Below, piece after piece: positions 1 to 64,000 of a stretch of DNA of 64,000 bases. Position numbers and translations under genes: made by a program. Under the pieces are notes generated by a model. It was not told where the DNA came from, made no database searches, and saw nothing but the letters and a program-made list of their open reading frames with translations. The DNA lies in IMG/VR virus record IMGVR_UViG_3300033066_002242, positions 31,556-95,555 of that record. One strand, 5' to 3'. Every line of letters starts with the position of its first letter. Position 1 is the first letter of the stretch. The DNA is from a virus (taxonomy: Duplodnaviria > Caudoviricetes).

Positions 1-1780
1 ACACGGCATCGGCGTAGCGCAAGATGGACAGCGCCCAGGCCGAAGGCTCCGGTACATCACTGATCAGGCCGTATAAGGTGTTGACCCCGTCAGCATTGGC
101 GCGACCCACAGAGTGGAAGTTGTAGGGAATGGTCACGAACCCGGATGTCGTGGCGTCTTCGGTGTTCAGGTAGTTGGACGAGTAGATCAGCTTGGCCTGG
201 CCGTCGTTGGGGTTGGTGGTCTTGTCCACCGCTTGCACGAAGCCGTTGCTGTCTTTGGTCAGGATCCACGGCGTAGCCTCGGCAGACGGAATCTGGTCCA
301 GGGGAACGGTCAAGGTCGGCAGGACGCGGTACACGTCCATCGTAACGTCGTCGTTCTCCAGGGCGTTGGCGGAGCCGTCGGTCAGCGCGGTGCGGACCAC
401 GTAGGTGGTCGTGGTGACAACGGTGTGAGGGACCAGGGCGGCAGAGGCGTACACCGTCCAGTCTGCACCGTCTGTGGTGCTGGCGCTGTTCACGTTGGCT
501 ACCAGTACCGACCCTTCGCCTACTGTCTTCTGGTGGGTAGTGCCTACGGTGTAGGTACCGGTATCTACCTCTACCACCCAATACTGTCCAGCAGCAGTGC
601 TGACAGGAAGGGTGGCGGAGTTGGCAGCGAGTACCAATGTGCCTTGGCTGGACACGGAGTCCACAGACACCGGGGTAAGCAGGGTGTCTTGTTCGACGGC
701 TGCTCCTGCCAGAACCTTGCTGGAGGACCGGATGTACCAGTCGCTGCCGACCTTCTTGGTATCGCGAATAGACGCCGTGTAAGTGACCGGGGCAGAATCC
801 AGCACCGGAGTCACTGCATCGCCAATGGCAGACACGCCCAAAGACTGCGGAGAAGCTGTTCCCAGACCCAGGTACTCTGTAGTCGTATCAACTTCCATAT
901 GGTAGGAGCCGTACCACACCGAGTACTTGATGAGGTCGCCTTCCAGAGTGCTGGCAGCGCCGTCGTACGCATTGGCGTCAGGAGCGTACGCACCGCCGGT
1001 GCCTGTGCCATCCGGGTTGAAGACGGTGCCTGCCAGTTTGACCCAAGTGTCATCAAACGGCAGAGGCTGTCCACTGGCAGACAGTCGAATACGCTGTGCA
1101 ATGTCCTTGGCATCCGCCAGGGTGTCCTTCAAAACAAACCCTGCGTTGGAAGTTGGAAAGTCACCGCCCGTCAACGCAACAAGGTACTTGCCGGAAGACC
1201 CAACCCATGGACCTGCTCCCGGGTTTGTACCTCCGATCAGCCAGTAGTCACCGCTCAACACGGCGCCGTTGAAGCCGCTACCAGCTATAGGCAGTACCGG
1301 AGAAGATGCGTTGATGGTGCCAGGCATGGCGTGGTGAATGCCATTGGCGGTGTTGCCTTCGATGCCTTCCAGGTACGCCTGGCGGACACTGTCCAGCAGC
1401 AGCACGTTCTGGCGGACCTGGGCGTTCTTGAACACCAGTTCAAAGCTGCCGGCCGAAACTTTCTGCCCAGCGATAGCCGCAGGCAGCGCCATCTGGAAAT
1501 GACCGGCAGGCGGGTCGTTCCAACCCGAGCCAACGCCGGCGGCTCCCGGGGACACGTGATCGTTGAAGGTGTAGCCGGAAGCCGACGACTGGTACACGAC
1601 CGGGTCATTGGGGTTGGCAATGGCGGCAATTTGGGCGACCTGGGATTGCGCCGTACCCGCCTGCACGACGTTGTAGGCGGCGCCGATGACCACGCTGTTC
1701 AGGGACGCTGTAGTGCTGCTGGCGCCACCGGGATTGAGAATCTTCTGCGTGACATTGGCTGAAGGTTCGACGTAAGACAT
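1..1780 (-). CDS. Tail sheath-like structural protein (N-terminal part; runs off window start)
   Basis: Missing from the ORF track because there is no stop in the window. ATG at 1780 follows a GGAG RBS and reads MSYVEPSANVTQKILNPGG..SLNSVVIGAAYNVV. The same frame is open at the window edge (..GFVTIPYNFHSVGRANADGV..). It lies downstream of neck/terminator-like genes. Confidence 0.6.
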   Translation of the reverse strand, partial: MSYVEPSANVTQKILNPGGASSTTASLNSVVIGAAYNVVQAGTAQSQVAQIAAIANPNDPVVYQSSASGYTFNDHVSPGAAGVGSGWNDPPAGHFQMALPAAIAGQKVSAGSFELVFKNAQVRQNVLLLDSVRQAYLEGIEGNTANGIHHAMPGTINASSPVLPIAGSGFNGAVLSGDYWLIGGTNPGAGPWVGSSGKYLVALTGGDFPTSNAGFVLKDTLADAKDIAQRIRLSASGQPLPFDDTWVKLAGTVFNPDGTGTGGAYAPDANAYDGAASTLEGDLIKYSVWYGSYHMEVDTTTEYLGLGTASPQSLGVSAIGDAVTPVLDSAPVTYTASIRDTKKVGSDWYIRSSSKVLAGAAVEQDTLLTPVSVDSVSSQGTLVLAANSATLPVSTAAGQYWVVEVDTGTYTVGTTHQKTVGEGSVLVANVNSASTTDGADWTVYASAALVPHTVVTTTTYVVRTALTDGSANALENDDVTMDVYRVLPTLTVPLDQIPSAEATPWILTKDSNGFVQAVDKTTNPNDGQAKLIYSSNYLNTEDATTSGFVTIPYNFHSVGRANADGVNTLYGLISDVPEPSAWALSILRYADAV

Positions 1781-1790
1781 TGTCTGCTCC

Positions 1791-2459
1791 TCACTGTGAC
1801 TGTTCCACCAAGCTGGTCAGGATACCCTTCAGCTGTGGTCCGATGTTTTGTGCCACCCACTTCATCTCCAGCGTATAAGGCTGCTGAAGGTCGATGACCC
1901 ACTTGTCTTTTTCATCCTTGTCCCGCAACGGGCGGGACACCATCAACGGCCCCAGGTTCTTGAACCCCTGGCTGTTGCAGATATAGGGCTTGGAGGCCGT
2001 CAGGTACTTCATGACCAGGTTGCCGAGCAACTCACAAGTCCCGAAGTTCCAGGTGATGATTCGGATGCTGACCGCGCCATTCACCATGGACAGGTACATG
2101 GTACGGTCCTGCTGCCCGTGTTCAGACACTCCAAACGACGCCGCATTGTCTGTCAGGGATACCGGTGACACCTGGTAGTCCCCTCTTCCGATCAGGATGA
2201 CAGGCTTGGCTCCGGGTGCATGATCCGGTGCCTGGTCGTCCGTAACGCGAATGTCAATGTGGCTGCTGCCATGTTCTTCCGAGTATTTTACGCTATCCGG
2301 TGCAGAAGTCCGGAAAAGATAACGCAGAATGTCCCGGAATGTCGGGGCGATGGAGGATGGGTTGAAGGTGGTGAAGAACTTCAGGGCCGGATCAACGTGA
2401 TCCGGTGTCGTCAGGAGAGGCCCTTCAGGCTCTCGGACGCGCGGCACCAAAGGTGTCAT
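1791..2459 (-). CDS. Putative tail terminator/completion protein
   Basis: Likely start MTPLVPR (ATGA overlap with the upstream stop); located between the neck gene and the sheath-like gene. Confidence 0.45.
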   Translation of the reverse strand: MTPLVPRVREPEGPLLTTPDHVDPALKFFTTFNPSSIAPTFRDILRYLFRTSAPDSVKYSEEHGSSHIDIRVTDDQAPDHAPGAKPVILIGRGDYQVSPVSLTDNAASFGVSEHGQQDRTMYLSMVNGAVSIRIITWNFGTCELLGNLVMKYLTASKPYICNSQGFKNLGPLMVSRPLRDKDEKDKWVIDLQQPYTLEMKWVAQNIGPQLKGILTSLVEQSQ

Positions 2460-3385
2460 TGGTCTATTACTCCTTCCCTTATTACTCCTTCTCTTTCCAG
2501 CAGGAGGTACTCCACACAGCTGGGAGGCAGCTGCACCATGACGAGCAATTGCCGAACGGTCACGGTCTGCAGGACGGTGTTTTGCACCCGTTCTACCCGG
2601 TACACACGGCGCTCCGGAAGATGAATGACCAGGTCGTTGGTGTTGATGTTGGGGTACGCCACCGTCCATGCCTGCAACGTCGCCGGTTCTGTCCTGCCCT
2701 CGTCGGTAGGGGAGTCAGTCTCCGTCACCGAGTCGTAGTTGAGCAGGGTGTCGATGCCTCGGTAGTACCCGCCTTGGTAGGTGGTGCCAAAGCATACCGG
2801 GCAGAAGTCGTCGACTGACATGCGCCGTACGGCATCCCAGCAGCGAGTGCAACGATATCCGTATTTGCCTTGCTGCACCTTCTTCAGTATCAGGCTGCGC
2901 ACTCCGTTATAGCGGCTGAGCAGGATCCACTCCCGGCGATTGATCTCCTTCTTGCGGAGGTAGTGCCATGGCGATAGGACGTTCTCATGTGTAATGGGCG
3001 CGGAGTACCCTAACGACACGTCCCCCTGCCACACCTGGATGACATAGTAGTCGTGCTGGTATTTGGATGCCAACAGCGTCGTCTCGTCCCGGTAGCTGGG
3101 GTCGGACAAAGGGGCAGCGTTGAGCTTGACGAAGGGGCCTTCCGGAGATTCTGACCGGTACACGTCGAATACGGGCGACGGCCAGGCCGGGTCCGGGAAC
3201 CAGATCAGGTTGGCCGAGGAGAACCAACTGGGGAATAGCTTGCCGGTGAAGCCCGGGATGACCGAGGTACTGACTGGCAGGCGTATCTTGTTGCCTTGGC
3301 GCGGCTGCTCCTTGTCCGCAGGCAAGTCAACCTGATGCCCTGGCGTGTAGAGCAGATGCAAGGTATCCAGGGTTGAAGTCAGCAT
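2456..3385 (-). CDS. Head completion/neck protein with Fn3-like segment and Zn-finger (CTRC...CPVC)
   Basis: FDVYRSESPEGPF Fn3-like motif, two CxxC pairs and a C-terminal 'DLVIH..RRVYRVERVQ' head-closure-like strand pattern; synteny. Confidence 0.55.
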   Translation of the reverse strand: MLTSTLDTLHLLYTPGHQVDLPADKEQPRQGNKIRLPVSTSVIPGFTGKLFPSWFSSANLIWFPDPAWPSPVFDVYRSESPEGPFVKLNAAPLSDPSYRDETTLLASKYQHDYYVIQVWQGDVSLGYSAPITHENVLSPWHYLRKKEINRREWILLSRYNGVRSLILKKVQQGKYGYRCTRCWDAVRRMSVDDFCPVCFGTTYQGGYYRGIDTLLNYDSVTETDSPTDEGRTEPATLQAWTVAYPNINTNDLVIHLPERRVYRVERVQNTVLQTVTVRQLLVMVQLPPSCVEYLLLEREGVIREGVIDQ

Positions 3386-3388
3386 GGG

Positions 3389-3829
3389 TCACCAGGTCGG
3401 GAAGTTGCGGTAGTCGGAACCCACCGAACCCCACCCGCTTTCGATGTTCATCTGGATCTTGATCTGGCGCGCCAAGTCCGTTGCCATGCGCCCGAACAGG
3501 TTGGCCAGGCTCAGAAACATCTCGTAGCGCTCTTCGATTGGTATTTGCAGACCACCGTCGGAGTAGTTCATCTGGTTGCGCGCCGCCATGGCAGCCTGCC
3601 CTTCATACAGGGTCTGGGCGGTCAGGTAGTACAGCACCTTGATGTAGTTCTGAGGGAACGATACCAGCGTGTACTGGGTGATCGGCTGCATCCCGTTGAA
3701 GGAAGATATCGCCAAGCCGATGGCCAGGTTGACGCGGGAGTCCGAAAACTCCAACCCGTCAATCAACAGGTTGTTCTCAGGGCTGTCTGCCAGGAACTGC
3801 CGGATCTCATCAGGGGTTAACGTGGCCAC
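3389..3829 (-). CDS. Putative head-tail adaptor
   Basis: GTG start at 3829 after GGAGGAG; helical ~146-aa protein (TPDEIRQFLAD...YSDGG) in the adaptor position. Confidence 0.5.
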   Translation of the reverse strand: MATLTPDEIRQFLADSPENNLLIDGLEFSDSRVNLAIGLAISSFNGMQPITQYTLVSFPQNYIKVLYYLTAQTLYEGQAAMAARNQMNYSDGGLQIPIEERYEMFLSLANLFGRMATDLARQIKIQMNIESGWGSVGSDYRNFPTW

Positions 3830-4205
3830 GGAGCTCCTCCTGCATGCGCAGTAGACGAGGCAGGACACAGTGAACCGTGGTGACGTCCTTTTCGGTGCCC
3901 ACCACGCCTATTACCTCCCCTCTATCCTCGATAGGCCTGCACTCCAGGCGGACCCATTTTCTGCACCCCTGGCCGTCCTCCTTTTCGACGTCCAGAGAGG
4001 CATTGAAGTCCTTGCCTGAGACGCACTTGTCAAGGTAGGCGTTGACCAGGTCCAGGTTACGGGTGCGCAGAAAAGAGCGGCACCAGTCCGTATAGGAGGT
4101 CCCCTTGTTGTGCCACAGGTGCTTGTGGTCGGCGCTGAGCATCCACACGTCCTGGTCGATCATGGCCAAGACGGTGCTCAGGGCTTGAGGCTGAGGAGTA
4201 AGCAT
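3810..4205 (-). CDS. Stand-alone PAS/PAC-domain protein
   Basis: C-terminal WVRLECRPIEDRGEVIGVVGTEKDVT matches the PAC motif pattern; GGAGG RBS. Confidence 0.6.
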   Translation of the reverse strand: MLTPQPQALSTVLAMIDQDVWMLSADHKHLWHNKGTSYTDWCRSFLRTRNLDLVNAYLDKCVSGKDFNASLDVEKEDGQGCRKWVRLECRPIEDRGEVIGVVGTEKDVTTVHCVLPRLLRMQEELRGHVNP

Positions 4206-4219
4206 AGTTGCCTCCGAAC

Positions 4220-4642
4220 TTAGCTGCGTCCGCCGGATGTGGCAGCCAGGGCCAATCCTGCTGCCCCTGCCCCCGCCCCAATGCGGTAATTGGTTTGGTG
4301 GCGCAGGGACTGTTCGTACCCGGTGTGGTCAATACCCTTGGACTTCAGGTACATCAGCTTGCCTTCGCCGGTCATGCCCTCCATAGCCTTCATGTGGGCA
4401 TCTACCTGGTTCTCCATCCCGGCAGCCCGGGTCAGTTTGCCTTTGGTGGCCTGTACGTGCTGTACGATCGTATGCTGGAGACGAGCATCCGCGTTTTCAC
4501 CGGTGAGGTGCCCCAGAAACCCGGAGTGGTTGGCAGCGAGGGCGGTGTCTCCGGCTTTTCCTCCAAAGGTACTCAAAAGAGCCTTGCCGGGCAGTGCAGC
4601 GGCCACCTTGACCATGGCGTCCAGGTAAGCGTTATCGGTCAT
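4220..4642 (-). CDS. Putative internal head (cargo) protein with KxA leader and C-terminal Gly-rich hydrophobic tail
   Basis: Starts MTDNAYLDAMVKVA and ends IGAGAGAAGLALAAT; paralogous to the C-terminus of 4651-5838. Confidence 0.55.
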   Translation of the reverse strand: MTDNAYLDAMVKVAAALPGKALLSTFGGKAGDTALAANHSGFLGHLTGENADARLQHTIVQHVQATKGKLTRAAGMENQVDAHMKAMEGMTGEGKLMYLKSKGIDHTGYEQSLRHQTNYRIGAGAGAAGLALAATSGGRS

Positions 4643-4650
4643 GGTGCACC

Positions 4651-5838
4651 TCAAGAGTTGTTGGAAGAAGGACGAGTGGCCAGGGCCGTGATTCCGGCCG
4701 CAGTAGCCACTCCGCCACCCACTGCCAGACGGGAGTGACCACGGGCGCGGATGGAGTTCTCCAGGGGTGCAGTATCGGCGTGGATGCCGCGCAGGTACTG
4801 GACCTGCCCCTGCTCGTCCAGACTGCCCAAAGCCTTCATGTGATCATTATAGGCCAGTTTGTCATTGCCCGACGCCTTGGCGACCGTGTGCCGCAGCACA
4901 GAATCAGTGTTGGCCCCGGTAAAGGACGCCAGGTGACCCGACTCGATGGCGGGAGTGTCGATACGTTCCCGAGGAGCCGGAGGGGCAACAGGCGTCGGAA
5001 TTTCGGCGGGAGCCGCGTCCTCGATAGCCTTGCTGACCTTGTCCTTGGCGTAGCGGTGCAAACTTTCTTCCGGGGACAAGCGGGTAGGCATGAAACCTTT
5101 TATGACCACGTGGCCCTTGAATTGCCCCTTTTGCCAGTCATCATGCAGGTTGCCAAACGCCTTGATGTGCTTGCCTTCTACGCCGGCTTGCTGCATGACG
5201 TCCTTGATGCGCCCGTCCACCTCCAATGCACCCGGCGTCGAGGAGTCCAGGTTTATCCACTTACGACCGACGTTGTTCTGCAGGTAGTTGAGGCGCTCCA
5301 GCGGGGCGTTGGGGTTCTTGCCGGACTGCAGCACGCCACGCAGGTGGTCGATGATGTTGTCAGCCGTGTTGACAATCGCGTGCTCACCCACCTTACCGGC
5401 CGGCAATTTCAACGACACGGACCCCGTCTTAGAGCCTGGGTTGATGTGCGCCTTGGCAACCCGAGTGAAGTCGGACACCATATCGTTGGTGGCGCCAGCT
5501 TCTTTCAGCGTGCGGCGCAGGCCTTCTGCTACTGCCCTGGTGGTTTCCAGATGCTGCGCATGGGAGACGGTACCCTGCTTCAGGCCATTCATGGAGTCCG
5601 ACAGCACTCCCCGGAAATGGGAGATACGGTCATCCGGGTCCATCGCCCGGAACTTCTGCTCATCCATCCAGCCCGTCACCTCTCCACGAAGCTTGCCTGG
5701 TACACTGGCTACGGCTCCTTTGATCTTGCTCGCCCCTGCCCGGAGGCCGGGGGAGTTGGCGAAGTTACGGGCAGCCTGGACAGAGTTCTGGAAGATACCC
5801 GCTTGTTTGGACATTTCGTCCATGTACCGATTGGTCAT
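4651..5838 (-). CDS. Putative internal head (cargo) protein with KxA leader
   Basis: Starts MTNRYMDEMSKQA; C-terminal LAVGGGVATAAGITALAT. Confidence 0.55.
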   Translation of the reverse strand: MTNRYMDEMSKQAGIFQNSVQAARNFANSPGLRAGASKIKGAVASVPGKLRGEVTGWMDEQKFRAMDPDDRISHFRGVLSDSMNGLKQGTVSHAQHLETTRAVAEGLRRTLKEAGATNDMVSDFTRVAKAHINPGSKTGSVSLKLPAGKVGEHAIVNTADNIIDHLRGVLQSGKNPNAPLERLNYLQNNVGRKWINLDSSTPGALEVDGRIKDVMQQAGVEGKHIKAFGNLHDDWQKGQFKGHVVIKGFMPTRLSPEESLHRYAKDKVSKAIEDAAPAEIPTPVAPPAPRERIDTPAIESGHLASFTGANTDSVLRHTVAKASGNDKLAYNDHMKALGSLDEQGQVQYLRGIHADTAPLENSIRARGHSRLAVGGGVATAAGITALATRPSSNNS

Positions 5839-6491
5839 GATTCTCTCCGATGAAACATCGCATACCCCAAGAATGGAGCACCAATGGCGCCACCTACGAT
5901 TGCTGCTGTGGAGTGGAGTCTAGCGTGCTCCGCCCCGGTAGCGTAGATGGCCGACTTTAGCCTGGCTGCTTTGGCGGCTTCTTGCGCAAGCACTGCTCTA
6001 CGACTCAAGAGGTGTGCCACACCTGCCGCCACACCTGCAGAGGCCAGTACTGCTCCACCCGCAATGGAGGCCCCGCGTCTGCCCGATGATCTTTTGGCGG
6101 CGGATACCACCGCGTCCTCCCCAGGCCCTGCCAACAAAGACTCTACGTGCTCAGCAGAAGGTGCGTAGGACGTGCGTACCGGAGAAGACGGATGGGCAGA
6201 ATTCCACACTTCGCCAAGCCTGGCTTTATGCTCAGGACCTCCATGCTGCATAATGGCAAGTCTGGCTTCATGGATGCTTGCATTCCCTGACGACAGATGA
6301 GAATGCAGCAGCTGTAAAGGATGCTCGGGGTTGGTGAGTATGTCTGGGAGAGGAGTACCGGCAGGAGGGTACAGGGTCCCATGAGTTGCCAGTACGTGGC
6401 TTTCAGCGTCATCTATTGCATTTGACAGCTTGGTCTTGACGGCATCCACTGCCAGCAGCCGCGTCTGCTCCTTCTCTGTTGTATGTGGCAT
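5835..6491 (-). CDS. Ala/Gly-rich protein with two glycine-zipper-like hydrophobic segments
   Basis: Start MPHTTEK after GGAGAG; IAGGAVLASAGVAAGVA and IVGGAIGAPFLGYAM segments. Confidence 0.5.
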   Translation of the reverse strand: MPHTTEKEQTRLLAVDAVKTKLSNAIDDAESHVLATHGTLYPPAGTPLPDILTNPEHPLQLLHSHLSSGNASIHEARLAIMQHGGPEHKARLGEVWNSAHPSSPVRTSYAPSAEHVESLLAGPGEDAVVSAAKRSSGRRGASIAGGAVLASAGVAAGVAHLLSRRAVLAQEAAKAARLKSAIYATGAEHARLHSTAAIVGGAIGAPFLGYAMFHRRES

Positions 6492-6507
6492 GACTCTCTC
6501 TCCATTA

Positions 6508-7410
6508 TCAGTTGCTAAGGGCGCGGCCGGCGACAATGCCGCCCACGACGCCGCCGCCTACGAGCATGCCTTTCTGGGCAGTGGTCATCTTGGCGGCCTC
6601 TTTCCCAGCCTCCAAGCCCGCAGCGTGACCGGCTTCGTGGCCAGCGGTTCTGCCGGCGTTATACAGCATTTTGCCTGCCACCCCTGCGGCGCCTGCACCG
6701 GCAGCTACCTTGGCTGCGCCTTTCCGGGTGAATCTTGGCGTCTGCAAAGCTGACGTTGCAGCCTGCTGTGGGCTGGTGTTTTGCAATCTCACGTTGGTCG
6801 GCACGGAGGGAGGTGCCAGAGGAGCTCCGTGGGCGTGAGTGGCGGACGTGCTGGCCGTGGAGTACGGCGTACTGCTGCCGGGTGCCGCGGCCTGTGGCGT
6901 TGCCGGAGCTTGGGGCTGTGCCTTGGGCGTTGCCGGAGCTTGGGGCTGTGCCTTGGGCGTTGCCGGAGCTTGGGGCTGTGCCTTGGGCGTTGCCGGAGGC
7001 TGCTGAACGTGCGTGCTGGAAGTGGCCGCAGGAGGAGCCAGCGGTGCCCCGCCAGCATGGGTTGCGGTCGCAGTGTTGGCTGCTGGAGTTTGTCGCTTGA
7101 GGTCGGCGTACCTTGCACCTGGAGCGTGGGCGTACCCAGGGTACCGCTGCTCCATGATCCGGTTCATCGCAGCGTGGTCCCTGGGGCCCCCGTGCCAGCT
7201 TATCGTACGCTTTATCGCCTCATCGTCGATGTGGTCTTTGGTTAGTACCTGCGACATGTCAGACGTTAAAGGTTTTCCAGTGGAGTGTGCCACTGCTGCC
7301 CCGTAGTCCGACGACGTGACGCGGTGCATAATGTGACGAAGTTCCTTCTCGCCGACGTCTGTCAGTGCCCCTGCCACTTTGACCATGGCGTATAGGTACC
7401 GGTTGCTCAT
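6508..7410 (-). CDS. Putative cargo protein with KxA leader and Pro/Ala repeat linker
   Basis: Starts MSNRYLYAMVKVA; PATPKAQPQA repeats; C-terminus nearly identical to that of 7425-8366. Confidence 0.55.
   Translation of the reverse strand: MSNRYLYAMVKVAGALTDVGEKELRHIMHRVTSSDYGAAVAHSTGKPLTSDMSQVLTKDHIDDEAIKRTISWHGGPRDHAAMNRIMEQRYPGYAHAPGARYADLKRQTPAANTATATHAGGAPLAPPAATSSTHVQQPPATPKAQPQAPATPKAQPQAPATPKAQPQAPATPQAAAPGSSTPYSTASTSATHAHGAPLAPPSVPTNVRLQNTSPQQAATSALQTPRFTRKGAAKVAAGAGAAGVAGKMLYNAGRTAGHEAGHAAGLEAGKEAAKMTTAQKGMLVGGGVVGGIVAGRALSN
6896..6998. repeat. 30-bp in-frame tandem repeat (~3.4 copies)
   Basis: GGCGTTGCCGGAGCTTGGGGCTGTGCCTTG repeated exactly. Confidence 0.9.
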
Positions 7411-7424
7411 ACTTCTCTCCACTA

Positions 7425-8366
7425 TCAGTTGCTAAGGGCGCGGCTGGCGACAACGCCGCCCAAGACGCCGCCGCCTACGAGCATGCCTTTCTGGGCGGTA
7501 GTCATCTTGGCAGATTCTACCCCGGCGGCAAGGCCAGCGGCATGACCGGCTTCGTGGCCAGCGGTTCTGCCAGCGTTGTACAGCATCTTTCCCGCCACCC
7601 CCGCAGCGCCTACGCCAGCAGCTGCCTTGGCTGCGCCTTTGCGAGTGAACTTAGGGGACTGCAAGGCAGACGTTGCAGCCTGCTGCACAGAAGGAGAGCC
7701 CTGTTGGAAGGATACGTTGTAGGAGGTTCCAGGATGACCCAATGGAGCCCCATGCGCGTGAGATGCCGACGTGTTGCCGCCACCAAGAAGGGGAACATCA
7801 TCCGCCATGGTGTACGGGCCACTGGTATGAGTGGCAGCAGCGGCAGGAGCCTTAGGCGCAAGATGATCAGCAGCTACGGGAACATCATCCGCCATGGTGT
7901 ACGGGCCACTGGTACGAGTGGCAGCAGCGGCAGGAGCCTTAGGCGCAAGATGATCAGCAGCTACGGGAACATCATCCGCCATGGTGTACGGGCCACTGGT
8001 ACGAGTGGCAGCAGCGGCAGGAGCCTTAGGCGCTGCACTGCGCACCGCTCCTTTCCCTGCCAAGGCGGATTGCGCGGCTTGAGGCAGAGATGGCGTAGAA
8101 CGCATGCCCGCCAGCATGCGCTCTTGATGAAGTGCTCTGCTCTCCAGACGTTGTCCGTGCTCTACTACGGCCTGCTGGAGAGTACTAAGAGCTGGCGCAG
8201 CGGCAGCATGAGCAGCAGGAGTCGCAGCGGCTTGAGGCAGAGATGGCGTAGAACGCATGCCCGCCAGCATGCGCTCTTGATGAAGTGCTCTGCTCTCCAG
8301 GCGCGCAGCAGTGCTTGAGAGCAAGCCAGCCACTTTTACCATGCCCGACAGGTACACGTTGTTCAT
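7425..8366 (-). CDS. Putative cargo protein with KxA leader and internal repeats
   Basis: Starts MNNVYLSGMVKVA; contains internal 24-aa and 29-aa repeats. Confidence 0.55.
   Translation of the reverse strand: MNNVYLSGMVKVAGLLSSTAARLESRALHQERMLAGMRSTPSLPQAAATPAAHAAAAPALSTLQQAVVEHGQRLESRALHQERMLAGMRSTPSLPQAAQSALAGKGAVRSAAPKAPAAAATRTSGPYTMADDVPVAADHLAPKAPAAAATRTSGPYTMADDVPVAADHLAPKAPAAAATHTSGPYTMADDVPLLGGGNTSASHAHGAPLGHPGTSYNVSFQQGSPSVQQAATSALQSPKFTRKGAAKAAAGVGAAGVAGKMLYNAGRTAGHEAGHAAGLAAGVESAKMTTAQKGMLVGGGVLGGVVASRALSN
7791..8033. repeat. 87-bp in-frame tandem repeat (~2.8 copies)
   Basis: GGGAACATCATCCGCCATGGTGTACGGGCC... starts at 7791, 7878 and 7965. Confidence 0.9.
8074..8299. repeat. ~73-bp exact direct repeat, 153 bp apart
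   Basis: Encodes LESRALHQERMLAGMRSTPSLPQAA twice. Confidence 0.85.
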
Positions 8367-8848
8367 TGGTACTGCTCCTGGTTGCGAGAGGACAAAGCAC
8401 TGGTAGCGCCAACAGCGGCCGCAGCGGCGGTCCCTGCCCGGGATGTCGCTCGCAGGTTCATGGCCGCCTGCGCGTCTTTGACAGCGGCAGGTCCGAGATT
8501 GTCATGTGCGTATTGTAGCTTCTCAGCGTCGGTCATGCCGCGCAAGCCTTTTTCAAATTTAAGTGTCAGGCTTGGGTTGTTGTACTTGAGACTGGCGTGG
8601 GCCATCAGCACCTTGTTCACGCCGCCACCGGCCAACGTGGTCACGGCGTTGCCCACGCCTTGCGCCGCCCCTTTTACGGAGCGTACTCCTGCATCGAGAA
8701 CGCTGCCCATCACGCCGGGGTTCTCCACGCTGCCCGCGACGGGAAGCACAGGCTCGGCGGCAGTGGCGCGCTCCAGCAGCCCACCCGTCCAGCGTCCTAC
8801 GGAGAACTTGACAGCCAGCTTGGTCATCTCATCGTGGTAGCGATTCAT
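8363..8848 (-). CDS. Putative cargo protein with KxA leader
   Basis: Starts MNRYHDEMTKLA; C-terminal domain resembles 4220-4642. Confidence 0.55.
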   Translation of the reverse strand: MNRYHDEMTKLAVKFSVGRWTGGLLERATAAEPVLPVAGSVENPGVMGSVLDAGVRSVKGAAQGVGNAVTTLAGGGVNKVLMAHASLKYNNPSLTLKFEKGLRGMTDAEKLQYAHDNLGPAAVKDAQAAMNLRATSRAGTAAAAAVGATSALSSRNQEQYQ

Positions 8849-8849
8849 G

Positions 8850-9260
8850 TCAACCCCCGTAAGAGGCCATTCCGTACAGCGCCCCCAGGGCAGCGGCAGC
8901 GGCAGGGATGCCTACGCGCATGTGCCGGGACAGGCGGGTAGCTTCCGGAACCAAGGTGCGGCTGAGGTCGGCCTCGATGGCGCCGACACGGGCGAAGTGA
9001 GCACGCTCATGCTCCCGCAGTGCAGTCATCGAAAGGTTCTTGCTGGCGGCGTCCTGGAACTTGGCGGCGGACTCGGCCTGCAGGGACTCCGACATGGAGC
9101 GCAGGTACAGGTTCTGAGCCGCTGCCTGGACGTTGCGTTCCGGAATGCGTGCCTCATGGACGCGCACCCCAAAGTGGCCCAGAGCCCCGCCCACGATAGC
9201 GCCGGTGGTCAGGTACGGGATAGCGGACGGACGACCGTCGTGGAAGGTAGGTTCAGTCAT
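8850..9260 (-). CDS. Small protein with hydrophobic Gly-rich segments at both ends
   Basis: YLTTGAIVGGALGHFG and VGIPAAAAALGALYGMA. Confidence 0.5.
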   Translation of the reverse strand: MTEPTFHDGRPSAIPYLTTGAIVGGALGHFGVRVHEARIPERNVQAAAQNLYLRSMSESLQAESAAKFQDAASKNLSMTALREHERAHFARVGAIEADLSRTLVPEATRLSRHMRVGIPAAAAALGALYGMASYGG

Positions 9261-9808
9261 GAGTATTGCTTCCGATTATGCCGGTTGGCGTGGAAAACGT
9301 CGGTGTAGAGGGACTCTGCCAGAAGATCGGCCGCAGCGATGTAGCCACCGTGGTACGCAGCGTACTTCCAGGGATGAAGAGGTAGCTCACTGGCCTGCTT
9401 GTACATGCTGTGGAGGGCGTAGGCTCCAGCAGCGCCAGCGGCCAAGGTCGCGCCGTAGCCTATGGTGGCGGGTCGCTCTGCCAGGAACTTGCCGATGCTG
9501 TTGCGGATGGTGCCTTCGGTGTTGCTGGAGAGAAGGTCATGCCCCATGTCGGAGACAACCTTGGTCAGCCCGGCTTCTTTGGTATGGAACATTGCGGCTC
9601 CTGCTCCGTAGGCGGTAGCGCCAATGCCGAGGACTTCCGCCGTGCGGATGGCATCCGGGTGCCGCTGGGCAAAGGTGCCGATGCTGGTGGCCACCAGCTT
9701 GCCGGTAGGTCCCATGTCTTGCGCATGCTCTACCAGAATGGATCCCTTACGGGCTATTTCTGCCGGCTCATTGCGGAGACCAGCTTCTATCATGCTGCCG
9801 AGTGACAT
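9257..9808 (-). CDS. Two-unit putative polyprotein of membrane peptides
   Basis: Start MSLGSM after GGAGG; two hydrophobic segments, each followed by KEA or KQA. Confidence 0.5.
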   Translation of the reverse strand: MSLGSMIEAGLRNEPAEIARKGSILVEHAQDMGPTGKLVATSIGTFAQRHPDAIRTAEVLGIGATAYGAGAAMFHTKEAGLTKVVSDMGHDLLSSNTEGTIRNSIGKFLAERPATIGYGATLAAGAAGAYALHSMYKQASELPLHPWKYAAYHGGYIAAADLLAESLYTDVFHANRHNRKQYS

Positions 9809-9857
9809 GTGTACCTCCACGTTCACCCTAGTTTAGCATTGGCGGTTTGACGCAAGC

Positions 9858-9886
9858 AAAAAAGGCGGGCACTAAGCCCGCCTTTT
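9858..9886 (-). terminator. Rho-independent terminator (possibly bidirectional) after the capsid operon
   Basis: GGCGGGC-actaa-GCCCGCC hairpin flanked by A6 and T4. Confidence 0.8.
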
Positions 9887-9904
9887 CAGTACCGCCAGAT
9901 GCCG

Positions 9905-10963
9905 TTACCGAGCGCGCGCCATGGCACGAGCCAGGGCTTCTGCCTTGGTCGATACCGGAGTGGCAAAACCGGTGTCAGCTTCCGATGCCTGCTTGTGATG
10001 GTAGGCGTACGCGCCGCCGGCAGCCAAGCCGATGCCGCCGGTCAGGGCAGCAGCGACAAAGGCACGCGGGTGAGTTTCAATCACGTGGCGAACACCTTCC
10101 ACACCGCTCTGCATGGCCTGGTTGGCGTGTTCCAGAATCGAGAACGATTCACGGGACATGCCTTCCGGAGCTACTGCAGGAGCAGACCAGGCGTGCAGAC
10201 GGTTGAGACCGTTGGACGCTGCGTTCAGCGTGTTTTCAACGCCGGAGTTGACCGCACCGTAGGCAGCAGAAGCGCCTTGACGAACGCTGCTGCTAACGCG
10301 ACCGGGCAGTTCACCAGCCCACGCCTTGCCGCTGGCAACATGGCCGCTGACTGCAGCCGCATTGGCGCGCGCTGCGTCGATGCGATTACCCATAATCCGG
10401 CCCGGGATGTGGAAAGGGGCGGCCATGAAGTCGGTGATCACACCGGCCTGCTTGGTGTGCGAGTACACGCCATAGCCGATGCCGCCGATACCGCCAGCCG
10501 CCACCGCAGCCGTCACTGCCAGGGCAGACTTCGGGTTCTGGTGGATGAAGGCCGCGAGAGTGCCCATCGCATGCTCCACATGGGTTGCCAGCGGGGCGTG
10601 AACCCCGGCAGCTTCCGCTTCGTGGATGCTGTGGTGCACCAGCTTACCTGTAACTCCGTGCAAGGCGTCCAGGGCGTGAGCCTTGGCGGTGTTAGCGTGG
10701 CCAACCACGGTGTCACGTACGCCACCGGCGTAGCCGCTGACTGCGCTGCCGACAGCATGAGCGCGGGCACTGACCGCGGAGCCCACCGAGTGGGCGGCTC
10801 CGCTGACAGCATTGCCCACGCGCTCCAAGCCATAAGGCTTGGGCGCTGTCGGAGCAGGACCAAAGCGACCTACGGCATTGCCAAAGCTATGGCCGTATCC
10901 TTCCAGTCCGGAGACAACGCGCTGGATCAGCCCGTCATCCGCGATCTTGGTCATGTCGTTCAT
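9905..10963 (-). CDS. Ala/Gly/His-rich putative polyprotein immediately downstream of the major capsid protein
   Basis: Short leader MNDMTKIA; two units, each ending in a hydrophobic Gly-rich segment plus KQA. Confidence 0.55.
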   Translation of the reverse strand: MNDMTKIADDGLIQRVVSGLEGYGHSFGNAVGRFGPAPTAPKPYGLERVGNAVSGAAHSVGSAVSARAHAVGSAVSGYAGGVRDTVVGHANTAKAHALDALHGVTGKLVHHSIHEAEAAGVHAPLATHVEHAMGTLAAFIHQNPKSALAVTAAVAAGGIGGIGYGVYSHTKQAGVITDFMAAPFHIPGRIMGNRIDAARANAAAVSGHVASGKAWAGELPGRVSSSVRQGASAAYGAVNSGVENTLNAASNGLNRLHAWSAPAVAPEGMSRESFSILEHANQAMQSGVEGVRHVIETHPRAFVAAALTGGIGLAAGGAYAYHHKQASEADTGFATPVSTKAEALARAMARAR

Positions 10964-10980
10964 ACCTGCTCTCCTGGGAA

Positions 10981-12078
10981 TCAGACGTCGCCGTCGGCTT
11001 CAATGTCAAACGCAGCCAGGCGGAAGCCTTGCACGTTACCGTAGCCGATACCGACCGATTCGTACACGTAGAACTCGACCATGTCGGCCTCGTTCTTCAG
11101 GAACACCGTCGGCTCTTGCAGGCTGTAGAACTGGCCCAGATAGCCTTCGGGGGCGAAGATCGCCACCAGGTCACCGATATAGCCAGCATCAAGGTGTTCG
11201 CTCAGACCAGAGGTCATGATGTCCAGCTTGATGGTCGGAATGAAGGTGTAGCCATACATTCCGTTCATTTCCTCGCCACGGAAGTGGGAGTCAGCCAACA
11301 GCGAACCCACCACCGAGCTCGGACGAGACAGCAGCACGTTGTACAGGGTGTACGGCAGCAGGATCTTCGCCGGCTTTTGACGCGCGCCAACCAACTGGTT
11401 GATGGCACGGATCATGGTCTTCACGCCGAAGCCAGGACCCTTGTGGCTGGTGCCGGTGTCGTACCCAGGAGAGTAGATGCCGGTCTGCGAGGCCAGGCCG
11501 CCTGCACCGAGGTTCACCTTGTATGCGTAGTTGGCGTCAACTGCGTAGGCAGGGTTAACCACGACAGCACCGGCAACCAGCATGGTGCCGTGGTTGGCTG
11601 CAGCGATCTGCTTCAAGCCTACCATGTGGTTCACGTCTTCCTGTTCGTGAATATCCTTGACGCTGTTACCCTGGATGACCTGACGGATATCCGTGGCGTA
11701 GGTGGCCAGTTCGTACTTGGACTTCTTGAAGACCTTGGAAACGATCTTCTCGAAAGTCACCTCGTACCGTGCGCCCTTGAAGTAGCGCACTTCGCTGGTG
11801 CCCAGCAGGGAGATCGTGGCAGCAGTGGAGTCAGGCTCCTTCTCCACGATCTTGCGCGGCTGGTCGGTATCAACGTCGCGGTCCAGGTCCGCCGAGGTCA
11901 GCAGCTGCGGGGTGTAAATCTGACGGGTCGTGCCGTCTTCACGCAGCTTCTGGCGAACAAAGGCGGTCATGGACGTTTCGGCCGCCTTGGTCATTTGAGG
12001 GTCACCGCTATTCAGGCGGTCCACGAAAGCCGTATTGAAGAGACGGACATTGGTGGTTTCGATTCCATATTCAGCCAT
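10981..12078 (-). CDS. Major capsid protein
   Basis: 365 aa following protease, scaffold and decoration genes; strongly biased codons; FVRQKLREDG..RQI motif and C-terminal EFYVYESVGIGYGN strand pattern of HK97-fold capsid proteins. Confidence 0.75.
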   Translation of the reverse strand: MAEYGIETTNVRLFNTAFVDRLNSGDPQMTKAAETSMTAFVRQKLREDGTTRQIYTPQLLTSADLDRDVDTDQPRKIVEKEPDSTAATISLLGTSEVRYFKGARYEVTFEKIVSKVFKKSKYELATYATDIRQVIQGNSVKDIHEQEDVNHMVGLKQIAAANHGTMLVAGAVVVNPAYAVDANYAYKVNLGAGGLASQTGIYSPGYDTGTSHKGPGFGVKTMIRAINQLVGARQKPAKILLPYTLYNVLLSRPSSVVGSLLADSHFRGEEMNGMYGYTFIPTIKLDIMTSGLSEHLDAGYIGDLVAIFAPEGYLGQFYSLQEPTVFLKNEADMVEFYVYESVGIGYGNVQGFRLAAFDIEADGDV

Positions 12079-12090
12079 GTCAGCTCTCCG

Positions 12091-12558
12091 TTACTTGACT
12101 TCGATGACGGCAGACGACGGTTGACCGCCGGTGCCAGGGATGATCTGCAACACAGTGCCAGCATAGGCATCCGTAAGGACAGCAGCTTTTTTGAACACCC
12201 CGGGTGCGCCTCCTGCCAGAGCAGTGGCCACCACGTGGTCGCCAACAGCCAGCAGCGGGTCGAACTTGGTCGTACGTACCAGGTAGTTACCCCACAGCAC
12301 GATTGGACGCTGAGTCTTGGCGACCGACTTGTCGTCGCTGGTGCCTCTCACCACGATGCCGAAGCTGGCGTACAGAGTGCCGTTGGTAGGCTTGACCAGT
12401 TCACTGGACGAGTTCAGCACCACCAGGTCGCCGTTAGCGCAAGTAACGCCGGCAGCCATTTTGAAACGGTTGGATTCGCGGTTACCGGAATCCGGGGAAG
12501 TAGGCCAGCCGCGCAGGAACTCAGCGGGGTAGTCCATGATATTCAGGTCAAAAGCCAT
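12091..12558 (-). CDS. Capsid decoration/cement protein
   Basis: 155 aa directly upstream of the capsid gene; GDLVV...VGDHV beta-clip-like pattern. Confidence 0.6.
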   Translation of the reverse strand: MAFDLNIMDYPAEFLRGWPTSPDSGNRESNRFKMAAGVTCANGDLVVLNSSSELVKPTNGTLYASFGIVVRGTSDDKSVAKTQRPIVLWGNYLVRTTKFDPLLAVGDHVVATALAGGAPGVFKKAAVLTDAYAGTVLQIIPGTGGQPSSAVIEVK

Positions 12559-12584
12559 TTCAGTGTCTCCTGAAAGGTGAGTCG

Positions 12585-12947
12585 TTAATTGAGACCAAAA
12601 GCGAAAGCTTCCATCGGGTCGACGTCTTGCCCAGCCTGGGAAGCCGCTTTGCCCATTTCCCAGCCTTCCTGGGGATTCCGCATGGTGTTCGCCACTTTGC
12701 GCAGCAGGTCTGCCGGCAAGGTATCGACCATCATCTGGGCTTCACTCGGAGTCAACCCGGAAGACGCGAGGTCTTCAGAGGCGTCCTGCAAAGAAGCCTG
12801 CTTTACGGTCTCCAGGGTCCCTTCCAATGCCATGAGTTTAGCTTGCAGGTCCTCGATCGTGCGATCTTTTTCCGTCAGAAGCTCTGCGGATTTTTCAAGG
12901 ATGCCTGCCAGCCGCATCTTTTCAGTTACGGATACAGTTTCGGTCAC
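12585..12947 (-). CDS. Scaffold-like coiled-coil protein
   Basis: GTG start overlapping the upstream stop; coiled coil with several KxA motifs (EKSA, VKQA, RKVA, GKAA). Confidence 0.5.
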   Translation of the reverse strand: MTETVSVTEKMRLAGILEKSAELLTEKDRTIEDLQAKLMALEGTLETVKQASLQDASEDLASSGLTPSEAQMMVDTLPADLLRKVANTMRNPQEGWEMGKAASQAGQDVDPMEAFAFGLN

Positions 12948-13744
12948 GAGATTTCTCCCATCTGGTCCAGCGCAGATAACGCCTGACTGGCAGCATCCGC
13001 GCTGATTTCTCCGCGTACCAGACGCAGACAAATGTCTTCTGAGGCCAGCTTGTTAAGGCTGGTGGAGCCGATGGCGTTGTCGATGACAGCGTCCGGAACG
13101 CGGCTGACTTCGTTCTCACGAAGCGCACGCATCCGTGCCACGGCCGCCTCTCCTTCCGGGCTGGACATGGCGCGGTCAGCAAACAGCTGGGAATCAGGCA
13201 GGTGACTTTCCTTGGTGGCGTGTTGCACGGCTCGGGAAAGGGCAAACCCTCCCATGGTGCCGGCAATGCCAGCCAGCGACAGCGCGCCTTTAGGGGTGCT
13301 GGGGTGGACGTGGCGAAGCACCTCATGCGCCGCGCCGCCAGCCACCATACCGGTGACCAGCTGTGCAACGTGCGCCGGGATGCTGTTGGTGTAGGAGGCT
13401 TGGTGGCCTCTCACCAGCTGGCTGTGTGCATCCTTGCGTGCCATTTGATCCGCCATGTACTCCCGGAATTGCTCCCGGTCTTTTTCCCCGTACCCAGCCG
13501 ACTTCCGCATGCCTTCCACTGTTTGCACAATTTCAGCCACGTCGTCGACTTCCCAGATATCAGCCGCCTTCACCAGAAAGGATTCGGACACCTGATCCGC
13601 CAGGTCAGTGACGCCTGCGTCTGCCGCTGCTTTTTCAAGCAACTGCACTGCGCAGTGACCAAGCACGCAAAGCTGGCCGACTTCTTCCTCGGCTTGCTTG
13701 CGAAGCTCTTCAGCTTGCTTGCGCAACAGTGTGACAATGTCCAT
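12944..13744 (-). CDS. Head core/scaffold-type protein with Gly-rich hydrophobic segments
   Basis: Many KxA motifs; LVTGMVAGGAA and LAGIAGTMGGFAL segments. Confidence 0.45.
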   Translation of the reverse strand: MDIVTLLRKQAEELRKQAEEEVGQLCVLGHCAVQLLEKAAADAGVTDLADQVSESFLVKAADIWEVDDVAEIVQTVEGMRKSAGYGEKDREQFREYMADQMARKDAHSQLVRGHQASYTNSIPAHVAQLVTGMVAGGAAHEVLRHVHPSTPKGALSLAGIAGTMGGFALSRAVQHATKESHLPDSQLFADRAMSSPEGEAAVARMRALRENEVSRVPDAVIDNAIGSTSLNKLASEDICLRLVRGEISADAASQALSALDQMGEIS

Positions 13745-13765
13745 GCCGACCCCGGTCAGAAGCAA

Positions 13766-14410
13766 TCAGGAATAGAGAATCTGTGCAGCGCTGGCTTCCA
13801 CGGCCTGGAGGGCGGTGTAGGCGTCGCAGCCCTGGGCAACCAGGTCATTCACGGCAGCTGCCTTGGCCATCTCGATGACCTGATTGGCTTCTGCTTCCTC
13901 AGCTTGCTTGATGTGCTCCACGGCATCGCTGACGGTAAAACCTTGACGCACCAGCTCAGTTACCTGAGCAGCCTTATACATGTTCTCGTCTTCACGAGCC
14001 ATGTTGTCTTCGGCCTGCTTCAGCAGGGAGAAGGCTTCGTCAACGGTGTAGCCTTCATCCACGAAAGCAGTGATGGCGGCGCACTTCATCTGTTCCGGGC
14101 TTTGACCGACAGAGCCCATGGCAGAGCCATTAGGGGCAGCGGGATACTGGCCGGCACCGCCTTCAGCCAGTTCTTCTTCAGCGATTTGCTGGTGGGCGCC
14201 ATTGGCGATACCTTGCAGAATCAGCTGTTCCAGAGTCTGGGTAACGGAAGCACCAGCACGCGGAGTAGCCGGCTGGTTGGCCATTTGCTCAGCGATCATC
14301 TGGTCGCTACCGGCGATGGTGGCGTTGGCAACCTTGTTCATACCGCCATTGGCCAGGTTGGCCAGCAACTGATCGGTCAGAGCGCGGGCCTTGGCTTGAG
14401 ATTCATTCAT
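13766..14410 (-). CDS. Scaffold-like protein with three short helical repeats
   Basis: KxA..L/F-V-xxG-F/Y/C-xxxxA repeat three times; acidic and Ala-rich. Confidence 0.5.
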   Translation of the reverse strand: MNESQAKARALTDQLLANLANGGMNKVANATIAGSDQMIAEQMANQPATPRAGASVTQTLEQLILQGIANGAHQQIAEEELAEGGAGQYPAAPNGSAMGSVGQSPEQMKCAAITAFVDEGYTVDEAFSLLKQAEDNMAREDENMYKAAQVTELVRQGFTVSDAVEHIKQAEEAEANQVIEMAKAAAVNDLVAQGCDAYTALQAVEASAAQILYS

Positions 14411-14423
14411 TGCAATGTCCTCG

Positions 14424-15908
14424 TTAGAGTGCAGGTTTCAGCCGGGAGAGGTCCCTACGCAGGGATGCCTCAAGCAGCTTGTTTGTGATTGGACTATCGC
14501 TGGCCTGCTTGACCTGATAGCTGCCGTACCCTGATTTTAGCCGACTTTTATCGGCTACCAAGGAATGTAGCAAAAATCGGGCAACAATGGCACCCCCTGC
14601 CAACGCCAACAAATGGTCCATCAAAGTGGGGGAAATAGCGGGCTCCGCTGGAGAAGACGGACCGCCTCCGTAAAGCGATCCCAGGGGGGGTACGTATCCC
14701 CAAGGAACATCCTGTGGGAAGTATGCACGCTTTTCCACACAAGTGGGTAGCGCCGAACACTGATCTTGATATCCTGCCAGTTCCTTTAGCAGCCAGTGAT
14801 TCGTTTGTTCCGGGTAGACGTCAGGCACCAAGGTGGCAGACTGTACCGGCAGGGCGGATAGCGGAAGGTTAGGCAGCAGTCTCCCTACCAGTTCGCCAAT
14901 GCCTTCTCCAGGAATTCCCTGGACCTTGGCGATCATCTCCGCCAGGAACTCCAGGGAGGGAATCATGCGAAGATCCGCCAGCGCGTTCATGACCTGGTTG
15001 AAGCCTCCCATGTGCAGTAGGGGGCCTGCCAAGCTGGACGATACCGGAGACACGGACTTCAACAAATCCTGCAAGGACTTGTCTGCGGCCATGACGCTGC
15101 CACCGGGCACTTCCTTGATGAGGTCCGCCATCTTGCGGAAAGCCGCTTGCTTGATAGCCTCTGCCGGCCGCACTTCTCCGGGCTCTTCCAGAGACAAGCC
15201 TGCTTCTTCCCCCAATACCGCGCTGGGGACAACGTGGGCATTGGCGACCTTGCGCAGCACGGAAGACGTGACGTCTGCCGGTCGCAAGACCATGCTCATG
15301 TCGAAAAAGGTCAGCTTGGCCAGGTTCAGCGCCATGACACGGCGACCGTCTGCATACAGGCGGTTCATTTCCTTGCGCAGGTGTTCGCAGTACGCCTTGA
15401 CGCTGCGCGCCTGGTTGCCACAGATGGAGCACTGGTCCCACGGAGTCTTACACGCCATGGAGGTCGATGGGTAGTCACCGCGGGCAATACGTTCCACAAC
15501 GTCCTTCGCCTTGTCGGTGAAGATTTCCTCGACGACTTCCACCCGGTGCATGTCGTAGTTGTAAATGGCAAACAGGACCCGGCCAATTGCGGTGGCAGGA
15601 TCCGTGTTGACGTGGTGGCGGTACACGTAGCCGTGTTCTTCAAAGGTCTTGTGGTACAGGATCAGCTGTTCTTCCGGGAACCAGTCGCCGTTCTTGTTGC
15701 TGCCGTAGTACTCTCCTGCGCCCATGGCGTTGACATGCAGGTATATCTTGCCGGGCTCGGGGTTGAGGCGGGAGGTCACGTAGTCGTCAATGTCCTTCTG
15801 TGCGGCACTCTTGACCAGCCCTTCTACCGGGCGGCCGGGAGTAATGATTCGCATCGGGATGTCATCCTCCCGATAAAACGACCCGATATCCACCAGCTTA
15901 TGGAGCAT
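14424..15908 (-). CDS. Prohead (maturation) serine protease with Zn-ribbon insertion
   Basis: NKNGDWF, YRHH (candidate His), TSMAC (candidate Ser), CSICG..CEH and FFDMSMVLRPAD match the HK97/herpes-assemblin-like protease pattern; located upstream of scaffold and capsid genes. Confidence 0.75.
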   Translation of the reverse strand: MLHKLVDIGSFYREDDIPMRIITPGRPVEGLVKSAAQKDIDDYVTSRLNPEPGKIYLHVNAMGAGEYYGSNKNGDWFPEEQLILYHKTFEEHGYVYRHHVNTDPATAIGRVLFAIYNYDMHRVEVVEEIFTDKAKDVVERIARGDYPSTSMACKTPWDQCSICGNQARSVKAYCEHLRKEMNRLYADGRRVMALNLAKLTFFDMSMVLRPADVTSSVLRKVANAHVVPSAVLGEEAGLSLEEPGEVRPAEAIKQAAFRKMADLIKEVPGGSVMAADKSLQDLLKSVSPVSSSLAGPLLHMGGFNQVMNALADLRMIPSLEFLAEMIAKVQGIPGEGIGELVGRLLPNLPLSALPVQSATLVPDVYPEQTNHWLLKELAGYQDQCSALPTCVEKRAYFPQDVPWGYVPPLGSLYGGGPSSPAEPAISPTLMDHLLALAGGAIVARFLLHSLVADKSRLKSGYGSYQVKQASDSPITNKLLEASLRRDLSRLKPAL

Positions 15909-15918
15909 GTCGATCCCC

Positions 15919-16500
15919 TTACTTGAAGGCGTAGTCCTTCATCTGCTGCTTGTTGGTCTGCTTCATCCGGCCTTCCAGGTTCGTCAGCATGTCGATGGTC
16001 TTCATGTCGATGCCACCGGCTTCCAGGGAAGTCAGCAAGGTGCTGGCCAGCAGGTTGGCGTCTGCCGCGGCAGAGGGGGCGTACTTGAAGATCGTGGAGG
16101 CCAGGGCGTTGATCTGCATCGGGTCGGCACGCTGGAGCATGGGCTCACGCTGTATGGCCTGGTGCAGTGCCTGGCGGAAAGCGTTGGCTTGAGCCGGGTT
16201 GCTGATCGCCGCCCGGTTAAGGTTGGCCAGGCCCAGCAGCGCCCCGCCTACCAGGGTAGCGCCCATGATGCCTGCGCCGACCTTGCCCAGGTTGCTTGCC
16301 ATGTCGGAAGCAACAGAGTGCGCCATGGAAGGGCCGTCTCCAAAGAAAGCCGCCGTCTTTTCCATCGGCAACGCCTTGAACGCCACGATGACTTCGTCTG
16401 CCAGGTCCGTAGCACCGCGGTGGGTATGCCCCTGTTTGCGAAGCTCCTGTACGCAGGCGCGCTTGAGGTAGTACTCAAAAGGTAAGGTCGTCATGGTCAT
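15919..16500 (-). CDS. Head-associated protein with central hydrophobic segment
   Basis: MEKTAA motif followed by VGAGIMGATLVGGALLGLA. Confidence 0.45.
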   Translation of the reverse strand: MTMTTLPFEYYLKRACVQELRKQGHTHRGATDLADEVIVAFKALPMEKTAAFFGDGPSMAHSVASDMASNLGKVGAGIMGATLVGGALLGLANLNRAAISNPAQANAFRQALHQAIQREPMLQRADPMQINALASTIFKYAPSAAADANLLASTLLTSLEAGGIDMKTIDMLTNLEGRMKQTNKQQMKDYAFK

Positions 16501-17660
16501 GCCTCGGGGGTCTTGTGGAGAGCGTCCCAGACGCTGTGCTCCTTCTGGATCATCTGTGCGCCGAACCCGACGTCCATGGCCGTCATCGCCTTGGCGCCGA
16601 TACTGGTAGCTGCGCCGGGGAACTTCTTCAAGTGCTCATTCGACGGCGACCCGGTAAGCAGGCCTGCCAGGGAGTCCCGGTAGTTGCTGGCCAGGTTCTT
16701 CAGGTTGCCAGATGGGGTACGGAAGTTCTCGGCACTCTTGCGCAGCGGTTGCGCCCGGCCTTCTGTGGCAACCGGTCCGATCTTGATGCCTGCCTCCGGA
16801 CTGCCCTTGGCTCCCATATAGCTCTGACGAACCGAGTTACGAACCTGCGCACCGGCATTGCGGGTGGGGACAGAGTGAACGGCAACGTGGGCGTGCTCGA
16901 AAGGAGTCTTCAGAAGGGACATGCGCAAGTCGACGCCGGCAATCTTCTTCAGCTCTTCCTGGAGGAAGGTGTGGCGGCCCAGCATGTCAGAGGCCTGCTT
17001 GAGCATGGCGCCGACCTTGCGGACCTGCTTCATCTCCACGGAGGAGAACATGCCGGAGGGCAGGGTGGACGCCTTCTTGCTCATGCCGTCCGGCAGCAGG
17101 CCTTCCATCAGGTCAGCGCCGGGGCCGGTGTACTCATTCATCTTTTCCTGGACCCAAGGATCCTGCACCAGCATTCTGGCTTCCTTCTGCAGCTGCTCTC
17201 CCAGTGACATCATCTGGATGGACAGCGACTCGGACTCGGCTTCGCAGCGAACCTTGGCGTCCATTAGCTGACGTGCACTTTGGTGGGCAGAAGCTTCCTT
17301 GACCAGGTCTGCCGCCTCTGGCTCTGCCAGGGAGGCTGACTTAACCATGGGATTCGGATTCAGCATTGCTATGGTATCGTCCAGCAGGGACGAATACTCC
17401 GGAAAGTCGGGGATGATGGAGGCCACCTTGACCATCTTGGAGTCCGCCAGTGGGAACGTAAAGGTACGGTCCTGGGCAGACTCCTGGAGCTTGAGGTAGG
17501 TCACCTGGTTGGACAGTTCCACCAAACGCTTGACCTGCTCATCGTTGAGGTCACGTGCCATGGCAATCTTGGTGATAGAGTCGTTCAGCGGAATTCCGCC
17601 GGAGATAAAGCTGTTGACCGCTTCCGCAGCCATCGTCTTGAGCAGTTCGGCATCAAACAT
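16497..17660 (-). CDS. Head core protein rich in KxA motifs
   Basis: Start MFDAELL after AGGAG; VKVAS, VKSAS, VKEAS, SKKAS, LKQAS, KKIAG. Confidence 0.5.
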   Translation of the reverse strand: MFDAELLKTMAAEAVNSFISGGIPLNDSITKIAMARDLNDEQVKRLVELSNQVTYLKLQESAQDRTFTFPLADSKMVKVASIIPDFPEYSSLLDDTIAMLNPNPMVKSASLAEPEAADLVKEASAHQSARQLMDAKVRCEAESESLSIQMMSLGEQLQKEARMLVQDPWVQEKMNEYTGPGADLMEGLLPDGMSKKASTLPSGMFSSVEMKQVRKVGAMLKQASDMLGRHTFLQEELKKIAGVDLRMSLLKTPFEHAHVAVHSVPTRNAGAQVRNSVRQSYMGAKGSPEAGIKIGPVATEGRAQPLRKSAENFRTPSGNLKNLASNYRDSLAGLLTGSPSNEHLKKFPGAATSIGAKAMTAMDVGFGAQMIQKEHSVWDALHKTPEA

Positions 17661-17689
17661 GGAGATGCTCCTGGAATCATGCAAGTAGT

Positions 17690-18451
17690 TTACATCAAAT
17701 CCCAATCGGGTTCCTTTTTCTGCTCAGGCCACATCGCTTTAGCGGCCGGATGCTGCGCTACCCGGGTATTGACGGATAGCGCTTCGTTCAAGGCTTCTGC
17801 ATTGGACATGTTGCTGGCATCCTGGAGCAGTTCCGGGTCGTCGTCCACGTCTTCCAGATTGGGTATCTCGACTTCCTTGGCGTCGATTCCTTCCAGCGCC
17901 AGTTCCAATTCGTCCAGCATGCCTTTCTTGTCCGTGACCCACCCCTTGACCTGGCGACCCAATGCCATGGCGACCATGGTCCACTTACGGGCCTCGCCGT
18001 CGTCAATCGTGCCGCTGGACTCAAAGAACGCCTGCTTGGCTTTATAGATGCAGTCTGGCAGCAGCATCTGCATGCCCTCTACCGGAGATAAATCTACCGG
18101 AAGCCCCAGTCGCCACTTGACCCATTCCAGGCCTTGCGTCAGTGCCCATAGCTTCAAGGTGCGCTCTTCCTGGGACTCTACCCTATGGATAAGTTCCAGC
18201 TTGCGCATCTTGGTGAACCGGCTGACGGGGAAGTGCTTGTCCTCGTACACCTCGATAGCGGGTACCGGAAGCCCCAGTACTTCGGAGATAGCGTCAAAGT
18301 CCGGGGTCGCCAGCAGACAGGCCTCCAGGTACATTCTCTGGAAAGCACTTTGTCGGACCTCCATGACCAGACTGAAAACCTCCAAGTCCGCTTCATCGTT
18401 CATGCCATGCGCCTTTATGCTCACCGGGGTAGTCCGGTGAGTGTATGACAT
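17690..18451 (-). CDS. Hypothetical morphogenesis protein (possible HTH; small terminase not excluded)
   Basis: LEACLLA..DAISEVLGLPVPAIEVY HTH-like segment; acidic C-terminus. Confidence 0.35.
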   Translation of the reverse strand: MSYTHRTTPVSIKAHGMNDEADLEVFSLVMEVRQSAFQRMYLEACLLATPDFDAISEVLGLPVPAIEVYEDKHFPVSRFTKMRKLELIHRVESQEERTLKLWALTQGLEWVKWRLGLPVDLSPVEGMQMLLPDCIYKAKQAFFESSGTIDDGEARKWTMVAMALGRQVKGWVTDKKGMLDELELALEGIDAKEVEIPNLEDVDDDPELLQDASNMSNAEALNEALSVNTRVAQHPAAKAMWPEQKKEPDWDLM

Positions 18452-18465
18452 TACAGAAGCGGCAG

Positions 18466-18930
18466 CTACCGGGAGACGCCGTACGGGTTCCGCGACGTCT
18501 TCAATGCCCCTTCTACTGCATCCGGTCGAACACCTGTAACGGGCGCTCCTGCATTTTTGTACTGTGTGGACGGGGAAATACCCAATGCCTTGTGGTACTG
18601 CTCTGTGTGATCGCGCAGTCCTTGGTTGTGGGCGTCCATTTGAGACTTTGTGTATGTCAGCTTCTTCTGCACGTCCTGCAGGTCTTGTATCCGCTCCGGA
18701 GTGGTGCCTTTGCGGTACATATTGGAGGCAATACTTCTCGCCTCCTCGGTCTGCCAGTGGTGGATGTCTGCCAGACCATCCAAGTGAGTAGAGTGCTCGT
18801 GCGCGAGCCCTAGATGATACGCAGCTTTATCTGCAGCTTCCCCAGACGCACGGGACATGGTGCGCAGAGTGCTTACTGGCGGAAATATAGCCGCCGCCTT
18901 GATCATGCCATCGAGATACGGGTTGCTCAT
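18466..18930 (-). CDS. Putative cargo protein with KxA leader
   Basis: Starts MSNPYLDGMIKAA. Confidence 0.5.
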   Translation of the reverse strand: MSNPYLDGMIKAAAIFPPVSTLRTMSRASGEAADKAAYHLGLAHEHSTHLDGLADIHHWQTEEARSIASNMYRKGTTPERIQDLQDVQKKLTYTKSQMDAHNQGLRDHTEQYHKALGISPSTQYKNAGAPVTGVRPDAVEGALKTSRNPYGVSR

Positions 18931-18940
18931 GCTTTCGCCC

Positions 18941-20890
18941 TCAAATACGGTTCTGCGACGGAATGCCATCGCTAATGTACGAGTTCACCATCTGTTCCAG
19001 CTTCAGCACGCTGTCACCGACCTGGTTATAGGTATTCCGCAGCGCCATCGTAACGCCAGATGTCTGGTCAGGGGCGATGGTGTCAGAGTGCAGGCGAAGC
19101 AGCAGCAAGGTGCGGCCGATGCGATCCACGCAGTCCTTCATCAGCGGCAGGTATCCGCCAATCGTGGAGTACATGGAAGGATCCTGCAGGAACTGGATCA
19201 TGATGGCGCCTTCCACGATATCCGGGTACTGGGTGTTGACGGCATCGTTAAGGGCGTTGAGGTTGAAGTTGGTCAACTCCTCCTGCGGAGGTACCTGGCC
19301 ATACTCCGGGATTTCACCCACCGGAGTAGCGCCCATGTCGACGGCCTTCTTCTGCATCATCACCGTGATCTTGCCCTTTTCCTTGGCGGACTTGATGAAG
19401 CCAAGGGAGGCTTGCTTGCCAAGGCCGTGGCCTACGATCAGCAGTTCCGCCAGTTCAGGCTCGGAGAGCTGCCGGCCGCCCATGCTAAAGAAGCCGTGGC
19501 CGTGGCTGGAAATATCCAGAGGGTCGCACAGCTCACCGCGAACACGAAGTTCCATGCGGTTACGGGCGGAGGACAGACTATGCTCCAGGGCTTCGTCTTC
19601 ACGGTGCCCGAGGACAATGGCGCTGCGGTGCGGGCTGGTCAGGATGCGTCCAGGCTCAGCGAAGTAATCGCCAGAGTAGCCAGTAGACACCGTGATCACT
19701 ACCTCCCCATTCTGCATCATGCTGGTGTAGTGACTGGAGCCGTAGGGCTGGCAGGCACGGATGATGATCATGGAGTCGGTATGGGTGACCAGACGCGCGG
19801 TGAACGGACCGAGAGCCCCTTTGTGGGTCAGCATGACGAAGGTATCGCCATTGCAGACGGACTGCATGTCGCGCACCTTGCCCTGGGCATACATCTCTTT
19901 GGCCACATCCGACAACTCGATCGGCTGGCTGTGCAGCACGACGTCCCCATCTGGGCACCAACCACCGTACTCGGTGATCAGCAAGTACTTGCCGTCATCT
20001 GCCTTTTCAGCCTTGCCGTCTCCGGTCATGAACCCGCCACGAAGGCTGGTCTTACGCATCGGCAGGTCGATGCCGTAAATGCGAGGGGCGCGCTTGAGGA
20101 TCATGGCGTTGACGGAGGAGCCGTCGAGACGCAGGGCGCGGTACGCCATGCCCTCTACTGCGCCGTCCACCTGGATCAGGCCTTCGTGCCCGCTGGCCAT
20201 TTCCACGGCAGGCCGTGGCTCCTGGATATCACCCTTGATGTGATAGCCGCAGTCCAGGATATCCTTGATGACGGATATCTCTGCCGGGTTGATGTCGTTG
20301 GCCGAGGTCAGGATTTGCACCCCAGGTTCCGAGACTTCCGTCATCAAGCGGTTGACGCGGGGCAGCGGACGGTCCAGGGCGCTGGTCAGGTCGATGACTT
20401 CGTTCATGCGCGCCGTGATGCCCTTGTTCTCCATCAGCGTGGCGCGGAAACGATCAAACAGGCCTTGAGGGACCTGGGCCAGGAAGTCTTCCAGACCGGC
20501 CGACGCATAGGCGTACTTGCCGGTGCGCGGCGGCACGATCATGTTATAGATGCTGGGGTTGACGTTGACGTACGACGGGATACGCTGAGGAGTCCCTATC
20601 CGCGTTCCCTGCATCGTGGTAATGACCTGGATGTAGGAAGGGGTCAACGGCTTGAATTTGTCCTCTGTGGTGTCGTAGACAGAGTCCAGCGGGAACACGA
20701 TATCGTCGCGCGCCACTACCGGAATCAGGAATGCCCCTGCCGGCAGCGCCAGTACGAATACTCCGACGAAGACATTCTTCACCTGGGTGAAGCCTTGGGA
20801 CAAGTCCTGAAACCGCAAGACGCCGCCCATCAGGGAGGGAGCCGTGATGCTCAGCTTGTTCATGGCCTCTTGCTGGAAGTCCTGGATCAT
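18941..20890 (-). CDS. Virion head protein of unknown function (649 aa)
   Basis: Long ORF with good codon bias between the RNAP beta' C-terminal gene and the head genes; KxA motifs near the C-terminus. Confidence 0.5.
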   Translation of the reverse strand: MIQDFQQEAMNKLSITAPSLMGGVLRFQDLSQGFTQVKNVFVGVFVLALPAGAFLIPVVARDDIVFPLDSVYDTTEDKFKPLTPSYIQVITTMQGTRIGTPQRIPSYVNVNPSIYNMIVPPRTGKYAYASAGLEDFLAQVPQGLFDRFRATLMENKGITARMNEVIDLTSALDRPLPRVNRLMTEVSEPGVQILTSANDINPAEISVIKDILDCGYHIKGDIQEPRPAVEMASGHEGLIQVDGAVEGMAYRALRLDGSSVNAMILKRAPRIYGIDLPMRKTSLRGGFMTGDGKAEKADDGKYLLITEYGGWCPDGDVVLHSQPIELSDVAKEMYAQGKVRDMQSVCNGDTFVMLTHKGALGPFTARLVTHTDSMIIIRACQPYGSSHYTSMMQNGEVVITVSTGYSGDYFAEPGRILTSPHRSAIVLGHREDEALEHSLSSARNRMELRVRGELCDPLDISSHGHGFFSMGGRQLSEPELAELLIVGHGLGKQASLGFIKSAKEKGKITVMMQKKAVDMGATPVGEIPEYGQVPPQEELTNFNLNALNDAVNTQYPDIVEGAIMIQFLQDPSMYSTIGGYLPLMKDCVDRIGRTLLLLRLHSDTIAPDQTSGVTMALRNTYNQVGDSVLKLEQMVNSYISDGIPSQNRI

Positions 20891-20892
20891 GG

Positions 20893-22722
20893 TCAGTACC
20901 TGCCGTTTTCGCCTTCACCGAAGGCCTTGCCGAGAATGTAGGGAGTAATAGGGTCAGTGGACCGAGTCGGAGACTCATGCGCCATGGCCGCTGCTTCTAT
21001 GATACTTGATTTTAGGTTAGACGACGCCAAACGGGATATCCAATTGGGGTCCAGCAGCTTGGATTGCTTCACGCCCGTGGCTATCGGGTCGACGATCATG
21101 CCGCTTTCGCTGATCGGAACCTCCGTAACACCTTTCTTATTCAGGTCCAGGATGTGGTACGCATCCAGCCGGGTGCCTGGCATGAGCTCCCCGATACGCC
21201 GGGACAGCACCTTACCGGCGGCGCGCTCGATGGGCACCATACGGTGGTCAGCATCCAGGATGTGCTGGATCTGGTTGACGTTGACCACGTCTCCCGGCAG
21301 GTAATCGCTGTCGCCGGGGTCGCGGATGGTCACGTACTTGGCCATGTTCTTGGCGATGACGTCGAAGTGCCGGGGGTCGTACCCTTGACCGTACACTTCC
21401 CGCATCTTCTCGGCCAGGTACTTGCGACCGGCGCCATGGCCGCGAAGCTCGACCAGGTGCTTGGGATTGGGGGTGCCTTCCGCCAGCTGCTGGCCAGCGT
21501 AGACCTCGTCTCCGTGCTTGACCAGGACGCCCTGGTGACGATCAACGAAGTGGCTGTGGTTGCCAATCCAGATATGAGAGTCGCCCAGGGCGGTCTTCTC
21601 GATCTTGGTGACCTTGCCTGGTACAGACGCCAAAGTGGCTTCATCCAGGAAGTTCTCCGGGATGGTCAGGATGTTACGGGCGGACTCCAAGGTGCCGGCC
21701 GTGCGCTTGACGCCGGAACCTGCCGTACCGCCTTGGTGCTTGGAGCCGATAACCGCCTGCGTCAGGCCTTCCGATATGGACTGGACACCGATGACGCCCA
21801 CGTTCTCGCCGATAGGAGGGAATTCTCCGCGGGAGTCATGGCCGTAGCACTTCTGACAAATGCCTTCCGGGGCCTCACAGGTCTGCGGGTTGCGCACGAC
21901 GACCATCTTCTTGCCGCTGTCCACCGCGTCCTTGTACTTGGCGTCGGTAAACACGGAGTCCGTGCCTGCTTCCACCATGCCGATGATCCGCTTCTTGTCA
22001 GAGATGGGGACATCGATGCCGTGGTGGGTCTTGCAGTCGTGGATCGTGATCACCTCATGAAATGCCGCCGGGATGATCTTCTTGAACAGCGCCCCTGGCT
22101 CCGAGGTGGCCATCTGTGTCTTGATGGTCGCCGCCCGGCCGCCGTAGGACATGGCCATGTGCTCTGCCGGGGATAGGCCCTCGGCAAAGGAGTGGCGAAT
22201 CGGCAGAGGGATGGGAGTGCCCTCAATGTCGATCGACATCATGGGGCTGAACGTACCCTGACCGAGTTGCATGGGGTTGCCGCGCGCGCCGGTCATCGCC
22301 ATAAGTCCCGCAGTGGACCCCTTGCCAACCATGTGCTTGAGGTTGATCTTCTGGGAGGTCGACACGTAGGAGGAGGCCACGTCTTCCACCATGGCGTTCC
22401 GCTGCGACTTGGAAAGCTTGGGGTTGTTGGAGACCTCATTGATCTTGTCCGCGAACTCTGCCAGCAGCACATGGCGTTCAGGAGAGTCGTTCTCGTAGTC
22501 CGTCAGCGGCGTGGAGAACCCGTTAACCGTGGCGGTGTGGAAGAACAAGTTGGACAACGCCTGGATGGACTCGTGCGCCTTGTCGCCGCCGTGCTTGATG
22601 CACAGGGACATGAGGTGCGCTACGCCAGGCTTGTCCAGCAGCATATTCGGGTCGTAGTACTTCTGCGCCTCTTCGGGCAACAGGCTTTTGACCAACAAGC
22701 TACCGGCAGTGGACATGTACAC
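20893..22722 (-). CDS. DNA-directed RNA polymerase beta' subunit, C-terminal half
   Basis: TGARGN, bridge helix EGLSPAEH..GGRAATIKT..TSEPG, Zn site DC...TCEAPEGICQKCYG and trigger loop GENVGVIGVQSISEGLTQ...H are all collinear with bacterial RpoC. Confidence 0.9.
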   Translation of the reverse strand: MYMSTAGSLLVKSLLPEEAQKYYDPNMLLDKPGVAHLMSLCIKHGGDKAHESIQALSNLFFHTATVNGFSTPLTDYENDSPERHVLLAEFADKINEVSNNPKLSKSQRNAMVEDVASSYVSTSQKINLKHMVGKGSTAGLMAMTGARGNPMQLGQGTFSPMMSIDIEGTPIPLPIRHSFAEGLSPAEHMAMSYGGRAATIKTQMATSEPGALFKKIIPAAFHEVITIHDCKTHHGIDVPISDKKRIIGMVEAGTDSVFTDAKYKDAVDSGKKMVVVRNPQTCEAPEGICQKCYGHDSRGEFPPIGENVGVIGVQSISEGLTQAVIGSKHQGGTAGSGVKRTAGTLESARNILTIPENFLDEATLASVPGKVTKIEKTALGDSHIWIGNHSHFVDRHQGVLVKHGDEVYAGQQLAEGTPNPKHLVELRGHGAGRKYLAEKMREVYGQGYDPRHFDVIAKNMAKYVTIRDPGDSDYLPGDVVNVNQIQHILDADHRMVPIERAAGKVLSRRIGELMPGTRLDAYHILDLNKKGVTEVPISESGMIVDPIATGVKQSKLLDPNWISRLASSNLKSSIIEAAAMAHESPTRSTDPITPYILGKAFGEGENGRY

Positions 22723-22725
22723 CTC

Positions 22726-23274
22726 TCAGCGCAGGAAGCCGCGGGAGAAGATGCCCTTGGCGCTTCCCAGGAAGTCACGGCCGCTCTGGGCGGTCTCCTG
22801 GAGGACCTGTTTCAGTCCTTCCGCGGTCTGGATGTGAGCGTGCAACGGGTCGGCCGGGTTGCTGCGAATCTGGTTCAGACGGTTGATCAAGGCATACTCG
22901 TGCTTGGGTGTCAGGCGCAGCGCTTTGGATGCTGCAACCGGATCGCCGTGAACCAAGTGGTGCAGTGCGCCGCCCACATCGGCACGGCTGTAGCCACCGT
23001 AGAACATACCCGCCGTGTCGAGGGCGTTCTCCACGCTCTTCATGGCGCCCAGACCCTTGTTGGCCACGTCGGATACCGCGGTGTGGGCGCTTTGCAAGCC
23101 AGCCAAGGTTTTTTCAGCCAAGGTAGGGGCAGGGATGGCAGACAGCTTGTACTTGTCCAGCGCACCGGCAGCCAGCATGCCGCCTCCTACGGCTCCCGTG
23201 GCTCCTATGGCTACGTTCCGGGCAGTGTTGTCGGCTGCGATCTTGCGCATACCGCTTTCGTAGATGTTGTCCAT
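22726..23274 (-). CDS. Putative cargo protein with KxA leader
   Basis: Starts MDNIYESGMRKIA, followed by VAIGATGAVGGGMLAAGA. Confidence 0.5.
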   Translation of the reverse strand: MDNIYESGMRKIAADNTARNVAIGATGAVGGGMLAAGALDKYKLSAIPAPTLAEKTLAGLQSAHTAVSDVANKGLGAMKSVENALDTAGMFYGGYSRADVGGALHHLVHGDPVAASKALRLTPKHEYALINRLNQIRSNPADPLHAHIQTAEGLKQVLQETAQSGRDFLGSAKGIFSRGFLR

Positions 23275-23301
23275 CGCTATGCTCTCAAGAGTAGGTGGTA
23301 T

Positions 23302-23811
23302 TCAAGGAGTGTACCGCAAACCGTGGCTGGCCAGTACCGGATACGGGAACTTCCAGAGGTCCGGAGGGGTGACCCGATGCTTATAGTAATCACGGAACAG
23401 CTTGGGGCCACCATGCTCCAGGCTCCAGGCGGTGTGCTCACTGCACCACCAATCTGAGGTGTCCTGCCAATCCCTGTGCAAGCTGACTCCGAACACTCCC
23501 TGCAGGTCATACTTCTTGCCTTCTTGGGATACTGCCGCTTCCTTGACAATCTCGGCGCTATACACCGGAAAGGCAACAATGGCCCAAGCGTTGCTGCGGG
23601 CCAGCAGCTCTGACAGCGGACTCTTGTGGACACCTTTCATCAAGGTGGCCTCTATGACCGTGTCCTCATCGAGCATCAGCGCCGTGTGGCTGCACCACCC
23701 CCAGGTGGCCGCCTTGATGGCCGTGGAGAAGGGGCCGCGTGTGTCCGCGAATACTACGTTGACGGTCTCCAGCGGCGGGAGAAGAAGCTTCAAGTCAGAT
23801 GTGGAAAACAT
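23302..23811 (-). CDS. Permuted papain-like (YiiX/YebB, NlpC/P60-related) cysteine hydrolase
   Basis: WCSHTAL (His), IEA, GKKYD, WWCSE (Cys), VTP in the permuted order. Confidence 0.8.
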   Translation of the reverse strand: MFSTSDLKLLLPPLETVNVVFADTRGPFSTAIKAATWGWCSHTALMLDEDTVIEATLMKGVHKSPLSELLARSNAWAIVAFPVYSAEIVKEAAVSQEGKKYDLQGVFGVSLHRDWQDTSDWWCSEHTAWSLEHGGPKLFRDYYKHRVTPPDLWKFPYPVLASHGLRYTP

Positions 23812-23835
23812 AGGTGTCTCCTACTGCGTAATTGG

Positions 23836-24429
23836 CTACTCTCCGAAAATAGGAGGCCACCCGGTGGTGAAATCGTAGGCTGCTGGATCATAAGATGCCT
23901 CCATCAACACCCGGTGTTCTTCTGCCGTATCAAAGTTGGCCGACCGGCGGGCCATAGCGGATCCAAAGATCTGCTGAACCAAGGTGGGGGTCAACGTAAC
24001 CTTGGAGCCGTCCATCAGCTTCCATTTCTTCCCTACAGGTAGTGCTCCCATCATGGTCGCGGAAGTCAGCCCCAGCTGATCAATCTTGGAAGGGGCATCC
24101 GAGTGAAACCAGTAAGGGCCTACCGGGAATCCTCCGTTGTTACGGACGTCATCCCGGTAGGCTTTGATCTCAGCCCACTTGGTCGCCCGCAGTTGAGCCA
24201 GAAGTTCCTGATTCGGCACCCATCGGCCCTCCACCAAGTGGTACGTCCAGTGAGGTTGACGGTCAGGCGTATACTGCAGGGTGACGCCGTCCTCCAGCAG
24301 TCGGTAGTTATAGGGTTGGAACTTGATATCTTCAAGTTCAGGGTGGGACGATACGTCCAGCAGACCCTCTGAGGGAAAGGCGTAGACATGGTTTCCCTGC
24401 GTCCCCTGAAACCCAAGATAGGCTGACAT
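23836..24429 (-). CDS. DUF4376-like tail fibre assembly/accessory protein
   Basis: KWAEIKAYRD..GGF..WFHSD..S..WKLMDGS..L..GWP pattern. Confidence 0.7.
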   Translation of the reverse strand: MSAYLGFQGTQGNHVYAFPSEGLLDVSSHPELEDIKFQPYNYRLLEDGVTLQYTPDRQPHWTYHLVEGRWVPNQELLAQLRATKWAEIKAYRDDVRNNGGFPVGPYWFHSDAPSKIDQLGLTSATMMGALPVGKKWKLMDGSKVTLTPTLVQQIFGSAMARRSANFDTAEEHRVLMEASYDPAAYDFTTGWPPIFGE

Positions 24430-24432
24430 GCC

Positions 24433-25854
24433 TTACTCCCAGCTGGCGTCGACGAAAACTCCGCCCCGAATGGTGGGGTAGGTAGCGGCTGCGCCAGCTG
24501 GAATACGTAGGATAATGTGGAAGTATTCCATCGGATGCACGGGCAGGGGCTGATCAAAGGTCTGGGAAATCCTACGAAGTTCCGCACCGACTACTGCCGT
24601 TGTTGGTACTGATTGAATACCGAGAAAACCACGGCGGGCTACCTTACCCGTCCCTGCCTCGATTGTAGCCAGAGATACTGCAGTACACCCCACTGCAAAT
24701 CCCCAGTGCAAAACGGTGGCTACCGTGGGGATCCCTGCAGCTACTGAGACAAACGCATCAATCGATATCCCCCGAACAATAAGCGTCCGGCCCATGTTAG
24801 TCAGGGAGGGAGTGGGTACTTGATATGCGAAGAGTGCGTAGTCTGTTTCCGCTGCTGCCAAGCCCACAAACAGGAAATTACCGCCCAGAGTAGTATACCC
24901 CGCCGCAGTATTGCTGAGGGACGCTGTAGCTGGGACTGCACTGTTTGCCCAGTTAGCTGTCATGCCCCCGGACCCGACACCTATGACATGTTGAATCCCG
25001 ACATCCCCCTGCAGGGCTGCGATATGCCGGACGTCTGAGTTGCGGTGGGCGCCCATCGTGGCCGATGTATACTTGGCTACGTACACCTTCTGTGCAGTAC
25101 TCAGCAGTGCGGTATTGTAAATGCGGAAAGCTATGGGAAAACTTTCCGAGGCGGCGGGACCGCTGGCATCGACAGGTGTAGCCAGTGAGGCAACAGGAAT
25201 CTCGTCAATGAAGAAGGTAATAGCGCCTCTCCCGACCACGATGACGTAGTCATGGAAGTCCTGAGGCGTACTCATGGGGATTACTGAAGTGACATTTTCA
25301 GCACCACCTTGGCTAATACTTACTCCACGCAGGGCACCGTCCGTACCGTACCGGAAGAACACACCCATGGTCGGTGCTGCTACAGCAGCTGATAGGAAAG
25401 CCCCTAGCTCCACCACGTTGTTAGTAATAGGAGCCTGATCCAGCTTGGCCCGAATGCCAAATATACGGTCGCACCCCTTCTCGACCTTAAAGTACCGGCT
25501 TGTACGGCACACAAGGTACGAACCGGAAGTCGTGTTACCCGCCCCATTCATAACCATGATATTAGCTGCTACGGTTTGGGCTGCCATGCCAGATGACATG
25601 TATCCCAAGTCGGAGGAACATGTCGAAGACGCCGCAAAGTTCTTGTCGAAGTCAATTACGACATTAGCCATACCCAGCAACCCTTGGCTGGAACCTGTAA
25701 TACTCCCAGTATTAGATGGGCTGCTGAGATCCGACTTTCCCACCAGGAACATGGCGCCGGCGTTGGTGCCGTCTGTGGGCGGCTGGACCTTCAACCGACC
25801 ATTGGCATCGACATCTGCAATATGCGTTCCACCAGCATCCGTAAGAAGAGCCAT
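24433..25854 (-). CDS. Tail fibre/appendage protein with lectin-like beta-sandwich
   Basis: Beta-rich; FHDYVIVV..ITFFID ConA-like strand pattern; more A/T-ending codons than its neighbours. Confidence 0.5.
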   Translation of the reverse strand: MALLTDAGGTHIADVDANGRLKVQPPTDGTNAGAMFLVGKSDLSSPSNTGSITGSSQGLLGMANVVIDFDKNFAASSTCSSDLGYMSSGMAAQTVAANIMVMNGAGNTTSGSYLVCRTSRYFKVEKGCDRIFGIRAKLDQAPITNNVVELGAFLSAAVAAPTMGVFFRYGTDGALRGVSISQGGAENVTSVIPMSTPQDFHDYVIVVGRGAITFFIDEIPVASLATPVDASGPAASESFPIAFRIYNTALLSTAQKVYVAKYTSATMGAHRNSDVRHIAALQGDVGIQHVIGVGSGGMTANWANSAVPATASLSNTAAGYTTLGGNFLFVGLAAAETDYALFAYQVPTPSLTNMGRTLIVRGISIDAFVSVAAGIPTVATVLHWGFAVGCTAVSLATIEAGTGKVARRGFLGIQSVPTTAVVGAELRRISQTFDQPLPVHPMEYFHIILRIPAGAAATYPTIRGGVFVDASWE

Positions 25855-25857
25855 GAT

Positions 25858-26187
25858 TTACCCCAGGGTGTAAGCGACCCGGAACTTACCGGATACAAAG
25901 TTAGGAAAAGCTGTAACGTAGAGGGTGAACTCCCCCGAACCAGGAGCAGCGCGGCATAGGAGAGTGTCCATTTCATTCTCATCCTGAGCACGACCCGTAG
26001 CTGCCTTTGCACTGTGCCCTACCAGGATGATAGAGGCGCCAGTAACGTCGACGTCTGTGATCGTGAAGGTCTTCTGCCGGGTTGCAGAGGCTCCAAAGTC
26101 AATCTCGACTTCTTTTACAGAGCCTCCTCCGACTTCAACCTCGACCAAAGACCCTGATACGGGATTCCGGCTAATGGCCTTGGTCAC
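25858..26187 (-). CDS. Small beta-rich virion appendage protein
   Basis: GTG start after GGAGAG; lies within the fibre block. Confidence 0.45.
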   Translation of the reverse strand: MTKAISRNPVSGSLVEVEVGGGSVKEVEIDFGASATRQKTFTITDVDVTGASIILVGHSAKAATGRAQDENEMDTLLCRAAPGSGEFTLYVTAFPNFVSGKFRVAYTLG

Positions 26188-26199
26188 TGGGTCTCTCCG

Positions 26200-26709
26200 T
26201 TACGCCAGCAGAATGCTGTCATCCGCTTCAAAGGACAGGGATGTAGCAGTGATAGCGCGGCCAATGAACTGGTGACGCTTGCCCGTACCGGTGACAGGAG
26301 TGGCCGTGATACCGCCAGGGGCGCTGGCAGACAGGAAGTACCTGGAATCCGGGGTCAAACCTGCCAAAGCTGTGCAGCGACCTTCGAAGTACACCAGCGC
26401 AGGCTGCCCTGACGACACGCTGTCCTGCACGAAGCCCACGGCGTCGTGGCCGGCAGCAGCAGCACTGGCCTTGGATACTTCCCCGGTAGCTCCGATATAC
26501 ACCATGTCTCCGGCAGTCAGTGCTTCCGAAGCGTTGCCGGTGTAGGTATCGGGGCCAACACCAGTAGGCATGACCGTCAGGTTCAGCTTGCCGTCCGTGT
26601 CCAGGGCAACGATTTTACCGGCATCACCGGCGCCTGCGCTGGATACTTGTCCAACGACTTCTTTAACGACGCCCGTGGCAGAGTCACGAGCAATATACTT
26701 GTCAACCAT
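26200..26709 (-). CDS. Head fibre/cement-like (beta-clip) protein
   Basis: ASEALTAGDMVYI..KASA..AVGFV..G..YFLS..G pattern. Confidence 0.55.
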   Translation of the reverse strand: MVDKYIARDSATGVVKEVVGQVSSAGAGDAGKIVALDTDGKLNLTVMPTGVGPDTYTGNASEALTAGDMVYIGATGEVSKASAAAAGHDAVGFVQDSVSSGQPALVYFEGRCTALAGLTPDSRYFLSASAPGGITATPVTGTGKRHQFIGRAITATSLSFEADDSILLA

Positions 26710-26718
26710 GATGATTCC

Positions 26719-27336
26719 TCACGCGAGATATATGGGCAGGGAGATGTCTACGTGGATTTTAGCCGAAAGAGACACCTTACCCAGAGTTTGTTGAAACACG
26801 GCAGGCACAGGCGATGCTTCCACCTGGCCTGCCCCTAAAAACAACGTAGTACCGATAGGCAGTACGATGCCCGGCAGGTATGCCATGCCGGACGTGACCA
26901 CCTTGATGTTCTCCCCGATCAGCGCCGAAGTCACTGCCAGCCCCACGGCTTCCCGCCCCGCCGCACTGCTATCCGCCAGGATAAAGGCCCCCAGAACGTT
27001 GCGGGCCACTGGCTGACCAGCGGTTATGTTCTGCGCCGCCGGACCCTCCGTCGTGATGTTGTCCCGGTTCTCGACGACGGTGCGGATGCCGATGTCCAAA
27101 GGGGCCGGCGTCGTCCACCCAAAACCGTGTTTTACCGAGTAAAACAGGGGGGAGACGACATTCACCCAGTACTCTAATACGCCTTCATCATCCGTGGCGG
27201 TCGGCGAAGGCAGAGGGTCGCCGTGCTCGTCGAAGACCAGGCCAGGAGTCGTACCGTCGGGAAGCAGAATGACCACGTCGCTGTTACGTGCCAACCAGCC
27301 GTTGGCGTGGCGCAGCTGCTGACTGAATCGGTACAT
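26719..27336 (-). CDS. Fibre-related protein with C-terminal beta-clip (paralogous to 26200-26709)
   Basis: AAQNITAGQPV..LADS..AVGLA..G pattern. Confidence 0.5.
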   Translation of the reverse strand: MYRFSQQLRHANGWLARNSDVVILLPDGTTPGLVFDEHGDPLPSPTATDDEGVLEYWVNVVSPLFYSVKHGFGWTTPAPLDIGIRTVVENRDNITTEGPAAQNITAGQPVARNVLGAFILADSSAAGREAVGLAVTSALIGENIKVVTSGMAYLPGIVLPIGTTLFLGAGQVEASPVPAVFQQTLGKVSLSAKIHVDISLPIYLA

Positions 27337-27339
27337 GGC

Positions 27340-27465
27340 CTACCTCGGGAATACTTGCCCTATAACAGGCCAGTTTACATTCAAACTGAGGGTAGTGATA
27401 TCCACCCAGTTCATTCTATAGCTGAGGGGCGCAATAGGCCCTGTGTCGTACTGTACCCACACCAT
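27340..27465 (-). CDS. 41-aa small ORF (MVWVQYDTG...GQVFPR)
   Basis: Fills the gap between its neighbours; GAGGTGAG RBS; below the ORF-track cutoff. Confidence 0.5.
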   Translation of the reverse strand: MVWVQYDTGPIAPLSYRMNWVDITTLSLNVNWPVIGQVFPR

Positions 27466-27472
27466 ACTCACC

Positions 27473-28351
27473 TCACATCCAGATCATAGCCATTGACGAA
27501 TAAGTCTGGGCTGCGGAGTCGCATCGCGTCACGCCGATGCCCAGGCCGAGGTAGTCATTTCCGGAAAACATAGCAGTGACAACCTGGCCAACCCCAAGAT
27601 TTGCCTGCGCAACGCCAACCGCGCATTTTGGAATCCACGAAACTCCGTCCGGGTTTATGACTGTCCCTGTGAAAAAAGGGCTGTTTGTCCCGAACGCAAC
27701 TGAGACGTTTGATGACAAGTTAAATGGAATAAAAAACATTCCGTTTGGCAGCGTTGTCAGTGTCGCATTCGTGTAGCTAGCAACTTTGCAGACAGACGGG
27801 TTTGCGGCAATTGGGTTGTACTGCACTACAAAACCAGCGCCTGTTGCATTCCCCGCACCATCTCGTGATCGCTCAACAACCAGTACAGACGCCTTGCTGT
27901 ATGAGTCCGCCGAGGCAGGTGCAAGAGCTAAGCATATCGCAGAGTTATCCGGACCAGAGGACGCATAGCTTGTTGTAGTTGTGGCTATCGTATTGCTCCA
28001 CGCGACGATAGCCGTTCGTGGAAATATTACTCCACCTACGTTGCCGCTGCCGTCTACGGTTTTACCTACCGTCAGGTACATCCCCGGATAAGATGCTGAA
28101 CCACTCGCGCCGTATTCAAATTTAAGGAACAGTGGATACGTTGCGTGCAGAGCGTCAGTAAATCGGTAGACCTCAAACCCCATTGCCACTGATGCTCCAA
28201 TCGGTCTTAGTACTGTTGACCAGTTAATCTCACCGGACTGGGTAACTTTTGTCATCAGGGCGGAAAACACCCCAGAAATCGTGCTGCCCCACGCACGAAA
28301 CTCGGCATCAGTTGTCGATGACAGGACTGCCGAAAAAGTTTGCTTGGCCAT
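27473..28351 (-). CDS. Ser/Thr/Gly-rich virion structural protein
   Basis: Beta-rich composition, lower GC, within the fibre block. Confidence 0.45.
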   Translation of the reverse strand: MAKQTFSAVLSSTTDAEFRAWGSTISGVFSALMTKVTQSGEINWSTVLRPIGASVAMGFEVYRFTDALHATYPLFLKFEYGASGSASYPGMYLTVGKTVDGSGNVGGVIFPRTAIVAWSNTIATTTTSYASSGPDNSAICLALAPASADSYSKASVLVVERSRDGAGNATGAGFVVQYNPIAANPSVCKVASYTNATLTTLPNGMFFIPFNLSSNVSVAFGTNSPFFTGTVINPDGVSWIPKCAVGVAQANLGVGQVVTAMFSGNDYLGLGIGVTRCDSAAQTYSSMAMIWM

Positions 28352-28357
28352 GGAAGG

Positions 28358-31300
28358 TTACTCCGTTGTGAACTCCGTTGCGAGATAGTTCAGGGTGACA
28401 GTGATGGCAGCAGTGGCAACGCCAAGGTTGGTGACGCTGCAAGGAATAGCGGAAGTCGGCACCGTCTCAAAGTTGGTGCCGTCAACTTGCGGAGTCAAGA
28501 ACAAGCTGAGGGACCCTGCCCCAAGGATGGCCTCTAAGTACATCCCGTGGTCCCCCGTAGCCGCCACTCCGATAGGACGTGCTGCATCTGATGCTTGATG
28601 AGCCGCGGTTGCGTAGAGACGTACGCGGGCGGCGCCATCTGCCTCTACTTTCAACACACGGTAGGACTTGGCCAGGGTTACGGTGACTTGTTCCGTCGTG
28701 CCTACCGCAATGCTGGAAGTCGTCACAGAAGCTGTCGCCCTCCCTGCAAGAGCGCCGACAGAGGCTGAATGAGGCTTTAGCCATGCCCAAACCAGATCAT
28801 TGGTAAAAGTGATGTGGGGATCCGAAACGGCGTTCACCTCACGCACTGCCAGAAACTCAAAGGTATCTGTTTCAGCGTACGCAACATCCACGGGCAGGGC
28901 GCTGAGCGTACTTGCTTCCAGGCCCTGCACCGCTGCGCCGCCCATGGTAGTAGCCGTCGACCACACCTTGGCATCCGCATTGAGCGGGGCGGCAAAACGC
29001 ACCACCAAGCGCTGCCCCTGGCGCACCGGTTTGGGCAGTATGATCTGGTACTCATCCCTCAAGCTGTGAGAGTTGTAGCCGTGGTATGGCGCAATAACGT
29101 AGTTCAGCGCCTCCATGTGAGGCTTATCTGCGTGCACCGCTGACGGGGCTACCTGTCCATCCGGAGCCCCTGTTTGGTAGGAATACGATACGGAGTCATT
29201 GCCATCGCGGCGGGTGATCAGGTGCCCGAGTTCTCCGTTGACAGCCGAAACATCCGACTCTGCCAGCGGAAAGAACTCATAGTCAAAAATCATCGCTTTC
29301 TGGTCACGGGAGTACTCATAGTCCGCGTAAAGACAGGTGACATCCGACACTGGAGATGGCCTGGAAATATCCGCTGCACGGTATACGTACTCCGCGATAG
29401 GAGTAGAAGTTCCAGCATCTGTTCCGCGCACTCTCGATACGTGAATGGGGCAGTCGGTGGCCATCAGGCTTGACGCCTTGGGGAATATGACCACCCTCCC
29501 TCTGCGAGTAGCTGCAAAAGGAGGGGTAGTGCGAGTGGCCCCTACCAGTGATACGGGAATCTCGTTGGGAGTCCGGAGGCGCACATTGACCCCGGACACG
29601 TAGCTCACCGTGGTGAAGTCCACGACGGCTACTACCGTCTCATCCTCCCCAACTGCGATATCCAGCGGGTCGGTACCTGTCACCAGGTACCACACTACCC
29701 GCTCAGCCATCCTGGCGTTAGGCAGCTCCAGAACTGACCACCCATGCAGCCTATACATGTCTCCTTTAAGGGGAAGGTTGGAGAACACGACGTCATTGAA
29801 CCCTGTAGCGCTGTTGCCGGCTTCACGCTCTACGGCTCCTGCCCAAGCTCCCGCGTTGGCCGCTCCTGCAATCATGGGGTTGGACAGAGCTCCTGCGTAA
29901 TGCCTCCAGGACTCCGTACCGGATGCCGACAGGGTGTACTCACACCGAATCTTGCCTACCATCTTTATAGGCAACGCTGCGACATCCGACACCCAACTGC
30001 CATACTTGTACTCATCCCCGTGTACAGGGGTGAAGAAGTTCCAACCCACCTCCTTCCTTACGGCCACCTGGCCCGGTAATGCCCCTTGAGAAAGGAAGTA
30101 CCCGGCAACCTCTAGCAAAGATCCTACCTCGTTGTAGGGCGTGACGATGACCGCCTCACCCACATTGGCCCGCGTCCCGTCCCAGTCTGCCCCGGAGCGG
30201 CTGAAACCTACCACCATCTCTCCGCTGTCCAGGAATCTCTCTCGGACAGTGCGTTGCCCTGACTGCAGGGATATGATGTCAGACTGCGCGGTACCCATGT
30301 CAGTCTGGAGAGTGCCCACATCCGTCTGCAGAGTGGCCACTGAGGACTGCAAAGTACCTACGTCGGATACAACTGCCGCCAAGGCATCTGCGCGTACTAC
30401 GGTACTCGCCAGCGGGTATGTAAATATGCTGGTAGGCGACAGGAACTCTACAATGTCTCCGGTCTCAGCAGCCGTGCCGTGAAAGACACCGCCGTACTGA
30501 ACGAGGAACCTGTTGCTGATCTCCGTACCTGACGGTGCGACGGGTGGCGTCACTACTTCCTGATAGGTACCCCACGCTGAGAACGCCGCCAATGGGCTGG
30601 TTTCAGAGATGTCGGCCAGGGTGATGCTGTGGCGTACGCTGGAGGTCTTCCCGATGATGGGGTCTCCCGCCTCAATGTCGCTGTATGAGCACTGCTTAAA
30701 AATGCCTACGTGGGAAACAGTTGCCGGCACGACCATAGGGTTGCCGGCGTGTAGGTACCAGCCCAAGTCCACGTCGTTAACGATCAGGCCAACTTGACGG
30801 GTATCAGCGTCAAAGTACAGCACCGCCCTGGTAGGGCCGGTCAACGGAAACGTCAGGTCATCCGTCTTCATCACGCTGTTGTACGGCGTACCAGAGAGCG
30901 TGGTGGTCAAGATTGAGTACAGGGACGCCCCTGTAGGCAGCGCTCCGCTGACTTGCTGGTAGACAACCTGCACCATGATATCCATGTGGTCCAGGCCGCC
31001 AAGACTGTTGCCTTTGACATACACCGTGTCTATCACCGCAGGGATGACAGGGTTCGGGACGGTACGCTGCGGCAACGTGACAGCAGTAGTGTCAAACTCC
31101 AGCAGCAAAGGCTTCACGGTAGATGGCTCTGTGGGGATCGGCAAGTCCCCGTCAGGGTTGCCAAAGAACAGCCCCTGCAGCGTCTTGTTGCTTAGCGCTG
31201 CGTACCCCTGCACCGCCGCCGTACTTCCCTCCGCGATGTCGTACCCATGGATGCTTCCAGCCCCGCTGATATGTGGAAAGGTGAGCGCACCTGCCCCTGA

Positions 31301-32032
31301 TACGTCAACGTCCAGATCCGGGTAGACCACGACATCGGTGTGATCTACGGTGGTGACATCCCGCATGTCCCATGTGCCTTTAACGGGGATATCCAGGTTG
31401 GAACGCGCAGCCGCTGGCGCAACGGACACCCACGCCCCAGCCGTGTATACCCATGTGTGCTTTTCCAGGGGTGTCGCTGACGCCATGTCCGAGATGTTGG
31501 ACGGCATGCCCAGAATACCTGACCAATTTACCGCTGCCGCGATGCCTGCCGTGAACTGGTTGTAGCCGGCTGCGTTGCCCAGCTGGGCGTCGTCCACGAC
31601 CTTGTACATGATCTCTGTGTCGTCTTGCTGGACGATGTCTCCGTTCTGAACGCTAGCGGTAGTCAGCAGGAAACGGGCAGCTTCATCCGCTACGTGCACT
31701 AGCCGCTCCAGAGCCGCAGCCGGAATGACTGTCAAAGGAAGAGTGCCGGTCGTGATATTGGAGGCATTGGTACAGTCCACATCCGGGACGCTGGATAGCC
31801 CAATATGCGTCTTGTCCAGGACCACATCTCCTACCAGCCCGTTTACGGACGTCACTTCCGGCGCCGGGAACGACCCCAGAGCCACTCCGTACCCCTCGCC
31901 TGTGGTCACCAAGGGGCTGCCAGGAGAAACAGACCACGCCGAAGGAGCCAGGGACGTGTACACCTTGGTGCCCAGGTTGGCGTTGACGAAGTTTATAAAC
32001 GGCTGGATGTCTTCAAGCGCCAAAGTCGTCAT
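28358..32032 (-). CDS. Long tail/head fibre protein (1224 aa)
   Basis: VTSVNGLVGDVVL fibre motif and a heptad trimer coil VGTLQSSVATLQTDVGTLQTDMGTAQSDI; mosaic of beta domains. Confidence 0.65.
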   Translation of the reverse strand: MTTLALEDIQPFINFVNANLGTKVYTSLAPSAWSVSPGSPLVTTGEGYGVALGSFPAPEVTSVNGLVGDVVLDKTHIGLSSVPDVDCTNASNITTGTLPLTVIPAAALERLVHVADEAARFLLTTASVQNGDIVQQDDTEIMYKVVDDAQLGNAAGYNQFTAGIAAAVNWSGILGMPSNISDMASATPLEKHTWVYTAGAWVSVAPAAARSNLDIPVKGTWDMRDVTTVDHTDVVVYPDLDVDVSGAGALTFPHISGAGSIHGYDIAEGSTAAVQGYAALSNKTLQGLFFGNPDGDLPIPTEPSTVKPLLLEFDTTAVTLPQRTVPNPVIPAVIDTVYVKGNSLGGLDHMDIMVQVVYQQVSGALPTGASLYSILTTTLSGTPYNSVMKTDDLTFPLTGPTRAVLYFDADTRQVGLIVNDVDLGWYLHAGNPMVVPATVSHVGIFKQCSYSDIEAGDPIIGKTSSVRHSITLADISETSPLAAFSAWGTYQEVVTPPVAPSGTEISNRFLVQYGGVFHGTAAETGDIVEFLSPTSIFTYPLASTVVRADALAAVVSDVGTLQSSVATLQTDVGTLQTDMGTAQSDIISLQSGQRTVRERFLDSGEMVVGFSRSGADWDGTRANVGEAVIVTPYNEVGSLLEVAGYFLSQGALPGQVAVRKEVGWNFFTPVHGDEYKYGSWVSDVAALPIKMVGKIRCEYTLSASGTESWRHYAGALSNPMIAGAANAGAWAGAVEREAGNSATGFNDVVFSNLPLKGDMYRLHGWSVLELPNARMAERVVWYLVTGTDPLDIAVGEDETVVAVVDFTTVSYVSGVNVRLRTPNEIPVSLVGATRTTPPFAATRRGRVVIFPKASSLMATDCPIHVSRVRGTDAGTSTPIAEYVYRAADISRPSPVSDVTCLYADYEYSRDQKAMIFDYEFFPLAESDVSAVNGELGHLITRRDGNDSVSYSYQTGAPDGQVAPSAVHADKPHMEALNYVIAPYHGYNSHSLRDEYQIILPKPVRQGQRLVVRFAAPLNADAKVWSTATTMGGAAVQGLEASTLSALPVDVAYAETDTFEFLAVREVNAVSDPHITFTNDLVWAWLKPHSASVGALAGRATASVTTSSIAVGTTEQVTVTLAKSYRVLKVEADGAARVRLYATAAHQASDAARPIGVAATGDHGMYLEAILGAGSLSLFLTPQVDGTNFETVPTSAIPCSVTNLGVATAAITVTLNYLATEFTTE

Positions 32033-34695
32033 TACACCGTCTCCTCGATCTCGAATTCCGCAGGGAACGCTTCTGCATTGTTGCCATTGGCGTTCAGTGA
32101 GTCATTATTATACAGGTACGACCCTGTCGGGCTGGGAACGTCTGCCCCATTCACCACAGAGTACGTGAAAGGCCCGTACAGAGGGTCATCAACCCGTGAG
32201 GCAGAGTAGGATACGTTATGCGACCCGGCATTGCCCTTGGACAGGTTGGTAGCCAGCAGCTTGGCGGTGTTCGTCACGGAAGTGCCTATGGGTGCCCGGA
32301 ACTTGGACACGGAAGGCAGGAACTGCACCACCCGCTTCACGAACCCTCCTACCACGTAGTTCTCTGTCCCTGCTTCCAGGCCTGCCACGGGAATGCCTGC
32401 CAAATTGAGAGCAGACAGACCGGAGAATACCGCAGGACCCTTGGCGTGCGCATCCGTAATCAACAAGCTCCTCGTCCAGTGGACCCCCTGGTCTGCTGTG
32501 GAGAACGCGCCTGACCAGGTGCCGGTCCCTGCGTCCAGCGTCACCGGCCCTGCCAACCGCTGCGTAGAGGTCAAAGTCACCGTGTGTGCCTGGCCCGCAG
32601 GACTGGAACGCAGCCGGGCAGCCAGTCCGCCAAGGGACACTTCGGCCGCAACGTTGGCGATGAACACAAGTGTCTGTGCTGCGATAGATGCTGTACCGTT
32701 CTCCGACCGCGACGCCACTGCCTGCAGGTTGGCGGTAGAGATGTTGTAGGAGGCGCCTGCTCCACAGGTTACCCGCTTTGGAGAGACACCTGAGAGGGGG
32801 CTGGTGATCACCAACTCCCCCGTGGGAGAAGTAAAGCTGTACCCATCCGCGTTGGCAGAGGTGAAGGCGATATCCGCTTCATCTCCCTCCGCCAGCGCCT
32901 GGAATCCGGTGAGGAAGGATAGGGAGCCCCAGGCAAAGGTGGGCAAGGTGTTGTTCAGCACTACGGAGTTGCTGGTAGAAACTACCTCGCTCCACGTACC
33001 TGCAAGGTTACGTACTCGAACTTTGGCAGGCACGGTCACGTCAGACGTGCCTCTGTTGGCCGTGGTGACGGAGTGGACCGATGCTGTCGTGGGTGCCACC
33101 GCGAAGGAGTGGGCGATGGTAGCCGTACCTGAATCCGTAATCACCTCTACCAGATTGTAGGGCTGGTCGGATGCAATGCTCAAGGTAATGGACTGCCCTG
33201 CGGCGTGCTTGGTCTGTGCAGGCGCACCTGGGTAGAGGTTGGTCAGGGCTGCAGATGTCACTACCGGAGGAGCTACCACCGTCACCGTAGCAGTGTCTGT
33301 GCTGCCTTCCCCGTGTACAGCCGTTACCAGGCTGCCTGATAGTGTGATGTCGGCAAACCCCGTCCAGGAGTCAGATGAACCATACCGGGCTAGGGATGCA
33401 GGCACAGCGTTGACCAGCACAGAGGGCTTGAATGACTGGCTCCCTGTCACAGCTACTACGTGTACACGCAGAGCGGAGGTGCTGGACGTGCAAGACTGGA
33501 GCACTTGGTCGCCATCTGACAGGTTCTTTCCATATACGTTGCCGCCATCCGTAGCCGTGATATCGGTGATAGCCACAAATCCAGATGAGGTAGGAATGGT
33601 TACGACGATTTCAGACCCATCAGACAGGGATGTGGTCAGCTCCTGGGTTCCCTCATCAAACACCATGCTTTCGATGCCTGGAGACGATGTGATGGTGGTT
33701 TCCAGGAACGTACCGTCGGAGAGCTCCAGCCGCAGGACGTCAGACATGTCGTCGTACGCCATGCTGGTCACAGTGTTGACCGTGGCGGATGTCCGCGATG
33801 CTACCCGTGTAACCTGCAGGTCCTGCATTCCGTTGTAGAACTTGGCAAAGTCCCCCGGCAAGGTGCGGTACGAGCGGTAGCTTCCGCCAACCGTAACCTT
33901 GTACTCGCGGCCGTCCGTGGCTCCCGCCGGGGGTATGGCCTCTCCAGAGCCCTGAAACGGCAAACGTCCGTCTGCAGAGGATCCACACAGGAAGGATACC
34001 GATCCTGCATTCAGGGATACAGTTCCGGAGGCAAATACCAGGAACACGATCTCGTAGAATGTTTCGTCATCCGGCATCCCGGTCAGGTTGAGCAGTGCGC
34101 CGGGCATCGACGCTTCTGCTCCGTGTTGATGCACCATCTGGTGCGTGGCGTAGTTGATGCCGGTAAACAGGCGGTCTCCCGGCGCCACCGCCGAAGCAAA
34201 CTCTCCATGAACAGCAGGTCCGACGTTGCTGCTGACAATCTGAAAGCTGTCGAAGCCGGTATCGGAATACTGTACGTAAGCGCCCCACACCGGGTTAGCG
34301 GTATGGCCACCGCGCATCAGGGTGAAGAAGTCGTCCGGGGTAGCTGAGCTGTTTATGAACGCATGCCCCCGGTAGAGCAGATTGTCCCCTGGGTGCGGGT
34401 TGTGCGCGGCCATCTCCGCCCATCGCGTGCCTACTCCCCCCGTCACTGGGATGCCATCGCGGGAACCTACGTAGCTGGCCAGGTTGGTGCCGGTAATGAC
34501 GGATGCCGGTGTCAGGGTGGAGTACCCTCCAGAAACACCGATAGCGCCATGGACCACGAAGGCCGGGGAGGAAGTCTCCGGCAAGGTGGACATATCCCAG
34601 TTGCCGGAAAGCAGGTGCACCTCCGGAGAGTGAGTCATCCCCTGTGCGCCAAAATTGCCTAAAAGGTGCGGAAAATCTACGCTTAGACGACCCAT
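32032..34695 (-). CDS. Ig-like repeat virion appendage protein (887 aa)
   Basis: Thr/Ser/Val-rich Ig-like segments; duplicated M-x-Y/F-D...L.LSDG motif. Confidence 0.55.
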   Translation of the reverse strand: MGRLSVDFPHLLGNFGAQGMTHSPEVHLLSGNWDMSTLPETSSPAFVVHGAIGVSGGYSTLTPASVITGTNLASYVGSRDGIPVTGGVGTRWAEMAAHNPHPGDNLLYRGHAFINSSATPDDFFTLMRGGHTANPVWGAYVQYSDTGFDSFQIVSSNVGPAVHGEFASAVAPGDRLFTGINYATHQMVHQHGAEASMPGALLNLTGMPDDETFYEIVFLVFASGTVSLNAGSVSFLCGSSADGRLPFQGSGEAIPPAGATDGREYKVTVGGSYRSYRTLPGDFAKFYNGMQDLQVTRVASRTSATVNTVTSMAYDDMSDVLRLELSDGTFLETTITSSPGIESMVFDEGTQELTTSLSDGSEIVVTIPTSSGFVAITDITATDGGNVYGKNLSDGDQVLQSCTSSTSALRVHVVAVTGSQSFKPSVLVNAVPASLARYGSSDSWTGFADITLSGSLVTAVHGEGSTDTATVTVVAPPVVTSAALTNLYPGAPAQTKHAAGQSITLSIASDQPYNLVEVITDSGTATIAHSFAVAPTTASVHSVTTANRGTSDVTVPAKVRVRNLAGTWSEVVSTSNSVVLNNTLPTFAWGSLSFLTGFQALAEGDEADIAFTSANADGYSFTSPTGELVITSPLSGVSPKRVTCGAGASYNISTANLQAVASRSENGTASIAAQTLVFIANVAAEVSLGGLAARLRSSPAGQAHTVTLTSTQRLAGPVTLDAGTGTWSGAFSTADQGVHWTRSLLITDAHAKGPAVFSGLSALNLAGIPVAGLEAGTENYVVGGFVKRVVQFLPSVSKFRAPIGTSVTNTAKLLATNLSKGNAGSHNVSYSASRVDDPLYGPFTYSVVNGADVPSPTGSYLYNNDSLNANGNNAEAFPAEFEIEETV

Positions 34696-34707
34696 GGTGT
34701 TGCTCTC

Positions 34708-35184
34708 TTAGCTGAGTGGGTTGATGCGCCAGCCCACGGCCGCGCCAAGGAAGGTCGCCATGACGGCCACGCTGACGTCCAGGAAGTAGGGTTCGTCATG
34801 CCCTGCAATGGGGTAGCTGGCTACCAGCTCGACGTTATGCGCCTCCCAGGTGAATGTTGCCGGTGTGAAGATATGGGTGACGCCACTGCCTTCTACGGGA
34901 TTAGGGAACAGGGTGAGACGCACGCCTCCCATGGACGTGTCCACGGACCAGTTGCTGCTCTCCTCCAGGATGCGGTCCTCATTCGTGACCGGGTAGTCAC
35001 CGAAGATATCCGTGGCGTCTTGCTGAGTAATCTCTACCAGCTTGCCTGCGGTCACGGCCGCTTGCACGGTGACATCGGCGAACTGTGTGTCCGTCAGGAC
35101 AAACTTCTCCAGGTACTCCAGGAACAGGGCCCCGGAAAACAGGGTCAGTCCCGGTAGGTACGTGCATTGGACGTTATGGCTCAC
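34708..35184 (-). CDS. Hypothetical structural protein, first gene of the fibre operon
   Basis: GTG start after GAGGTG; acidic. Confidence 0.45.
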   Translation of the reverse strand: MSHNVQCTYLPGLTLFSGALFLEYLEKFVLTDTQFADVTVQAAVTAGKLVEITQQDATDIFGDYPVTNEDRILEESSNWSVDTSMGGVRLTLFPNPVEGSGVTHIFTPATFTWEAHNVELVASYPIAGHDEPYFLDVSVAVMATFLGAAVGWRINPLS

Positions 35185-35251
35185 GGCGGGGCACCTCGAT
35201 TGCTATGCCATGATTTTAGTCTGAAGCAGCCGTCTACGCCTACCATCTTCT

Positions 35252-35279
35252 CAATAGATTGCCTTCGGCGGGGTATAAG
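35252..35279 (+). promoter_or_regulatory. Putative early promoter CAAT-N16-GGTATAAG
   Basis: Same motif and spacing at 36242, 51852 and 59007; upstream of the DHH gene. Confidence 0.65.
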
Positions 35280-35320
35280 TACTTTAGAGACAACATCGTC
35301 TTTTTTATTGGAGCAATGTT

Positions 35321-36193
35321 ATGAGCAAAATCCTTTGTGTATTTCACGGCAAATGTGCCGATGGCCTCGGCGCGTTGTGGGCAGTGATTCAGCGCTTCGG
35401 TGCTGAAAACGTGGAGCCCTTCGCCGGGTTCTACGGACGTCCCGCCCCGGACGTCGCCGGCCGCAAGGTCGTGATGGTGGACTTTTCTTATAGCCGGGAG
35501 GTCATGGAAGACCTCGTCGCGAAGGCGGAGTCCTTCATCTGCCTCGACCACCACGCCAGCGCCAGGGATGCGCTGGCCGGGGTGCCGGGGTGCCACTTCG
35601 ACATGACACGCTCCGGCGCGGTCATGGCCTGGGAGCAATTCATGCCTTACCAGCCGTGCCCTCTGGTCCTCAAATATATCGGGGATCGCGACATCTGGGC
35701 ATGGAAGCTTCCCAACAGCAGGGAGGTGTCCGAGGTGATGCAATGGGACTTTTCCCTCCCCATTGAGGAGCAGCTGGCGCAGGTCACTGCAAACCAGATC
35801 CAGCTGGAAAGGGATTTCCCGTCCGTAGTTCTGACGGGAACGGCCATCCGGACAGCCACCGAGCGCCTGGTGAAGGCGCATGCCGGCAGCTGGTTCTGGG
35901 TGACGCTGAAGGGCGGGAAGAAAATCCCCGCCTGCTTCTGCCACCCGGTACTGGCATCGGAGACAGGAAACGTGCTGGCCGCGATGCCGGAGAACCCGGA
36001 AGGAGTCTCCGTCTGCCTGTCAGCAGGCCACGACGGCAAGTACGCCTTGTCGTTCCGGGCGGTGAACGGCACGGCCAAGGACCTGGCTCTGGCGTACGGC
36101 GGCGGGGGTCACCCCAATGCCGCCGGAGCCGGGGTGGACTTGGAGGGCTTCACTGCTCTCCTCGCCACTCGGGAGGCGCGGCCCGAGGAGTAA
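35321..36193 (+). CDS. DHH/DHHA1 family phosphoesterase (NrnB-like)
   Basis: HGKCADG, MVDFS, LDHH, GGGGHPNAAG motifs. Confidence 0.85.
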   Translation: MSKILCVFHGKCADGLGALWAVIQRFGAENVEPFAGFYGRPAPDVAGRKVVMVDFSYSREVMEDLVAKAESFICLDHHASARDALAGVPGCHFDMTRSGAVMAWEQFMPYQPCPLVLKYIGDRDIWAWKLPNSREVSEVMQWDFSLPIEEQLAQVTANQIQLERDFPSVVLTGTAIRTATERLVKAHAGSWFWVTLKGGKKIPACFCHPVLASETGNVLAAMPENPEGVSVCLSAGHDGKYALSFRAVNGTAKDLALAYGGGGHPNAAGAGVDLEGFTALLATREARPEE

Positions 36194-36199
36194 AGCGGT

Positions 36200-36238
36200 A
36201 AAGGAAGGCGGATCCCTCGGGGTCTTCCTCTTCCTTTA
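36200..36238 (+). terminator. Putative terminator hairpin
   Basis: AAAGGAAG...CTTCCTTT imperfect stem after the DHH stop codon. Confidence 0.5.
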
Positions 36239-36241
36239 GTT

Positions 36242-36269
36242 CAATTTACGTTGCTCCGATTGGTATAAG
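36242..36269 (+). promoter_or_regulatory. Putative early promoter CAAT-N16-GGTATAAG
   Basis: Motif match with identical spacing. Confidence 0.65.
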
Positions 36270-36321
36270 TTTTATAGGGAGAGGAATAGTCCAAACCCGA
36301 TAACAAGAAATTGGAGCAGTC

Positions 36322-36450
36322 ATGCACACCTATCTCATCACTACTGTGACAGGATTTGTTGTTAAGCTTTTTGCAGACGATTACCGCGAGGCCGTGAAAA
36401 CGGCCATCGAACGCGGCGACACCCCCGCGGAGGTCACGCAAATCGCGTGA
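36322..36450 (+). CDS. 42-aa small early protein (MHTYLITTVTG...)
   Basis: GGAG RBS, downstream of the promoter motif, followed by the hairpin CAGGCCCC-tc-GGGGCCTG. Confidence 0.55.
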   Translation: MHTYLITTVTGFVVKLFADDYREAVKTAIERGDTPAEVTQIA

Positions 36451-36513
36451 GCCTTCGCAAAAAGACAGGCCCCTCGGGGCCTGCTCTCAACCTTTTTTAG
36501 CTGGAGAAATGAC

Positions 36514-36996
36514 ATGACCTTATTCGGAATTCCTGCCTATCAAGCGTGGCTGCTGATGGGCCTGGCCTGCTTCTGCATTGCCAGCGTTGCCACGACCCAC
36601 ATGATGTGTGATGCAGAGGCGGTAATGCTGGCATCCCAGCGCAGCAACCACACCCTGGGAAGATGGGAGGCAGCGGTCAGCACTGCCGGAGTCATCCTCA
36701 TCACCCTGGCGGCAGGTCCCTTGGGAGTCATAGGGCTTCTAAACCCGCGACTGTGGAGGGCTGCTCCTACTCTGTTCCTGGGTCGGGAAGATGGAGACTC
36801 CGAGTTCTCATCCTTGATGAAGACCTGGGTGGTTGTCCGCAACTCCGATAACCAGTACGTCCGGGATGACGGTACCCTGTCGTTCCGTGTCCGCAGCGCC
36901 CGGGTCATGCCCTTGGCAGAAGCCAAGCGCAGCTTCCCGGACTTCAAGGCTATCCCCTTGTCCTACGTGGTCACCCTCCACCCCGACTATCTGTAG
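36514..36996 (+). CDS. Membrane protein (2 predicted TM segments)
   Basis: Two hydrophobic stretches; GGAG RBS; terminator-like CGGGAG..CTCCCG-T7 at about 37012-37035. Confidence 0.55.
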   Translation: MTLFGIPAYQAWLLMGLACFCIASVATTHMMCDAEAVMLASQRSNHTLGRWEAAVSTAGVILITLAAGPLGVIGLLNPRLWRAAPTLFLGREDGDSEFSSLMKTWVVVRNSDNQYVRDDGTLSFRVRSARVMPLAEAKRSFPDFKAIPLSYVVTLHPDYL

Positions 36997-37077
36997 TCGG
37001 GTCCTTGCCTTCCGGGAGTTGCCTCCCGTTTTTTTAGCGTAAACTCCCTGAAGTGCTTATCTGCGGAATGATCCCTC

Positions 37078-38463
37078 ATGAATCCCTATCTCGAAAACAT
37101 GCGTCAGATGCAAAAGAGCGCATCCCTGATGGACCTGCTGGCGTCTGCCCCCCACGCCATGGCGATAGGCACCGCAATCCACGTAGGGCAGAACGCTGCG
37201 GTTCGCAGCGCCTTGCGGGGTACCCTGGGAGTGCAGGGGGTCGGGCAGGCTGCAGAGAGGCTGGCTCAGAAACAGGTTCCCGGCATGGGTAGTCTGGGCA
37301 ACTTGGGCAATAGCCCTGTCTTAAAAGCCGTGTCCAGGTTGAAAGATGCCAAGCCCGTGGACGCGGCGGAAGCCCTCTCCACCAACTTCTACCGAGGGCT
37401 GCATGACATACACACTTCTCCAGTGTCACAGCACCTGTCTGCCTTCGCCAGCGGCATGACCGTTCCGGAGGTGCACATTCTGCACCAGGAGGCCCACGCG
37501 ATGGGCGCTAAGCTAAGGGGTGCTCTTGGAGGCAAGGGGCTGTCTGCTGCCAACCTGAGCACAGGGGAGCAGCAAGTCATGCACCACGTCCTTAATGGCA
37601 ACTACTTGCAGGCTCACGACCTCATGCACCAGGCCCTGAACAACTCCGGAGTCAAAGACGCAGGACTGGCGACAGCCAAGGCTCTGGAAGAGCACACCGG
37701 CATTCCCCTGCACGCCGCTTTATCAGACCCGGGGGCGTCTCGTATGCACCTCTACCGTCTGCAAAAAGCCGCGCGCAGCCCTAGAAACTGGGTAACCTCC
37801 AACCTCCTGCCACACTTATCCAGATTCAAACCTGCAGAGTCCCTGTCAGGCATTGCAGGATCCAGAGGAGGCAGGCAGGTAGACACCGCCCTGAGCGGAG
37901 CGGCAGGGGCGGCTGTAATCGGCGTTGCAGAGCCCTTGGCTGGAGTCATTAACGGCGCCAAGCACCTGGCAGTATCCACGTCTCCTCGCGTGGGTGCGCT
38001 ATCCGCAGCGGCAAAACTCAGGGCGGCAGGAGAGGTGCAGAAAGGCACGCAGATGGCAGCTGCAGGAGGGGTGGGAGGCAACATGGCCCGGTCCGCCAGA
38101 GAACTGTTTGGCAGTCCCGTCATCCACGGACTGCAAGGTCAAGTCCGAGAGATGACGGCGCTCTCCAACAACTTCTCCGCACACCTGAGCACCGCGAAGG
38201 CTCCCCTACGCTTCCCGCAGAAGGAACCTGTCAGCCTGCAAGACGCCGCGGACGCCGGCAAGGCACTGCTGGGCAAGGCCAAGGTAAAAGCCCAGGCAGG
38301 TGCAGAGGCTCTGCAAGCCGGAGCCAAGACCGTAATGGATAAAGCGGAGGCCGCATCAAGGTACACCAGCGCCAAGGCAGACGCCTTGCACTCCGCTACG
38401 GAACCTGCCCGGAAAGCCTTGGAGACTATCCGGGCGCGGACTTCCTCATACGGAGCTTCGTAG
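37078..38463 (+). CDS. Ala/Gly-rich putative cargo protein with KxA leader (orphan on plus strand)
   Basis: Starts MNPYLENMRQMQKSA; overlaps the 3' end of the RNAP gene convergently. Confidence 0.55.
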   Translation: MNPYLENMRQMQKSASLMDLLASAPHAMAIGTAIHVGQNAAVRSALRGTLGVQGVGQAAERLAQKQVPGMGSLGNLGNSPVLKAVSRLKDAKPVDAAEALSTNFYRGLHDIHTSPVSQHLSAFASGMTVPEVHILHQEAHAMGAKLRGALGGKGLSAANLSTGEQQVMHHVLNGNYLQAHDLMHQALNNSGVKDAGLATAKALEEHTGIPLHAALSDPGASRMHLYRLQKAARSPRNWVTSNLLPHLSRFKPAESLSGIAGSRGGRQVDTALSGAAGAAVIGVAEPLAGVINGAKHLAVSTSPRVGALSAAAKLRAAGEVQKGTQMAAAGGVGGNMARSARELFGSPVIHGLQGQVREMTALSNNFSAHLSTAKAPLRFPQKEPVSLQDAADAGKALLGKAKVKAQAGAEALQAGAKTVMDKAEAASRYTSAKADALHSATEPARKALETIRARTSSYGAS

Positions 38464-41400
38464 CGACGTACCAGTACCCGTCTCCGGGTTGGACGTAAAG
38501 TCCCCGATCATCGATGTGAACTCCGTCCTGGGCAGGAACTGCTCCACCCAGGAGTCCTCTCCCTGCCCCTTCTGAACCCTGACCGGGAATGTCTTGGGGT
38601 CGCCTTCTGCGTGATTGACGTCTACGACAGGAGACATCTCTGCCTTCTTGCCGTGACCGCTGATGACCACCTCCGTACTGGCGGATATCTTGCCGGACTT
38701 CAGTGCCTCTAGTGCCTCATGCTCGCTGTGGAATGTGACAGTGGGCACTGTCTCGTCCTTCTTCGACAGGAACACGCTGCCCAGGATAGCCTCATGGCCA
38801 GGGGCAAACATGGAAGCCCCGTACCCCTTGCGCACGTCGTTGAGGTGCCGCATAGGCAGCATCTTGTCCTTGACCTCCTGGATGGCCTCGGGAGTCATCG
38901 GCAAGTGCATCGTCATGGCATCGCCGTCGAAGTCGGCCGCAAACGCCGGCAAGTGTAGCGGGTTCAAACCGATCGTGCTTTCGTCCGTGGGCACCGGGTA
39001 TACGCCCATCTCATTGGTGCGCAGCATGGTAGGCGCACGGTTGATGATGATCGGTATTTCCTTGATCAGCCGGTTGAACACCGCTGTAGCCAGCCGGTCG
39101 CGCTTGGTGTATGAGTCCAGGGCCTCCCCGGTATGCAGGCCTTGCTTGGCCAGCGCACGCAGGATGTGATACTTGTACAGCACCCACAGCTGCTCCACCG
39201 GGATACGCGCCTCATTGAACCCTACGTCCGGGGCTGCGTAGATGGTCGCCCGTCCCGAGAAGTCCTGCTTGCGGGCCAGCAACCGGTCGTGGAACACCCC
39301 GGTCTTGGGTCCGCCTTCCCCGGCGATCTGCCGGATGAATCCCTTCAGCGGCTTCTTGGTGCCGATGTTGTCTCCCAGGCCCATGATCGCCGCCGCGCCC
39401 CGGTAAAGGTCGCCGCGTGTCTTGGTCAGCATGTCAGGCGTCAACTCATCCTTGGTCTTCTTCAGCGTCTTGCTGACCAGGATGTGGTCGTTGTACAGCT
39501 GGTTTACGTCCGCAAAGTGCAGCGCGTTGCCACCCATATTGGTGAAGGGGCGCATCACCGGCGGGATTACCGGGATGTGGTTCAGGATGTAGGCGTCTGC
39601 AGGACTGTCGAAGCCCGCGTGCTGTAACCCTCGCAGGTACTTGGCCTGCTTGATGTCGTCGTTGCGAGCCGACGCAGACTTGGAGGACGTGGCAGACTTG
39701 ACGGCCGCAGGGAGAGCCTCTGCTACCGAGATGTTGTCCAGCAACTCCCGGAACGCTTCGCCACCCACCTTGATCTTGGCATCGTCGTACTGCTCATCAG
39801 CCGCCTTTTTATGGATGCCTGCGCCGGAAGCCTTGAGGTGAAGGTCCTTGATCTTCTTCTGGGAAGCCGTGTCGAACAGGCCATAGTGGCCGTCGCCCAA
39901 CTTCTGCACCCCGTACGCGCCTTCCGTGATCTTGTCGAACTCATCGGCGCTCAGCTTGAGCAAGGACTTGACCGGCATCTCAAAGGTCGGGTTGACGATG
40001 GGTTCCGCCAGCTTGTAGTGGGTCCACTTCGTACCCTCCGGGCCGCCAGTCATCACCGGGTCGAACATGCCGCCCTTTTCCGGGCGCAAGGTGCGCGCCA
40101 CCAGGCGACCTTCATCCACCGCACCGTTGCTCATCTCCAGTACCTTGGAGTCCGTCATCGGCGCCAGGGAAATCTTGTCGTCACTGCGGCGCACATCGAT
40201 GCCGGATCCCTTCAGGTAGTTAAAGAACTTCTCGGTGGCAAACGTGGTCTTGGGCTTGGGCAAGGGGTCGCCGTTCTGGAAGGCACGCCAGAAGTCTTCG
40301 TTCTTCTCTGCCTTGATCGTCGACATCTCCTGCAGGTTCTTGCGGGCATCGCTGCCCAGCAAGCCGAGGAATTCCATGTATGCGGTGCGCTTCGATCCTT
40401 CGTCGCCGCCCTTGGCAGGTTGCAGCCAGGCGTCGTACCCGCCCTCTACGTTGCGCGCCGAGTAGTTGGAGTCCGTGGTCTTGTAGGTCTTGACGAAGTA
40501 CTGCGGCCCGCCGAAAACCTTGGGCAGCTCCTTGCCGCTCACCGGGTCGATCAGGGTGTCGTAGCCTTTGATGCCTTCCGCTGCCATCTCTGCCTTGATC
40601 TTCTTCAGGGCGCCGCCGGCATGGGCGAAGTTGGTCACCCGGTACTGCTTGCCCGTCTTGGCGGCAATGCGGCCTGCCCCGGTCTCCAATATCTGGCCGA
40701 GGTTGATGCGGGAGGTGACGGAGGCCGGGTTCAGGACAATGTCCACCGGCTCTCCGGTTTCCTTGTTGTAGGGGACCAGCTTGTCCGGCAGGATCTTGGA
40801 CACCACGCCCTTGTTGCCATGGTACCCCGTCAGCTTGTCCCCGACCTCCAGAGGCTTGACCGACTTGACCAGCACCCTGATCTCCTTACTGTCGACGTTG
40901 ACGTCGACCACGGTGCCAGGCTCATGGTGCTTCCAGTACTCCACGACCTGCAGGAACGGGGACACCAGGTGCTTGCTGACGCGGTGGTACAGCACGTCCG
41001 TGGCGCTGATCTGGCGAGGCTCCAGCAACGCCCACACCGGGTCACCGTAGTTCAGCGTCTCTCCCTTCTTGATGAAGCCGCGGGAGTCCAGCTTGGCCAA
41101 CTGGCCGGAGGTCAGCAGCGATGGGAAGTTCTTGCGGAACAGCGCCCGGTCGGTCTTAGTGTCCTGCTTCAACGTGTAGTCGTACTTGTAGGCGTGCAGG
41201 CTGGACAGCTTGTCCGCAGCCGTCTGGCTGATGACCAGGCCGTCTTCATGGTTGAAGCCGTGGTAAGGCATGTACGCCGATACCAGGTTGCGGCCCAGGG
41301 ACAGTTCGCCATTGCGGGTATAGTTGTTGTCGTAGAGCACCTGGCCCTTGGCGACGGCGTCTCCTTCCTGTACGAGGGAGGTCTCATCGTCGCGGAACCC

Positions 41401-43230
41401 CTTCTGGTTGTAGGGCATATCGACGATACGGGCGACCTTGTGGATCTTGCCGTCGTCTCCCTTGATCTCCATGCCCTCGTCCGTGATCTTGTGGATCTTG
41501 CCGGATGCCGGACTGACAGTAGACAGCATCTGGCCGTAGAGCTTGGTGAAGGTAACTGGGGCGCCAGACTTGGACTCATGCGCCACCGTCGCCACCAGCG
41601 GGGCTTCCCGGTCTTTCAGGGACAGCGCCTGGACAATGGCCTTGCCCGCCATGGTCAGTCGACCCGGATGGTTATGGTTCATGAACGGGACCATGTTGGT
41701 GGTCACCGTGAACATGGTGCGAGGGTCGGAAACCCAGTACTGCACCTTGCCGACAGGCGTGTCCTTCAGCGTACCCTTGTCCTGGGCCTGCACCATGCCA
41801 TTACGCTCACTGCCCTTGAAGCCGATCACCGACTCCATGATCTGGCGCGCTGACAAGTGCACGACACCGCCCTTGCCATCCGTGAACTGGCCGTACAGGT
41901 TGCCCTGATCATCACGTGCGGCGTTCATGGCAAAGCGCAGGTCGACGCCCACCGTGGACGACTCCGGGGTACGGTTGGGGTCAAGGATAGTCAGGTGAGT
42001 CGGGTCAATGTTCCGGGTGCGGACGTTGTTGGCCTTCTGCAGGTCAATACCTCCTTCTCCTTCACCCAGCACCGTTGCCTTGGCGACGTTCTCCAGGCTC
42101 TCCACCGGGTTGGTTTCCGATGGCGCCTGGGACAGCGGGGACTTGGTCAGGAAGTTCTGCATGACCTTGTTGTAGGGCTTGGAGACGACGATCTTGCGCA
42201 ACTCCGGCGTCTTCTTGTCCAGCACGGCCTTGTCCAGCGCCCACTTGATCTTGCGGGAGGCGTCCGAGACATTTTCATGCTCCCTGCCCTGCTGGAAGCG
42301 GCGGGAGATCATGTCCGGGTAGCCGACCACGCGCTTGAACATCAGGGAATCCCGATTGTCCTCTTCACGTTTGCCCATATGGATGTTGATCAGGTTGCCG
42401 GCAATACGCAGCAGGGATTCCCCGTCCAGGTGTGACACGCCGCGACCCAGGGTAACGGCCGTACCGTCCACGTCCAGGGTGCGGGCAGCCAGGCCTTGGC
42501 GGATGCCTTCCAGCTTCTCGGCCAGCGCCGGGTCGGGCTTCTCCTTGCGCATGGCGTAGGGGGCCACCTTGCGGTACAGCTTGCCAGCCACGCTATCGGT
42601 ATCCGAGGCAGACGCCAGGTCCTTGTCCCAGATCGCGCTGGGGATGTAGGCAGCGGCCTGCTGCTTGTCGAAGCCATACACGCTGTGCAGCACCCAGATC
42701 AGCGGCACGTTGATGTCGCCACTGCTCAGGATCAGGGTTTGCTTGCGGGGGTCCAGCGACACTTCCAGGGAGCCGCCGCCCGAGTTGATCTGCGCCATGA
42801 CCGCGCCGTTACTGCGCCGGCGGTGGTAGACGCCTTCCTTGAGTTGCAGCAGGTGCGAGATGACGTAGTTGTTGCCCTTATAGACCAGGGTATGTTTGCC
42901 GGTCATGTAGAAGCAGTCGGCCAGGGAGAAGTTCTGGATTTCATCCACAACCTTGCCGGTAGCCTTGTCCGTGATCGTCAGGTGCCCCTTGATCGGAAAC
43001 GTCAGGGAGCGGGAGGTCATGATCGCCTCGCGCTCGTCTTTTTCCGTGTAAGGCTTCTCCTCGGCGCGCAGGTTCGAGACGTCGATGCGGTACTTGGCGT
43101 TCTCGATGGGGAACTGCTTGGCAATCCCGTCCATCAGCGCCTTGTTGGTCTCCTCCAGCGTCTTGCGGGGAGAGGAGATCAGGTAGGAGAGAGGCCGACC
43201 GTCAGTCGCCTTCAGTGTGGTATTCGGCAT
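38446..43230 (-). CDS. DNA-directed RNA polymerase: beta subunit fused to N-terminal half of beta'
   Basis: Beta motifs: QFPI, TPESSTVG, GFNHEDG, GDKLTGYHGNKG, NPASVTSRINLGQ. Beta' motifs follow: RPEKGGMFD, IPVIPPVMRP, RLLARKQDFSGR, NRAPT and catalytic ADFDGD. Confidence 0.95.
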   Translation of the reverse strand: MPNTTLKATDGRPLSYLISSPRKTLEETNKALMDGIAKQFPIENAKYRIDVSNLRAEEKPYTEKDEREAIMTSRSLTFPIKGHLTITDKATGKVVDEIQNFSLADCFYMTGKHTLVYKGNNYVISHLLQLKEGVYHRRRSNGAVMAQINSGGGSLEVSLDPRKQTLILSSGDINVPLIWVLHSVYGFDKQQAAAYIPSAIWDKDLASASDTDSVAGKLYRKVAPYAMRKEKPDPALAEKLEGIRQGLAARTLDVDGTAVTLGRGVSHLDGESLLRIAGNLINIHMGKREEDNRDSLMFKRVVGYPDMISRRFQQGREHENVSDASRKIKWALDKAVLDKKTPELRKIVVSKPYNKVMQNFLTKSPLSQAPSETNPVESLENVAKATVLGEGEGGIDLQKANNVRTRNIDPTHLTILDPNRTPESSTVGVDLRFAMNAARDDQGNLYGQFTDGKGGVVHLSARQIMESVIGFKGSERNGMVQAQDKGTLKDTPVGKVQYWVSDPRTMFTVTTNMVPFMNHNHPGRLTMAGKAIVQALSLKDREAPLVATVAHESKSGAPVTFTKLYGQMLSTVSPASGKIHKITDEGMEIKGDDGKIHKVARIVDMPYNQKGFRDDETSLVQEGDAVAKGQVLYDNNYTRNGELSLGRNLVSAYMPYHGFNHEDGLVISQTAADKLSSLHAYKYDYTLKQDTKTDRALFRKNFPSLLTSGQLAKLDSRGFIKKGETLNYGDPVWALLEPRQISATDVLYHRVSKHLVSPFLQVVEYWKHHEPGTVVDVNVDSKEIRVLVKSVKPLEVGDKLTGYHGNKGVVSKILPDKLVPYNKETGEPVDIVLNPASVTSRINLGQILETGAGRIAAKTGKQYRVTNFAHAGGALKKIKAEMAAEGIKGYDTLIDPVSGKELPKVFGGPQYFVKTYKTTDSNYSARNVEGGYDAWLQPAKGGDEGSKRTAYMEFLGLLGSDARKNLQEMSTIKAEKNEDFWRAFQNGDPLPKPKTTFATEKFFNYLKGSGIDVRRSDDKISLAPMTDSKVLEMSNGAVDEGRLVARTLRPEKGGMFDPVMTGGPEGTKWTHYKLAEPIVNPTFEMPVKSLLKLSADEFDKITEGAYGVQKLGDGHYGLFDTASQKKIKDLHLKASGAGIHKKAADEQYDDAKIKVGGEAFRELLDNISVAEALPAAVKSATSSKSASARNDDIKQAKYLRGLQHAGFDSPADAYILNHIPVIPPVMRPFTNMGGNALHFADVNQLYNDHILVSKTLKKTKDELTPDMLTKTRGDLYRGAAAIMGLGDNIGTKKPLKGFIRQIAGEGGPKTGVFHDRLLARKQDFSGRATIYAAPDVGFNEARIPVEQLWVLYKYHILRALAKQGLHTGEALDSYTKRDRLATAVFNRLIKEIPIIINRAPTMLRTNEMGVYPVPTDESTIGLNPLHLPAFAADFDGDAMTMHLPMTPEAIQEVKDKMLPMRHLNDVRKGYGASMFAPGHEAILGSVFLSKKDETVPTVTFHSEHEALEALKSGKISASTEVVISGHGKKAEMSPVVDVNHAEGDPKTFPVRVQKGQGEDSWVEQFLPRTEFTSMIGDFTSNPETGTGTSLRSSV

Positions 43231-43591
43231 CTCGGGGCTCCATGTAGAAGAACACGCTGATCAGGTCGCCTTCCTTGGTGAAGGTATCCTTGCGCTCGAT
43301 GAGGAACATCCGGGACGTGTCCGAATGCACGCAACTATCCATCAGGCGTTCCATGGATATCAAGTCCTCACAGTTGGGCGAACTCAGGCAGAACCGCTTG
43401 ATGCGGACGCGGTAGTCCTTCATGGAGAACGGCTTGGGCTTCTTGGACTTGCTGGCGATGTCCTCTGCCGCGATGCCAGGCATCATCAATGGAGGCAGTG
43501 GCACCGAGGGCTTGGGCGTGGCCTCCGCAAACCCCGGCAGAGGGATGTTGGAGCAGTTGGCTCCCGGTATCTTGTTTTCGGCCATGGTCAC
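43202..43591 (-). CDS. Hypothetical protein between portal and RNAP
   Basis: Overlaps both neighbours. Confidence 0.5.
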   Translation of the reverse strand: MTMAENKIPGANCSNIPLPGFAEATPKPSVPLPPLMMPGIAAEDIASKSKKPKPFSMKDYRVRIKRFCLSSPNCEDLISMERLMDSCVHSDTSRMFLIERKDTFTKEGDLISVFFYMEPRDAEYHTEGD

Positions 43592-45327
43592 GCTGCTCCA
43601 GAAGGTGAGGACGCCCCACCAGCCCCGGCTTCTTCCGGAGACTGGCTCTGTTCACGCATTGTAGCGGTATTTGGCGTCATGGTGGCCATCAACGCCTCGA
43701 CCAACGCCGCTACCGGGCCTTCCTCCTTCTGCAGCTGCGTGATCGCCATCTGCTGCGACATCGGGTCCAGGGACTGGATTTCTTGCAGCACTTCGTACGC
43801 CTTGTTGCGGGCAGCAGTGAACGCTTCGTCCTTGGCCGCTTCCGCAGCTTGGACCTTGGCTGCCCGGTACACGGCCTGCAGCTGGATGTCCTGGATGCGG
43901 ATACCTGTCTCGGCTTTGGCTTCTGCCGCCCGGACCTGGCGGTCCTGTACTTCGTGGAAGTCCAGTCCAACCGATTCCATGACCGTTATCTCGTCGATGA
44001 GTCCATGCTGGATCAGCAGCGGCATCAGCTGCTTCAGGAAGTCGTCGTCTGTCAGCTCAAACGGCGTCATAGTCACTGGCACGCGCTCAATACCGAGGAA
44101 TGCGCTCGACTTGTCAAAAATCCAGTCCACCAGGCCCATGATCTGCCGGACGTAGTTGTCCATGGAATTCTTCAGCATCCGCAGGCCAATCGTGGAGCTC
44201 GTCCAGTTGGTCGTGCCGGACATCATCTCCCGGCTCACGCCCAGGGACATGAGGATGGACTCTTCCGCCAGCTGGAGCTCCTGGGCTACCAGCAGATTCT
44301 TGCCGTCGCCGCCAATACTGTTCACGCCGATAGGGATGGGAGCCACAATCTGGTGGTTGGGGTCATGCTTGAACTTGCGCAGGTTGTCCTGCATGTTCTC
44401 CACAAACCCGGCCAGGGACATGGACACCACCGGGTCGCCGTTACTGGACTGCGGCTGGGGGAAGAACACGCGCATCGGAGTCATATGCTCGGCGGCAATA
44501 GCCTCGTTGGCGCGCCGCATCATGGCCTGGTGGAAGATCAGCTGGTAGATGGCCATGATCGGAGGAATGCACACCCCGTCGTCCAGCTTGCCGATACTGA
44601 GGTTCATCAGGTGGAAGACGCTATTGGGCGCGAATTGGAACGCTTTCTTCAGACCGATCGCTTCCAGCATGCCCATCGGCAAGGTGCTGAGGAACATGGG
44701 GTCTCCCATGAGCACCTTGCGCTTGATGTTGGTCGGAATCTGGTAGTAGAACTCCGACTCTCCGGTCACCGGATTGTGGTTAAGGGTGATGAAGTTGGGG
44801 TCCCAGGTTACGACGTTCATGCGGCTTTCGTCACGGACGTACGTATCTTTGGCCTTCCACACGCCAGACCACCCGCAACCGTGGGTCGGACAACCGCCGG
44901 TGAACTGGTTGTTACGGAACTTCAGCTTGACGATGTTCTTGATGTTGTTGGTTGCCGCACACTTGGGGCAGCTGGCCACCCGCAAGAATGGCAGGTACAT
45001 CGAGACGAAGACGTTGCCGCGCGTGTAGTACTGGAACCCGATATCGTTGAGACGGTGCTTCAGCTGCAGGCTCTTGACGATGCGCTTATATCGGTCCGCC
45101 AGTTTCGAGTCTTCCGTATCCGGGATAAAGTCCGTAATCGGGTAGGTGGCCTGTTTGCGGATGACCTCGGCCGCCGTCGGGGACTGGGTGACGATGTAGT
45201 CCGCCCAGCGCAAAATCTCCTTGAAGTTGCGCGGGAGGAACTGGTTGGACAGGGTGAAAAACGGGTTGGGCATGTACCCGCGATTGAAATCGCCGTACGC
45301 CCCCATACCCGGTAAGGGATCCATCAT
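43588..45327 (-). CDS. Portal protein
   Basis: 579 aa; YYTRGNVFV, VFHL....G.PP, and 'EESILMSLGVSREMMSG..NW.SS' portal-like motifs; Cys-rich insertion (CPKC...CPTHGC). Confidence 0.75.
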   Translation of the reverse strand: MMDPLPGMGAYGDFNRGYMPNPFFTLSNQFLPRNFKEILRWADYIVTQSPTAAEVIRKQATYPITDFIPDTEDSKLADRYKRIVKSLQLKHRLNDIGFQYYTRGNVFVSMYLPFLRVASCPKCAATNNIKNIVKLKFRNNQFTGGCPTHGCGWSGVWKAKDTYVRDESRMNVVTWDPNFITLNHNPVTGESEFYYQIPTNIKRKVLMGDPMFLSTLPMGMLEAIGLKKAFQFAPNSVFHLMNLSIGKLDDGVCIPPIMAIYQLIFHQAMMRRANEAIAAEHMTPMRVFFPQPQSSNGDPVVSMSLAGFVENMQDNLRKFKHDPNHQIVAPIPIGVNSIGGDGKNLLVAQELQLAEESILMSLGVSREMMSGTTNWTSSTIGLRMLKNSMDNYVRQIMGLVDWIFDKSSAFLGIERVPVTMTPFELTDDDFLKQLMPLLIQHGLIDEITVMESVGLDFHEVQDRQVRAAEAKAETGIRIQDIQLQAVYRAAKVQAAEAAKDEAFTAARNKAYEVLQEIQSLDPMSQQMAITQLQKEEGPVAALVEALMATMTPNTATMREQSQSPEEAGAGGASSPSGAA

Positions 45328-45385
45328 TTCCTAAGCTCCGAAGCAAAGCTGGCATAGAGGTAGGGTAGCATGTCTGCGGCACACG

Positions 45386-47080
45386 TCAGTAAAAGCAACG
45401 GATGTTAAATGCCTCCACTGCTACCACCTGTACGGCTGCGCCACCCCCTTGTGAAGAAGAAGCTGCGTAGAACCTCAAGGCAGCGTATACTTCAGACGGG
45501 ATAGCCCCTCCGCCAAATACGTCACAAGCCCTCCACCGCCCGTTAACCTCATATACTATATGGTTATGAGCAGAGTTGTCGTCCCAGCCGCCGCCTATCT
45601 GCGTTAAAGACAGCGGTATGACGAAGGATCCTCCCGAGTAGGTTATCCGCACCTCCGCTGATTGCCCCCACCACACCCCGTCGTCTTGCTCCAGAAAAGA
45701 TCCTACATGGAGAACTCCCTCCAGATTCAGCATGAACCCGAATTTGCTGCCGGACCCTCCAAGGACTACAGTCTGAGTTATCAAGGGAGACTCTTGAAGG
45801 GTTACTACCACCTCGTAGGGTGGTACGGGAACTATCTCAGCGATGGCAGGCCCGTGAAACGGGTCTCCTAGAGAGTAGGCGGGACCTATGATGTCGTGCC
45901 CTACAGAATCGGAAGAGTACCCGGAATGAGTGGCGTACGGTGCTCCCGTATTGTGGACGAATCTAAACAGCTCACGAGGATCTGGAGCAGCCGGTATATC
46001 AGACATCATGGCGTGGCGTCTCCAGGCACCCCATCCCTCCGCCGAGAGATCTCTACTCCATATCTCTCTAGGCATGTACCCCTCTGTTGGCACTCCTCCT
46101 ACAACTCTGGACAACGTCAAAGTCTGCATTACGAAGGCGTCTACGGGAGACACCTCCAAGGAACCCGCCCAAGTGCCATCTTGATTGGAGTGCAGGGGCA
46201 TAGGGGAGTTTAGGAGGGTAGGTATTGCTGCAGACGCTACCCCGTAGATGCCTGCAGAGGTGACCAGGTTCAAGTCTACATCAGGCAGATGATTCACCAG
46301 TACAAGGTTATCTGCGCCATCTTCCTCTATGGCAGATATTCCGTAGGCTTTGGCTCTATCCACCGTAAGGTACACTCCCGGATCAGGCTCTCCCCCTTCC
46401 TCCTGGTACGACATGTGCGTCACCATGCTGCCGGTGACCGCAGTTTCTGCCCCCAAAGTAGCCGGAGGGACCAGAATGCGGATGACTTCCAGCTGGTCAC
46501 TCGCCACTGCGCCAAGCGCTGTCCACGCCCCCTCGTTGGGGGGTACGGCGCTGGTGCTGGATGCCAGAACAAAGGCGGCCTGCTGGACTTCACAAACCTG
46601 GGGGAAATACGTACTCAGGGTGGCGTCGTAGAACGGAGTCTTGGTGGTCAGCGCCAGGCCGGTGGTGACGCGAATGCTGTACATATTGTAGAGAGTAGCG
46701 TGTTGCCCGACGGCAAATATGCCTTCCCCGGTACCCGACGGCGCCAGCTGCTCCGACCACAGGGATAGTTCAGGCACCAGTCGGGAATCCGTGCCGGAAG
46801 CGACCTTGTTCATCACCGCCAGCAGGCGCTTGACCTTGAACGTCCATCCGGAGATTTCCGTCTTGCCGACGGCCATGTTCTCGCCCAGCAGGCCTCGGGC
46901 AACAAACCCGGCCGCCGCAGAAACCACCTTTTGTGACAGGAGGCCGGTGTCCAGACCATCCGCCATGACGCCCTGGTTGGTGCCCAAATCGTTTAGCGGA
47001 CGGTTGTCCACGTCCCGGTGGTACGGGTCCAGGGAATTGTAGTAGCGGATGGCAGTGATCAGGTCTTTAATGAGGCTCAT
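45386..47080 (-). CDS. Baseplate-attached tail fibre with knob-like domain
   Basis: N-terminal DNRPLNDL fibre-attachment-like motif; DLNLVTSAGIY..LEV..MQTL..IWSR..WGAW knob pattern; C-terminal half has different codon usage. Confidence 0.6.
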   Translation of the reverse strand: MSLIKDLITAIRYYNSLDPYHRDVDNRPLNDLGTNQGVMADGLDTGLLSQKVVSAAAGFVARGLLGENMAVGKTEISGWTFKVKRLLAVMNKVASGTDSRLVPELSLWSEQLAPSGTGEGIFAVGQHATLYNMYSIRVTTGLALTTKTPFYDATLSTYFPQVCEVQQAAFVLASSTSAVPPNEGAWTALGAVASDQLEVIRILVPPATLGAETAVTGSMVTHMSYQEEGGEPDPGVYLTVDRAKAYGISAIEEDGADNLVLVNHLPDVDLNLVTSAGIYGVASAAIPTLLNSPMPLHSNQDGTWAGSLEVSPVDAFVMQTLTLSRVVGGVPTEGYMPREIWSRDLSAEGWGAWRRHAMMSDIPAAPDPRELFRFVHNTGAPYATHSGYSSDSVGHDIIGPAYSLGDPFHGPAIAEIVPVPPYEVVVTLQESPLITQTVVLGGSGSKFGFMLNLEGVLHVGSFLEQDDGVWWGQSAEVRITYSGGSFVIPLSLTQIGGGWDDNSAHNHIVYEVNGRWRACDVFGGGAIPSEVYAALRFYAASSSQGGGAAVQVVAVEAFNIRCFY

Positions 47081-47129
47081 GGTGCAACTCCGGAAAGCAT
47101 TTCCCTATTTTAAAGAAAACCGACGTAGA

Positions 47130-47138
47130 GGGTATAAG
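47130..47138 (+). promoter_or_regulatory. GGGTATAAG promoter element (no CAAT box)
   Basis: At the strand switch between the virion module and the early module. Confidence 0.55.
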
Positions 47139-47284
47139 GAGATTGTGGTGTACCACGAGGACAACATGAGATCAAGCAAGACACACACTCAAGACGATAT
47201 CGATAACCCAGCCCTCGCCCGCTGCGAGACCGGCCTGTTCGGACAGGCAAGGTGCAGCGAGCTTCACCTTACGGAGAACCCGAC

Positions 47285-47518
47285 ATGGGAATCATCCTTG
47301 CTGCAATCGCTGGTATTTTCCTGGCTGCCATAGCAGGGGCTCTCTACGTGATAGGGGGCGCTATATTTCTACTCTTTGCCGGGAGCTACGCAGTAGCTGC
47401 CTGGCTGGTGGGTTGCTTCGGGCTTCCCTCCTTTACCGTCGTGCCGGTAACCTTCCTGGTTGCGGCTATCATTGGCTTTCTTGTGGAAGTCTGCTATGGA
47501 CCCCGAAGAGATAATTGA
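47285..47518 (+). CDS. Small hydrophobic membrane protein
   Basis: GGAG RBS; MGIILAAIAG..., almost entirely hydrophobic. Confidence 0.55.
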   Translation: MGIILAAIAGIFLAAIAGALYVIGGAIFLLFAGSYAVAAWLVGCFGLPSFTVVPVTFLVAAIIGFLVEVCYGPRRDN

Positions 47519-47792
47519 AGAAGTAGTACTGCCCGTCCTGGTGTTCTGCGCCAGGACGCGCGCCAGGGACATCATGGCCATCCATGGCCTTGTCGTGGAC
47601 CTCCTGCAGTCCATGGAGAACCGCGGCATCATTGACATCGCTGATGAAAACGACATATACCAGCTGCTGGAGCACGGGCTGGTGGAAGCACAGCGAGTAG
47701 CAGACTCCCTGGATCCTCCCTTGACGGTTTCTCAGATGAGGGCTTTGATGGACCTCCACACCCAGCTGCGCAATAAGACCTTTACCTACTGA
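47496..47792 (+). CDS. Hypothetical protein
   Basis: MDPEEIIEE...; tightly packed in the operon. Confidence 0.5.
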   Translation: MDPEEIIEEVVLPVLVFCARTRARDIMAIHGLVVDLLQSMENRGIIDIADENDIYQLLEHGLVEAQRVADSLDPPLTVSQMRALMDLHTQLRNKTFTY

Positions 47793-47802
47793 CGGGATTT
47801 TT

Positions 47803-48012
47803 ATGGCCGACATTTTCGACCAAGCCAGCGACCTGGAACAGCTAACCATCGACATCGCGTTGAAAAACCACCAGGCCGCACCCCGGCTAAAACCCAAAGG
47901 GCTGTGCTACTACTGCAGCGATCCTGTCCCACCTGCCGTCCTGTTCTGCGACGCTGACTGCTGTCAGTGGTACGACGCAGAGCAGGCAGCCAAAAAGAGA
48001 AACGGACGATGA
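47803..48012 (+). CDS. TraR/DksA-like C4 zinc-finger protein
   Basis: MADIFDQA N-terminal DxxDxA motif; CYYC...FC..DCC. Confidence 0.75.
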   Translation: MADIFDQASDLEQLTIDIALKNHQAAPRLKPKGLCYYCSDPVPPAVLFCDADCCQWYDAEQAAKKRNGR

Positions 48013-48395
48013 CCCCTACCCATTTTTTATTTCTGGAAGATCCGGCCACTGCGTACCCTCTGCCGGACTATGTCCAGGGAGACGAGGACGCCACCCTGAT
48101 GTGCATTCAGGACGAAGCCGAAGGTCGCCCCCTGCACGCCTGGGTCGGTGTAGCGTACGACCGCGACCAAGTGGTTGAGCACCTGTCAGGCAGCTCTGAC
48201 TGGAACGAGAAGGCAGTACGCGCCGTTCTGGGCAACCTGCCCGCCCCCGGTAGCACCCTGATAATGCCGGCGCCTGACCACGAGACCTTTGCAGAGAGTC
48301 TGGTCGATGCTCTGCTGACCGCCTGCGGGACAGACTTCGTGTTTGTCGGCCTGAAAGAAGTGAGCAACCTACATGAGAGTAGCACTGACGAGTAA
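48009..48395 (+). CDS. Hypothetical acidic protein
   Basis: ATGA overlap with the upstream gene. Confidence 0.5.
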   Translation: MTPTHFLFLEDPATAYPLPDYVQGDEDATLMCIQDEAEGRPLHAWVGVAYDRDQVVEHLSGSSDWNEKAVRAVLGNLPAPGSTLIMPAPDHETFAESLVDALLTACGTDFVFVGLKEVSNLHESSTDE

Positions 48396-50298
48396 CGGCA
48401 AGGAAGTCGTCATCTCCCCCGACAAACCCTCCGAGTACGCCTTCCTCAAAGAGTTCATCGGCGGGCGCATGGTGGCATCCTCCCAGTCCGTGACATTGTC
48501 CAGCGAACCTCGGATTGCACAGACCGTGCTGTCTCGGTTGAAGGAGGATGTGGATGGCAAGTTTGTCATCGGCATCACTCCCGACATCAAGCGCATCATG
48601 GAATGGCGCCCAAAGCTGCTGCCGCTGCCGGAGTGGTTTCGCTACCACTCCGAACCCTTGGAGCACCAGGATATCGCCCTACGGTACCTATGGACGTTCA
48701 AGCGCCATGGGCTAGGCCTGGACCCCGGCCTCGGCAAGACCAAGATCGTCCTGGACTGGATATGGGCGTGCAAAGGCAAGGCCTTGGTGGTATGCCCCAA
48801 GCCGCTGCTGTTCGTGTGGCTCAAGGAAGCGGCCAGGCACCGGCCGGAGCTGAAGATACACGTCATGGAATCCGTGACATATATGCAACGCATCCTGGCA
48901 CGCCAAGAGAAGATCGACAAGATGGACCCTGTCGTCGACTCTCACGCTATCCAGAAGATTCGCAAGGAGATCGCAGCCATCAAGGTTGACCGGGCGGCAG
49001 AGGTGGTCGGCCTGGAGAAAGCTGACGTAGTAGTAGTCAACTACGCCAAGGTGGTGCAAAACCGCCAGTTCTTCCTGTCACGCCAGTGGGACTTGCTGGC
49101 CGTCGACGAAGCGCTGGTCAAGAACCCGTCCAGTGAACAGACGGAGGCGCTGACCGATATCTGCCGCCAGGTGCCTAACTTCACCCTCATGTCCGGAACA
49201 CTGGTCAACAACCACGCCGGTGATGCGTATTCTCCCACCCACATGCTACACCGTGACCTGCTGGGGAGAAGCTTCTACAAGTTCGATGCCAAGTACGCCA
49301 TCAAGCGGGAGATTGAGGTCGGCGTCGAGGGCGGCGGCGAGGAGGACAAGAAGAAGATAAAGATGACGATCGGTTACCGCAATGAGCATCAGATCAAGGC
49401 AGCGCTGGCATCCGTATTCCTGTTCATGCGCAAGGAGCAGTGGCTAAAGAACCTGCCGGCCAAGACCTTCCACCAGGTCCATGTGCGGCTGTCCGACGAG
49501 CAGAAAAACGCCTACCGGGAACTCAAGGCGAACTACTCCCTGCAGCTGCCGAGTGGCGATCTCATTGAAGTCGAGAACGCCCTCTCCTGTGCCGCCAAGC
49601 TGACACAGATATCTTCCGGCTTTGTTTACTATGGATTGGGTGCGGACGATTTCCTCGACATTGGGATGAAGTCCCTGTCGGAAGTTATCCACAACGGCAA
49701 GAAGAAGCCCAAGAAGAAAAAGGTGACCGGCCCTCGGGAGACGTTCCGGTTCTCGTCACAGCCAAAGATCGCGGCCACCCGTGACCTGCTGGTAGAGACG
49801 CTGTCCCGTGAAAAAGTCGTCTTGTGGTACAACTATGGCGCCGAGGGGGAAATGCTGGCAGAGATGATGCGGGAAGAAGGCATCACCTTTCGCATCGTCA
49901 ATGGCGCCAGCACCAAGACCGGGGAGAACATCGAAGCGTTCAACACCCTGGACAGCGTTCGCGTTCTCCTCTGCCAGGCCAAGGCGGTAAACTACGGCGT
50001 CACGCTACTGGGTCGCAACCTGGAGGAGTGCGAGTATGAGCCGGAGCTTAATCCGGAAGTCTGTACCCACATCTACTACAGCCTCAACTACAGCCTGGAA
50101 GTGTTCCTGCAACAACAGGACCGCAGTCACCGCATCGGCATGAGGAAGGCTCCGCACTACTACATCCTCAAGGCAGATACCCCCATCGAGCATGCCATTG
50201 CTCAAAAACTGTTAATGAAGCAGGAAGTCCGGGAGTCCTTCCTGGAAGATACCCTGCGCCCGCCCACGCTGTCCCAAGTGGACGGCCTCGGAGACTGA
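48373..50298 (+). CDS. SNF2-family (SF2) helicase
   Basis: HQ, DPGLGKT, LVVCP, VDEA..KN, SGT, QDRSHRIG motifs. Confidence 0.85.
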   Translation: MRVALTSNGKEVVISPDKPSEYAFLKEFIGGRMVASSQSVTLSSEPRIAQTVLSRLKEDVDGKFVIGITPDIKRIMEWRPKLLPLPEWFRYHSEPLEHQDIALRYLWTFKRHGLGLDPGLGKTKIVLDWIWACKGKALVVCPKPLLFVWLKEAARHRPELKIHVMESVTYMQRILARQEKIDKMDPVVDSHAIQKIRKEIAAIKVDRAAEVVGLEKADVVVVNYAKVVQNRQFFLSRQWDLLAVDEALVKNPSSEQTEALTDICRQVPNFTLMSGTLVNNHAGDAYSPTHMLHRDLLGRSFYKFDAKYAIKREIEVGVEGGGEEDKKKIKMTIGYRNEHQIKAALASVFLFMRKEQWLKNLPAKTFHQVHVRLSDEQKNAYRELKANYSLQLPSGDLIEVENALSCAAKLTQISSGFVYYGLGADDFLDIGMKSLSEVIHNGKKKPKKKKVTGPRETFRFSSQPKIAATRDLLVETLSREKVVLWYNYGAEGEMLAEMMREEGITFRIVNGASTKTGENIEAFNTLDSVRVLLCQAKAVNYGVTLLGRNLEECEYEPELNPEVCTHIYYSLNYSLEVFLQQQDRSHRIGMRKAPHYYILKADTPIEHAIAQKLLMKQEVRESFLEDTLRPPTLSQVDGLGD

Positions 50299-50299
50299 T

Positions 50300-51868
50300 A
50301 TGTGGAACCATGAAGAAATCCGGGCGAACTTCACCTTGCCCGGGTGTGAGCCGCGCTATTCCCAAGTGGTGGTGGTTGAAGCCATTTTAAAGGCGTTCGA
50401 GGAACGGGGTCGCCGATATGTCATCCTGGAGTCCCCGGTAGGTTCCGGCAAATCCGCCATTGCCATGACCGTGGCCAAGTACTTCGGCTCCAGCCACATC
50501 CTGACGCCTCGCAAGTCGCTGCAGGACCAGTACTTCGGAGACTTCCAGCACATGGCCGTGATGATGAAAGGACGGAGCTCCTACCCTTGCGTCTGGTGGG
50601 ACAACTCCGAATACGATGAGATCATGAACTTCATCAACCGGGGAGAGAGCCCGCCGGTAGGGATCACCGGTACGCACTGCGGAGAAGGCAAGTGCGCCAA
50701 CGGCAATAAGGCGGCCTACGAAAGATGCACGCAGCGTCAGGCATGTCCGTACGCCGCTGCCATGTATAAGGCGGTGTCGAATAAGCATGTGGTGCACAAC
50801 GTCCACTCTTTCATCTTCCAGGCGTACATGAACGACAAGTTCGACAAGCGCCCTTTGATGATCATCGACGAAGCGCACCGCCTGCGGCAGCTGCTGCCGG
50901 AGTTCCTGTCTCGCACGATCTTCGTTCGCGGCGTAGCGCGGGATACACAGGACATTCCCAGCGATTCCGCTGACCTGTCGACCTGGTGTGAGTGGATGCT
51001 CAAGGAAGAGTTCATGCCCAAGTACCGGCAGTCTGACCAGCAGGAATACCGGGACCAGGTATCCTCCTTGCTGGCGACCAACATGGGCGCCTTCGTCGCC
51101 CAGCGCAGCTACCTGGACAGCGGGTGCCGGTTCACCTTCAAGCCGCTGCACAGCGAGTGGGCCGGTGAGAACTTGCTGTACAGTTTCGGGGATCGGGTGC
51201 TGCTGATGTCAGGGACCATCTTCAGCAAGGCCGCTTTCTGCCGGGAGATCGGCATCCGGGAAGACGAGGCGGAATTCATACAGGTGGACTCCTCCTTCCC
51301 TCTCAAGATGCGGCCGGTGCTGGCCAAGCGGGAGTACTTCGCTCCTACCTCTCATAAGACCAAGGACCTGGACACCATCCTGAACCGCATCAACCTGATC
51401 TTGACCCGCATGCCGGACAAGAAAGGGCTGATACATGTCCCCAGCTACGCGATGATGGACGAGATCGTGGAAGGCATGGGCTTCAATTCCCGGCTGATGT
51501 CACACACCTCCTCCAACTTCCAGGAGACGCTGACGGAGTTCTTTGAGACCCCGGAACCTCGGGTGCTCATCTCTCCTACCTGCACGGAGGGGGTGGACTT
51601 CAAGGGGGATCGCGCCCGGTTCCAGATCATCGTCCGGGTGCCGTACCCCAACGCCGGGGATAAGTGGGTGGAAGCCCGGATGAAGGAGAACTACGGCTGG
51701 TTCAACATGGAGGCGCTGATCACGTTCGGCCAGATGCTGGGGCGCGTCAACCGCTCGGAGACGGACTTCGGAGTGTCCATCCTGCTGGACGACCGTTTCC
51801 CGGAGTTTCTGCGCAAGAACGCCGGCCTTATTCCGAAGTGGCAGTACGATGCAATTCGGTGGCAGTGA
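50300..51868 (+). CDS. DinG/XPD-like (Rad3-related) helicase
   Basis: SPVGSGKS, KGRSSYPC..C..C..CPY (Fe-S-like), IIDEAH, SGT, EGVDF, QMLGRVNRS..D.G..LLD.RF. Confidence 0.85.
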   Translation: MWNHEEIRANFTLPGCEPRYSQVVVVEAILKAFEERGRRYVILESPVGSGKSAIAMTVAKYFGSSHILTPRKSLQDQYFGDFQHMAVMMKGRSSYPCVWWDNSEYDEIMNFINRGESPPVGITGTHCGEGKCANGNKAAYERCTQRQACPYAAAMYKAVSNKHVVHNVHSFIFQAYMNDKFDKRPLMIIDEAHRLRQLLPEFLSRTIFVRGVARDTQDIPSDSADLSTWCEWMLKEEFMPKYRQSDQQEYRDQVSSLLATNMGAFVAQRSYLDSGCRFTFKPLHSEWAGENLLYSFGDRVLLMSGTIFSKAAFCREIGIREDEAEFIQVDSSFPLKMRPVLAKREYFAPTSHKTKDLDTILNRINLILTRMPDKKGLIHVPSYAMMDEIVEGMGFNSRLMSHTSSNFQETLTEFFETPEPRVLISPTCTEGVDFKGDRARFQIIVRVPYPNAGDKWVEARMKENYGWFNMEALITFGQMLGRVNRSETDFGVSILLDDRFPEFLRKNAGLIPKWQYDAIRWQ

Positions 51869-51879
51869 ACGGGTATAAG
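51852..51879 (+). promoter_or_regulatory. Putative promoter CAAT-N16-GGTATAAG
   Basis: Motif match overlapping the helicase stop codon. Confidence 0.65.
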
Positions 51880-51921
51880 TAAGGTACAGACAAGATCGTC
51901 TGTAACGTATAGGAGATCGCC

Positions 51922-51996
51922 ATGTGCGGCTTCAATTGGGACGACTGCGAGGGAGAGGACACTTCGCTGTCCTACTCAGGACCAGACGAAGACTGA
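51922..51996 (+). CDS. 24-aa acidic microprotein MCGFNWDDCEGEDTSLSYSGPDED
   Basis: AGGAG RBS 6 nt upstream, its own promoter motif and a downstream terminator. Confidence 0.5.
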   Translation: MCGFNWDDCEGEDTSLSYSGPDED

Positions 51997-52895
51997 AACA
52001 CGGGGCGGCCTTCGGGCTGCCCCACTTTAGGAACATACCCTTTTTTTAGATAGTAAGTTTTCATCTTGGCCAAGGCCCTGTCCTTGGTGCGCCGTACCTC
52101 GGATAGCGTCAGCCCCATATCCTCGGCCAGCTGCTTCAGGCTGCGTTTGACGAAGTCACCCAGCTCCAGCAGCGAGCACAGCACCTCATACTCCCGCGCG
52201 GTCAGATGCTCCCTGGCGTACCGTAGCGTGCGTTCGTCTTCCATGCCTTCCAGCAGTCCCTCGGAGAAGTCTTGACAGATCACTTGCGGCAAAGCAGATG
52301 AGGCTTTTTGCAGTACCCGATCCACTCCGTCCGGGTCGTTGTCGTGGCTGCGGAACCCGGCCACGCTGGACATCAAATCCTCCAGAAAGAAGGTCAGGTA
52401 CTGGGTAGTGCGAAGGTTGTTGATGATTGTCAGGCTGGTATCCGGGGCGTGGTCGCGCTGTATTTCTTCACTGGTTATCTCCGGGTTGGCCGCTTCCAGC
52501 TTGCGGATCCTGGCAGACAACTGCTGTTGCCATACCGGCATGCTGACTAGGCGCATCTCCTGCTGCGCCCGACGCTGGCACTGGTCGACCCACCATCCGG
52601 CGTAGGTCAGGAACTTGACGCCCTTGGTCTCATCGAACTTGTTCAAAGCAATCATGAGCCCCACGTTGCCTGCCGCTACCAGTTCTTCAAAGGCCGTGGA
52701 CCCCATGTTCCGGGACCGGCTTTTAGCGCGCTGGACTACGAACATGATAAACTTGCGCAGGAACTTGTCCTTGGCCATTTCCCGGCGATGAGGCGGAAGG
52801 GAGTCATCACGAATGCGTCTCAACAAGTCAGCCTCCTCTTCCATAGAGGGAGGAGCATCGGCTGAAACTGACTGCAAATACGCGGATAAGTTCAT
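51972..52895 (-). CDS. Sigma-70 family RNA polymerase sigma factor
   Basis: Region 1.2 (YLQSV..EEEADL), region 2 (EELVAAGNVGLMIALNKFDETKGVKFLTYAGWW), region 4 (LTAREYEVL..SLKQLAEDMGLTLSEVRR..RALAKM). Confidence 0.9.
   Translation of the reverse strand: MNLSAYLQSVSADAPPSMEEEADLLRRIRDDSLPPHRREMAKDKFLRKFIMFVVQRAKSRSRNMGSTAFEELVAAGNVGLMIALNKFDETKGVKFLTYAGWWVDQCQRRAQQEMRLVSMPVWQQQLSARIRKLEAANPEITSEEIQRDHAPDTSLTIINNLRTTQYLTFFLEDLMSSVAGFRSHDNDPDGVDRVLQKASSALPQVICQDFSEGLLEGMEDERTLRYAREHLTAREYEVLCSLLELGDFVKRSLKQLAEDMGLTLSEVRRTKDRALAKMKTYYLKKGYVPKVGQPEGRPVFQSSSGPE
52002..52028 (+). terminator. Terminator with UUCG tetraloop
   Basis: GGGGCGGCC-TTCG-GGCTGCCCC followed by ACTTT. Confidence 0.7.
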
Positions 52896-52966
52896 GGTTG
52901 CCCTTGTTGCCCTTTCTAATTATGGAGTCTAGGATATAGGAGGTGCCCGTATAGAGTAAACGCCCC

Positions 52967-53185
52967 ATGTCCTCCAAAACCCTGCAAATTACTGTTGAAA
53001 AACATCCTACGGAAAACCGCGGCCGCATCCTCGTCACCGCAGACCCCGGCATGGAAACCGAGCTTGACCTGCTGTTCCAGGGCATCCTGAGCAACAAGCG
53101 CAAAGAAGGAACCTACCCCCCGCACTTGAAGAACAGCTTCGTGGTCATGTTTGAGACCACGCCGGAATGGAAGAACACGCCATGA
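52967..53185 (+). CDS. Hypothetical protein
   Basis: ATGA coupling to the next gene. Confidence 0.45.
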   Translation: MSSKTLQITVEKHPTENRGRILVTADPGMETELDLLFQGILSNKRKEGTYPPHLKNSFVVMFETTPEWKNTP

Positions 53186-53601
53186 AGCACTTCCTGACCG
53201 GCCCGGCTAAAGCCCTGGCAGCTTCCATCCTGGACAAGAATCTGAGCCGCGAACACAGCATCGGCATTCTGGCTCACGAAGTCAATCGCTTGTACTGCGC
53301 ATTGATTGGCGACAAGCCCATGCCCACCTGGGACGACCTTCCCAAAAGCATTCAGGAAGGCATGGTGCGCGGCGTGACCATCCACATGGAACACGTGGAC
53401 AAGGACCCATCTTTCTTCCACGACGAGTGGATGAAAGAGCGCCTGGCGGACGGCTGGACCTACGGCGCCGAGAAAGACCTCGAAAAGAAAACACACCCCT
53501 GCCTGCTCCCCTACGAGAACCTCCCGGAAAGCCAACGCGCCAAGGACGTTATTTTCTCCTCCTCGGTAAGGCTTGGAGGCATGATATTCAAGGCGGCCTG
53601 A
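53182..53601 (+). CDS. RyR-domain protein
   Basis: HDEWMKERLADGWTYG..KD..KKTHPCLLPYENLPESQRAKD signature. Confidence 0.85.
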   Translation: MKHFLTGPAKALAASILDKNLSREHSIGILAHEVNRLYCALIGDKPMPTWDDLPKSIQEGMVRGVTIHMEHVDKDPSFFHDEWMKERLADGWTYGAEKDLEKKTHPCLLPYENLPESQRAKDVIFSSSVRLGGMIFKAA

Positions 53602-53611
53602 CCCAGGTTTC

Positions 53612-53638
53612 CACCCCGGCATGACGCCGGGTTTTTTA
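53612..53638 (+). terminator. Rho-independent terminator
   Basis: CCCGGC-atgac-GCCGGG followed by a T-run. Confidence 0.75.
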
Positions 53639-53701
53639 CGCCTTTGGGCTCAGGCAGCGTTTACGCAAACCGTGGTATAACCTCCTTGGGGAGATACTTA
53701 C

Positions 53702-53881
53702 ATGGAAAAAAATTCTCTGATTTCTGTCACGGAAGATGAACTGTCCTTGATCCACAAAGGACAAACGCCGAAACGTCTGTTGACGGAGTTCGGCGACGAC
53801 CCAGCCAAGCTGAAGGAACTGGTACGCGCTGGCGAGTACACCGCGATACCCTCAAGACAACCACAGGAAACACCAAGATGA
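53702..53881 (+). CDS. 59-aa hypothetical protein
   Basis: GGGGAG RBS, preceded by TGGTATAAC at about 53673; ATGA overlap with the next gene. Confidence 0.5.
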   Translation: MEKNSLISVTEDELSLIHKGQTPKRLLTEFGDDPAKLKELVRAGEYTAIPSRQPQETPR

Positions 53882-54744
53882 CCGCAACTCTTCCCTCGAC
53901 GGAAAACCTCGTTACAACCGCTGCTGCAATCAAGGACAAGACCCTTCGCGCCAACGCCATGCAACTGGCCGAGGAGATGGGCAACGTCGTTGAAGGCCTG
54001 GGCGATGTTGAGAAAATCTGGTACCCGACACGGCTCAAGCTCATCCAGCAGTCCACGATTTTGACGGACCTCACCAACGGTGACGACGCCAAGATCGGCG
54101 GCTGGGTGATCGGCAATACCTACGTTGGCACGGAACTGCCGGCGCACGTCATCCGGACATGGAACAGCCGTACCCTCATGGATGAAGACATTGAGAAGCA
54201 CAACGTCATTTGCCAGTCCACCGACGGCAAGAACGGCACTCGCCACGGCAACTGCCGTACCTGTGTCTTCTCCAAGTTCGTGGAAGGCAAGATCACGGCG
54301 TGCCGCTCCAACGCCGTGTACATCATGGTCAGCGCAGACTTGCGGAACGTGCTCCAGTACGAGTTCTACCGTACCAGCACCGAAGCCGGCAAGGCCCTGA
54401 ACAAGCGCCTGGTCGCGCGCGGCAACGACTTCTGGAAGATGGAGGTTGTGTTTAAGTCCAAGCCGAACGAGAAGAAAAAGAACGTTCGCAACCCGGCCGT
54501 GGAGTACCCGGAGCACAAGGACAAGCCGGAAGACGTGGTGGCGTTCCTGAACGCCGTGCGCGAGTACTACGCCGGTCGCCGCAAGTATGAACTGGACCGT
54601 CACAACGAGTATGTGGCCGAGCGTTCTGCCCGCGGCTTCGAGGCTCCTGCTCATGAGGAAGTCACCCGTATCTCGGCCAACGCTGAACGGGCGGCGGAAA
54701 CCGGTGCAGACGCTGACCTGCACGCGCCGGACCTGACGCTGTAA
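53878..54744 (+). CDS. Putative single-stranded DNA-binding/recombination protein with Zn site
   Basis: PTRLKLIQ, CQSTDG..G..CRTC..F..C pattern and acidic tail typical of phage SSB-like proteins; strongly biased codons. Confidence 0.5.
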   Translation: MTATLPSTENLVTTAAAIKDKTLRANAMQLAEEMGNVVEGLGDVEKIWYPTRLKLIQQSTILTDLTNGDDAKIGGWVIGNTYVGTELPAHVIRTWNSRTLMDEDIEKHNVICQSTDGKNGTRHGNCRTCVFSKFVEGKITACRSNAVYIMVSADLRNVLQYEFYRTSTEAGKALNKRLVARGNDFWKMEVVFKSKPNEKKKNVRNPAVEYPEHKDKPEDVVAFLNAVREYYAGRRKYELDRHNEYVAERSARGFEAPAHEEVTRISANAERAAETGADADLHAPDLTL

Positions 54745-54759
54745 AAGGTACGCAGTGAC

Positions 54760-54786
54760 AAAGCCCGGGCATGCCCGGGCTTTTTT
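54760..54786 (+). terminator. Rho-independent terminator
   Basis: AAAGCCCGGGC-AT-GCCCGGGCTTTTTT. Confidence 0.8.
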
Positions 54787-54883
54787 AGCAGCAAAGCACC
54801 GGAGACCCTATTCCAGAAGTAATTTGAACACAAAAACCCCGGGGAAAACCCCGAAAATCCCAAAGCAACCGGAGCAAAAAAAC

Positions 54884-55768
54884 ATGACTGACGCTATTCC
54901 ACGCACCCACGCCAACCTCCTGGCCGGCATCGCCCCAGACGCCGAGACCGGCAACCTCCCCGGTATCAGCCGCGACAACACCCAAGAGAAGTCCGAGATC
55001 GCGGACTTCATGAAGATGATCGAACGCATGGGAGGTACCGACGCCAGCCTGAGTGGCATCCACCTGCAAGCCATGGCGGCCGGCGTGGAGCAATTCATGA
55101 TCGCCACCGCCGGCGCTGACTGGCGCGAAATCGGACTGCCTATCCACATCGCGGCCCTGCATGAAGTCGGGGAAGCACTGGTGCATACCCGCAACCTCTG
55201 GTGCTGGTGGGCGCGTACCCAAGAGCCGGTGGACAGCGGCGAGGTCGTCATTGAGCTATTCGATACCTCCCTGCACCTGCTGGCCATGATCCTGCAGCAA
55301 GTACCTGCCGGGGAGATGGTGGCCAGCATGCACCCTGACCACGTGGTTACCAAGCTGGTGAACATCTTCAATGCCACATGGAACCGGCACTTCGATGCCA
55401 TGAAGGATGAAGGCATCCCGCAGTCCCATGAAGGGGCCATTCTGGTCTCCTACCTGGATGAGCTGACCCACTGCATCATCTCCCGCAACCCGGTGGAAGC
55501 CTTTGGAGTGCTTGGGGCAGCCATGGCTATCCTCGGCATGAACCCCAATGTCCTGTGCGCCGGGCTGATGGGCAAGCTGCACCTGGCACGGTTCCGGGAC
55601 GAGAACGGGTACCGCACCGGTGAGTACCGCAAGGTGTGGAGCGGCGGTCAGGAAGACAATCGATTCTTGCTGCACTTGCTGACCGAGTCTTCCAAGTCAG
55701 GGTTTGCCCTGATGCTGGGCAGTTACGACGACATCAAGCCGCTGTTTGAAATCGCCTACTCCGCATAA
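54884..55768 (+). CDS. Dimeric (all-alpha) dUTPase
   Basis: EVGE, W.WW, ELFD..H, GK...RFR.ENGY..GEYRKVW.G.EDN motifs. Confidence 0.75.
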   Translation: MTDAIPRTHANLLAGIAPDAETGNLPGISRDNTQEKSEIADFMKMIERMGGTDASLSGIHLQAMAAGVEQFMIATAGADWREIGLPIHIAALHEVGEALVHTRNLWCWWARTQEPVDSGEVVIELFDTSLHLLAMILQQVPAGEMVASMHPDHVVTKLVNIFNATWNRHFDAMKDEGIPQSHEGAILVSYLDELTHCIISRNPVEAFGVLGAAMAILGMNPNVLCAGLMGKLHLARFRDENGYRTGEYRKVWSGGQEDNRFLLHLLTESSKSGFALMLGSYDDIKPLFEIAYSA

Positions 55769-55779
55769 GGAGAGTCACC

Positions 55780-58644
55780 GTGTTTCAGTACCTGAAAGAC
55801 GAAGTCCCGCTGCTCAAAGGTATTGCCCACTTCACCGGCAAAGACTTTTCGGCTGCGGGGTCCAATACGTTGGAGCTGGAAGACAAGGCGTGCCCGTTCT
55901 GCAAGCACAACGACTGCTTCCGCATCAAGCTGGACCCGGATACCGGGGATGGCCTGCTATACCGCTGCTTCAGTTGCAGCGAGACCGGCAACGACACCGT
56001 CCAGTTCTACTCCACCCTGTTCCAGGTTGCCAAGCCCAAGGAAGCGGCAGAACTGGTAGCCAAAGAATTCGGGCTCACCCTGCCCGAGGTGTCGTCCAAC
56101 ATCCACCAGGAGATATTCGAGGTTGCGGCCCGGTACTACCACCATAACCTGCTGTCCAGCAAGGAGCACCTCCTGCACGACGACCGCGGCTACACCCCGC
56201 TGCGGTACCAGATAGATGTGCGCAAACACTCACAGGACATACTGGAGAAAGAATGCGTCGGATGGTCCGATGACGGCTTCCAGGACTACATGGACTCCCT
56301 GGGGTACCGCGAAGACCACATGCTCGCTTGCGGCCTGCTGGTCAAGAACACGGAAGGCAAGATCCGCTCCTTCTTCGGGTCGGGGGCGTTCATCTATCCT
56401 CACTTCGTGGACGGCAAGGTCAGCCACTTCACCCAGAAGACCCCGGACCGCATCAAGGGCGTCAAGTACCAGCTGCGCAATGAGCACCGGCTGAATGGGT
56501 ATCGGCTCTACGGTCAGGACGACATTGAGCAGCACACCAAGGTATTCATCGTTGAGGGGGAGAACGACCGGCTGACCTTGAAGGAATTTGTCAAAGGCAA
56601 GGCCGCCGTAGTCGCCATCATCGGCCAGATATCCCGGCAGCAGCTGGACTGGATCAACGTCAAGCTGAAGTCGAAGACTCACGTCTATACGATATTCGAC
56701 AATGATGACGCTGGGGACAAGTACCGGGTGGCTGTGGCGGCGCTGGGTATGGCGCACGTTATCCAATGCAAGGCCCCCGACCCCTACAAGGATGTGGACG
56801 AGTACCTGTGTGAGGAGCCTGGGGCCTCCCTGGACGGATTGGTGATCGTTGGGGCTCAGGTGGACACCCAAGCCGCCAAGGTGTCCGATGGGGCTGCTCC
56901 TGACGCGCGCAAGGGCATTGCCGCCCGCAATGTGTTCGAGCAGGGGAATTGCTATTACCGGATGCAGGTAGACAAGAAGGGAAATCAAGAACCGGTGAAG
57001 GTGTCCAACTTCTCCATGCACCTCAAAAACGTCTTCGTGCGTATGTCCGACCAGACGCGGGAGCGTGAGGTCGTCATCACCCGTGAGGACGGCTCCGTCG
57101 GCAGCAGCAATCTGTTCGTCAACTCCGACGTCAAGACGCGATTGCTGGAGTTCAAACGCGCCGTGGCAGATGCGGCAGATGTCACTTTCTACGGAACAGA
57201 ATCTGACCTGCAAATGGTGTGGGACTGGGTGTACTCCCGGGAAACGGAAAACACCATTCTGGTGTCGACCGAGGTTGGCCACCAATCGGACTCCAACACC
57301 TGGCTGTTCAGGGACGGGCTGATCCAGAGCGACGGCATGATCATCCCAGCCCGTGAGGACGAGCTCATCCCCATGGGCGACTACCTGCTGATGCCACACA
57401 GCACGGTGACGCAGAGCACCGGCAAGCGCAGCAACAAGGAAGGCATTCCCCGCATCTTCACTCCCACCACGCGCAACGCCGTGGAGGACGTCGCCTTCCG
57501 CAACGGCTTCTACGACCTGTTCCTCAAAAACATCGGGGATGTCGGCGTCGCGGTGACCATGCTGGCCTGGATGAAAGCCTGCGCCTTCTCCGACTACCTG
57601 TTCGAGCGCTACCACTTCTTTCCCTTCCTGTACATCTGGGGGAAGCATGCGCAGGGCAAGTCCGCCGTGGCCGGATGGCTGCTGCAGCTATACGGCATGG
57701 GCGGCATCGGGGAAATGACACTGCCTCGCCTGGGCAGCGGGGTTGGCTTCAACCGGATGATGGCCACCTACGCCAGCCTGCCTATCCTGCTCGACGAAAT
57801 GCGTGCCGACCGTACCGCGGCGGAACTGCATGGGCCTATCCGCTCCTGGTACAACCGGGTGCCAAGGGTCATGGGCAGCAAGGAAGACACGGCGTCCGTC
57901 GTTTCCCAGCCGGTGAGGTCCTGCGTGATGTTTTGCGGCCAGGACATCCTCACCGACGTGGCAGCGCGTTCACGCTGTATCGAAGTGGAGATCCCACATG
58001 CCGATAAGCGGGACTTGGTGCACTCGTATCAGTGGATTGAGCACCACCTGGATGAGCTGCCGGCGATTGGGAGGGGCTGGATTCTGGAGGCGTTGAACAC
58101 GGACATGCGCCAACTGATCTACGACATCCAGGGTATGGAGCAGATGCTGGTTGCCGCCACCCACGGCGACACCCGGGTATGCCGGCAGTGGGCCATGGTC
58201 GGCATCTTCGCAGACCACATCCTGTCGGACCTCGGCCTGGACACCTACCCGCTGGAAGCGTTCCTGATCAATTCCTGCAAGGGGAAGGTGGAGGAGCAGG
58301 AAGAAGACAGCCTCATCCTCCGCTTCTTCAACATGGTGGAAGGGGTGCAGGTACAACCCAACAGCCCCATCAATGGAGAACACATCCGCACATCCGGAGA
58401 CAAGGTGCTGATATGGGTGACAGATCTCTACCGTATCATTGCCCGGGAAAAGGAAATGTCCAACAACTCCACCACCTTCTCGACGAAGGCGCTTATGGCT
58501 GCCTTGAAGGCTGAACCCTGGTATGTCACTACCGAGGCCAGGCCCATGGGTATGCACGGCGCCAATCGCCGGGTAGTCATCCTGAAGAACGAGGAAAGCC
58601 TGCCCAACGTCTTGAAATCCATTATCGCCACCGTGTCCGGTTAA
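55780..58644 (+). CDS. DnaG-type primase fused to P-loop helicase/ATPase
   Basis: Zn finger CPFC..C..CFSC; TOPRIM VEGEND, FDNDDAG, KDVDE; C-terminal GKHAQGKS and ILLDE. Confidence 0.85.
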   Translation: MFQYLKDEVPLLKGIAHFTGKDFSAAGSNTLELEDKACPFCKHNDCFRIKLDPDTGDGLLYRCFSCSETGNDTVQFYSTLFQVAKPKEAAELVAKEFGLTLPEVSSNIHQEIFEVAARYYHHNLLSSKEHLLHDDRGYTPLRYQIDVRKHSQDILEKECVGWSDDGFQDYMDSLGYREDHMLACGLLVKNTEGKIRSFFGSGAFIYPHFVDGKVSHFTQKTPDRIKGVKYQLRNEHRLNGYRLYGQDDIEQHTKVFIVEGENDRLTLKEFVKGKAAVVAIIGQISRQQLDWINVKLKSKTHVYTIFDNDDAGDKYRVAVAALGMAHVIQCKAPDPYKDVDEYLCEEPGASLDGLVIVGAQVDTQAAKVSDGAAPDARKGIAARNVFEQGNCYYRMQVDKKGNQEPVKVSNFSMHLKNVFVRMSDQTREREVVITREDGSVGSSNLFVNSDVKTRLLEFKRAVADAADVTFYGTESDLQMVWDWVYSRETENTILVSTEVGHQSDSNTWLFRDGLIQSDGMIIPAREDELIPMGDYLLMPHSTVTQSTGKRSNKEGIPRIFTPTTRNAVEDVAFRNGFYDLFLKNIGDVGVAVTMLAWMKACAFSDYLFERYHFFPFLYIWGKHAQGKSAVAGWLLQLYGMGGIGEMTLPRLGSGVGFNRMMATYASLPILLDEMRADRTAAELHGPIRSWYNRVPRVMGSKEDTASVVSQPVRSCVMFCGQDILTDVAARSRCIEVEIPHADKRDLVHSYQWIEHHLDELPAIGRGWILEALNTDMRQLIYDIQGMEQMLVAATHGDTRVCRQWAMVGIFADHILSDLGLDTYPLEAFLINSCKGKVEEQEEDSLILRFFNMVEGVQVQPNSPINGEHIRTSGDKVLIWVTDLYRIIAREKEMSNNSTTFSTKALMAALKAEPWYVTTEARPMGMHGANRRVVILKNEESLPNVLKSIIATVSG

Positions 58645-58689
58645 GGCGCGGGGAGGGGCTACTGATCGTAGCCTCTTCTTTTAGCCGGA

Positions 58690-59000
58690 AATGTAGCAAT
58701 TACTACATGTTTGCTACATTTTTTGCTACGTGATTTTTTCCTGCAACCCTTGCGCTGCAACGCTTTCTACTCTCTCTACTACTACTACTACTATAACTAT
58801 ATAAAATATATATAAGATAAGATAAATGTCACATTCTTAATGAGAATGATTCTCATCTGGGAAAAACGTGTATCTTATATAGTGTTTAATTTTTTTTTGT
58901 AGTTCCTGTAGTTCTAGTAGTAAAACGCTTGCAGCCCTTGTGCCGCAACGGTTTGGGGTACTATTTTTTTGGTCCTAAAAAAGTAGCAGAACTATTTTTT
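58690..59000. other. Putative replication origin (AT-rich core, CTAC/GTAG arrays, 21-bp direct repeats)
   Basis: The only long, strongly AT-rich non-coding stretch; directly downstream of the primase-helicase. Confidence 0.6.
58839..58856. promoter_or_regulatory. Fur-box-like palindrome ATGAGAAT-G-ATTCTCAT
   Basis: Perfect 8-1-8 inverted repeat; core TGAGAAT-N-ATTCTCA differs from the 7-1-7 Fur consensus TGATAATnATTATCA by one base per arm. Confidence 0.55.
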
Positions 59001-59006
59001 CGTGGT

Positions 59007-59034
59007 CAATTTACCCCACCCAACAGGGTATAAG
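59007..59034 (+). promoter_or_regulatory. Putative early promoter CAAT-N16-GGTATAAG
   Basis: Motif match with identical spacing. Confidence 0.65.
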
Positions 59035-59083
59035 AGAAGTGCGGACAAGATCGCTCCGTTTCTATGAGGTAGAAAGAAAGACT

Positions 59084-59530
59084 ATGAACAATTTCCTTGA
59101 ACTGCAATCTGCCGTGAAGACAGACCTCAGCGTGGCGCAGACCCGCGCCTATGAGGAACTGCGTCAGCTGTGGGAGCAGCTGCGGGAAGTACCGATGGGC
59201 GTCATCCCAGACGAAGTGCTGAAAGAAGGTGCCAACGGCACCGGCTACTACGATGGTCTTCTGACCATCAAGACAGAAATGGGAGTGCTCTACAAGGGCA
59301 CTGACGAGTGGGGGCGGATGGTGGTCGTGTGGCGTGACGGTGGCTGCCGTCAGCAGTGCGTGTTTGATCGCTACGGCGAACGGAACGGCATGCTGATCAG
59401 CCAGCGCAATGCCGTTCCCAGCATCTACCAGGCGGAGGAGGTGCTGTATCTCCTGCGGCAGGCCCTTGCCCAAGCTTGGAAGCAAAATGACAACATCCCA
59501 TTCCCCGCGCCGCTCTCCGAAGCGGCGTAA
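59084..59530 (+). CDS. Hypothetical early protein
   Basis: MNNFLELQ...; followed by hairpin AAACCGGGC..GCCCGGTTTT at about 59543-59570. Confidence 0.55.
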   Translation: MNNFLELQSAVKTDLSVAQTRAYEELRQLWEQLREVPMGVIPDEVLKEGANGTGYYDGLLTIKTEMGVLYKGTDEWGRMVVVWRDGGCRQQCVFDRYGERNGMLISQRNAVPSIYQAEEVLYLLRQALAQAWKQNDNIPFPAPLSEAA

Positions 59531-59583
59531 TCCCCTCCCACCAAACCGGGCCTCATGCCCGGTTTTCTTTTACGGAGAACGCC

Positions 59584-59865
59584 ATGGATCCGAAAATCGT
59601 AGCTCTCGTTGACGCCCTGCAGCGCCTGTCCGACGCCAACATCGAAGGCATCAGCCGCGGTATGCGCAAGCCTGTCGTCGTCACAGGAGGCCGACCGCGC
59701 AAGTACCAGCGTATTGATCTGGTACAAACTGGACGCACACGGGAACTGTGTAAGGTGACACTGGACAATGGGGACGTCCTCGTCAAGGGCAAGATCTGCG
59801 GGCACATCGATGAGGTGCTGCTGCGACCCGGTGCCCTGCTGAAGCTGGAGGCGTGCTATGCCTAG
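59584..59865 (+). CDS. Hypothetical protein
   Basis: GGAG RBS. Confidence 0.5.
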   Translation: MDPKIVALVDALQRLSDANIEGISRGMRKPVVVTGGRPRKYQRIDLVQTGRTRELCKVTLDNGDVLVKGKICGHIDEVLLRPGALLKLEACYA

Positions 59866-60064
59866 CTGGCATCAGCTGAAAGCAGGGTTGCCGGTGCTGT
59901 ACCACCCAGTGAAATGGACGGTGGTCGAAGATCAGGACTTCATCAGCGTGTCCCGGTGGGACACCCCAGAACAGGCCAAAGAACACTTGGCTGTCATCCA
60001 GAAGAACCGGCCGGAAGTTTCGGCCTACATTTTACCCCCTTCTCCAAACCGAGGTGCCTCATGA
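59858..60064 (+). CDS. Hypothetical protein
   Basis: GGAGG RBS; overlapping operon packing. Confidence 0.5.
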   Translation: MPSWHQLKAGLPVLYHPVKWTVVEDQDFISVSRWDTPEQAKEHLAVIQKNRPEVSAYILPPSPNRGAS

Positions 60065-61002
60065 TTTCTCACATCTACGTTCTGAACGCCCTGAAGGTGT
60101 TCATTGCTGCCAACAGCGTTGCCTGGGGGGACTGGATCAAGTCCCACCCCGAAGTTGATCTCGACAAGGACGTCATGGACTGGGCCGAAGAGTCGACAGC
60201 CGTGGCCGACTCCCTGTACGCCCACGACGAGCGCTACACCGGCAGCCAGTTCGGTGACGTCTTCGGCGGCTGGCTCGGGGAATTCCTGCTCCGGGAGAAG
60301 CGCAAGCCCACGTGGTCGGAAGTGCTGTACCAAGTCCGCCGCATGACGGCCGTGGACGCAGTGCCGGACTCCGAGATTGTGATTGCCCGCGCTCCGGCCA
60401 GTGCCAAGAGTACACACGGTCCACTGACTGCGCAGTATATTACCAAAGGGGCGCTGAGCAACCCACGCTTCAAGTTGGCCGTACACCAGTACTGCCACGA
60501 GTGGAGGCTCGGAGGTGAACTGGAGTTTCTCTCCCTGCTCGGCAGCTTTGCCGAAGAAATGGACTTGGTGTGGGAGCTCGCGGAGGACAAGGGTGACGAA
60601 CCTTTCTGCTACGACGCCGCTGAGCCCTTCGGGTACGCGGCGATTGAAAAGGTGCTAGAACTAGACTCCGACGACAACTTGTACGATGTGCTTTCTGCGC
60701 TGGCGGAGGAGACCGTTAAGGGCTACTTCTCCGGAATCCACACCATACCTATGTACAGACAGTTCCGGCGGTTCTCCATGCAGTCGCAGAGCGTGCTGAA
60801 GGTCACCCTCACAGGCAATTACCCATCCTACGTGGGAGTGCTAGACCTCTACCGGCTGGAGAATACCGTCGCCATGGCTCAGCTGCTTACTACACTCGGG
60901 CAGTGGTACTCCTACGACGCGGTGGAACGGGCATCCATTGAAGGGCTGCTTCAGACCCACTTTATCAATCTCACCAAAGGAATTCGTCATGTCAAGCAGT
61001 AA
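60061..61002 (+). CDS. Hypothetical acidic protein
   Basis: GAGG RBS; ATGA overlap. Confidence 0.55.
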   Translation: MISHIYVLNALKVFIAANSVAWGDWIKSHPEVDLDKDVMDWAEESTAVADSLYAHDERYTGSQFGDVFGGWLGEFLLREKRKPTWSEVLYQVRRMTAVDAVPDSEIVIARAPASAKSTHGPLTAQYITKGALSNPRFKLAVHQYCHEWRLGGELEFLSLLGSFAEEMDLVWELAEDKGDEPFCYDAAEPFGYAAIEKVLELDSDDNLYDVLSALAEETVKGYFSGIHTIPMYRQFRRFSMQSQSVLKVTLTGNYPSYVGVLDLYRLENTVAMAQLLTTLGQWYSYDAVERASIEGLLQTHFINLTKGIRHVKQ

Positions 61003-61411
61003 CCCTGTCCATACCATCGACACCGTGTACCCGTTCTACTGGGTATCTCCTGTTCGCGTTTATGCCGAGAACGACGACGGCACCGAGTGCATGGAATTCT
61101 GCAAAGAGGAGTTCGCAGATTACTTCGGCGTCTACCGCTACGACTTGCCGGATGAAGACGGCATCAGCGTGGCGCAGTGGATGGCAGACTTCGCCACTCG
61201 CAACATGGCCGATTTCTTCGCCCATGCAGCCAACACCATGCCCGACACCGTGCGCCAGCAAGGTGGTGCGGTGGTGGTGTTCACCCGGCGCGAACTCCTC
61301 CTGGCCGCTCCGGTCAAGGTGGAGAACGCGCTGGTTGAAGCCTCCGAGGAAATTATCTCGGAGTTGCGGCAGGAGTCCGTCAACCTTATCTGTCGGGAGA
61401 TCCCGTCATGA
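60989..61411 (+). CDS. Hypothetical protein
   Basis: AAGGA RBS. Confidence 0.5.
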   Translation: MSSSNPVHTIDTVYPFYWVSPVRVYAENDDGTECMEFCKEEFADYFGVYRYDLPDEDGISVAQWMADFATRNMADFFAHAANTMPDTVRQQGGAVVVFTRRELLLAAPVKVENALVEASEEIISELRQESVNLICREIPS

Positions 61412-61692
61412 GCCTTGAAGCCACGCCGCTGGACCGCTGGCAACACCGCCTCCGCGAAGTCATCTCGGAAGACGGGTCGGAGTTCTACACCGATGAGCAG
61501 GACGCTCCGGTGGCAACCACAACCTCTGCGCGGCTGGCGAAAGGAATTCGCAACATCCCGTCCATGGTATCCATCTTGACAGGACTTCGGGAGGCACTGG
61601 ATGATCTGCGCGGTATGGGACGTGCCCTGCCAGAGCATGACGAGCTTCTGGAGGAAGTCTCCGCCCTTATTAACGAGCTTGACGAGGAGTAG
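61408..61692 (+). CDS. Hypothetical protein
   Basis: ATGA overlap; GGGAG RBS. Confidence 0.5.
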   Translation: MSLEATPLDRWQHRLREVISEDGSEFYTDEQDAPVATTTSARLAKGIRNIPSMVSILTGLREALDDLRGMGRALPEHDELLEEVSALINELDEE

Positions 61693-61695
61693 CTT

Positions 61696-61887
61696 ATGAT
61701 CCGCCAATCTGCCTTGGCCATGGTCTTGACGCATTCACTTTCCCAAGCGTACGCCATGCCACACTTCTGGATGCACTCTGCCGAGCCGTTGCCGCTTCCG
61801 GACCGGAGCCGCGGCACCGGTACACGTAAGGCCAAGCGTGCGGCCAAGAAACGGCGTAACTGCCGGGCTCGGTCCAGGCGCAAATAA
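61696..61887 (+). CDS. Small protein with very basic C-terminus
   Basis: GAGGAG RBS; RKAKRAAKKRRNCRARSRRK tail. Confidence 0.5.
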   Translation: MIRQSALAMVLTHSLSQAYAMPHFWMHSAEPLPLPDRSRGTGTRKAKRAAKKRRNCRARSRRK

Positions 61888-61889
61888 GC

Positions 61890-61898
61890 GGGTATAAG
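61890..61898 (+). promoter_or_regulatory. GGGTATAAG promoter element followed by hairpin
   Basis: Followed by the GACGGC/GCCGTC stem. Confidence 0.55.
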
Positions 61899-61946
61899 AC
61901 CATTAGGGACGGCATTTCGCCGTCTCTTTTTTAGAGAGCAAATACT

Positions 61947-62483
61947 ATGATCACCGATCTCTTTCGCTTAAAGGAACTACTGTCCGAGGGGCGGCTTTCT
62001 TGTCGCATTACGTTGGACCGCCCTTTTGAGAAGCAAGTCGCGTACTGCATGCCTGTCCTCTCTCTGGTATGCACGGACCACCACTGGGCGGCCTTTGCCC
62101 CCGCCCCAGACCATGATGAAGAAGGTCCTTTTGCCGTCCTGGACGGCACGGTCCAGGAAAGGCATATTGCCACCTCTAACTGGAGGTACGACGCCACGGA
62201 CGACGTGACGGATTCTGTAGAGTTCCTGGAGACAATGCCGTCTCGCATTCCAGAGTATGGAGGTCCGCTGGACCTGCTATCGTGGGTGTCCGAGATGACA
62301 GAGCAGGGCCTGCTCTTTCACCCGGACGACGATCCTGCGGACATCACTCCGGGGTTCACCTACCAAGAAGTTGAAGAACTCAACAGCATCATCCCCGCAT
62401 TGCGCCGGGACTGGGGAGACCGCTTGTACGGCCTGCTATGCGCCTACGCCGGTCACCCTATTATCAAAGCAGGTGCCTCATGA
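61947..62483 (+). CDS. Hypothetical protein
   Basis: ORF downstream of the promoter motif; FHPDDDPADI motif. Confidence 0.5.
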   Translation: MITDLFRLKELLSEGRLSCRITLDRPFEKQVAYCMPVLSLVCTDHHWAAFAPAPDHDEEGPFAVLDGTVQERHIATSNWRYDATDDVTDSVEFLETMPSRIPEYGGPLDLLSWVSEMTEQGLLFHPDDDPADITPGFTYQEVEELNSIIPALRRDWGDRLYGLLCAYAGHPIIKAGAS

Positions 62484-62833
62484 ACTCCACCGAAACCGCA
62501 GCCGCCTTGGCGGCGACCATCCTTCACTTGCGTTCCAGCGAAGTGGCCTCGCGCATGGCAGCGCTGACCATGGCTGCCCAACGCCTGGCAGCGGAAGTGG
62601 CAAAGACAGACAGCACCGAGCACAGCATTCTGGAAAGCATCAGGACGCCGAAAGGGGCTTCAGTATTGATGGCGCTGGAGGATGACTTCAAGGAACTGTC
62701 GCAGGACATGCTGCAGCAAGTTGGAGAGACCCTGTGCAAAGCGACAGGAGATACGCCGCTTCCGGGGATTCAGTTCTCCCCGGCGGCGCTGGTCGGCTGG
62801 ATTGCCGACCTGAAGCTTATCGACGCCGAATGA
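62480..62833 (+). CDS. Hypothetical protein
   Basis: ATGA overlap. Confidence 0.5.
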   Translation: MNSTETAAALAATILHLRSSEVASRMAALTMAAQRLAAEVAKTDSTEHSILESIRTPKGASVLMALEDDFKELSQDMLQQVGETLCKATGDTPLPGIQFSPAALVGWIADLKLIDAE

Positions 62834-63263
62834 GGGTCTTGGCGCCGCTCACCAGGCGTTGCTTTAGCTCCTCGACTTTCAGCTTCGACACGGGCCCCAG
62901 GAACCGGGCATCGTCATAGTGCTTGAGGAACGCCTGCACCGCCTCACGCTTGCTCTTGAAGCCCAGCATGACCTTATCCTCGTCCCACCGCTTCCAGTTA
63001 CCGTGAGTGCGCTGGTGAACGACGTAGGCGTGAGGGGCTTCCTGGTGTGGACCAACGTAGACATCGATGGCATCTCCGTCCCTACCCTTGGTGCCTTCCA
63101 GATACCCGTACGCATGCTGCATCTTTGTGCGCCAGCCCGGACCGCTGCGCACGGTTCCAACCGGGTTCTCAACGGCAACCTTCAAACCCTGGAACCGGAC
63201 CCGTGGCTTGTAATAATTCCCTGCTTCTATCTGCCCGGAAGTAGGCTGTTTCCATTGTGGCAT
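62817..63263 (-). CDS. Stand-alone inorganic pyrophosphatase-like (InPase) domain protein
   Basis: QIEAGNY.K..V...GL.V.VENP.G..RSG..W...M...YGY...T.G.DGD.IDVYVG...DEDKVMLGF signature. Confidence 0.8.
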   Translation of the reverse strand: MPQWKQPTSGQIEAGNYYKPRVRFQGLKVAVENPVGTVRSGPGWRTKMQHAYGYLEGTKGRDGDAIDVYVGPHQEAPHAYVVHQRTHGNWKRWDEDKVMLGFKSKREAVQAFLKHYDDARFLGPVSKLKVEELKQRLVSGAKTLIRRR

Positions 63264-63284
63264 CTCATTTCTCCGGAGCAATAC

Positions 63285-64000
63285 ATGTCATCCTCTAATA
63301 CTACCCCGTCCCTGCAGGTGGATGCTACCCGCTTGATGGGCTCCTTGAAGTATGCCTTCTCTGGCAACCTGTCCGTGCTGGGAGAGCTTCTGCAGAACGC
63401 ACGGCGCGCCGGCGCTACCCAAATCAACGTCTCCCTTTCCTTTCCAGAGTACGGAATCTCTGCCGAAGCACTGGCCAAGAACATGGACATCAACGGAGTC
63501 CAGTACTACGGTACGCATTCCGCGAAATCCGTATCCGTGATGAGCTTATCGGTGGTAGACGACGGATCCGGCATCGAGGACATGGGCGTACTTCTGCACG
63601 TAGCGCATAGCGGATGGGACCAGGATACTCAACAGGAGGAGCATCCCTACGGACTGGGATTCCTGTCGGCACTGTTCTCTGCGTCAGAGGTGGAGGTCGT
63701 CAGCCACGGCAAGGTCATGTACCTGGACACCGGCAAGGTCCTCTCCGGGCAGGGGGGCGTTGTCGTGGAAGACCGGGAAACTCCTCCAGGAGCTGCAGTC
63801 CACCTGGCTCGGTTCACCCTGCCATCCTCTCAGACAGTGTACGACATCGTGCAGTCCATATCCTTGATGGTGCGCGGCTTTCCAGTGCCTGTGGCCTTGA
63901 ACGGAGTTGACATTCCTCGCACCCACGCCCCGACTGGAGGACTCCCTGTTTCCGACATCTTGCTTCAGCCCGTGGCGTACTATGGGCTTCAGTGCTACTT
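63285..64000 (+). CDS. GHKL (HATPase_c) ATPase, runs off window end
   Basis: Not in the ORF track; translation gives ELLQNARRAGA, VVDDGSGI, SGW, PYGLGFLS; GGAG RBS. Confidence 0.8.
   Translation, partial: MSSSNTTPSLQVDATRLMGSLKYAFSGNLSVLGELLQNARRAGATQINVSLSFPEYGISAEALAKNMDINGVQYYGTHSAKSVSVMSLSVVDDGSGIEDMGVLLHVAHSGWDQDTQQEEHPYGLGFLSALFSASEVEVVSHGKVMYLDTGKVLSGQGGVVVEDRETPPGAAVHLARFTLPSSQTVYDIVQSISLMVRGFPVPVALNGVDIPRTHAPTGGLPVSDILLQPVAYYGLQCY

Follow-up and report, generated by a model that had tools for sequence, protein, structure and literature searches.

The window analysed here, a 64,000-nucleotide stretch of tailed-phage DNA, contains two genes that between them would supply, as two polypeptides, the whole catalytic core of a bacterial-type multisubunit RNA polymerase (RNAP) owned by the phage. 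The best explanation, to which we give a probability of about three in four, is a two-chain core that derives by splitting from a fused beta-beta-prime chain, does without alpha and omega, and is probably packaged in the virion. What is new is a monophyletic clade with a shared beta/beta-prime junction, loss of the zinc-binding domain, mostly single-chain basal lineages and a probable later split.

The two polymerase chains

Both open reading frames reported in the first-pass annotation of this DNA exist exactly as given there: a 1594-aa frame at 38446..43230 (minus strand, ATG start) and a 609-aa frame at 20893..22722 (minus strand, GTG start, followed by an ATG two codons later). The strings quoted from them (EKFFNYLKGSGIDV, KISLAPM, RPEKGGMFD, DFDGD and STAGSLL) were all found. 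Judged by Pfam and PDB sequence searches with the translations, the large chain is confirmed as a complete beta running in frame into beta-prime to just past the catalytic barrel, and the small chain as the remainder of beta-prime. The large chain has Pfam matches to Rpb2_6 (residues 618-933, E 2.7e-51), Rpb1_1 (1019-1270) and Rpb1_2 (1382-1455); PDB matches cover bacterial beta over residues ~85-1036 (E 1e-58) and N-terminal halves of beta-prime over ~1143-1528 (E 1e-37), the cyanobacterial gamma subunit 8syi_D (178-549) being among them. The small chain matches Rpb1_5 (E 8e-19) and C-terminal halves of beta-prime (E 7e-42), and from residue 26 onward aligns with the cyanobacterial beta-prime/RpoC2 chain 8syi_Z from residue 12. 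It spans the TTxG-equivalent (STAGSLL), the bridge helix, a trigger loop without the SI3 insert, conserved region H and the natural C-terminus. The conserved catalytic elements are all kept: HGNKG, NP..V.SR.N.GQ, DFDGD, the bridge helix GARG..., the trigger loop with its His, and region H.

The beta portion of the large chain (40177..43230, minus strand, residues 1 to ~1018) was mapped by alignment to the cyanobacterial beta 8syi_C, motif search and MAFFT alignment with Salmonella rpoB. Residues 85-1008 correspond to 87-1049 of 8syi_C in the PDB sequence alignment, the motif search places HGNKG at ~803-808 and NPASVTSRINLGQ at ~834-846, and no large lineage-specific inserts were found in this portion against 8syi_C or Salmonella rpoB. 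At the junction (40147..40191, minus strand) the beta C-terminal GSGIDV is followed by ~5 linker residues (RRSDD) and then by KISLAPMTD, which corresponds to beta-prime residues ~17-25; ~15 N-terminal beta-prime residues are gone. The MAFFT map has the same junction in all 42 sequences of the fused clade described below, and AF2 models it confidently (pLDDT 83-94; pTM 0.71 for the model of residues 931-1594). A short way into beta-prime (40006..40068, minus strand) the map shows the zinc-binding domain (four Cys, E. coli residues ~70-88) to be deleted, with GGMFDPVMTGGPEG joined directly to TKWTHYKLAEP, as in every aligned fused-clade sequence.

The N-terminal part of beta-prime (38656..40146, minus strand) encodes the clamp, lid, clamp helices (the sigma-binding coiled coil), rudder and catalytic double-psi barrel. 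By the PDB match to 8syi_D its extent is equivalent to the cyanobacterial gamma subunit (RpoC1), and the top Foldseek matches of the AF2 model are Synechocystis/Synechococcus gamma chains (8gzh_D, 9dvs_D; E 1e-28), in structural matches that run over the entire gamma chain. In the translation and alignment the catalytic motif (38920..38940, minus strand, residues 1431-1437) reads AADFDGD; its three Asp are retained, and Ala stands in place of the Asn of NADFDGD that is nearly universal elsewhere. This position is A or G in the split clade and N in most single-chain relatives, mReC-like loci and bacteria. The replacement, or the missing zinc-binding domain, could mean reduced or altered activity. 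Past the homologous end is a C-terminal tail of ~70 aa (38449..38655, minus strand, residues 1526-1594) found only in the closest relatives (P0003, P0004), which AF2 predicts to be disordered (pLDDT ~25, in a region outside MSA coverage).

The large chain would thus comprise all of beta, the ~5-residue linker and beta-prime residues ~16 to 560 (E. coli numbering), which would put the Mg-binding DFDGD and both double-psi beta-barrels on one polypeptide together with the clamp and the clamp helices that bind sigma; the earlier proposal that both catalytic barrels share a chain is supported. The small chain would contribute the bridge helix, trigger loop, jaw and C-terminal part of the clamp. From sequence we infer an enzyme that would be catalytically active, independent of alpha and partnered by sigma.

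Relatives and the probable history of the split

Trees were built with FastTree and IQ-TREE from 50 aligned sequences, 42 of them from the fused clade. The outgroups were mReC-like phages and bacteria (only Salmonella and Staphylococcus, used as root); cyanobacterial sequences were not included. With both programs the fused clade, which includes the window, is monophyletic with 100% support, and one junction and the loss of the zinc-binding domain run through it. It lies outside the bacterial sequences included. The earlier suggestion of a phage lineage distinct from cellular enzymes yet collinear with them is supported. Three of its four basal lineages are single-chain (2016-2649 aa, some with inteins) and the fourth (100% support) holds all split forms, while beta-prime is unsplit in the outgroups. 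The base of the clade is a polytomy in the trees, so single-chain ancestry rests on outgroup comparison and parsimony and not on a resolved tree. The ancestral phage enzyme was probably a single beta-beta-prime chain of ~2050 aa, with the two-chain layout arising by secondary split. The re-partition of separate beta and beta-prime genes that had been proposed at first is probably not what happened; the trees look like the split of a single-chain fusion. In the window's lineage the chain seems to have been cut once, at the cyanobacterial rpoC1/rpoC2 site, an inter-domain loop also cut in phiKZ/AR9 beta-prime, and in its sister group it seems to have been cut one further time.

This window is not alone in having the layout, which is also present in the Salmonella phage Arash (OQ632216, Yousefi et al. 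2023, PMC10585845), in Vibrio phage D69 (OZ195729), in the loci L016, L018 and L019 and, among metagenomic proteins, in ~37 clusters with lengths of 1500-1600 aa; Vibrio phages D148 (OZ196545) and D181 (OZ196140) have it with a homing-endonuclease insertion, which in D181 is a group I intron. Arash and the three Vibrio phages have identical chain boundaries (~1525-aa beta plus beta-prime-N, ~606-610-aa beta-prime-C), are 45-53% identical to the window, likewise lack alpha and have AADYDGD or AADFDGD as catalytic motif. Against Arash gp206 the 1594-aa chain shows 47% identity across 95% of its length, and against gp216 the 609-aa chain shows 53% across 99%. Differences include the disordered tail, which the window has in addition, the helicase gp217, which follows beta-prime-C in Arash and is absent from the window's contig, and the distance between the two genes (15.7 kb in the window with a tail-sheath module inside, 0.6 kb in D69, 4.8 kb in Arash). 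The possibility raised in the first-pass annotation, that the architecture is already on record in characterised phages, thus holds by half: these phages are cultured, sequenced and proteomically characterised, but the fusion is named in no paper that we found. The Arash paper labels gp206 "beta" (PMC10585845), neither it nor the Arash and Vibrio records call the gene a beta/beta-prime fusion, and no description of the two-chain fused layout was found in the literature, including the mReC, phiKZ/AR9 and jumbo-phage comparative papers.

The uncultured single-chain polymerases (for example IMG/VR loci L023, L031, L036 and L044; ~2016-2142 aa, up to 2649 with inteins) share with the window the junction, the loss of the zinc-binding domain, the collinear order and the clade, at 30-33% identity. 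Unlike the window they have the entire core in one polypeptide, with NADFDGD retained in its canonical form by most. LAGLIDADG inteins occur in some, and in one of them (L056) TGA is read as a sense codon. The GenBank phage set contains no cultured member with the single-chain form.

Comparison with other RNA polymerases

Natural rpoB-rpoC fusions occur in Helicobacter and Wolbachia. In these, as commonly described, and in engineered E. coli tethers the C-terminus of beta is in frame with the N-terminus of beta-prime, as in the window; since both termini lie next to each other in the enzyme, such a fusion is feasible. Unlike the window's polymerase, these are cellular housekeeping enzymes that have a full-length beta-prime in the chain, alpha2 and omega, and the zinc-binding domain. 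In cyanobacteria and plastids the break between gamma/RpoC1 and RpoC2 lies in the same post-barrel loop as in the window, within ~15 residues, and the earlier placement of the break at the rpoC1/rpoC2 site is upheld. Cyanobacteria differ in having beta separate, an RpoC2 with a very large SI3 insert, and both alpha and omega.

The enzymes of phiKZ and AR9 are, like the window's, phage-encoded and without alpha and omega, and their virion-packaged version transcribes early genes. They had been described as split differently, which is right for beta, also split (2-3 pieces) and never fused to beta-prime, but wrong for beta-prime, which is divided where the window's is, after the barrel (Sokolova et al. 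2020, PMC7598289). They are also far less similar to bacterial RNAP than the window's enzyme, come as two paralogous sets per genome and are encoded without a sigma-70 factor. The mReC phages (Weinheimer & Aylward 2020, PMC7481178) resemble the window in being uncultured tailed phages of medium to large size whose bacterial-like RNAP branches deeply. Unlike the window they have separate genes for beta (~1000-1560 aa) and beta-prime (~900-1300 aa). In the mReC-like loci L058-L067 beta-prime precedes beta; their identity to the window is 24-28%, and the trees place them in a clade of their own. The mReC study required NADxDGD (PMC7481178).

Sigma factor, gene neighbourhood and probable packaging

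A sigma-70-family factor of 307 aa with regions 2 and 4 (51972..52895, minus strand; its Pfam matches to Sigma70_r2 and r4 exceed the cut-off, and the sigma-factor family PHROG 351 matches at E 2e-29) is orthologous to Arash gp196 (tblastn with gp196: 33% identity, E 4e-27). The first-pass list did not have this gene, nor a small ORF bearing an alpha-CTD on the same contig outside the window. Sigma70_r2 is found in all five complete fused-clade genomes as well as in the window, and we infer that phage sigma-70-family factors would recognise the promoters; the phage sigma could instead serve the host core polymerase. It was said at the outset that no alpha or omega is visible in the window; this is borne out, and neither the alpha N-terminal domain (Pfam-based) nor omega was found in the entire 95.5-kb contig. 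The contig is ~66% complete, so a second RNAP set, a diverged alpha-like scaffold invisible to Pfam or a virion sigma could be in the remaining third. An alpha N-terminal domain is absent from the five complete fused-clade genomes. With neither alpha dimer nor omega, the covalent beta/beta-prime tether may replace part of the assembly role of alpha2.

The co-orientation with flanking head genes noted earlier also holds. A portal gene (43588..45327, minus strand; PHROG portal, E 7e-10; 42% identical to Arash portal gp204) is immediately upstream of the large chain gene, with a 129-aa ORF (43202-43591) overlapping both, and a gene resembling a head protease (14424-15908) is found downstream. Portal, small ORF and fusion gene follow one another in the same way in Arash and Vibrio D69. 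The two RNAP genes, put at about 16 kb apart, are separated by the 15.7 kb given above, which contains the tail sheath (32032-34695) and a tail protein gene.

The enzyme and its sigma are probably made late, from the morphogenesis block beside the portal, then packaged and injected, so that early genes would be transcribed independently of the host polymerase. This reading leans on Arash, where virion proteomics ranks gp206 first by spectra (3516; 100% coverage, 128 unique peptides), gp216 fifth (1210) and counts 467 for the sigma factor gp10 in sucrose-gradient virions (PMC10585845); with these among the most abundant virion proteins, the packaging first proposed for the window is plausible. 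It is also conceivable, though rather unlikely, that the enzyme is a non-virion middle or late polymerase like the phiKZ nvRNAP and that its detection in Arash particles is lysate carry-over. The Arash virions were purified by one 0-45% sucrose gradient, 116 proteins among 272 annotated features are listed as structural, ribonucleotide reductases and RNA ligases included, and the authors concede that abundant proteins from the infection may have been carried over (PMC10585845). Neither of the window's chains begins with the N-terminal leader proposed as a capsid-targeting signal. However, the spectral counts of gp206 and gp216 are comparable to those of the Arash major capsid protein (PMC10585845), the portal-adjacent placement is conserved, and each complete genome has one RNAP set (a single matching place per record for each window chain as query). 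A single, late-only set expressed from the structural block would leave nothing for the early genes, unless host RNAP transcribes them.

It is improbable that the phage core is not self-sufficient and recruits host alpha2, perhaps with omega, as an assembly platform, giving a phage/host hybrid. Every cellular multisubunit RNAP depends on an alpha-like platform, the window's enzyme is far nearer bacterial RNAP than those of phiKZ/AR9 (PHROG E 8e-64 vs 9e-29), and the free alpha-CTD module on the contig hints that alpha-type functions matter to the phage. Against this, the tether takes away part of the need for a scaffold, and rpoB-rpoC fusions, both natural (Helicobacter) and engineered, are said to be functional, reportedly including the one engineered by Severinov et al. 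in 1997. A packaged hybrid would require host alpha inside the capsid, and with identity to any host subunit at ~25%, it seems unlikely that surfaces for docking alpha are conserved. The phiKZ and AR9 cores are active without alpha or omega (PMC7598289). That fusion and split are artefacts of mis-assembly, a frameshift, an unrecognised intron or a split intein, the mature proteins being an ordinary beta and beta-prime, is scarcely credible. Mobile elements do enter these genes, as in D181 and the intein-bearing single-chain relatives, but the junction is in frame in all 42 sequences, from independent samples and isolates, the peptides of Arash gp206 cover its whole length (PMC10585845), and searching the window and the split sites of nine loci with Rfam turned up no intron. 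The 609-aa chain begins directly with extein-homologous sequence, which leaves no space for a C-intein, and tail genes stand between the two RNAP genes. The assembly artefact that the first-pass annotation had named as a danger is ruled out as far as sequence data allow, and the fusion is real.

The stretch from the sigma gene to the portal-RNAP block contains an SNF2-family helicase (48373-50298, plus strand) and an XPD/Rad3-like helicase (50300-51868, plus strand), found by Pfam search with SNF2-rel_dom, Helicase_C_2 and ResIII. They are orthologous to the Arash pair gp198/gp197, and sigma and helicase genes are syntenic between Arash and the window; both helicases may be candidate transcription accessory factors.

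Two chains spanning beta and beta-prime

Both RNA polymerase (RNAP) genes are found where the first-pass annotation placed them, at 38446-43230(-) for a chain of 1594 aa and at 20893-22722(-) for one of 609 aa. The large chain holds the Pfam domains Rpb2_6 (residues 618-933, E 2.7e-51), Rpb1_1 (residues 1019-1270) and Rpb1_2 (residues 1382-1455), and with Rpb2_6 and Rpb1_2 together in one chain, the claim that both catalytic barrels share a polypeptide holds. Against PDB sequences, residues ~85-1036 align to bacterial beta (best E 1e-58) and residues ~1143-1528 to the N-terminal half of beta-prime (E 1e-37), cyanobacterial gamma subunit included. Motif searches locate the beta-type barrel with its conserved Lys motif HGNKG at residues ~803-808 and a NP..V.SR.N.GQ-type motif at residues ~834-846; translation of the beta part shows HGNKG and NPASVTSRINLGQ. 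The Asp triad DFDGD of the beta-prime-type barrel is kept, as AADFDGD (residues 1431-1437), and in the large-chain translation the clamp helices, the lid and the rudder align collinearly with those of E. coli. The 609-aa chain has the Pfam domain Rpb1_5, aligns to the C-terminal half of beta-prime (E 7e-42, PDB sequences) and contains the bridge helix, trigger loop and region H in its translation. Its PDB alignments extend to Thermus beta-prime 1179-1397 and to Clostridium thermocellum beta-prime (8i23_D) 613-1096. Since all segments are found across the two chains, together they amount to a complete beta and a complete beta-prime, minus ~15 N-terminal residues and the zinc-binding domain.

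The in-frame fusion of the beta C-terminus to the beta-prime N-terminus, also claimed earlier, is borne out by the translation, a MAFFT map and an AF2 model. After GSGIDV, the motif at the C-terminus of beta, come RRSDD and KISLAPMTD, the latter matching E. coli beta-prime residues ~17-25. The AF2 model (residues 931-1594, 27-sequence alignment, pLDDT 76.6, pTM 0.71) is confident over the junction, and its top PDB matches in Foldseek are the whole cyanobacterial gamma chains 8gzh_D and 9dvs_D (E ~1e-28). The large chain ends in a ~70-aa tail (38449-38655; residues 1526-1594) that AF2 predicts to be disordered; it is not found in the Salmonella phage Arash or in related Vibrio phages, and is common only to relatives of 72-81% identity.

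Two features of the bacterial enzyme have been lost. The four-Cys zinc-binding domain at the beta-prime N-terminus is absent from the window (40006-40068) and from every aligned sequence of the fused clade, i.e. the phage group with this one common junction. In NADFDGD, the invariant Asn is replaced by Ala in the window (38920-38940). The position is A or G across most of the clade with split chains, while the Asn is retained in most single-chain relatives, mReC-like loci and bacteria; its loss tracks the split clade in most members, the exception being locus L019, which retains N, and the loss of the zinc-binding domain is common to the whole fused clade. This Asn corresponds to E. coli beta-prime N458, which touches the ribose of the NTP and helps the enzyme to reject dNTPs. 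If the polymerase is delivered by the virion and acts early, loss of a sugar-sensing Asn and of the zinc-binding domain may have changed how it selects its substrate or template.

The same layout is found in cultured phages. Arash gp206 (1525 aa) and gp216 (606 aa) and their counterparts in the Vibrio phages D69, D148 and D181 are 45-53% identical to the window's chains. The order portal, small ORF, fusion gene is common to the window, Arash and the Vibrio phages, and the window's enzyme shares with that of Arash both chain boundaries and its sequence clade. The protein database contains ~37 clusters of fused 1500-1600-aa forms, the closest being 81% and 72% identical. In sucrose-gradient preparations of Arash virions, gp206 was detected with 100% coverage, 128 unique peptides and 3516 spectra, the most of all proteins, alongside gp216 (1210 spectra) and the sigma factor gp10 (467 spectra) (PMC10585845). 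That paper names gp206 'subunit beta' and does not mention the fusion. The present analysis corrects this label, as well as the 'hypothetical' attached to the Vibrio genes. The possibility raised earlier that the fusion is an assembly artefact is not borne out: it is rejected on the conservation of the fusion and on the peptide coverage of Arash gp206.

One junction and a varying number of chains

When ORFs were mapped onto tblastn matches in 65 IMG/VR loci, three architectures with a single common junction were found. In one, the core forms a single polypeptide, 2016-2142 aa long or, where insertions occur, as long as 2649 aa. In another it consists of beta+beta-prime-N and beta-prime-C, the arrangement of the window. 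In the last it comes as three chains (beta+n1, n2 and C) whose coding pieces are spaced 60 bp to 8 kb apart. Many relatives of ~1113-1165 aa span only large-chain residues 1-1128, that is, beta plus the first ~110 beta-prime residues. Remoter loci (24-28% identity) have separate genes for beta-prime (~1000 aa) and beta (~1370-1400 aa), lengths that fit the mReC phages (PMC7481178, Supplementary Data 2). The small chain was searched against 1.8 billion cluster representatives, and among the 150 nearest matches 50 are stand-alone beta-prime-C proteins beginning at the window's split site, 39 have N-terminal extensions of varied length, 32 have C-terminal extensions and 22 are full fusions of at least 1900 aa. 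The proteins with C-terminal extensions, P0138 (1096 aa) and ~31 other clusters, start from the same split site; their extensions measure 255 to ~800 aa, and a GNAT acetyltransferase domain makes up one of them. In Arash, beta-prime-C is adjoined by a helicase gene. The GenBank phage set used contained no single-chain members.

The phylogeny proposed in the first-pass annotation was run twice on concatenated beta and beta-prime, with FastTree (50 rows, 2044 columns) and with IQ-TREE (31 rows, 1414 columns, LG+G4), both rooted on Salmonella and Staphylococcus rpoBC; the models are of LG type with no mixture components, and the data were flagged for heterogeneous composition. In both trees the fused clade has 100% support and stands apart from bacteria and from the mReC-like loci, in agreement with the separate phage lineage that had been suggested. 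Both also show four basal lineages in a polytomy. Three of these are single-chain throughout, and the fourth (100% support) holds every split form, the three-piece clade being the sister of the two-piece group of the window, Arash and the Vibrio phages. Since beta-prime is unsplit in all outgroups, the most parsimonious history, with parsimony applied over a polytomous base, would have beta and beta-prime fuse once on the stem lineage, the chain then being cut at the loop after the barrel and, later, a second time.

It is worth noting that mobile elements do occur in these genes. LAGLIDADG/Intein_splicing inteins are found in the long single-chain protein P0150 (2510 aa), where the intein sits shortly past the catalytic barrel and near the split site of the window's lineage, and in P0185 (1121 aa). 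Insertions are seen in the long single-chain loci L042/L045, L050, L051 and L055, in L042 directly after DFDGD. In D181 (OZ196140) the fused gene is interrupted, exactly at beta residues 518/520, by a group I intron (L071:4524-5435; RF00028, 100.7 bits, E 1.4e-26) with a homing-endonuclease ORF behind it; the sister phage D69 lacks the intron. The D181 record lists the intron-separated pieces as distinct hypothetical proteins. Rfam searches of the window and of the split sites in nine loci gave no introns, and Pfam searches found no homing endonucleases among ten gap ORFs between split pieces, so the splits are real gene boundaries. Homing endonucleases in the gaps are, on the same ten ORFs, unsupported as the cause of the splits, and a hidden intron or split intein that rejoins the two chains is rejected on the negative Rfam result, with no intein half at either terminus. 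An apparently independent split in L056:9968-16030, on a 210,208-bp contig (CheckV 100%), is likewise rejected: the single-chain frame has three in-frame TGA and ends at TAA, which suggests from its sequence that this phage is TGA-recoded with a code 4- or 25-like table.

Comparison with known polymerases

The large chain stops ~90 residues past DFDGD, and the rest of beta-prime is a separate gene 15.7 kb away. The break falls immediately before the TTxGR equivalent and at most ~15 residues from the cyanobacterial break (8syi_D and 8syi_Z coordinates, MAFFT map); in the PDB alignment, residue 12 of cyanobacterial RpoC2 stands opposite residue 26 of the small chain. These positions, together with the whole-chain gamma matches in Foldseek, uphold the earlier claim of a cut near the cyanobacterial rpoC split. 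Cyanobacteria and plastids also break beta-prime past the catalytic barrel and ahead of the TTxGR segment, but the cyanobacterial beta is separate whereas the window's is fused, and their RpoC2 (~1320 aa) carries the large SI3 insert, whereas the window's trigger loop has no insert and its chain is 609 aa. Helicobacter and Wolbachia show the same in-frame joining of beta to beta-prime. Their beta-prime is full-length in one chain, however, which is not so in the window, although it is in the sister lineages L023-L055.

Like phiKZ and AR9, the window has a beta-prime split after the barrel and no alpha or omega. The first-pass annotation held that these enzymes are split differently, which is correct for beta, in at least two polypeptides in theirs and intact and fused in the window, but not for beta-prime, where phiKZ and AR9 have the same post-barrel break in common (Sokolova et al., PMC7598289). 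The non-canonical enzymes also lack a sigma, whereas the window encodes one, and they come as two paralogous sets. When the two chains of the window are searched against Arash and the Vibrio phages, each chain matches at one place per genome, hence a single enzyme set, unlike phiKZ. The mReC phages (PMC7481178) differ in having separate beta and beta-prime genes, each of at least 800 aa, with NADxDGD, and membership of that clade is rejected: the mReC-like loci L058-L067 form a separate clade with 100% support, and the window's motif is AADFDGD. Recent capture from a host is rejected as well, with ~25% identity to any bacterial RNAP and the phage clade lying outside the two rooting bacterial rpoBC (Salmonella, Staphylococcus).

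Taken together, the enzyme is a combination of known traits, fused as in Helicobacter, split as in cyanobacteria and alpha-less as in phiKZ. The first-pass annotation had allowed that this architecture might already be described. The layout is indeed present in public sequences, with virion proteomics for one member, but in the literature open without subscription (the Arash and mReC papers, the jumbo-phage RNAP review, the comparative work of Iyer et al. and an ocean protein survey included) nothing was found that describes a phage polymerase of bacterial type with beta and beta-prime fused in this way. In that literature, fusion is described only for the very diverged crAss-like enzyme.

Subunits, gene neighbourhood and possible use in the virion

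The earlier remark that no alpha or omega is visible also applies to the rest of the 95.5-kb contig (CheckV completeness 66%; the window is its final 64 kb), from which both PF01000, the alpha N-terminal domain, and omega (PF01192) are absent. The alpha N-terminal domain is absent, too, from five complete relatives over three architectures, namely Arash, D69 and three IMG/VR contigs (185-210 kb, completeness rated at 100%). An alpha C-terminal domain is encoded at G000:C1:4586-4738 (PF03118, 51.9 bits, E 5.5e-15; frame 172 aa), ~27 kb before the window on the same contig. The five relatives lack this domain, so among these phages only that of the window has a free alpha-CTD. At 51972-52895(-) lies a gene for a sigma-70-family factor that has both region 2 and region 4, and all five complete relatives have at least one Sigma70_r2 protein (two in Arash). 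An orthologue of the Arash virion sigma gp10 was not found in the contig (best E 0.06; contig 66% complete), and a scan for sigma-70-type promoters around the RNAP genes gave no enrichment.

Both polymerase genes lie among portal and head genes, as had been noted. The portal gene and then a small overlapping ORF precede the large gene, all co-oriented; the small gene, 3-4 nt from its neighbours, has homologues of Arash structural proteins downstream of it, along with a head-protease-like gene. Within the spacer that separates the two polymerase genes (22726-38445) are genes for a tail sheath, for tail proteins and for a protein of 1224 aa, and three genes on the plus strand, one of them for a DHH phosphoesterase. 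The spacer measures 15.7 kb in the window, 4.8 kb in Arash, 0.8-1.5 kb in L019/L016 and 0.6 kb in D69; this site accepts insertions or rearrangements.

By analogy with Arash, the polymerase would be made late from the morphogenesis block, packaged and injected, and would then start early transcription. The core would consist of two chains without alpha and omega, held partly by the covalent beta/beta-prime tether and directed by phage sigma factors. One of the main rivals is that the enzyme has a non-virion use and that its detection in Arash is carry-over; the Arash authors themselves allow for carry-over of abundant infection proteins into the virion preparation (PMC10585845), and gp206 heads their list of spectra, with gp216 and gp10 also detected. 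The phage core could instead depend on host alpha. Or the phage sigma could serve the host core polymerase; a sigma is encoded in the window and in all five relatives, and the large chain keeps its clamp helices. To the joint reading we give a probability of about 0.4: a sigma-dependent bacterial-type core that does without any alpha/omega platform and is made either as one ~2050-aa polypeptide or in two or three parts cut at arbitrary points. In this reading the tether took the place of alpha2 in assembly, and the enzyme could afterwards be re-cut again and again without effect on fitness, introns and inteins perhaps having provided the starting points.

To our knowledge, an alpha-like dimer is the assembly base of all cellular multisubunit RNA polymerases, and the only exceptions we know of, phiKZ and AR9, are very diverged and sigma-less. 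The fused clade is readily aligned with bacterial RNAP (E 1e-58) and keeps sigma-70 and the clamp helices, yet lacks alpha and omega. With a core that comes in one, two or three chains, it offers a natural experiment on the evolution of subunit boundaries and assembly platforms, with cultured entry points for biochemistry and cryo-EM in Arash, grown on Salmonella Typhimurium ATCC 14028, and in the Vibrio phages. If packaging holds true, this would be another host-independent solution for early transcription beside those of N4, phiKZ, crAss-like phages and P23-45, and a compact one- or two-gene bacterial-type polymerase could be a useful tool.

Between the sigma gene and the portal-RNAP block, at 48373-51868(+), lie a SNF2-family and an XPD/Rad3-like helicase, syntenic with Arash gp198/gp197, of which gp197 was found in the Arash virion preparation. 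In phiKZ-like phages, a SNF2 helicase has been linked to RNAP genes (Iyer et al.). Among the tail and head structural genes, the 169-aa ORF at 23302-23811(-) stands out for its match to an enoyl-CoA hydratase/crotonase-like PHROG (E 8e-25), a fold unusual in such surroundings.
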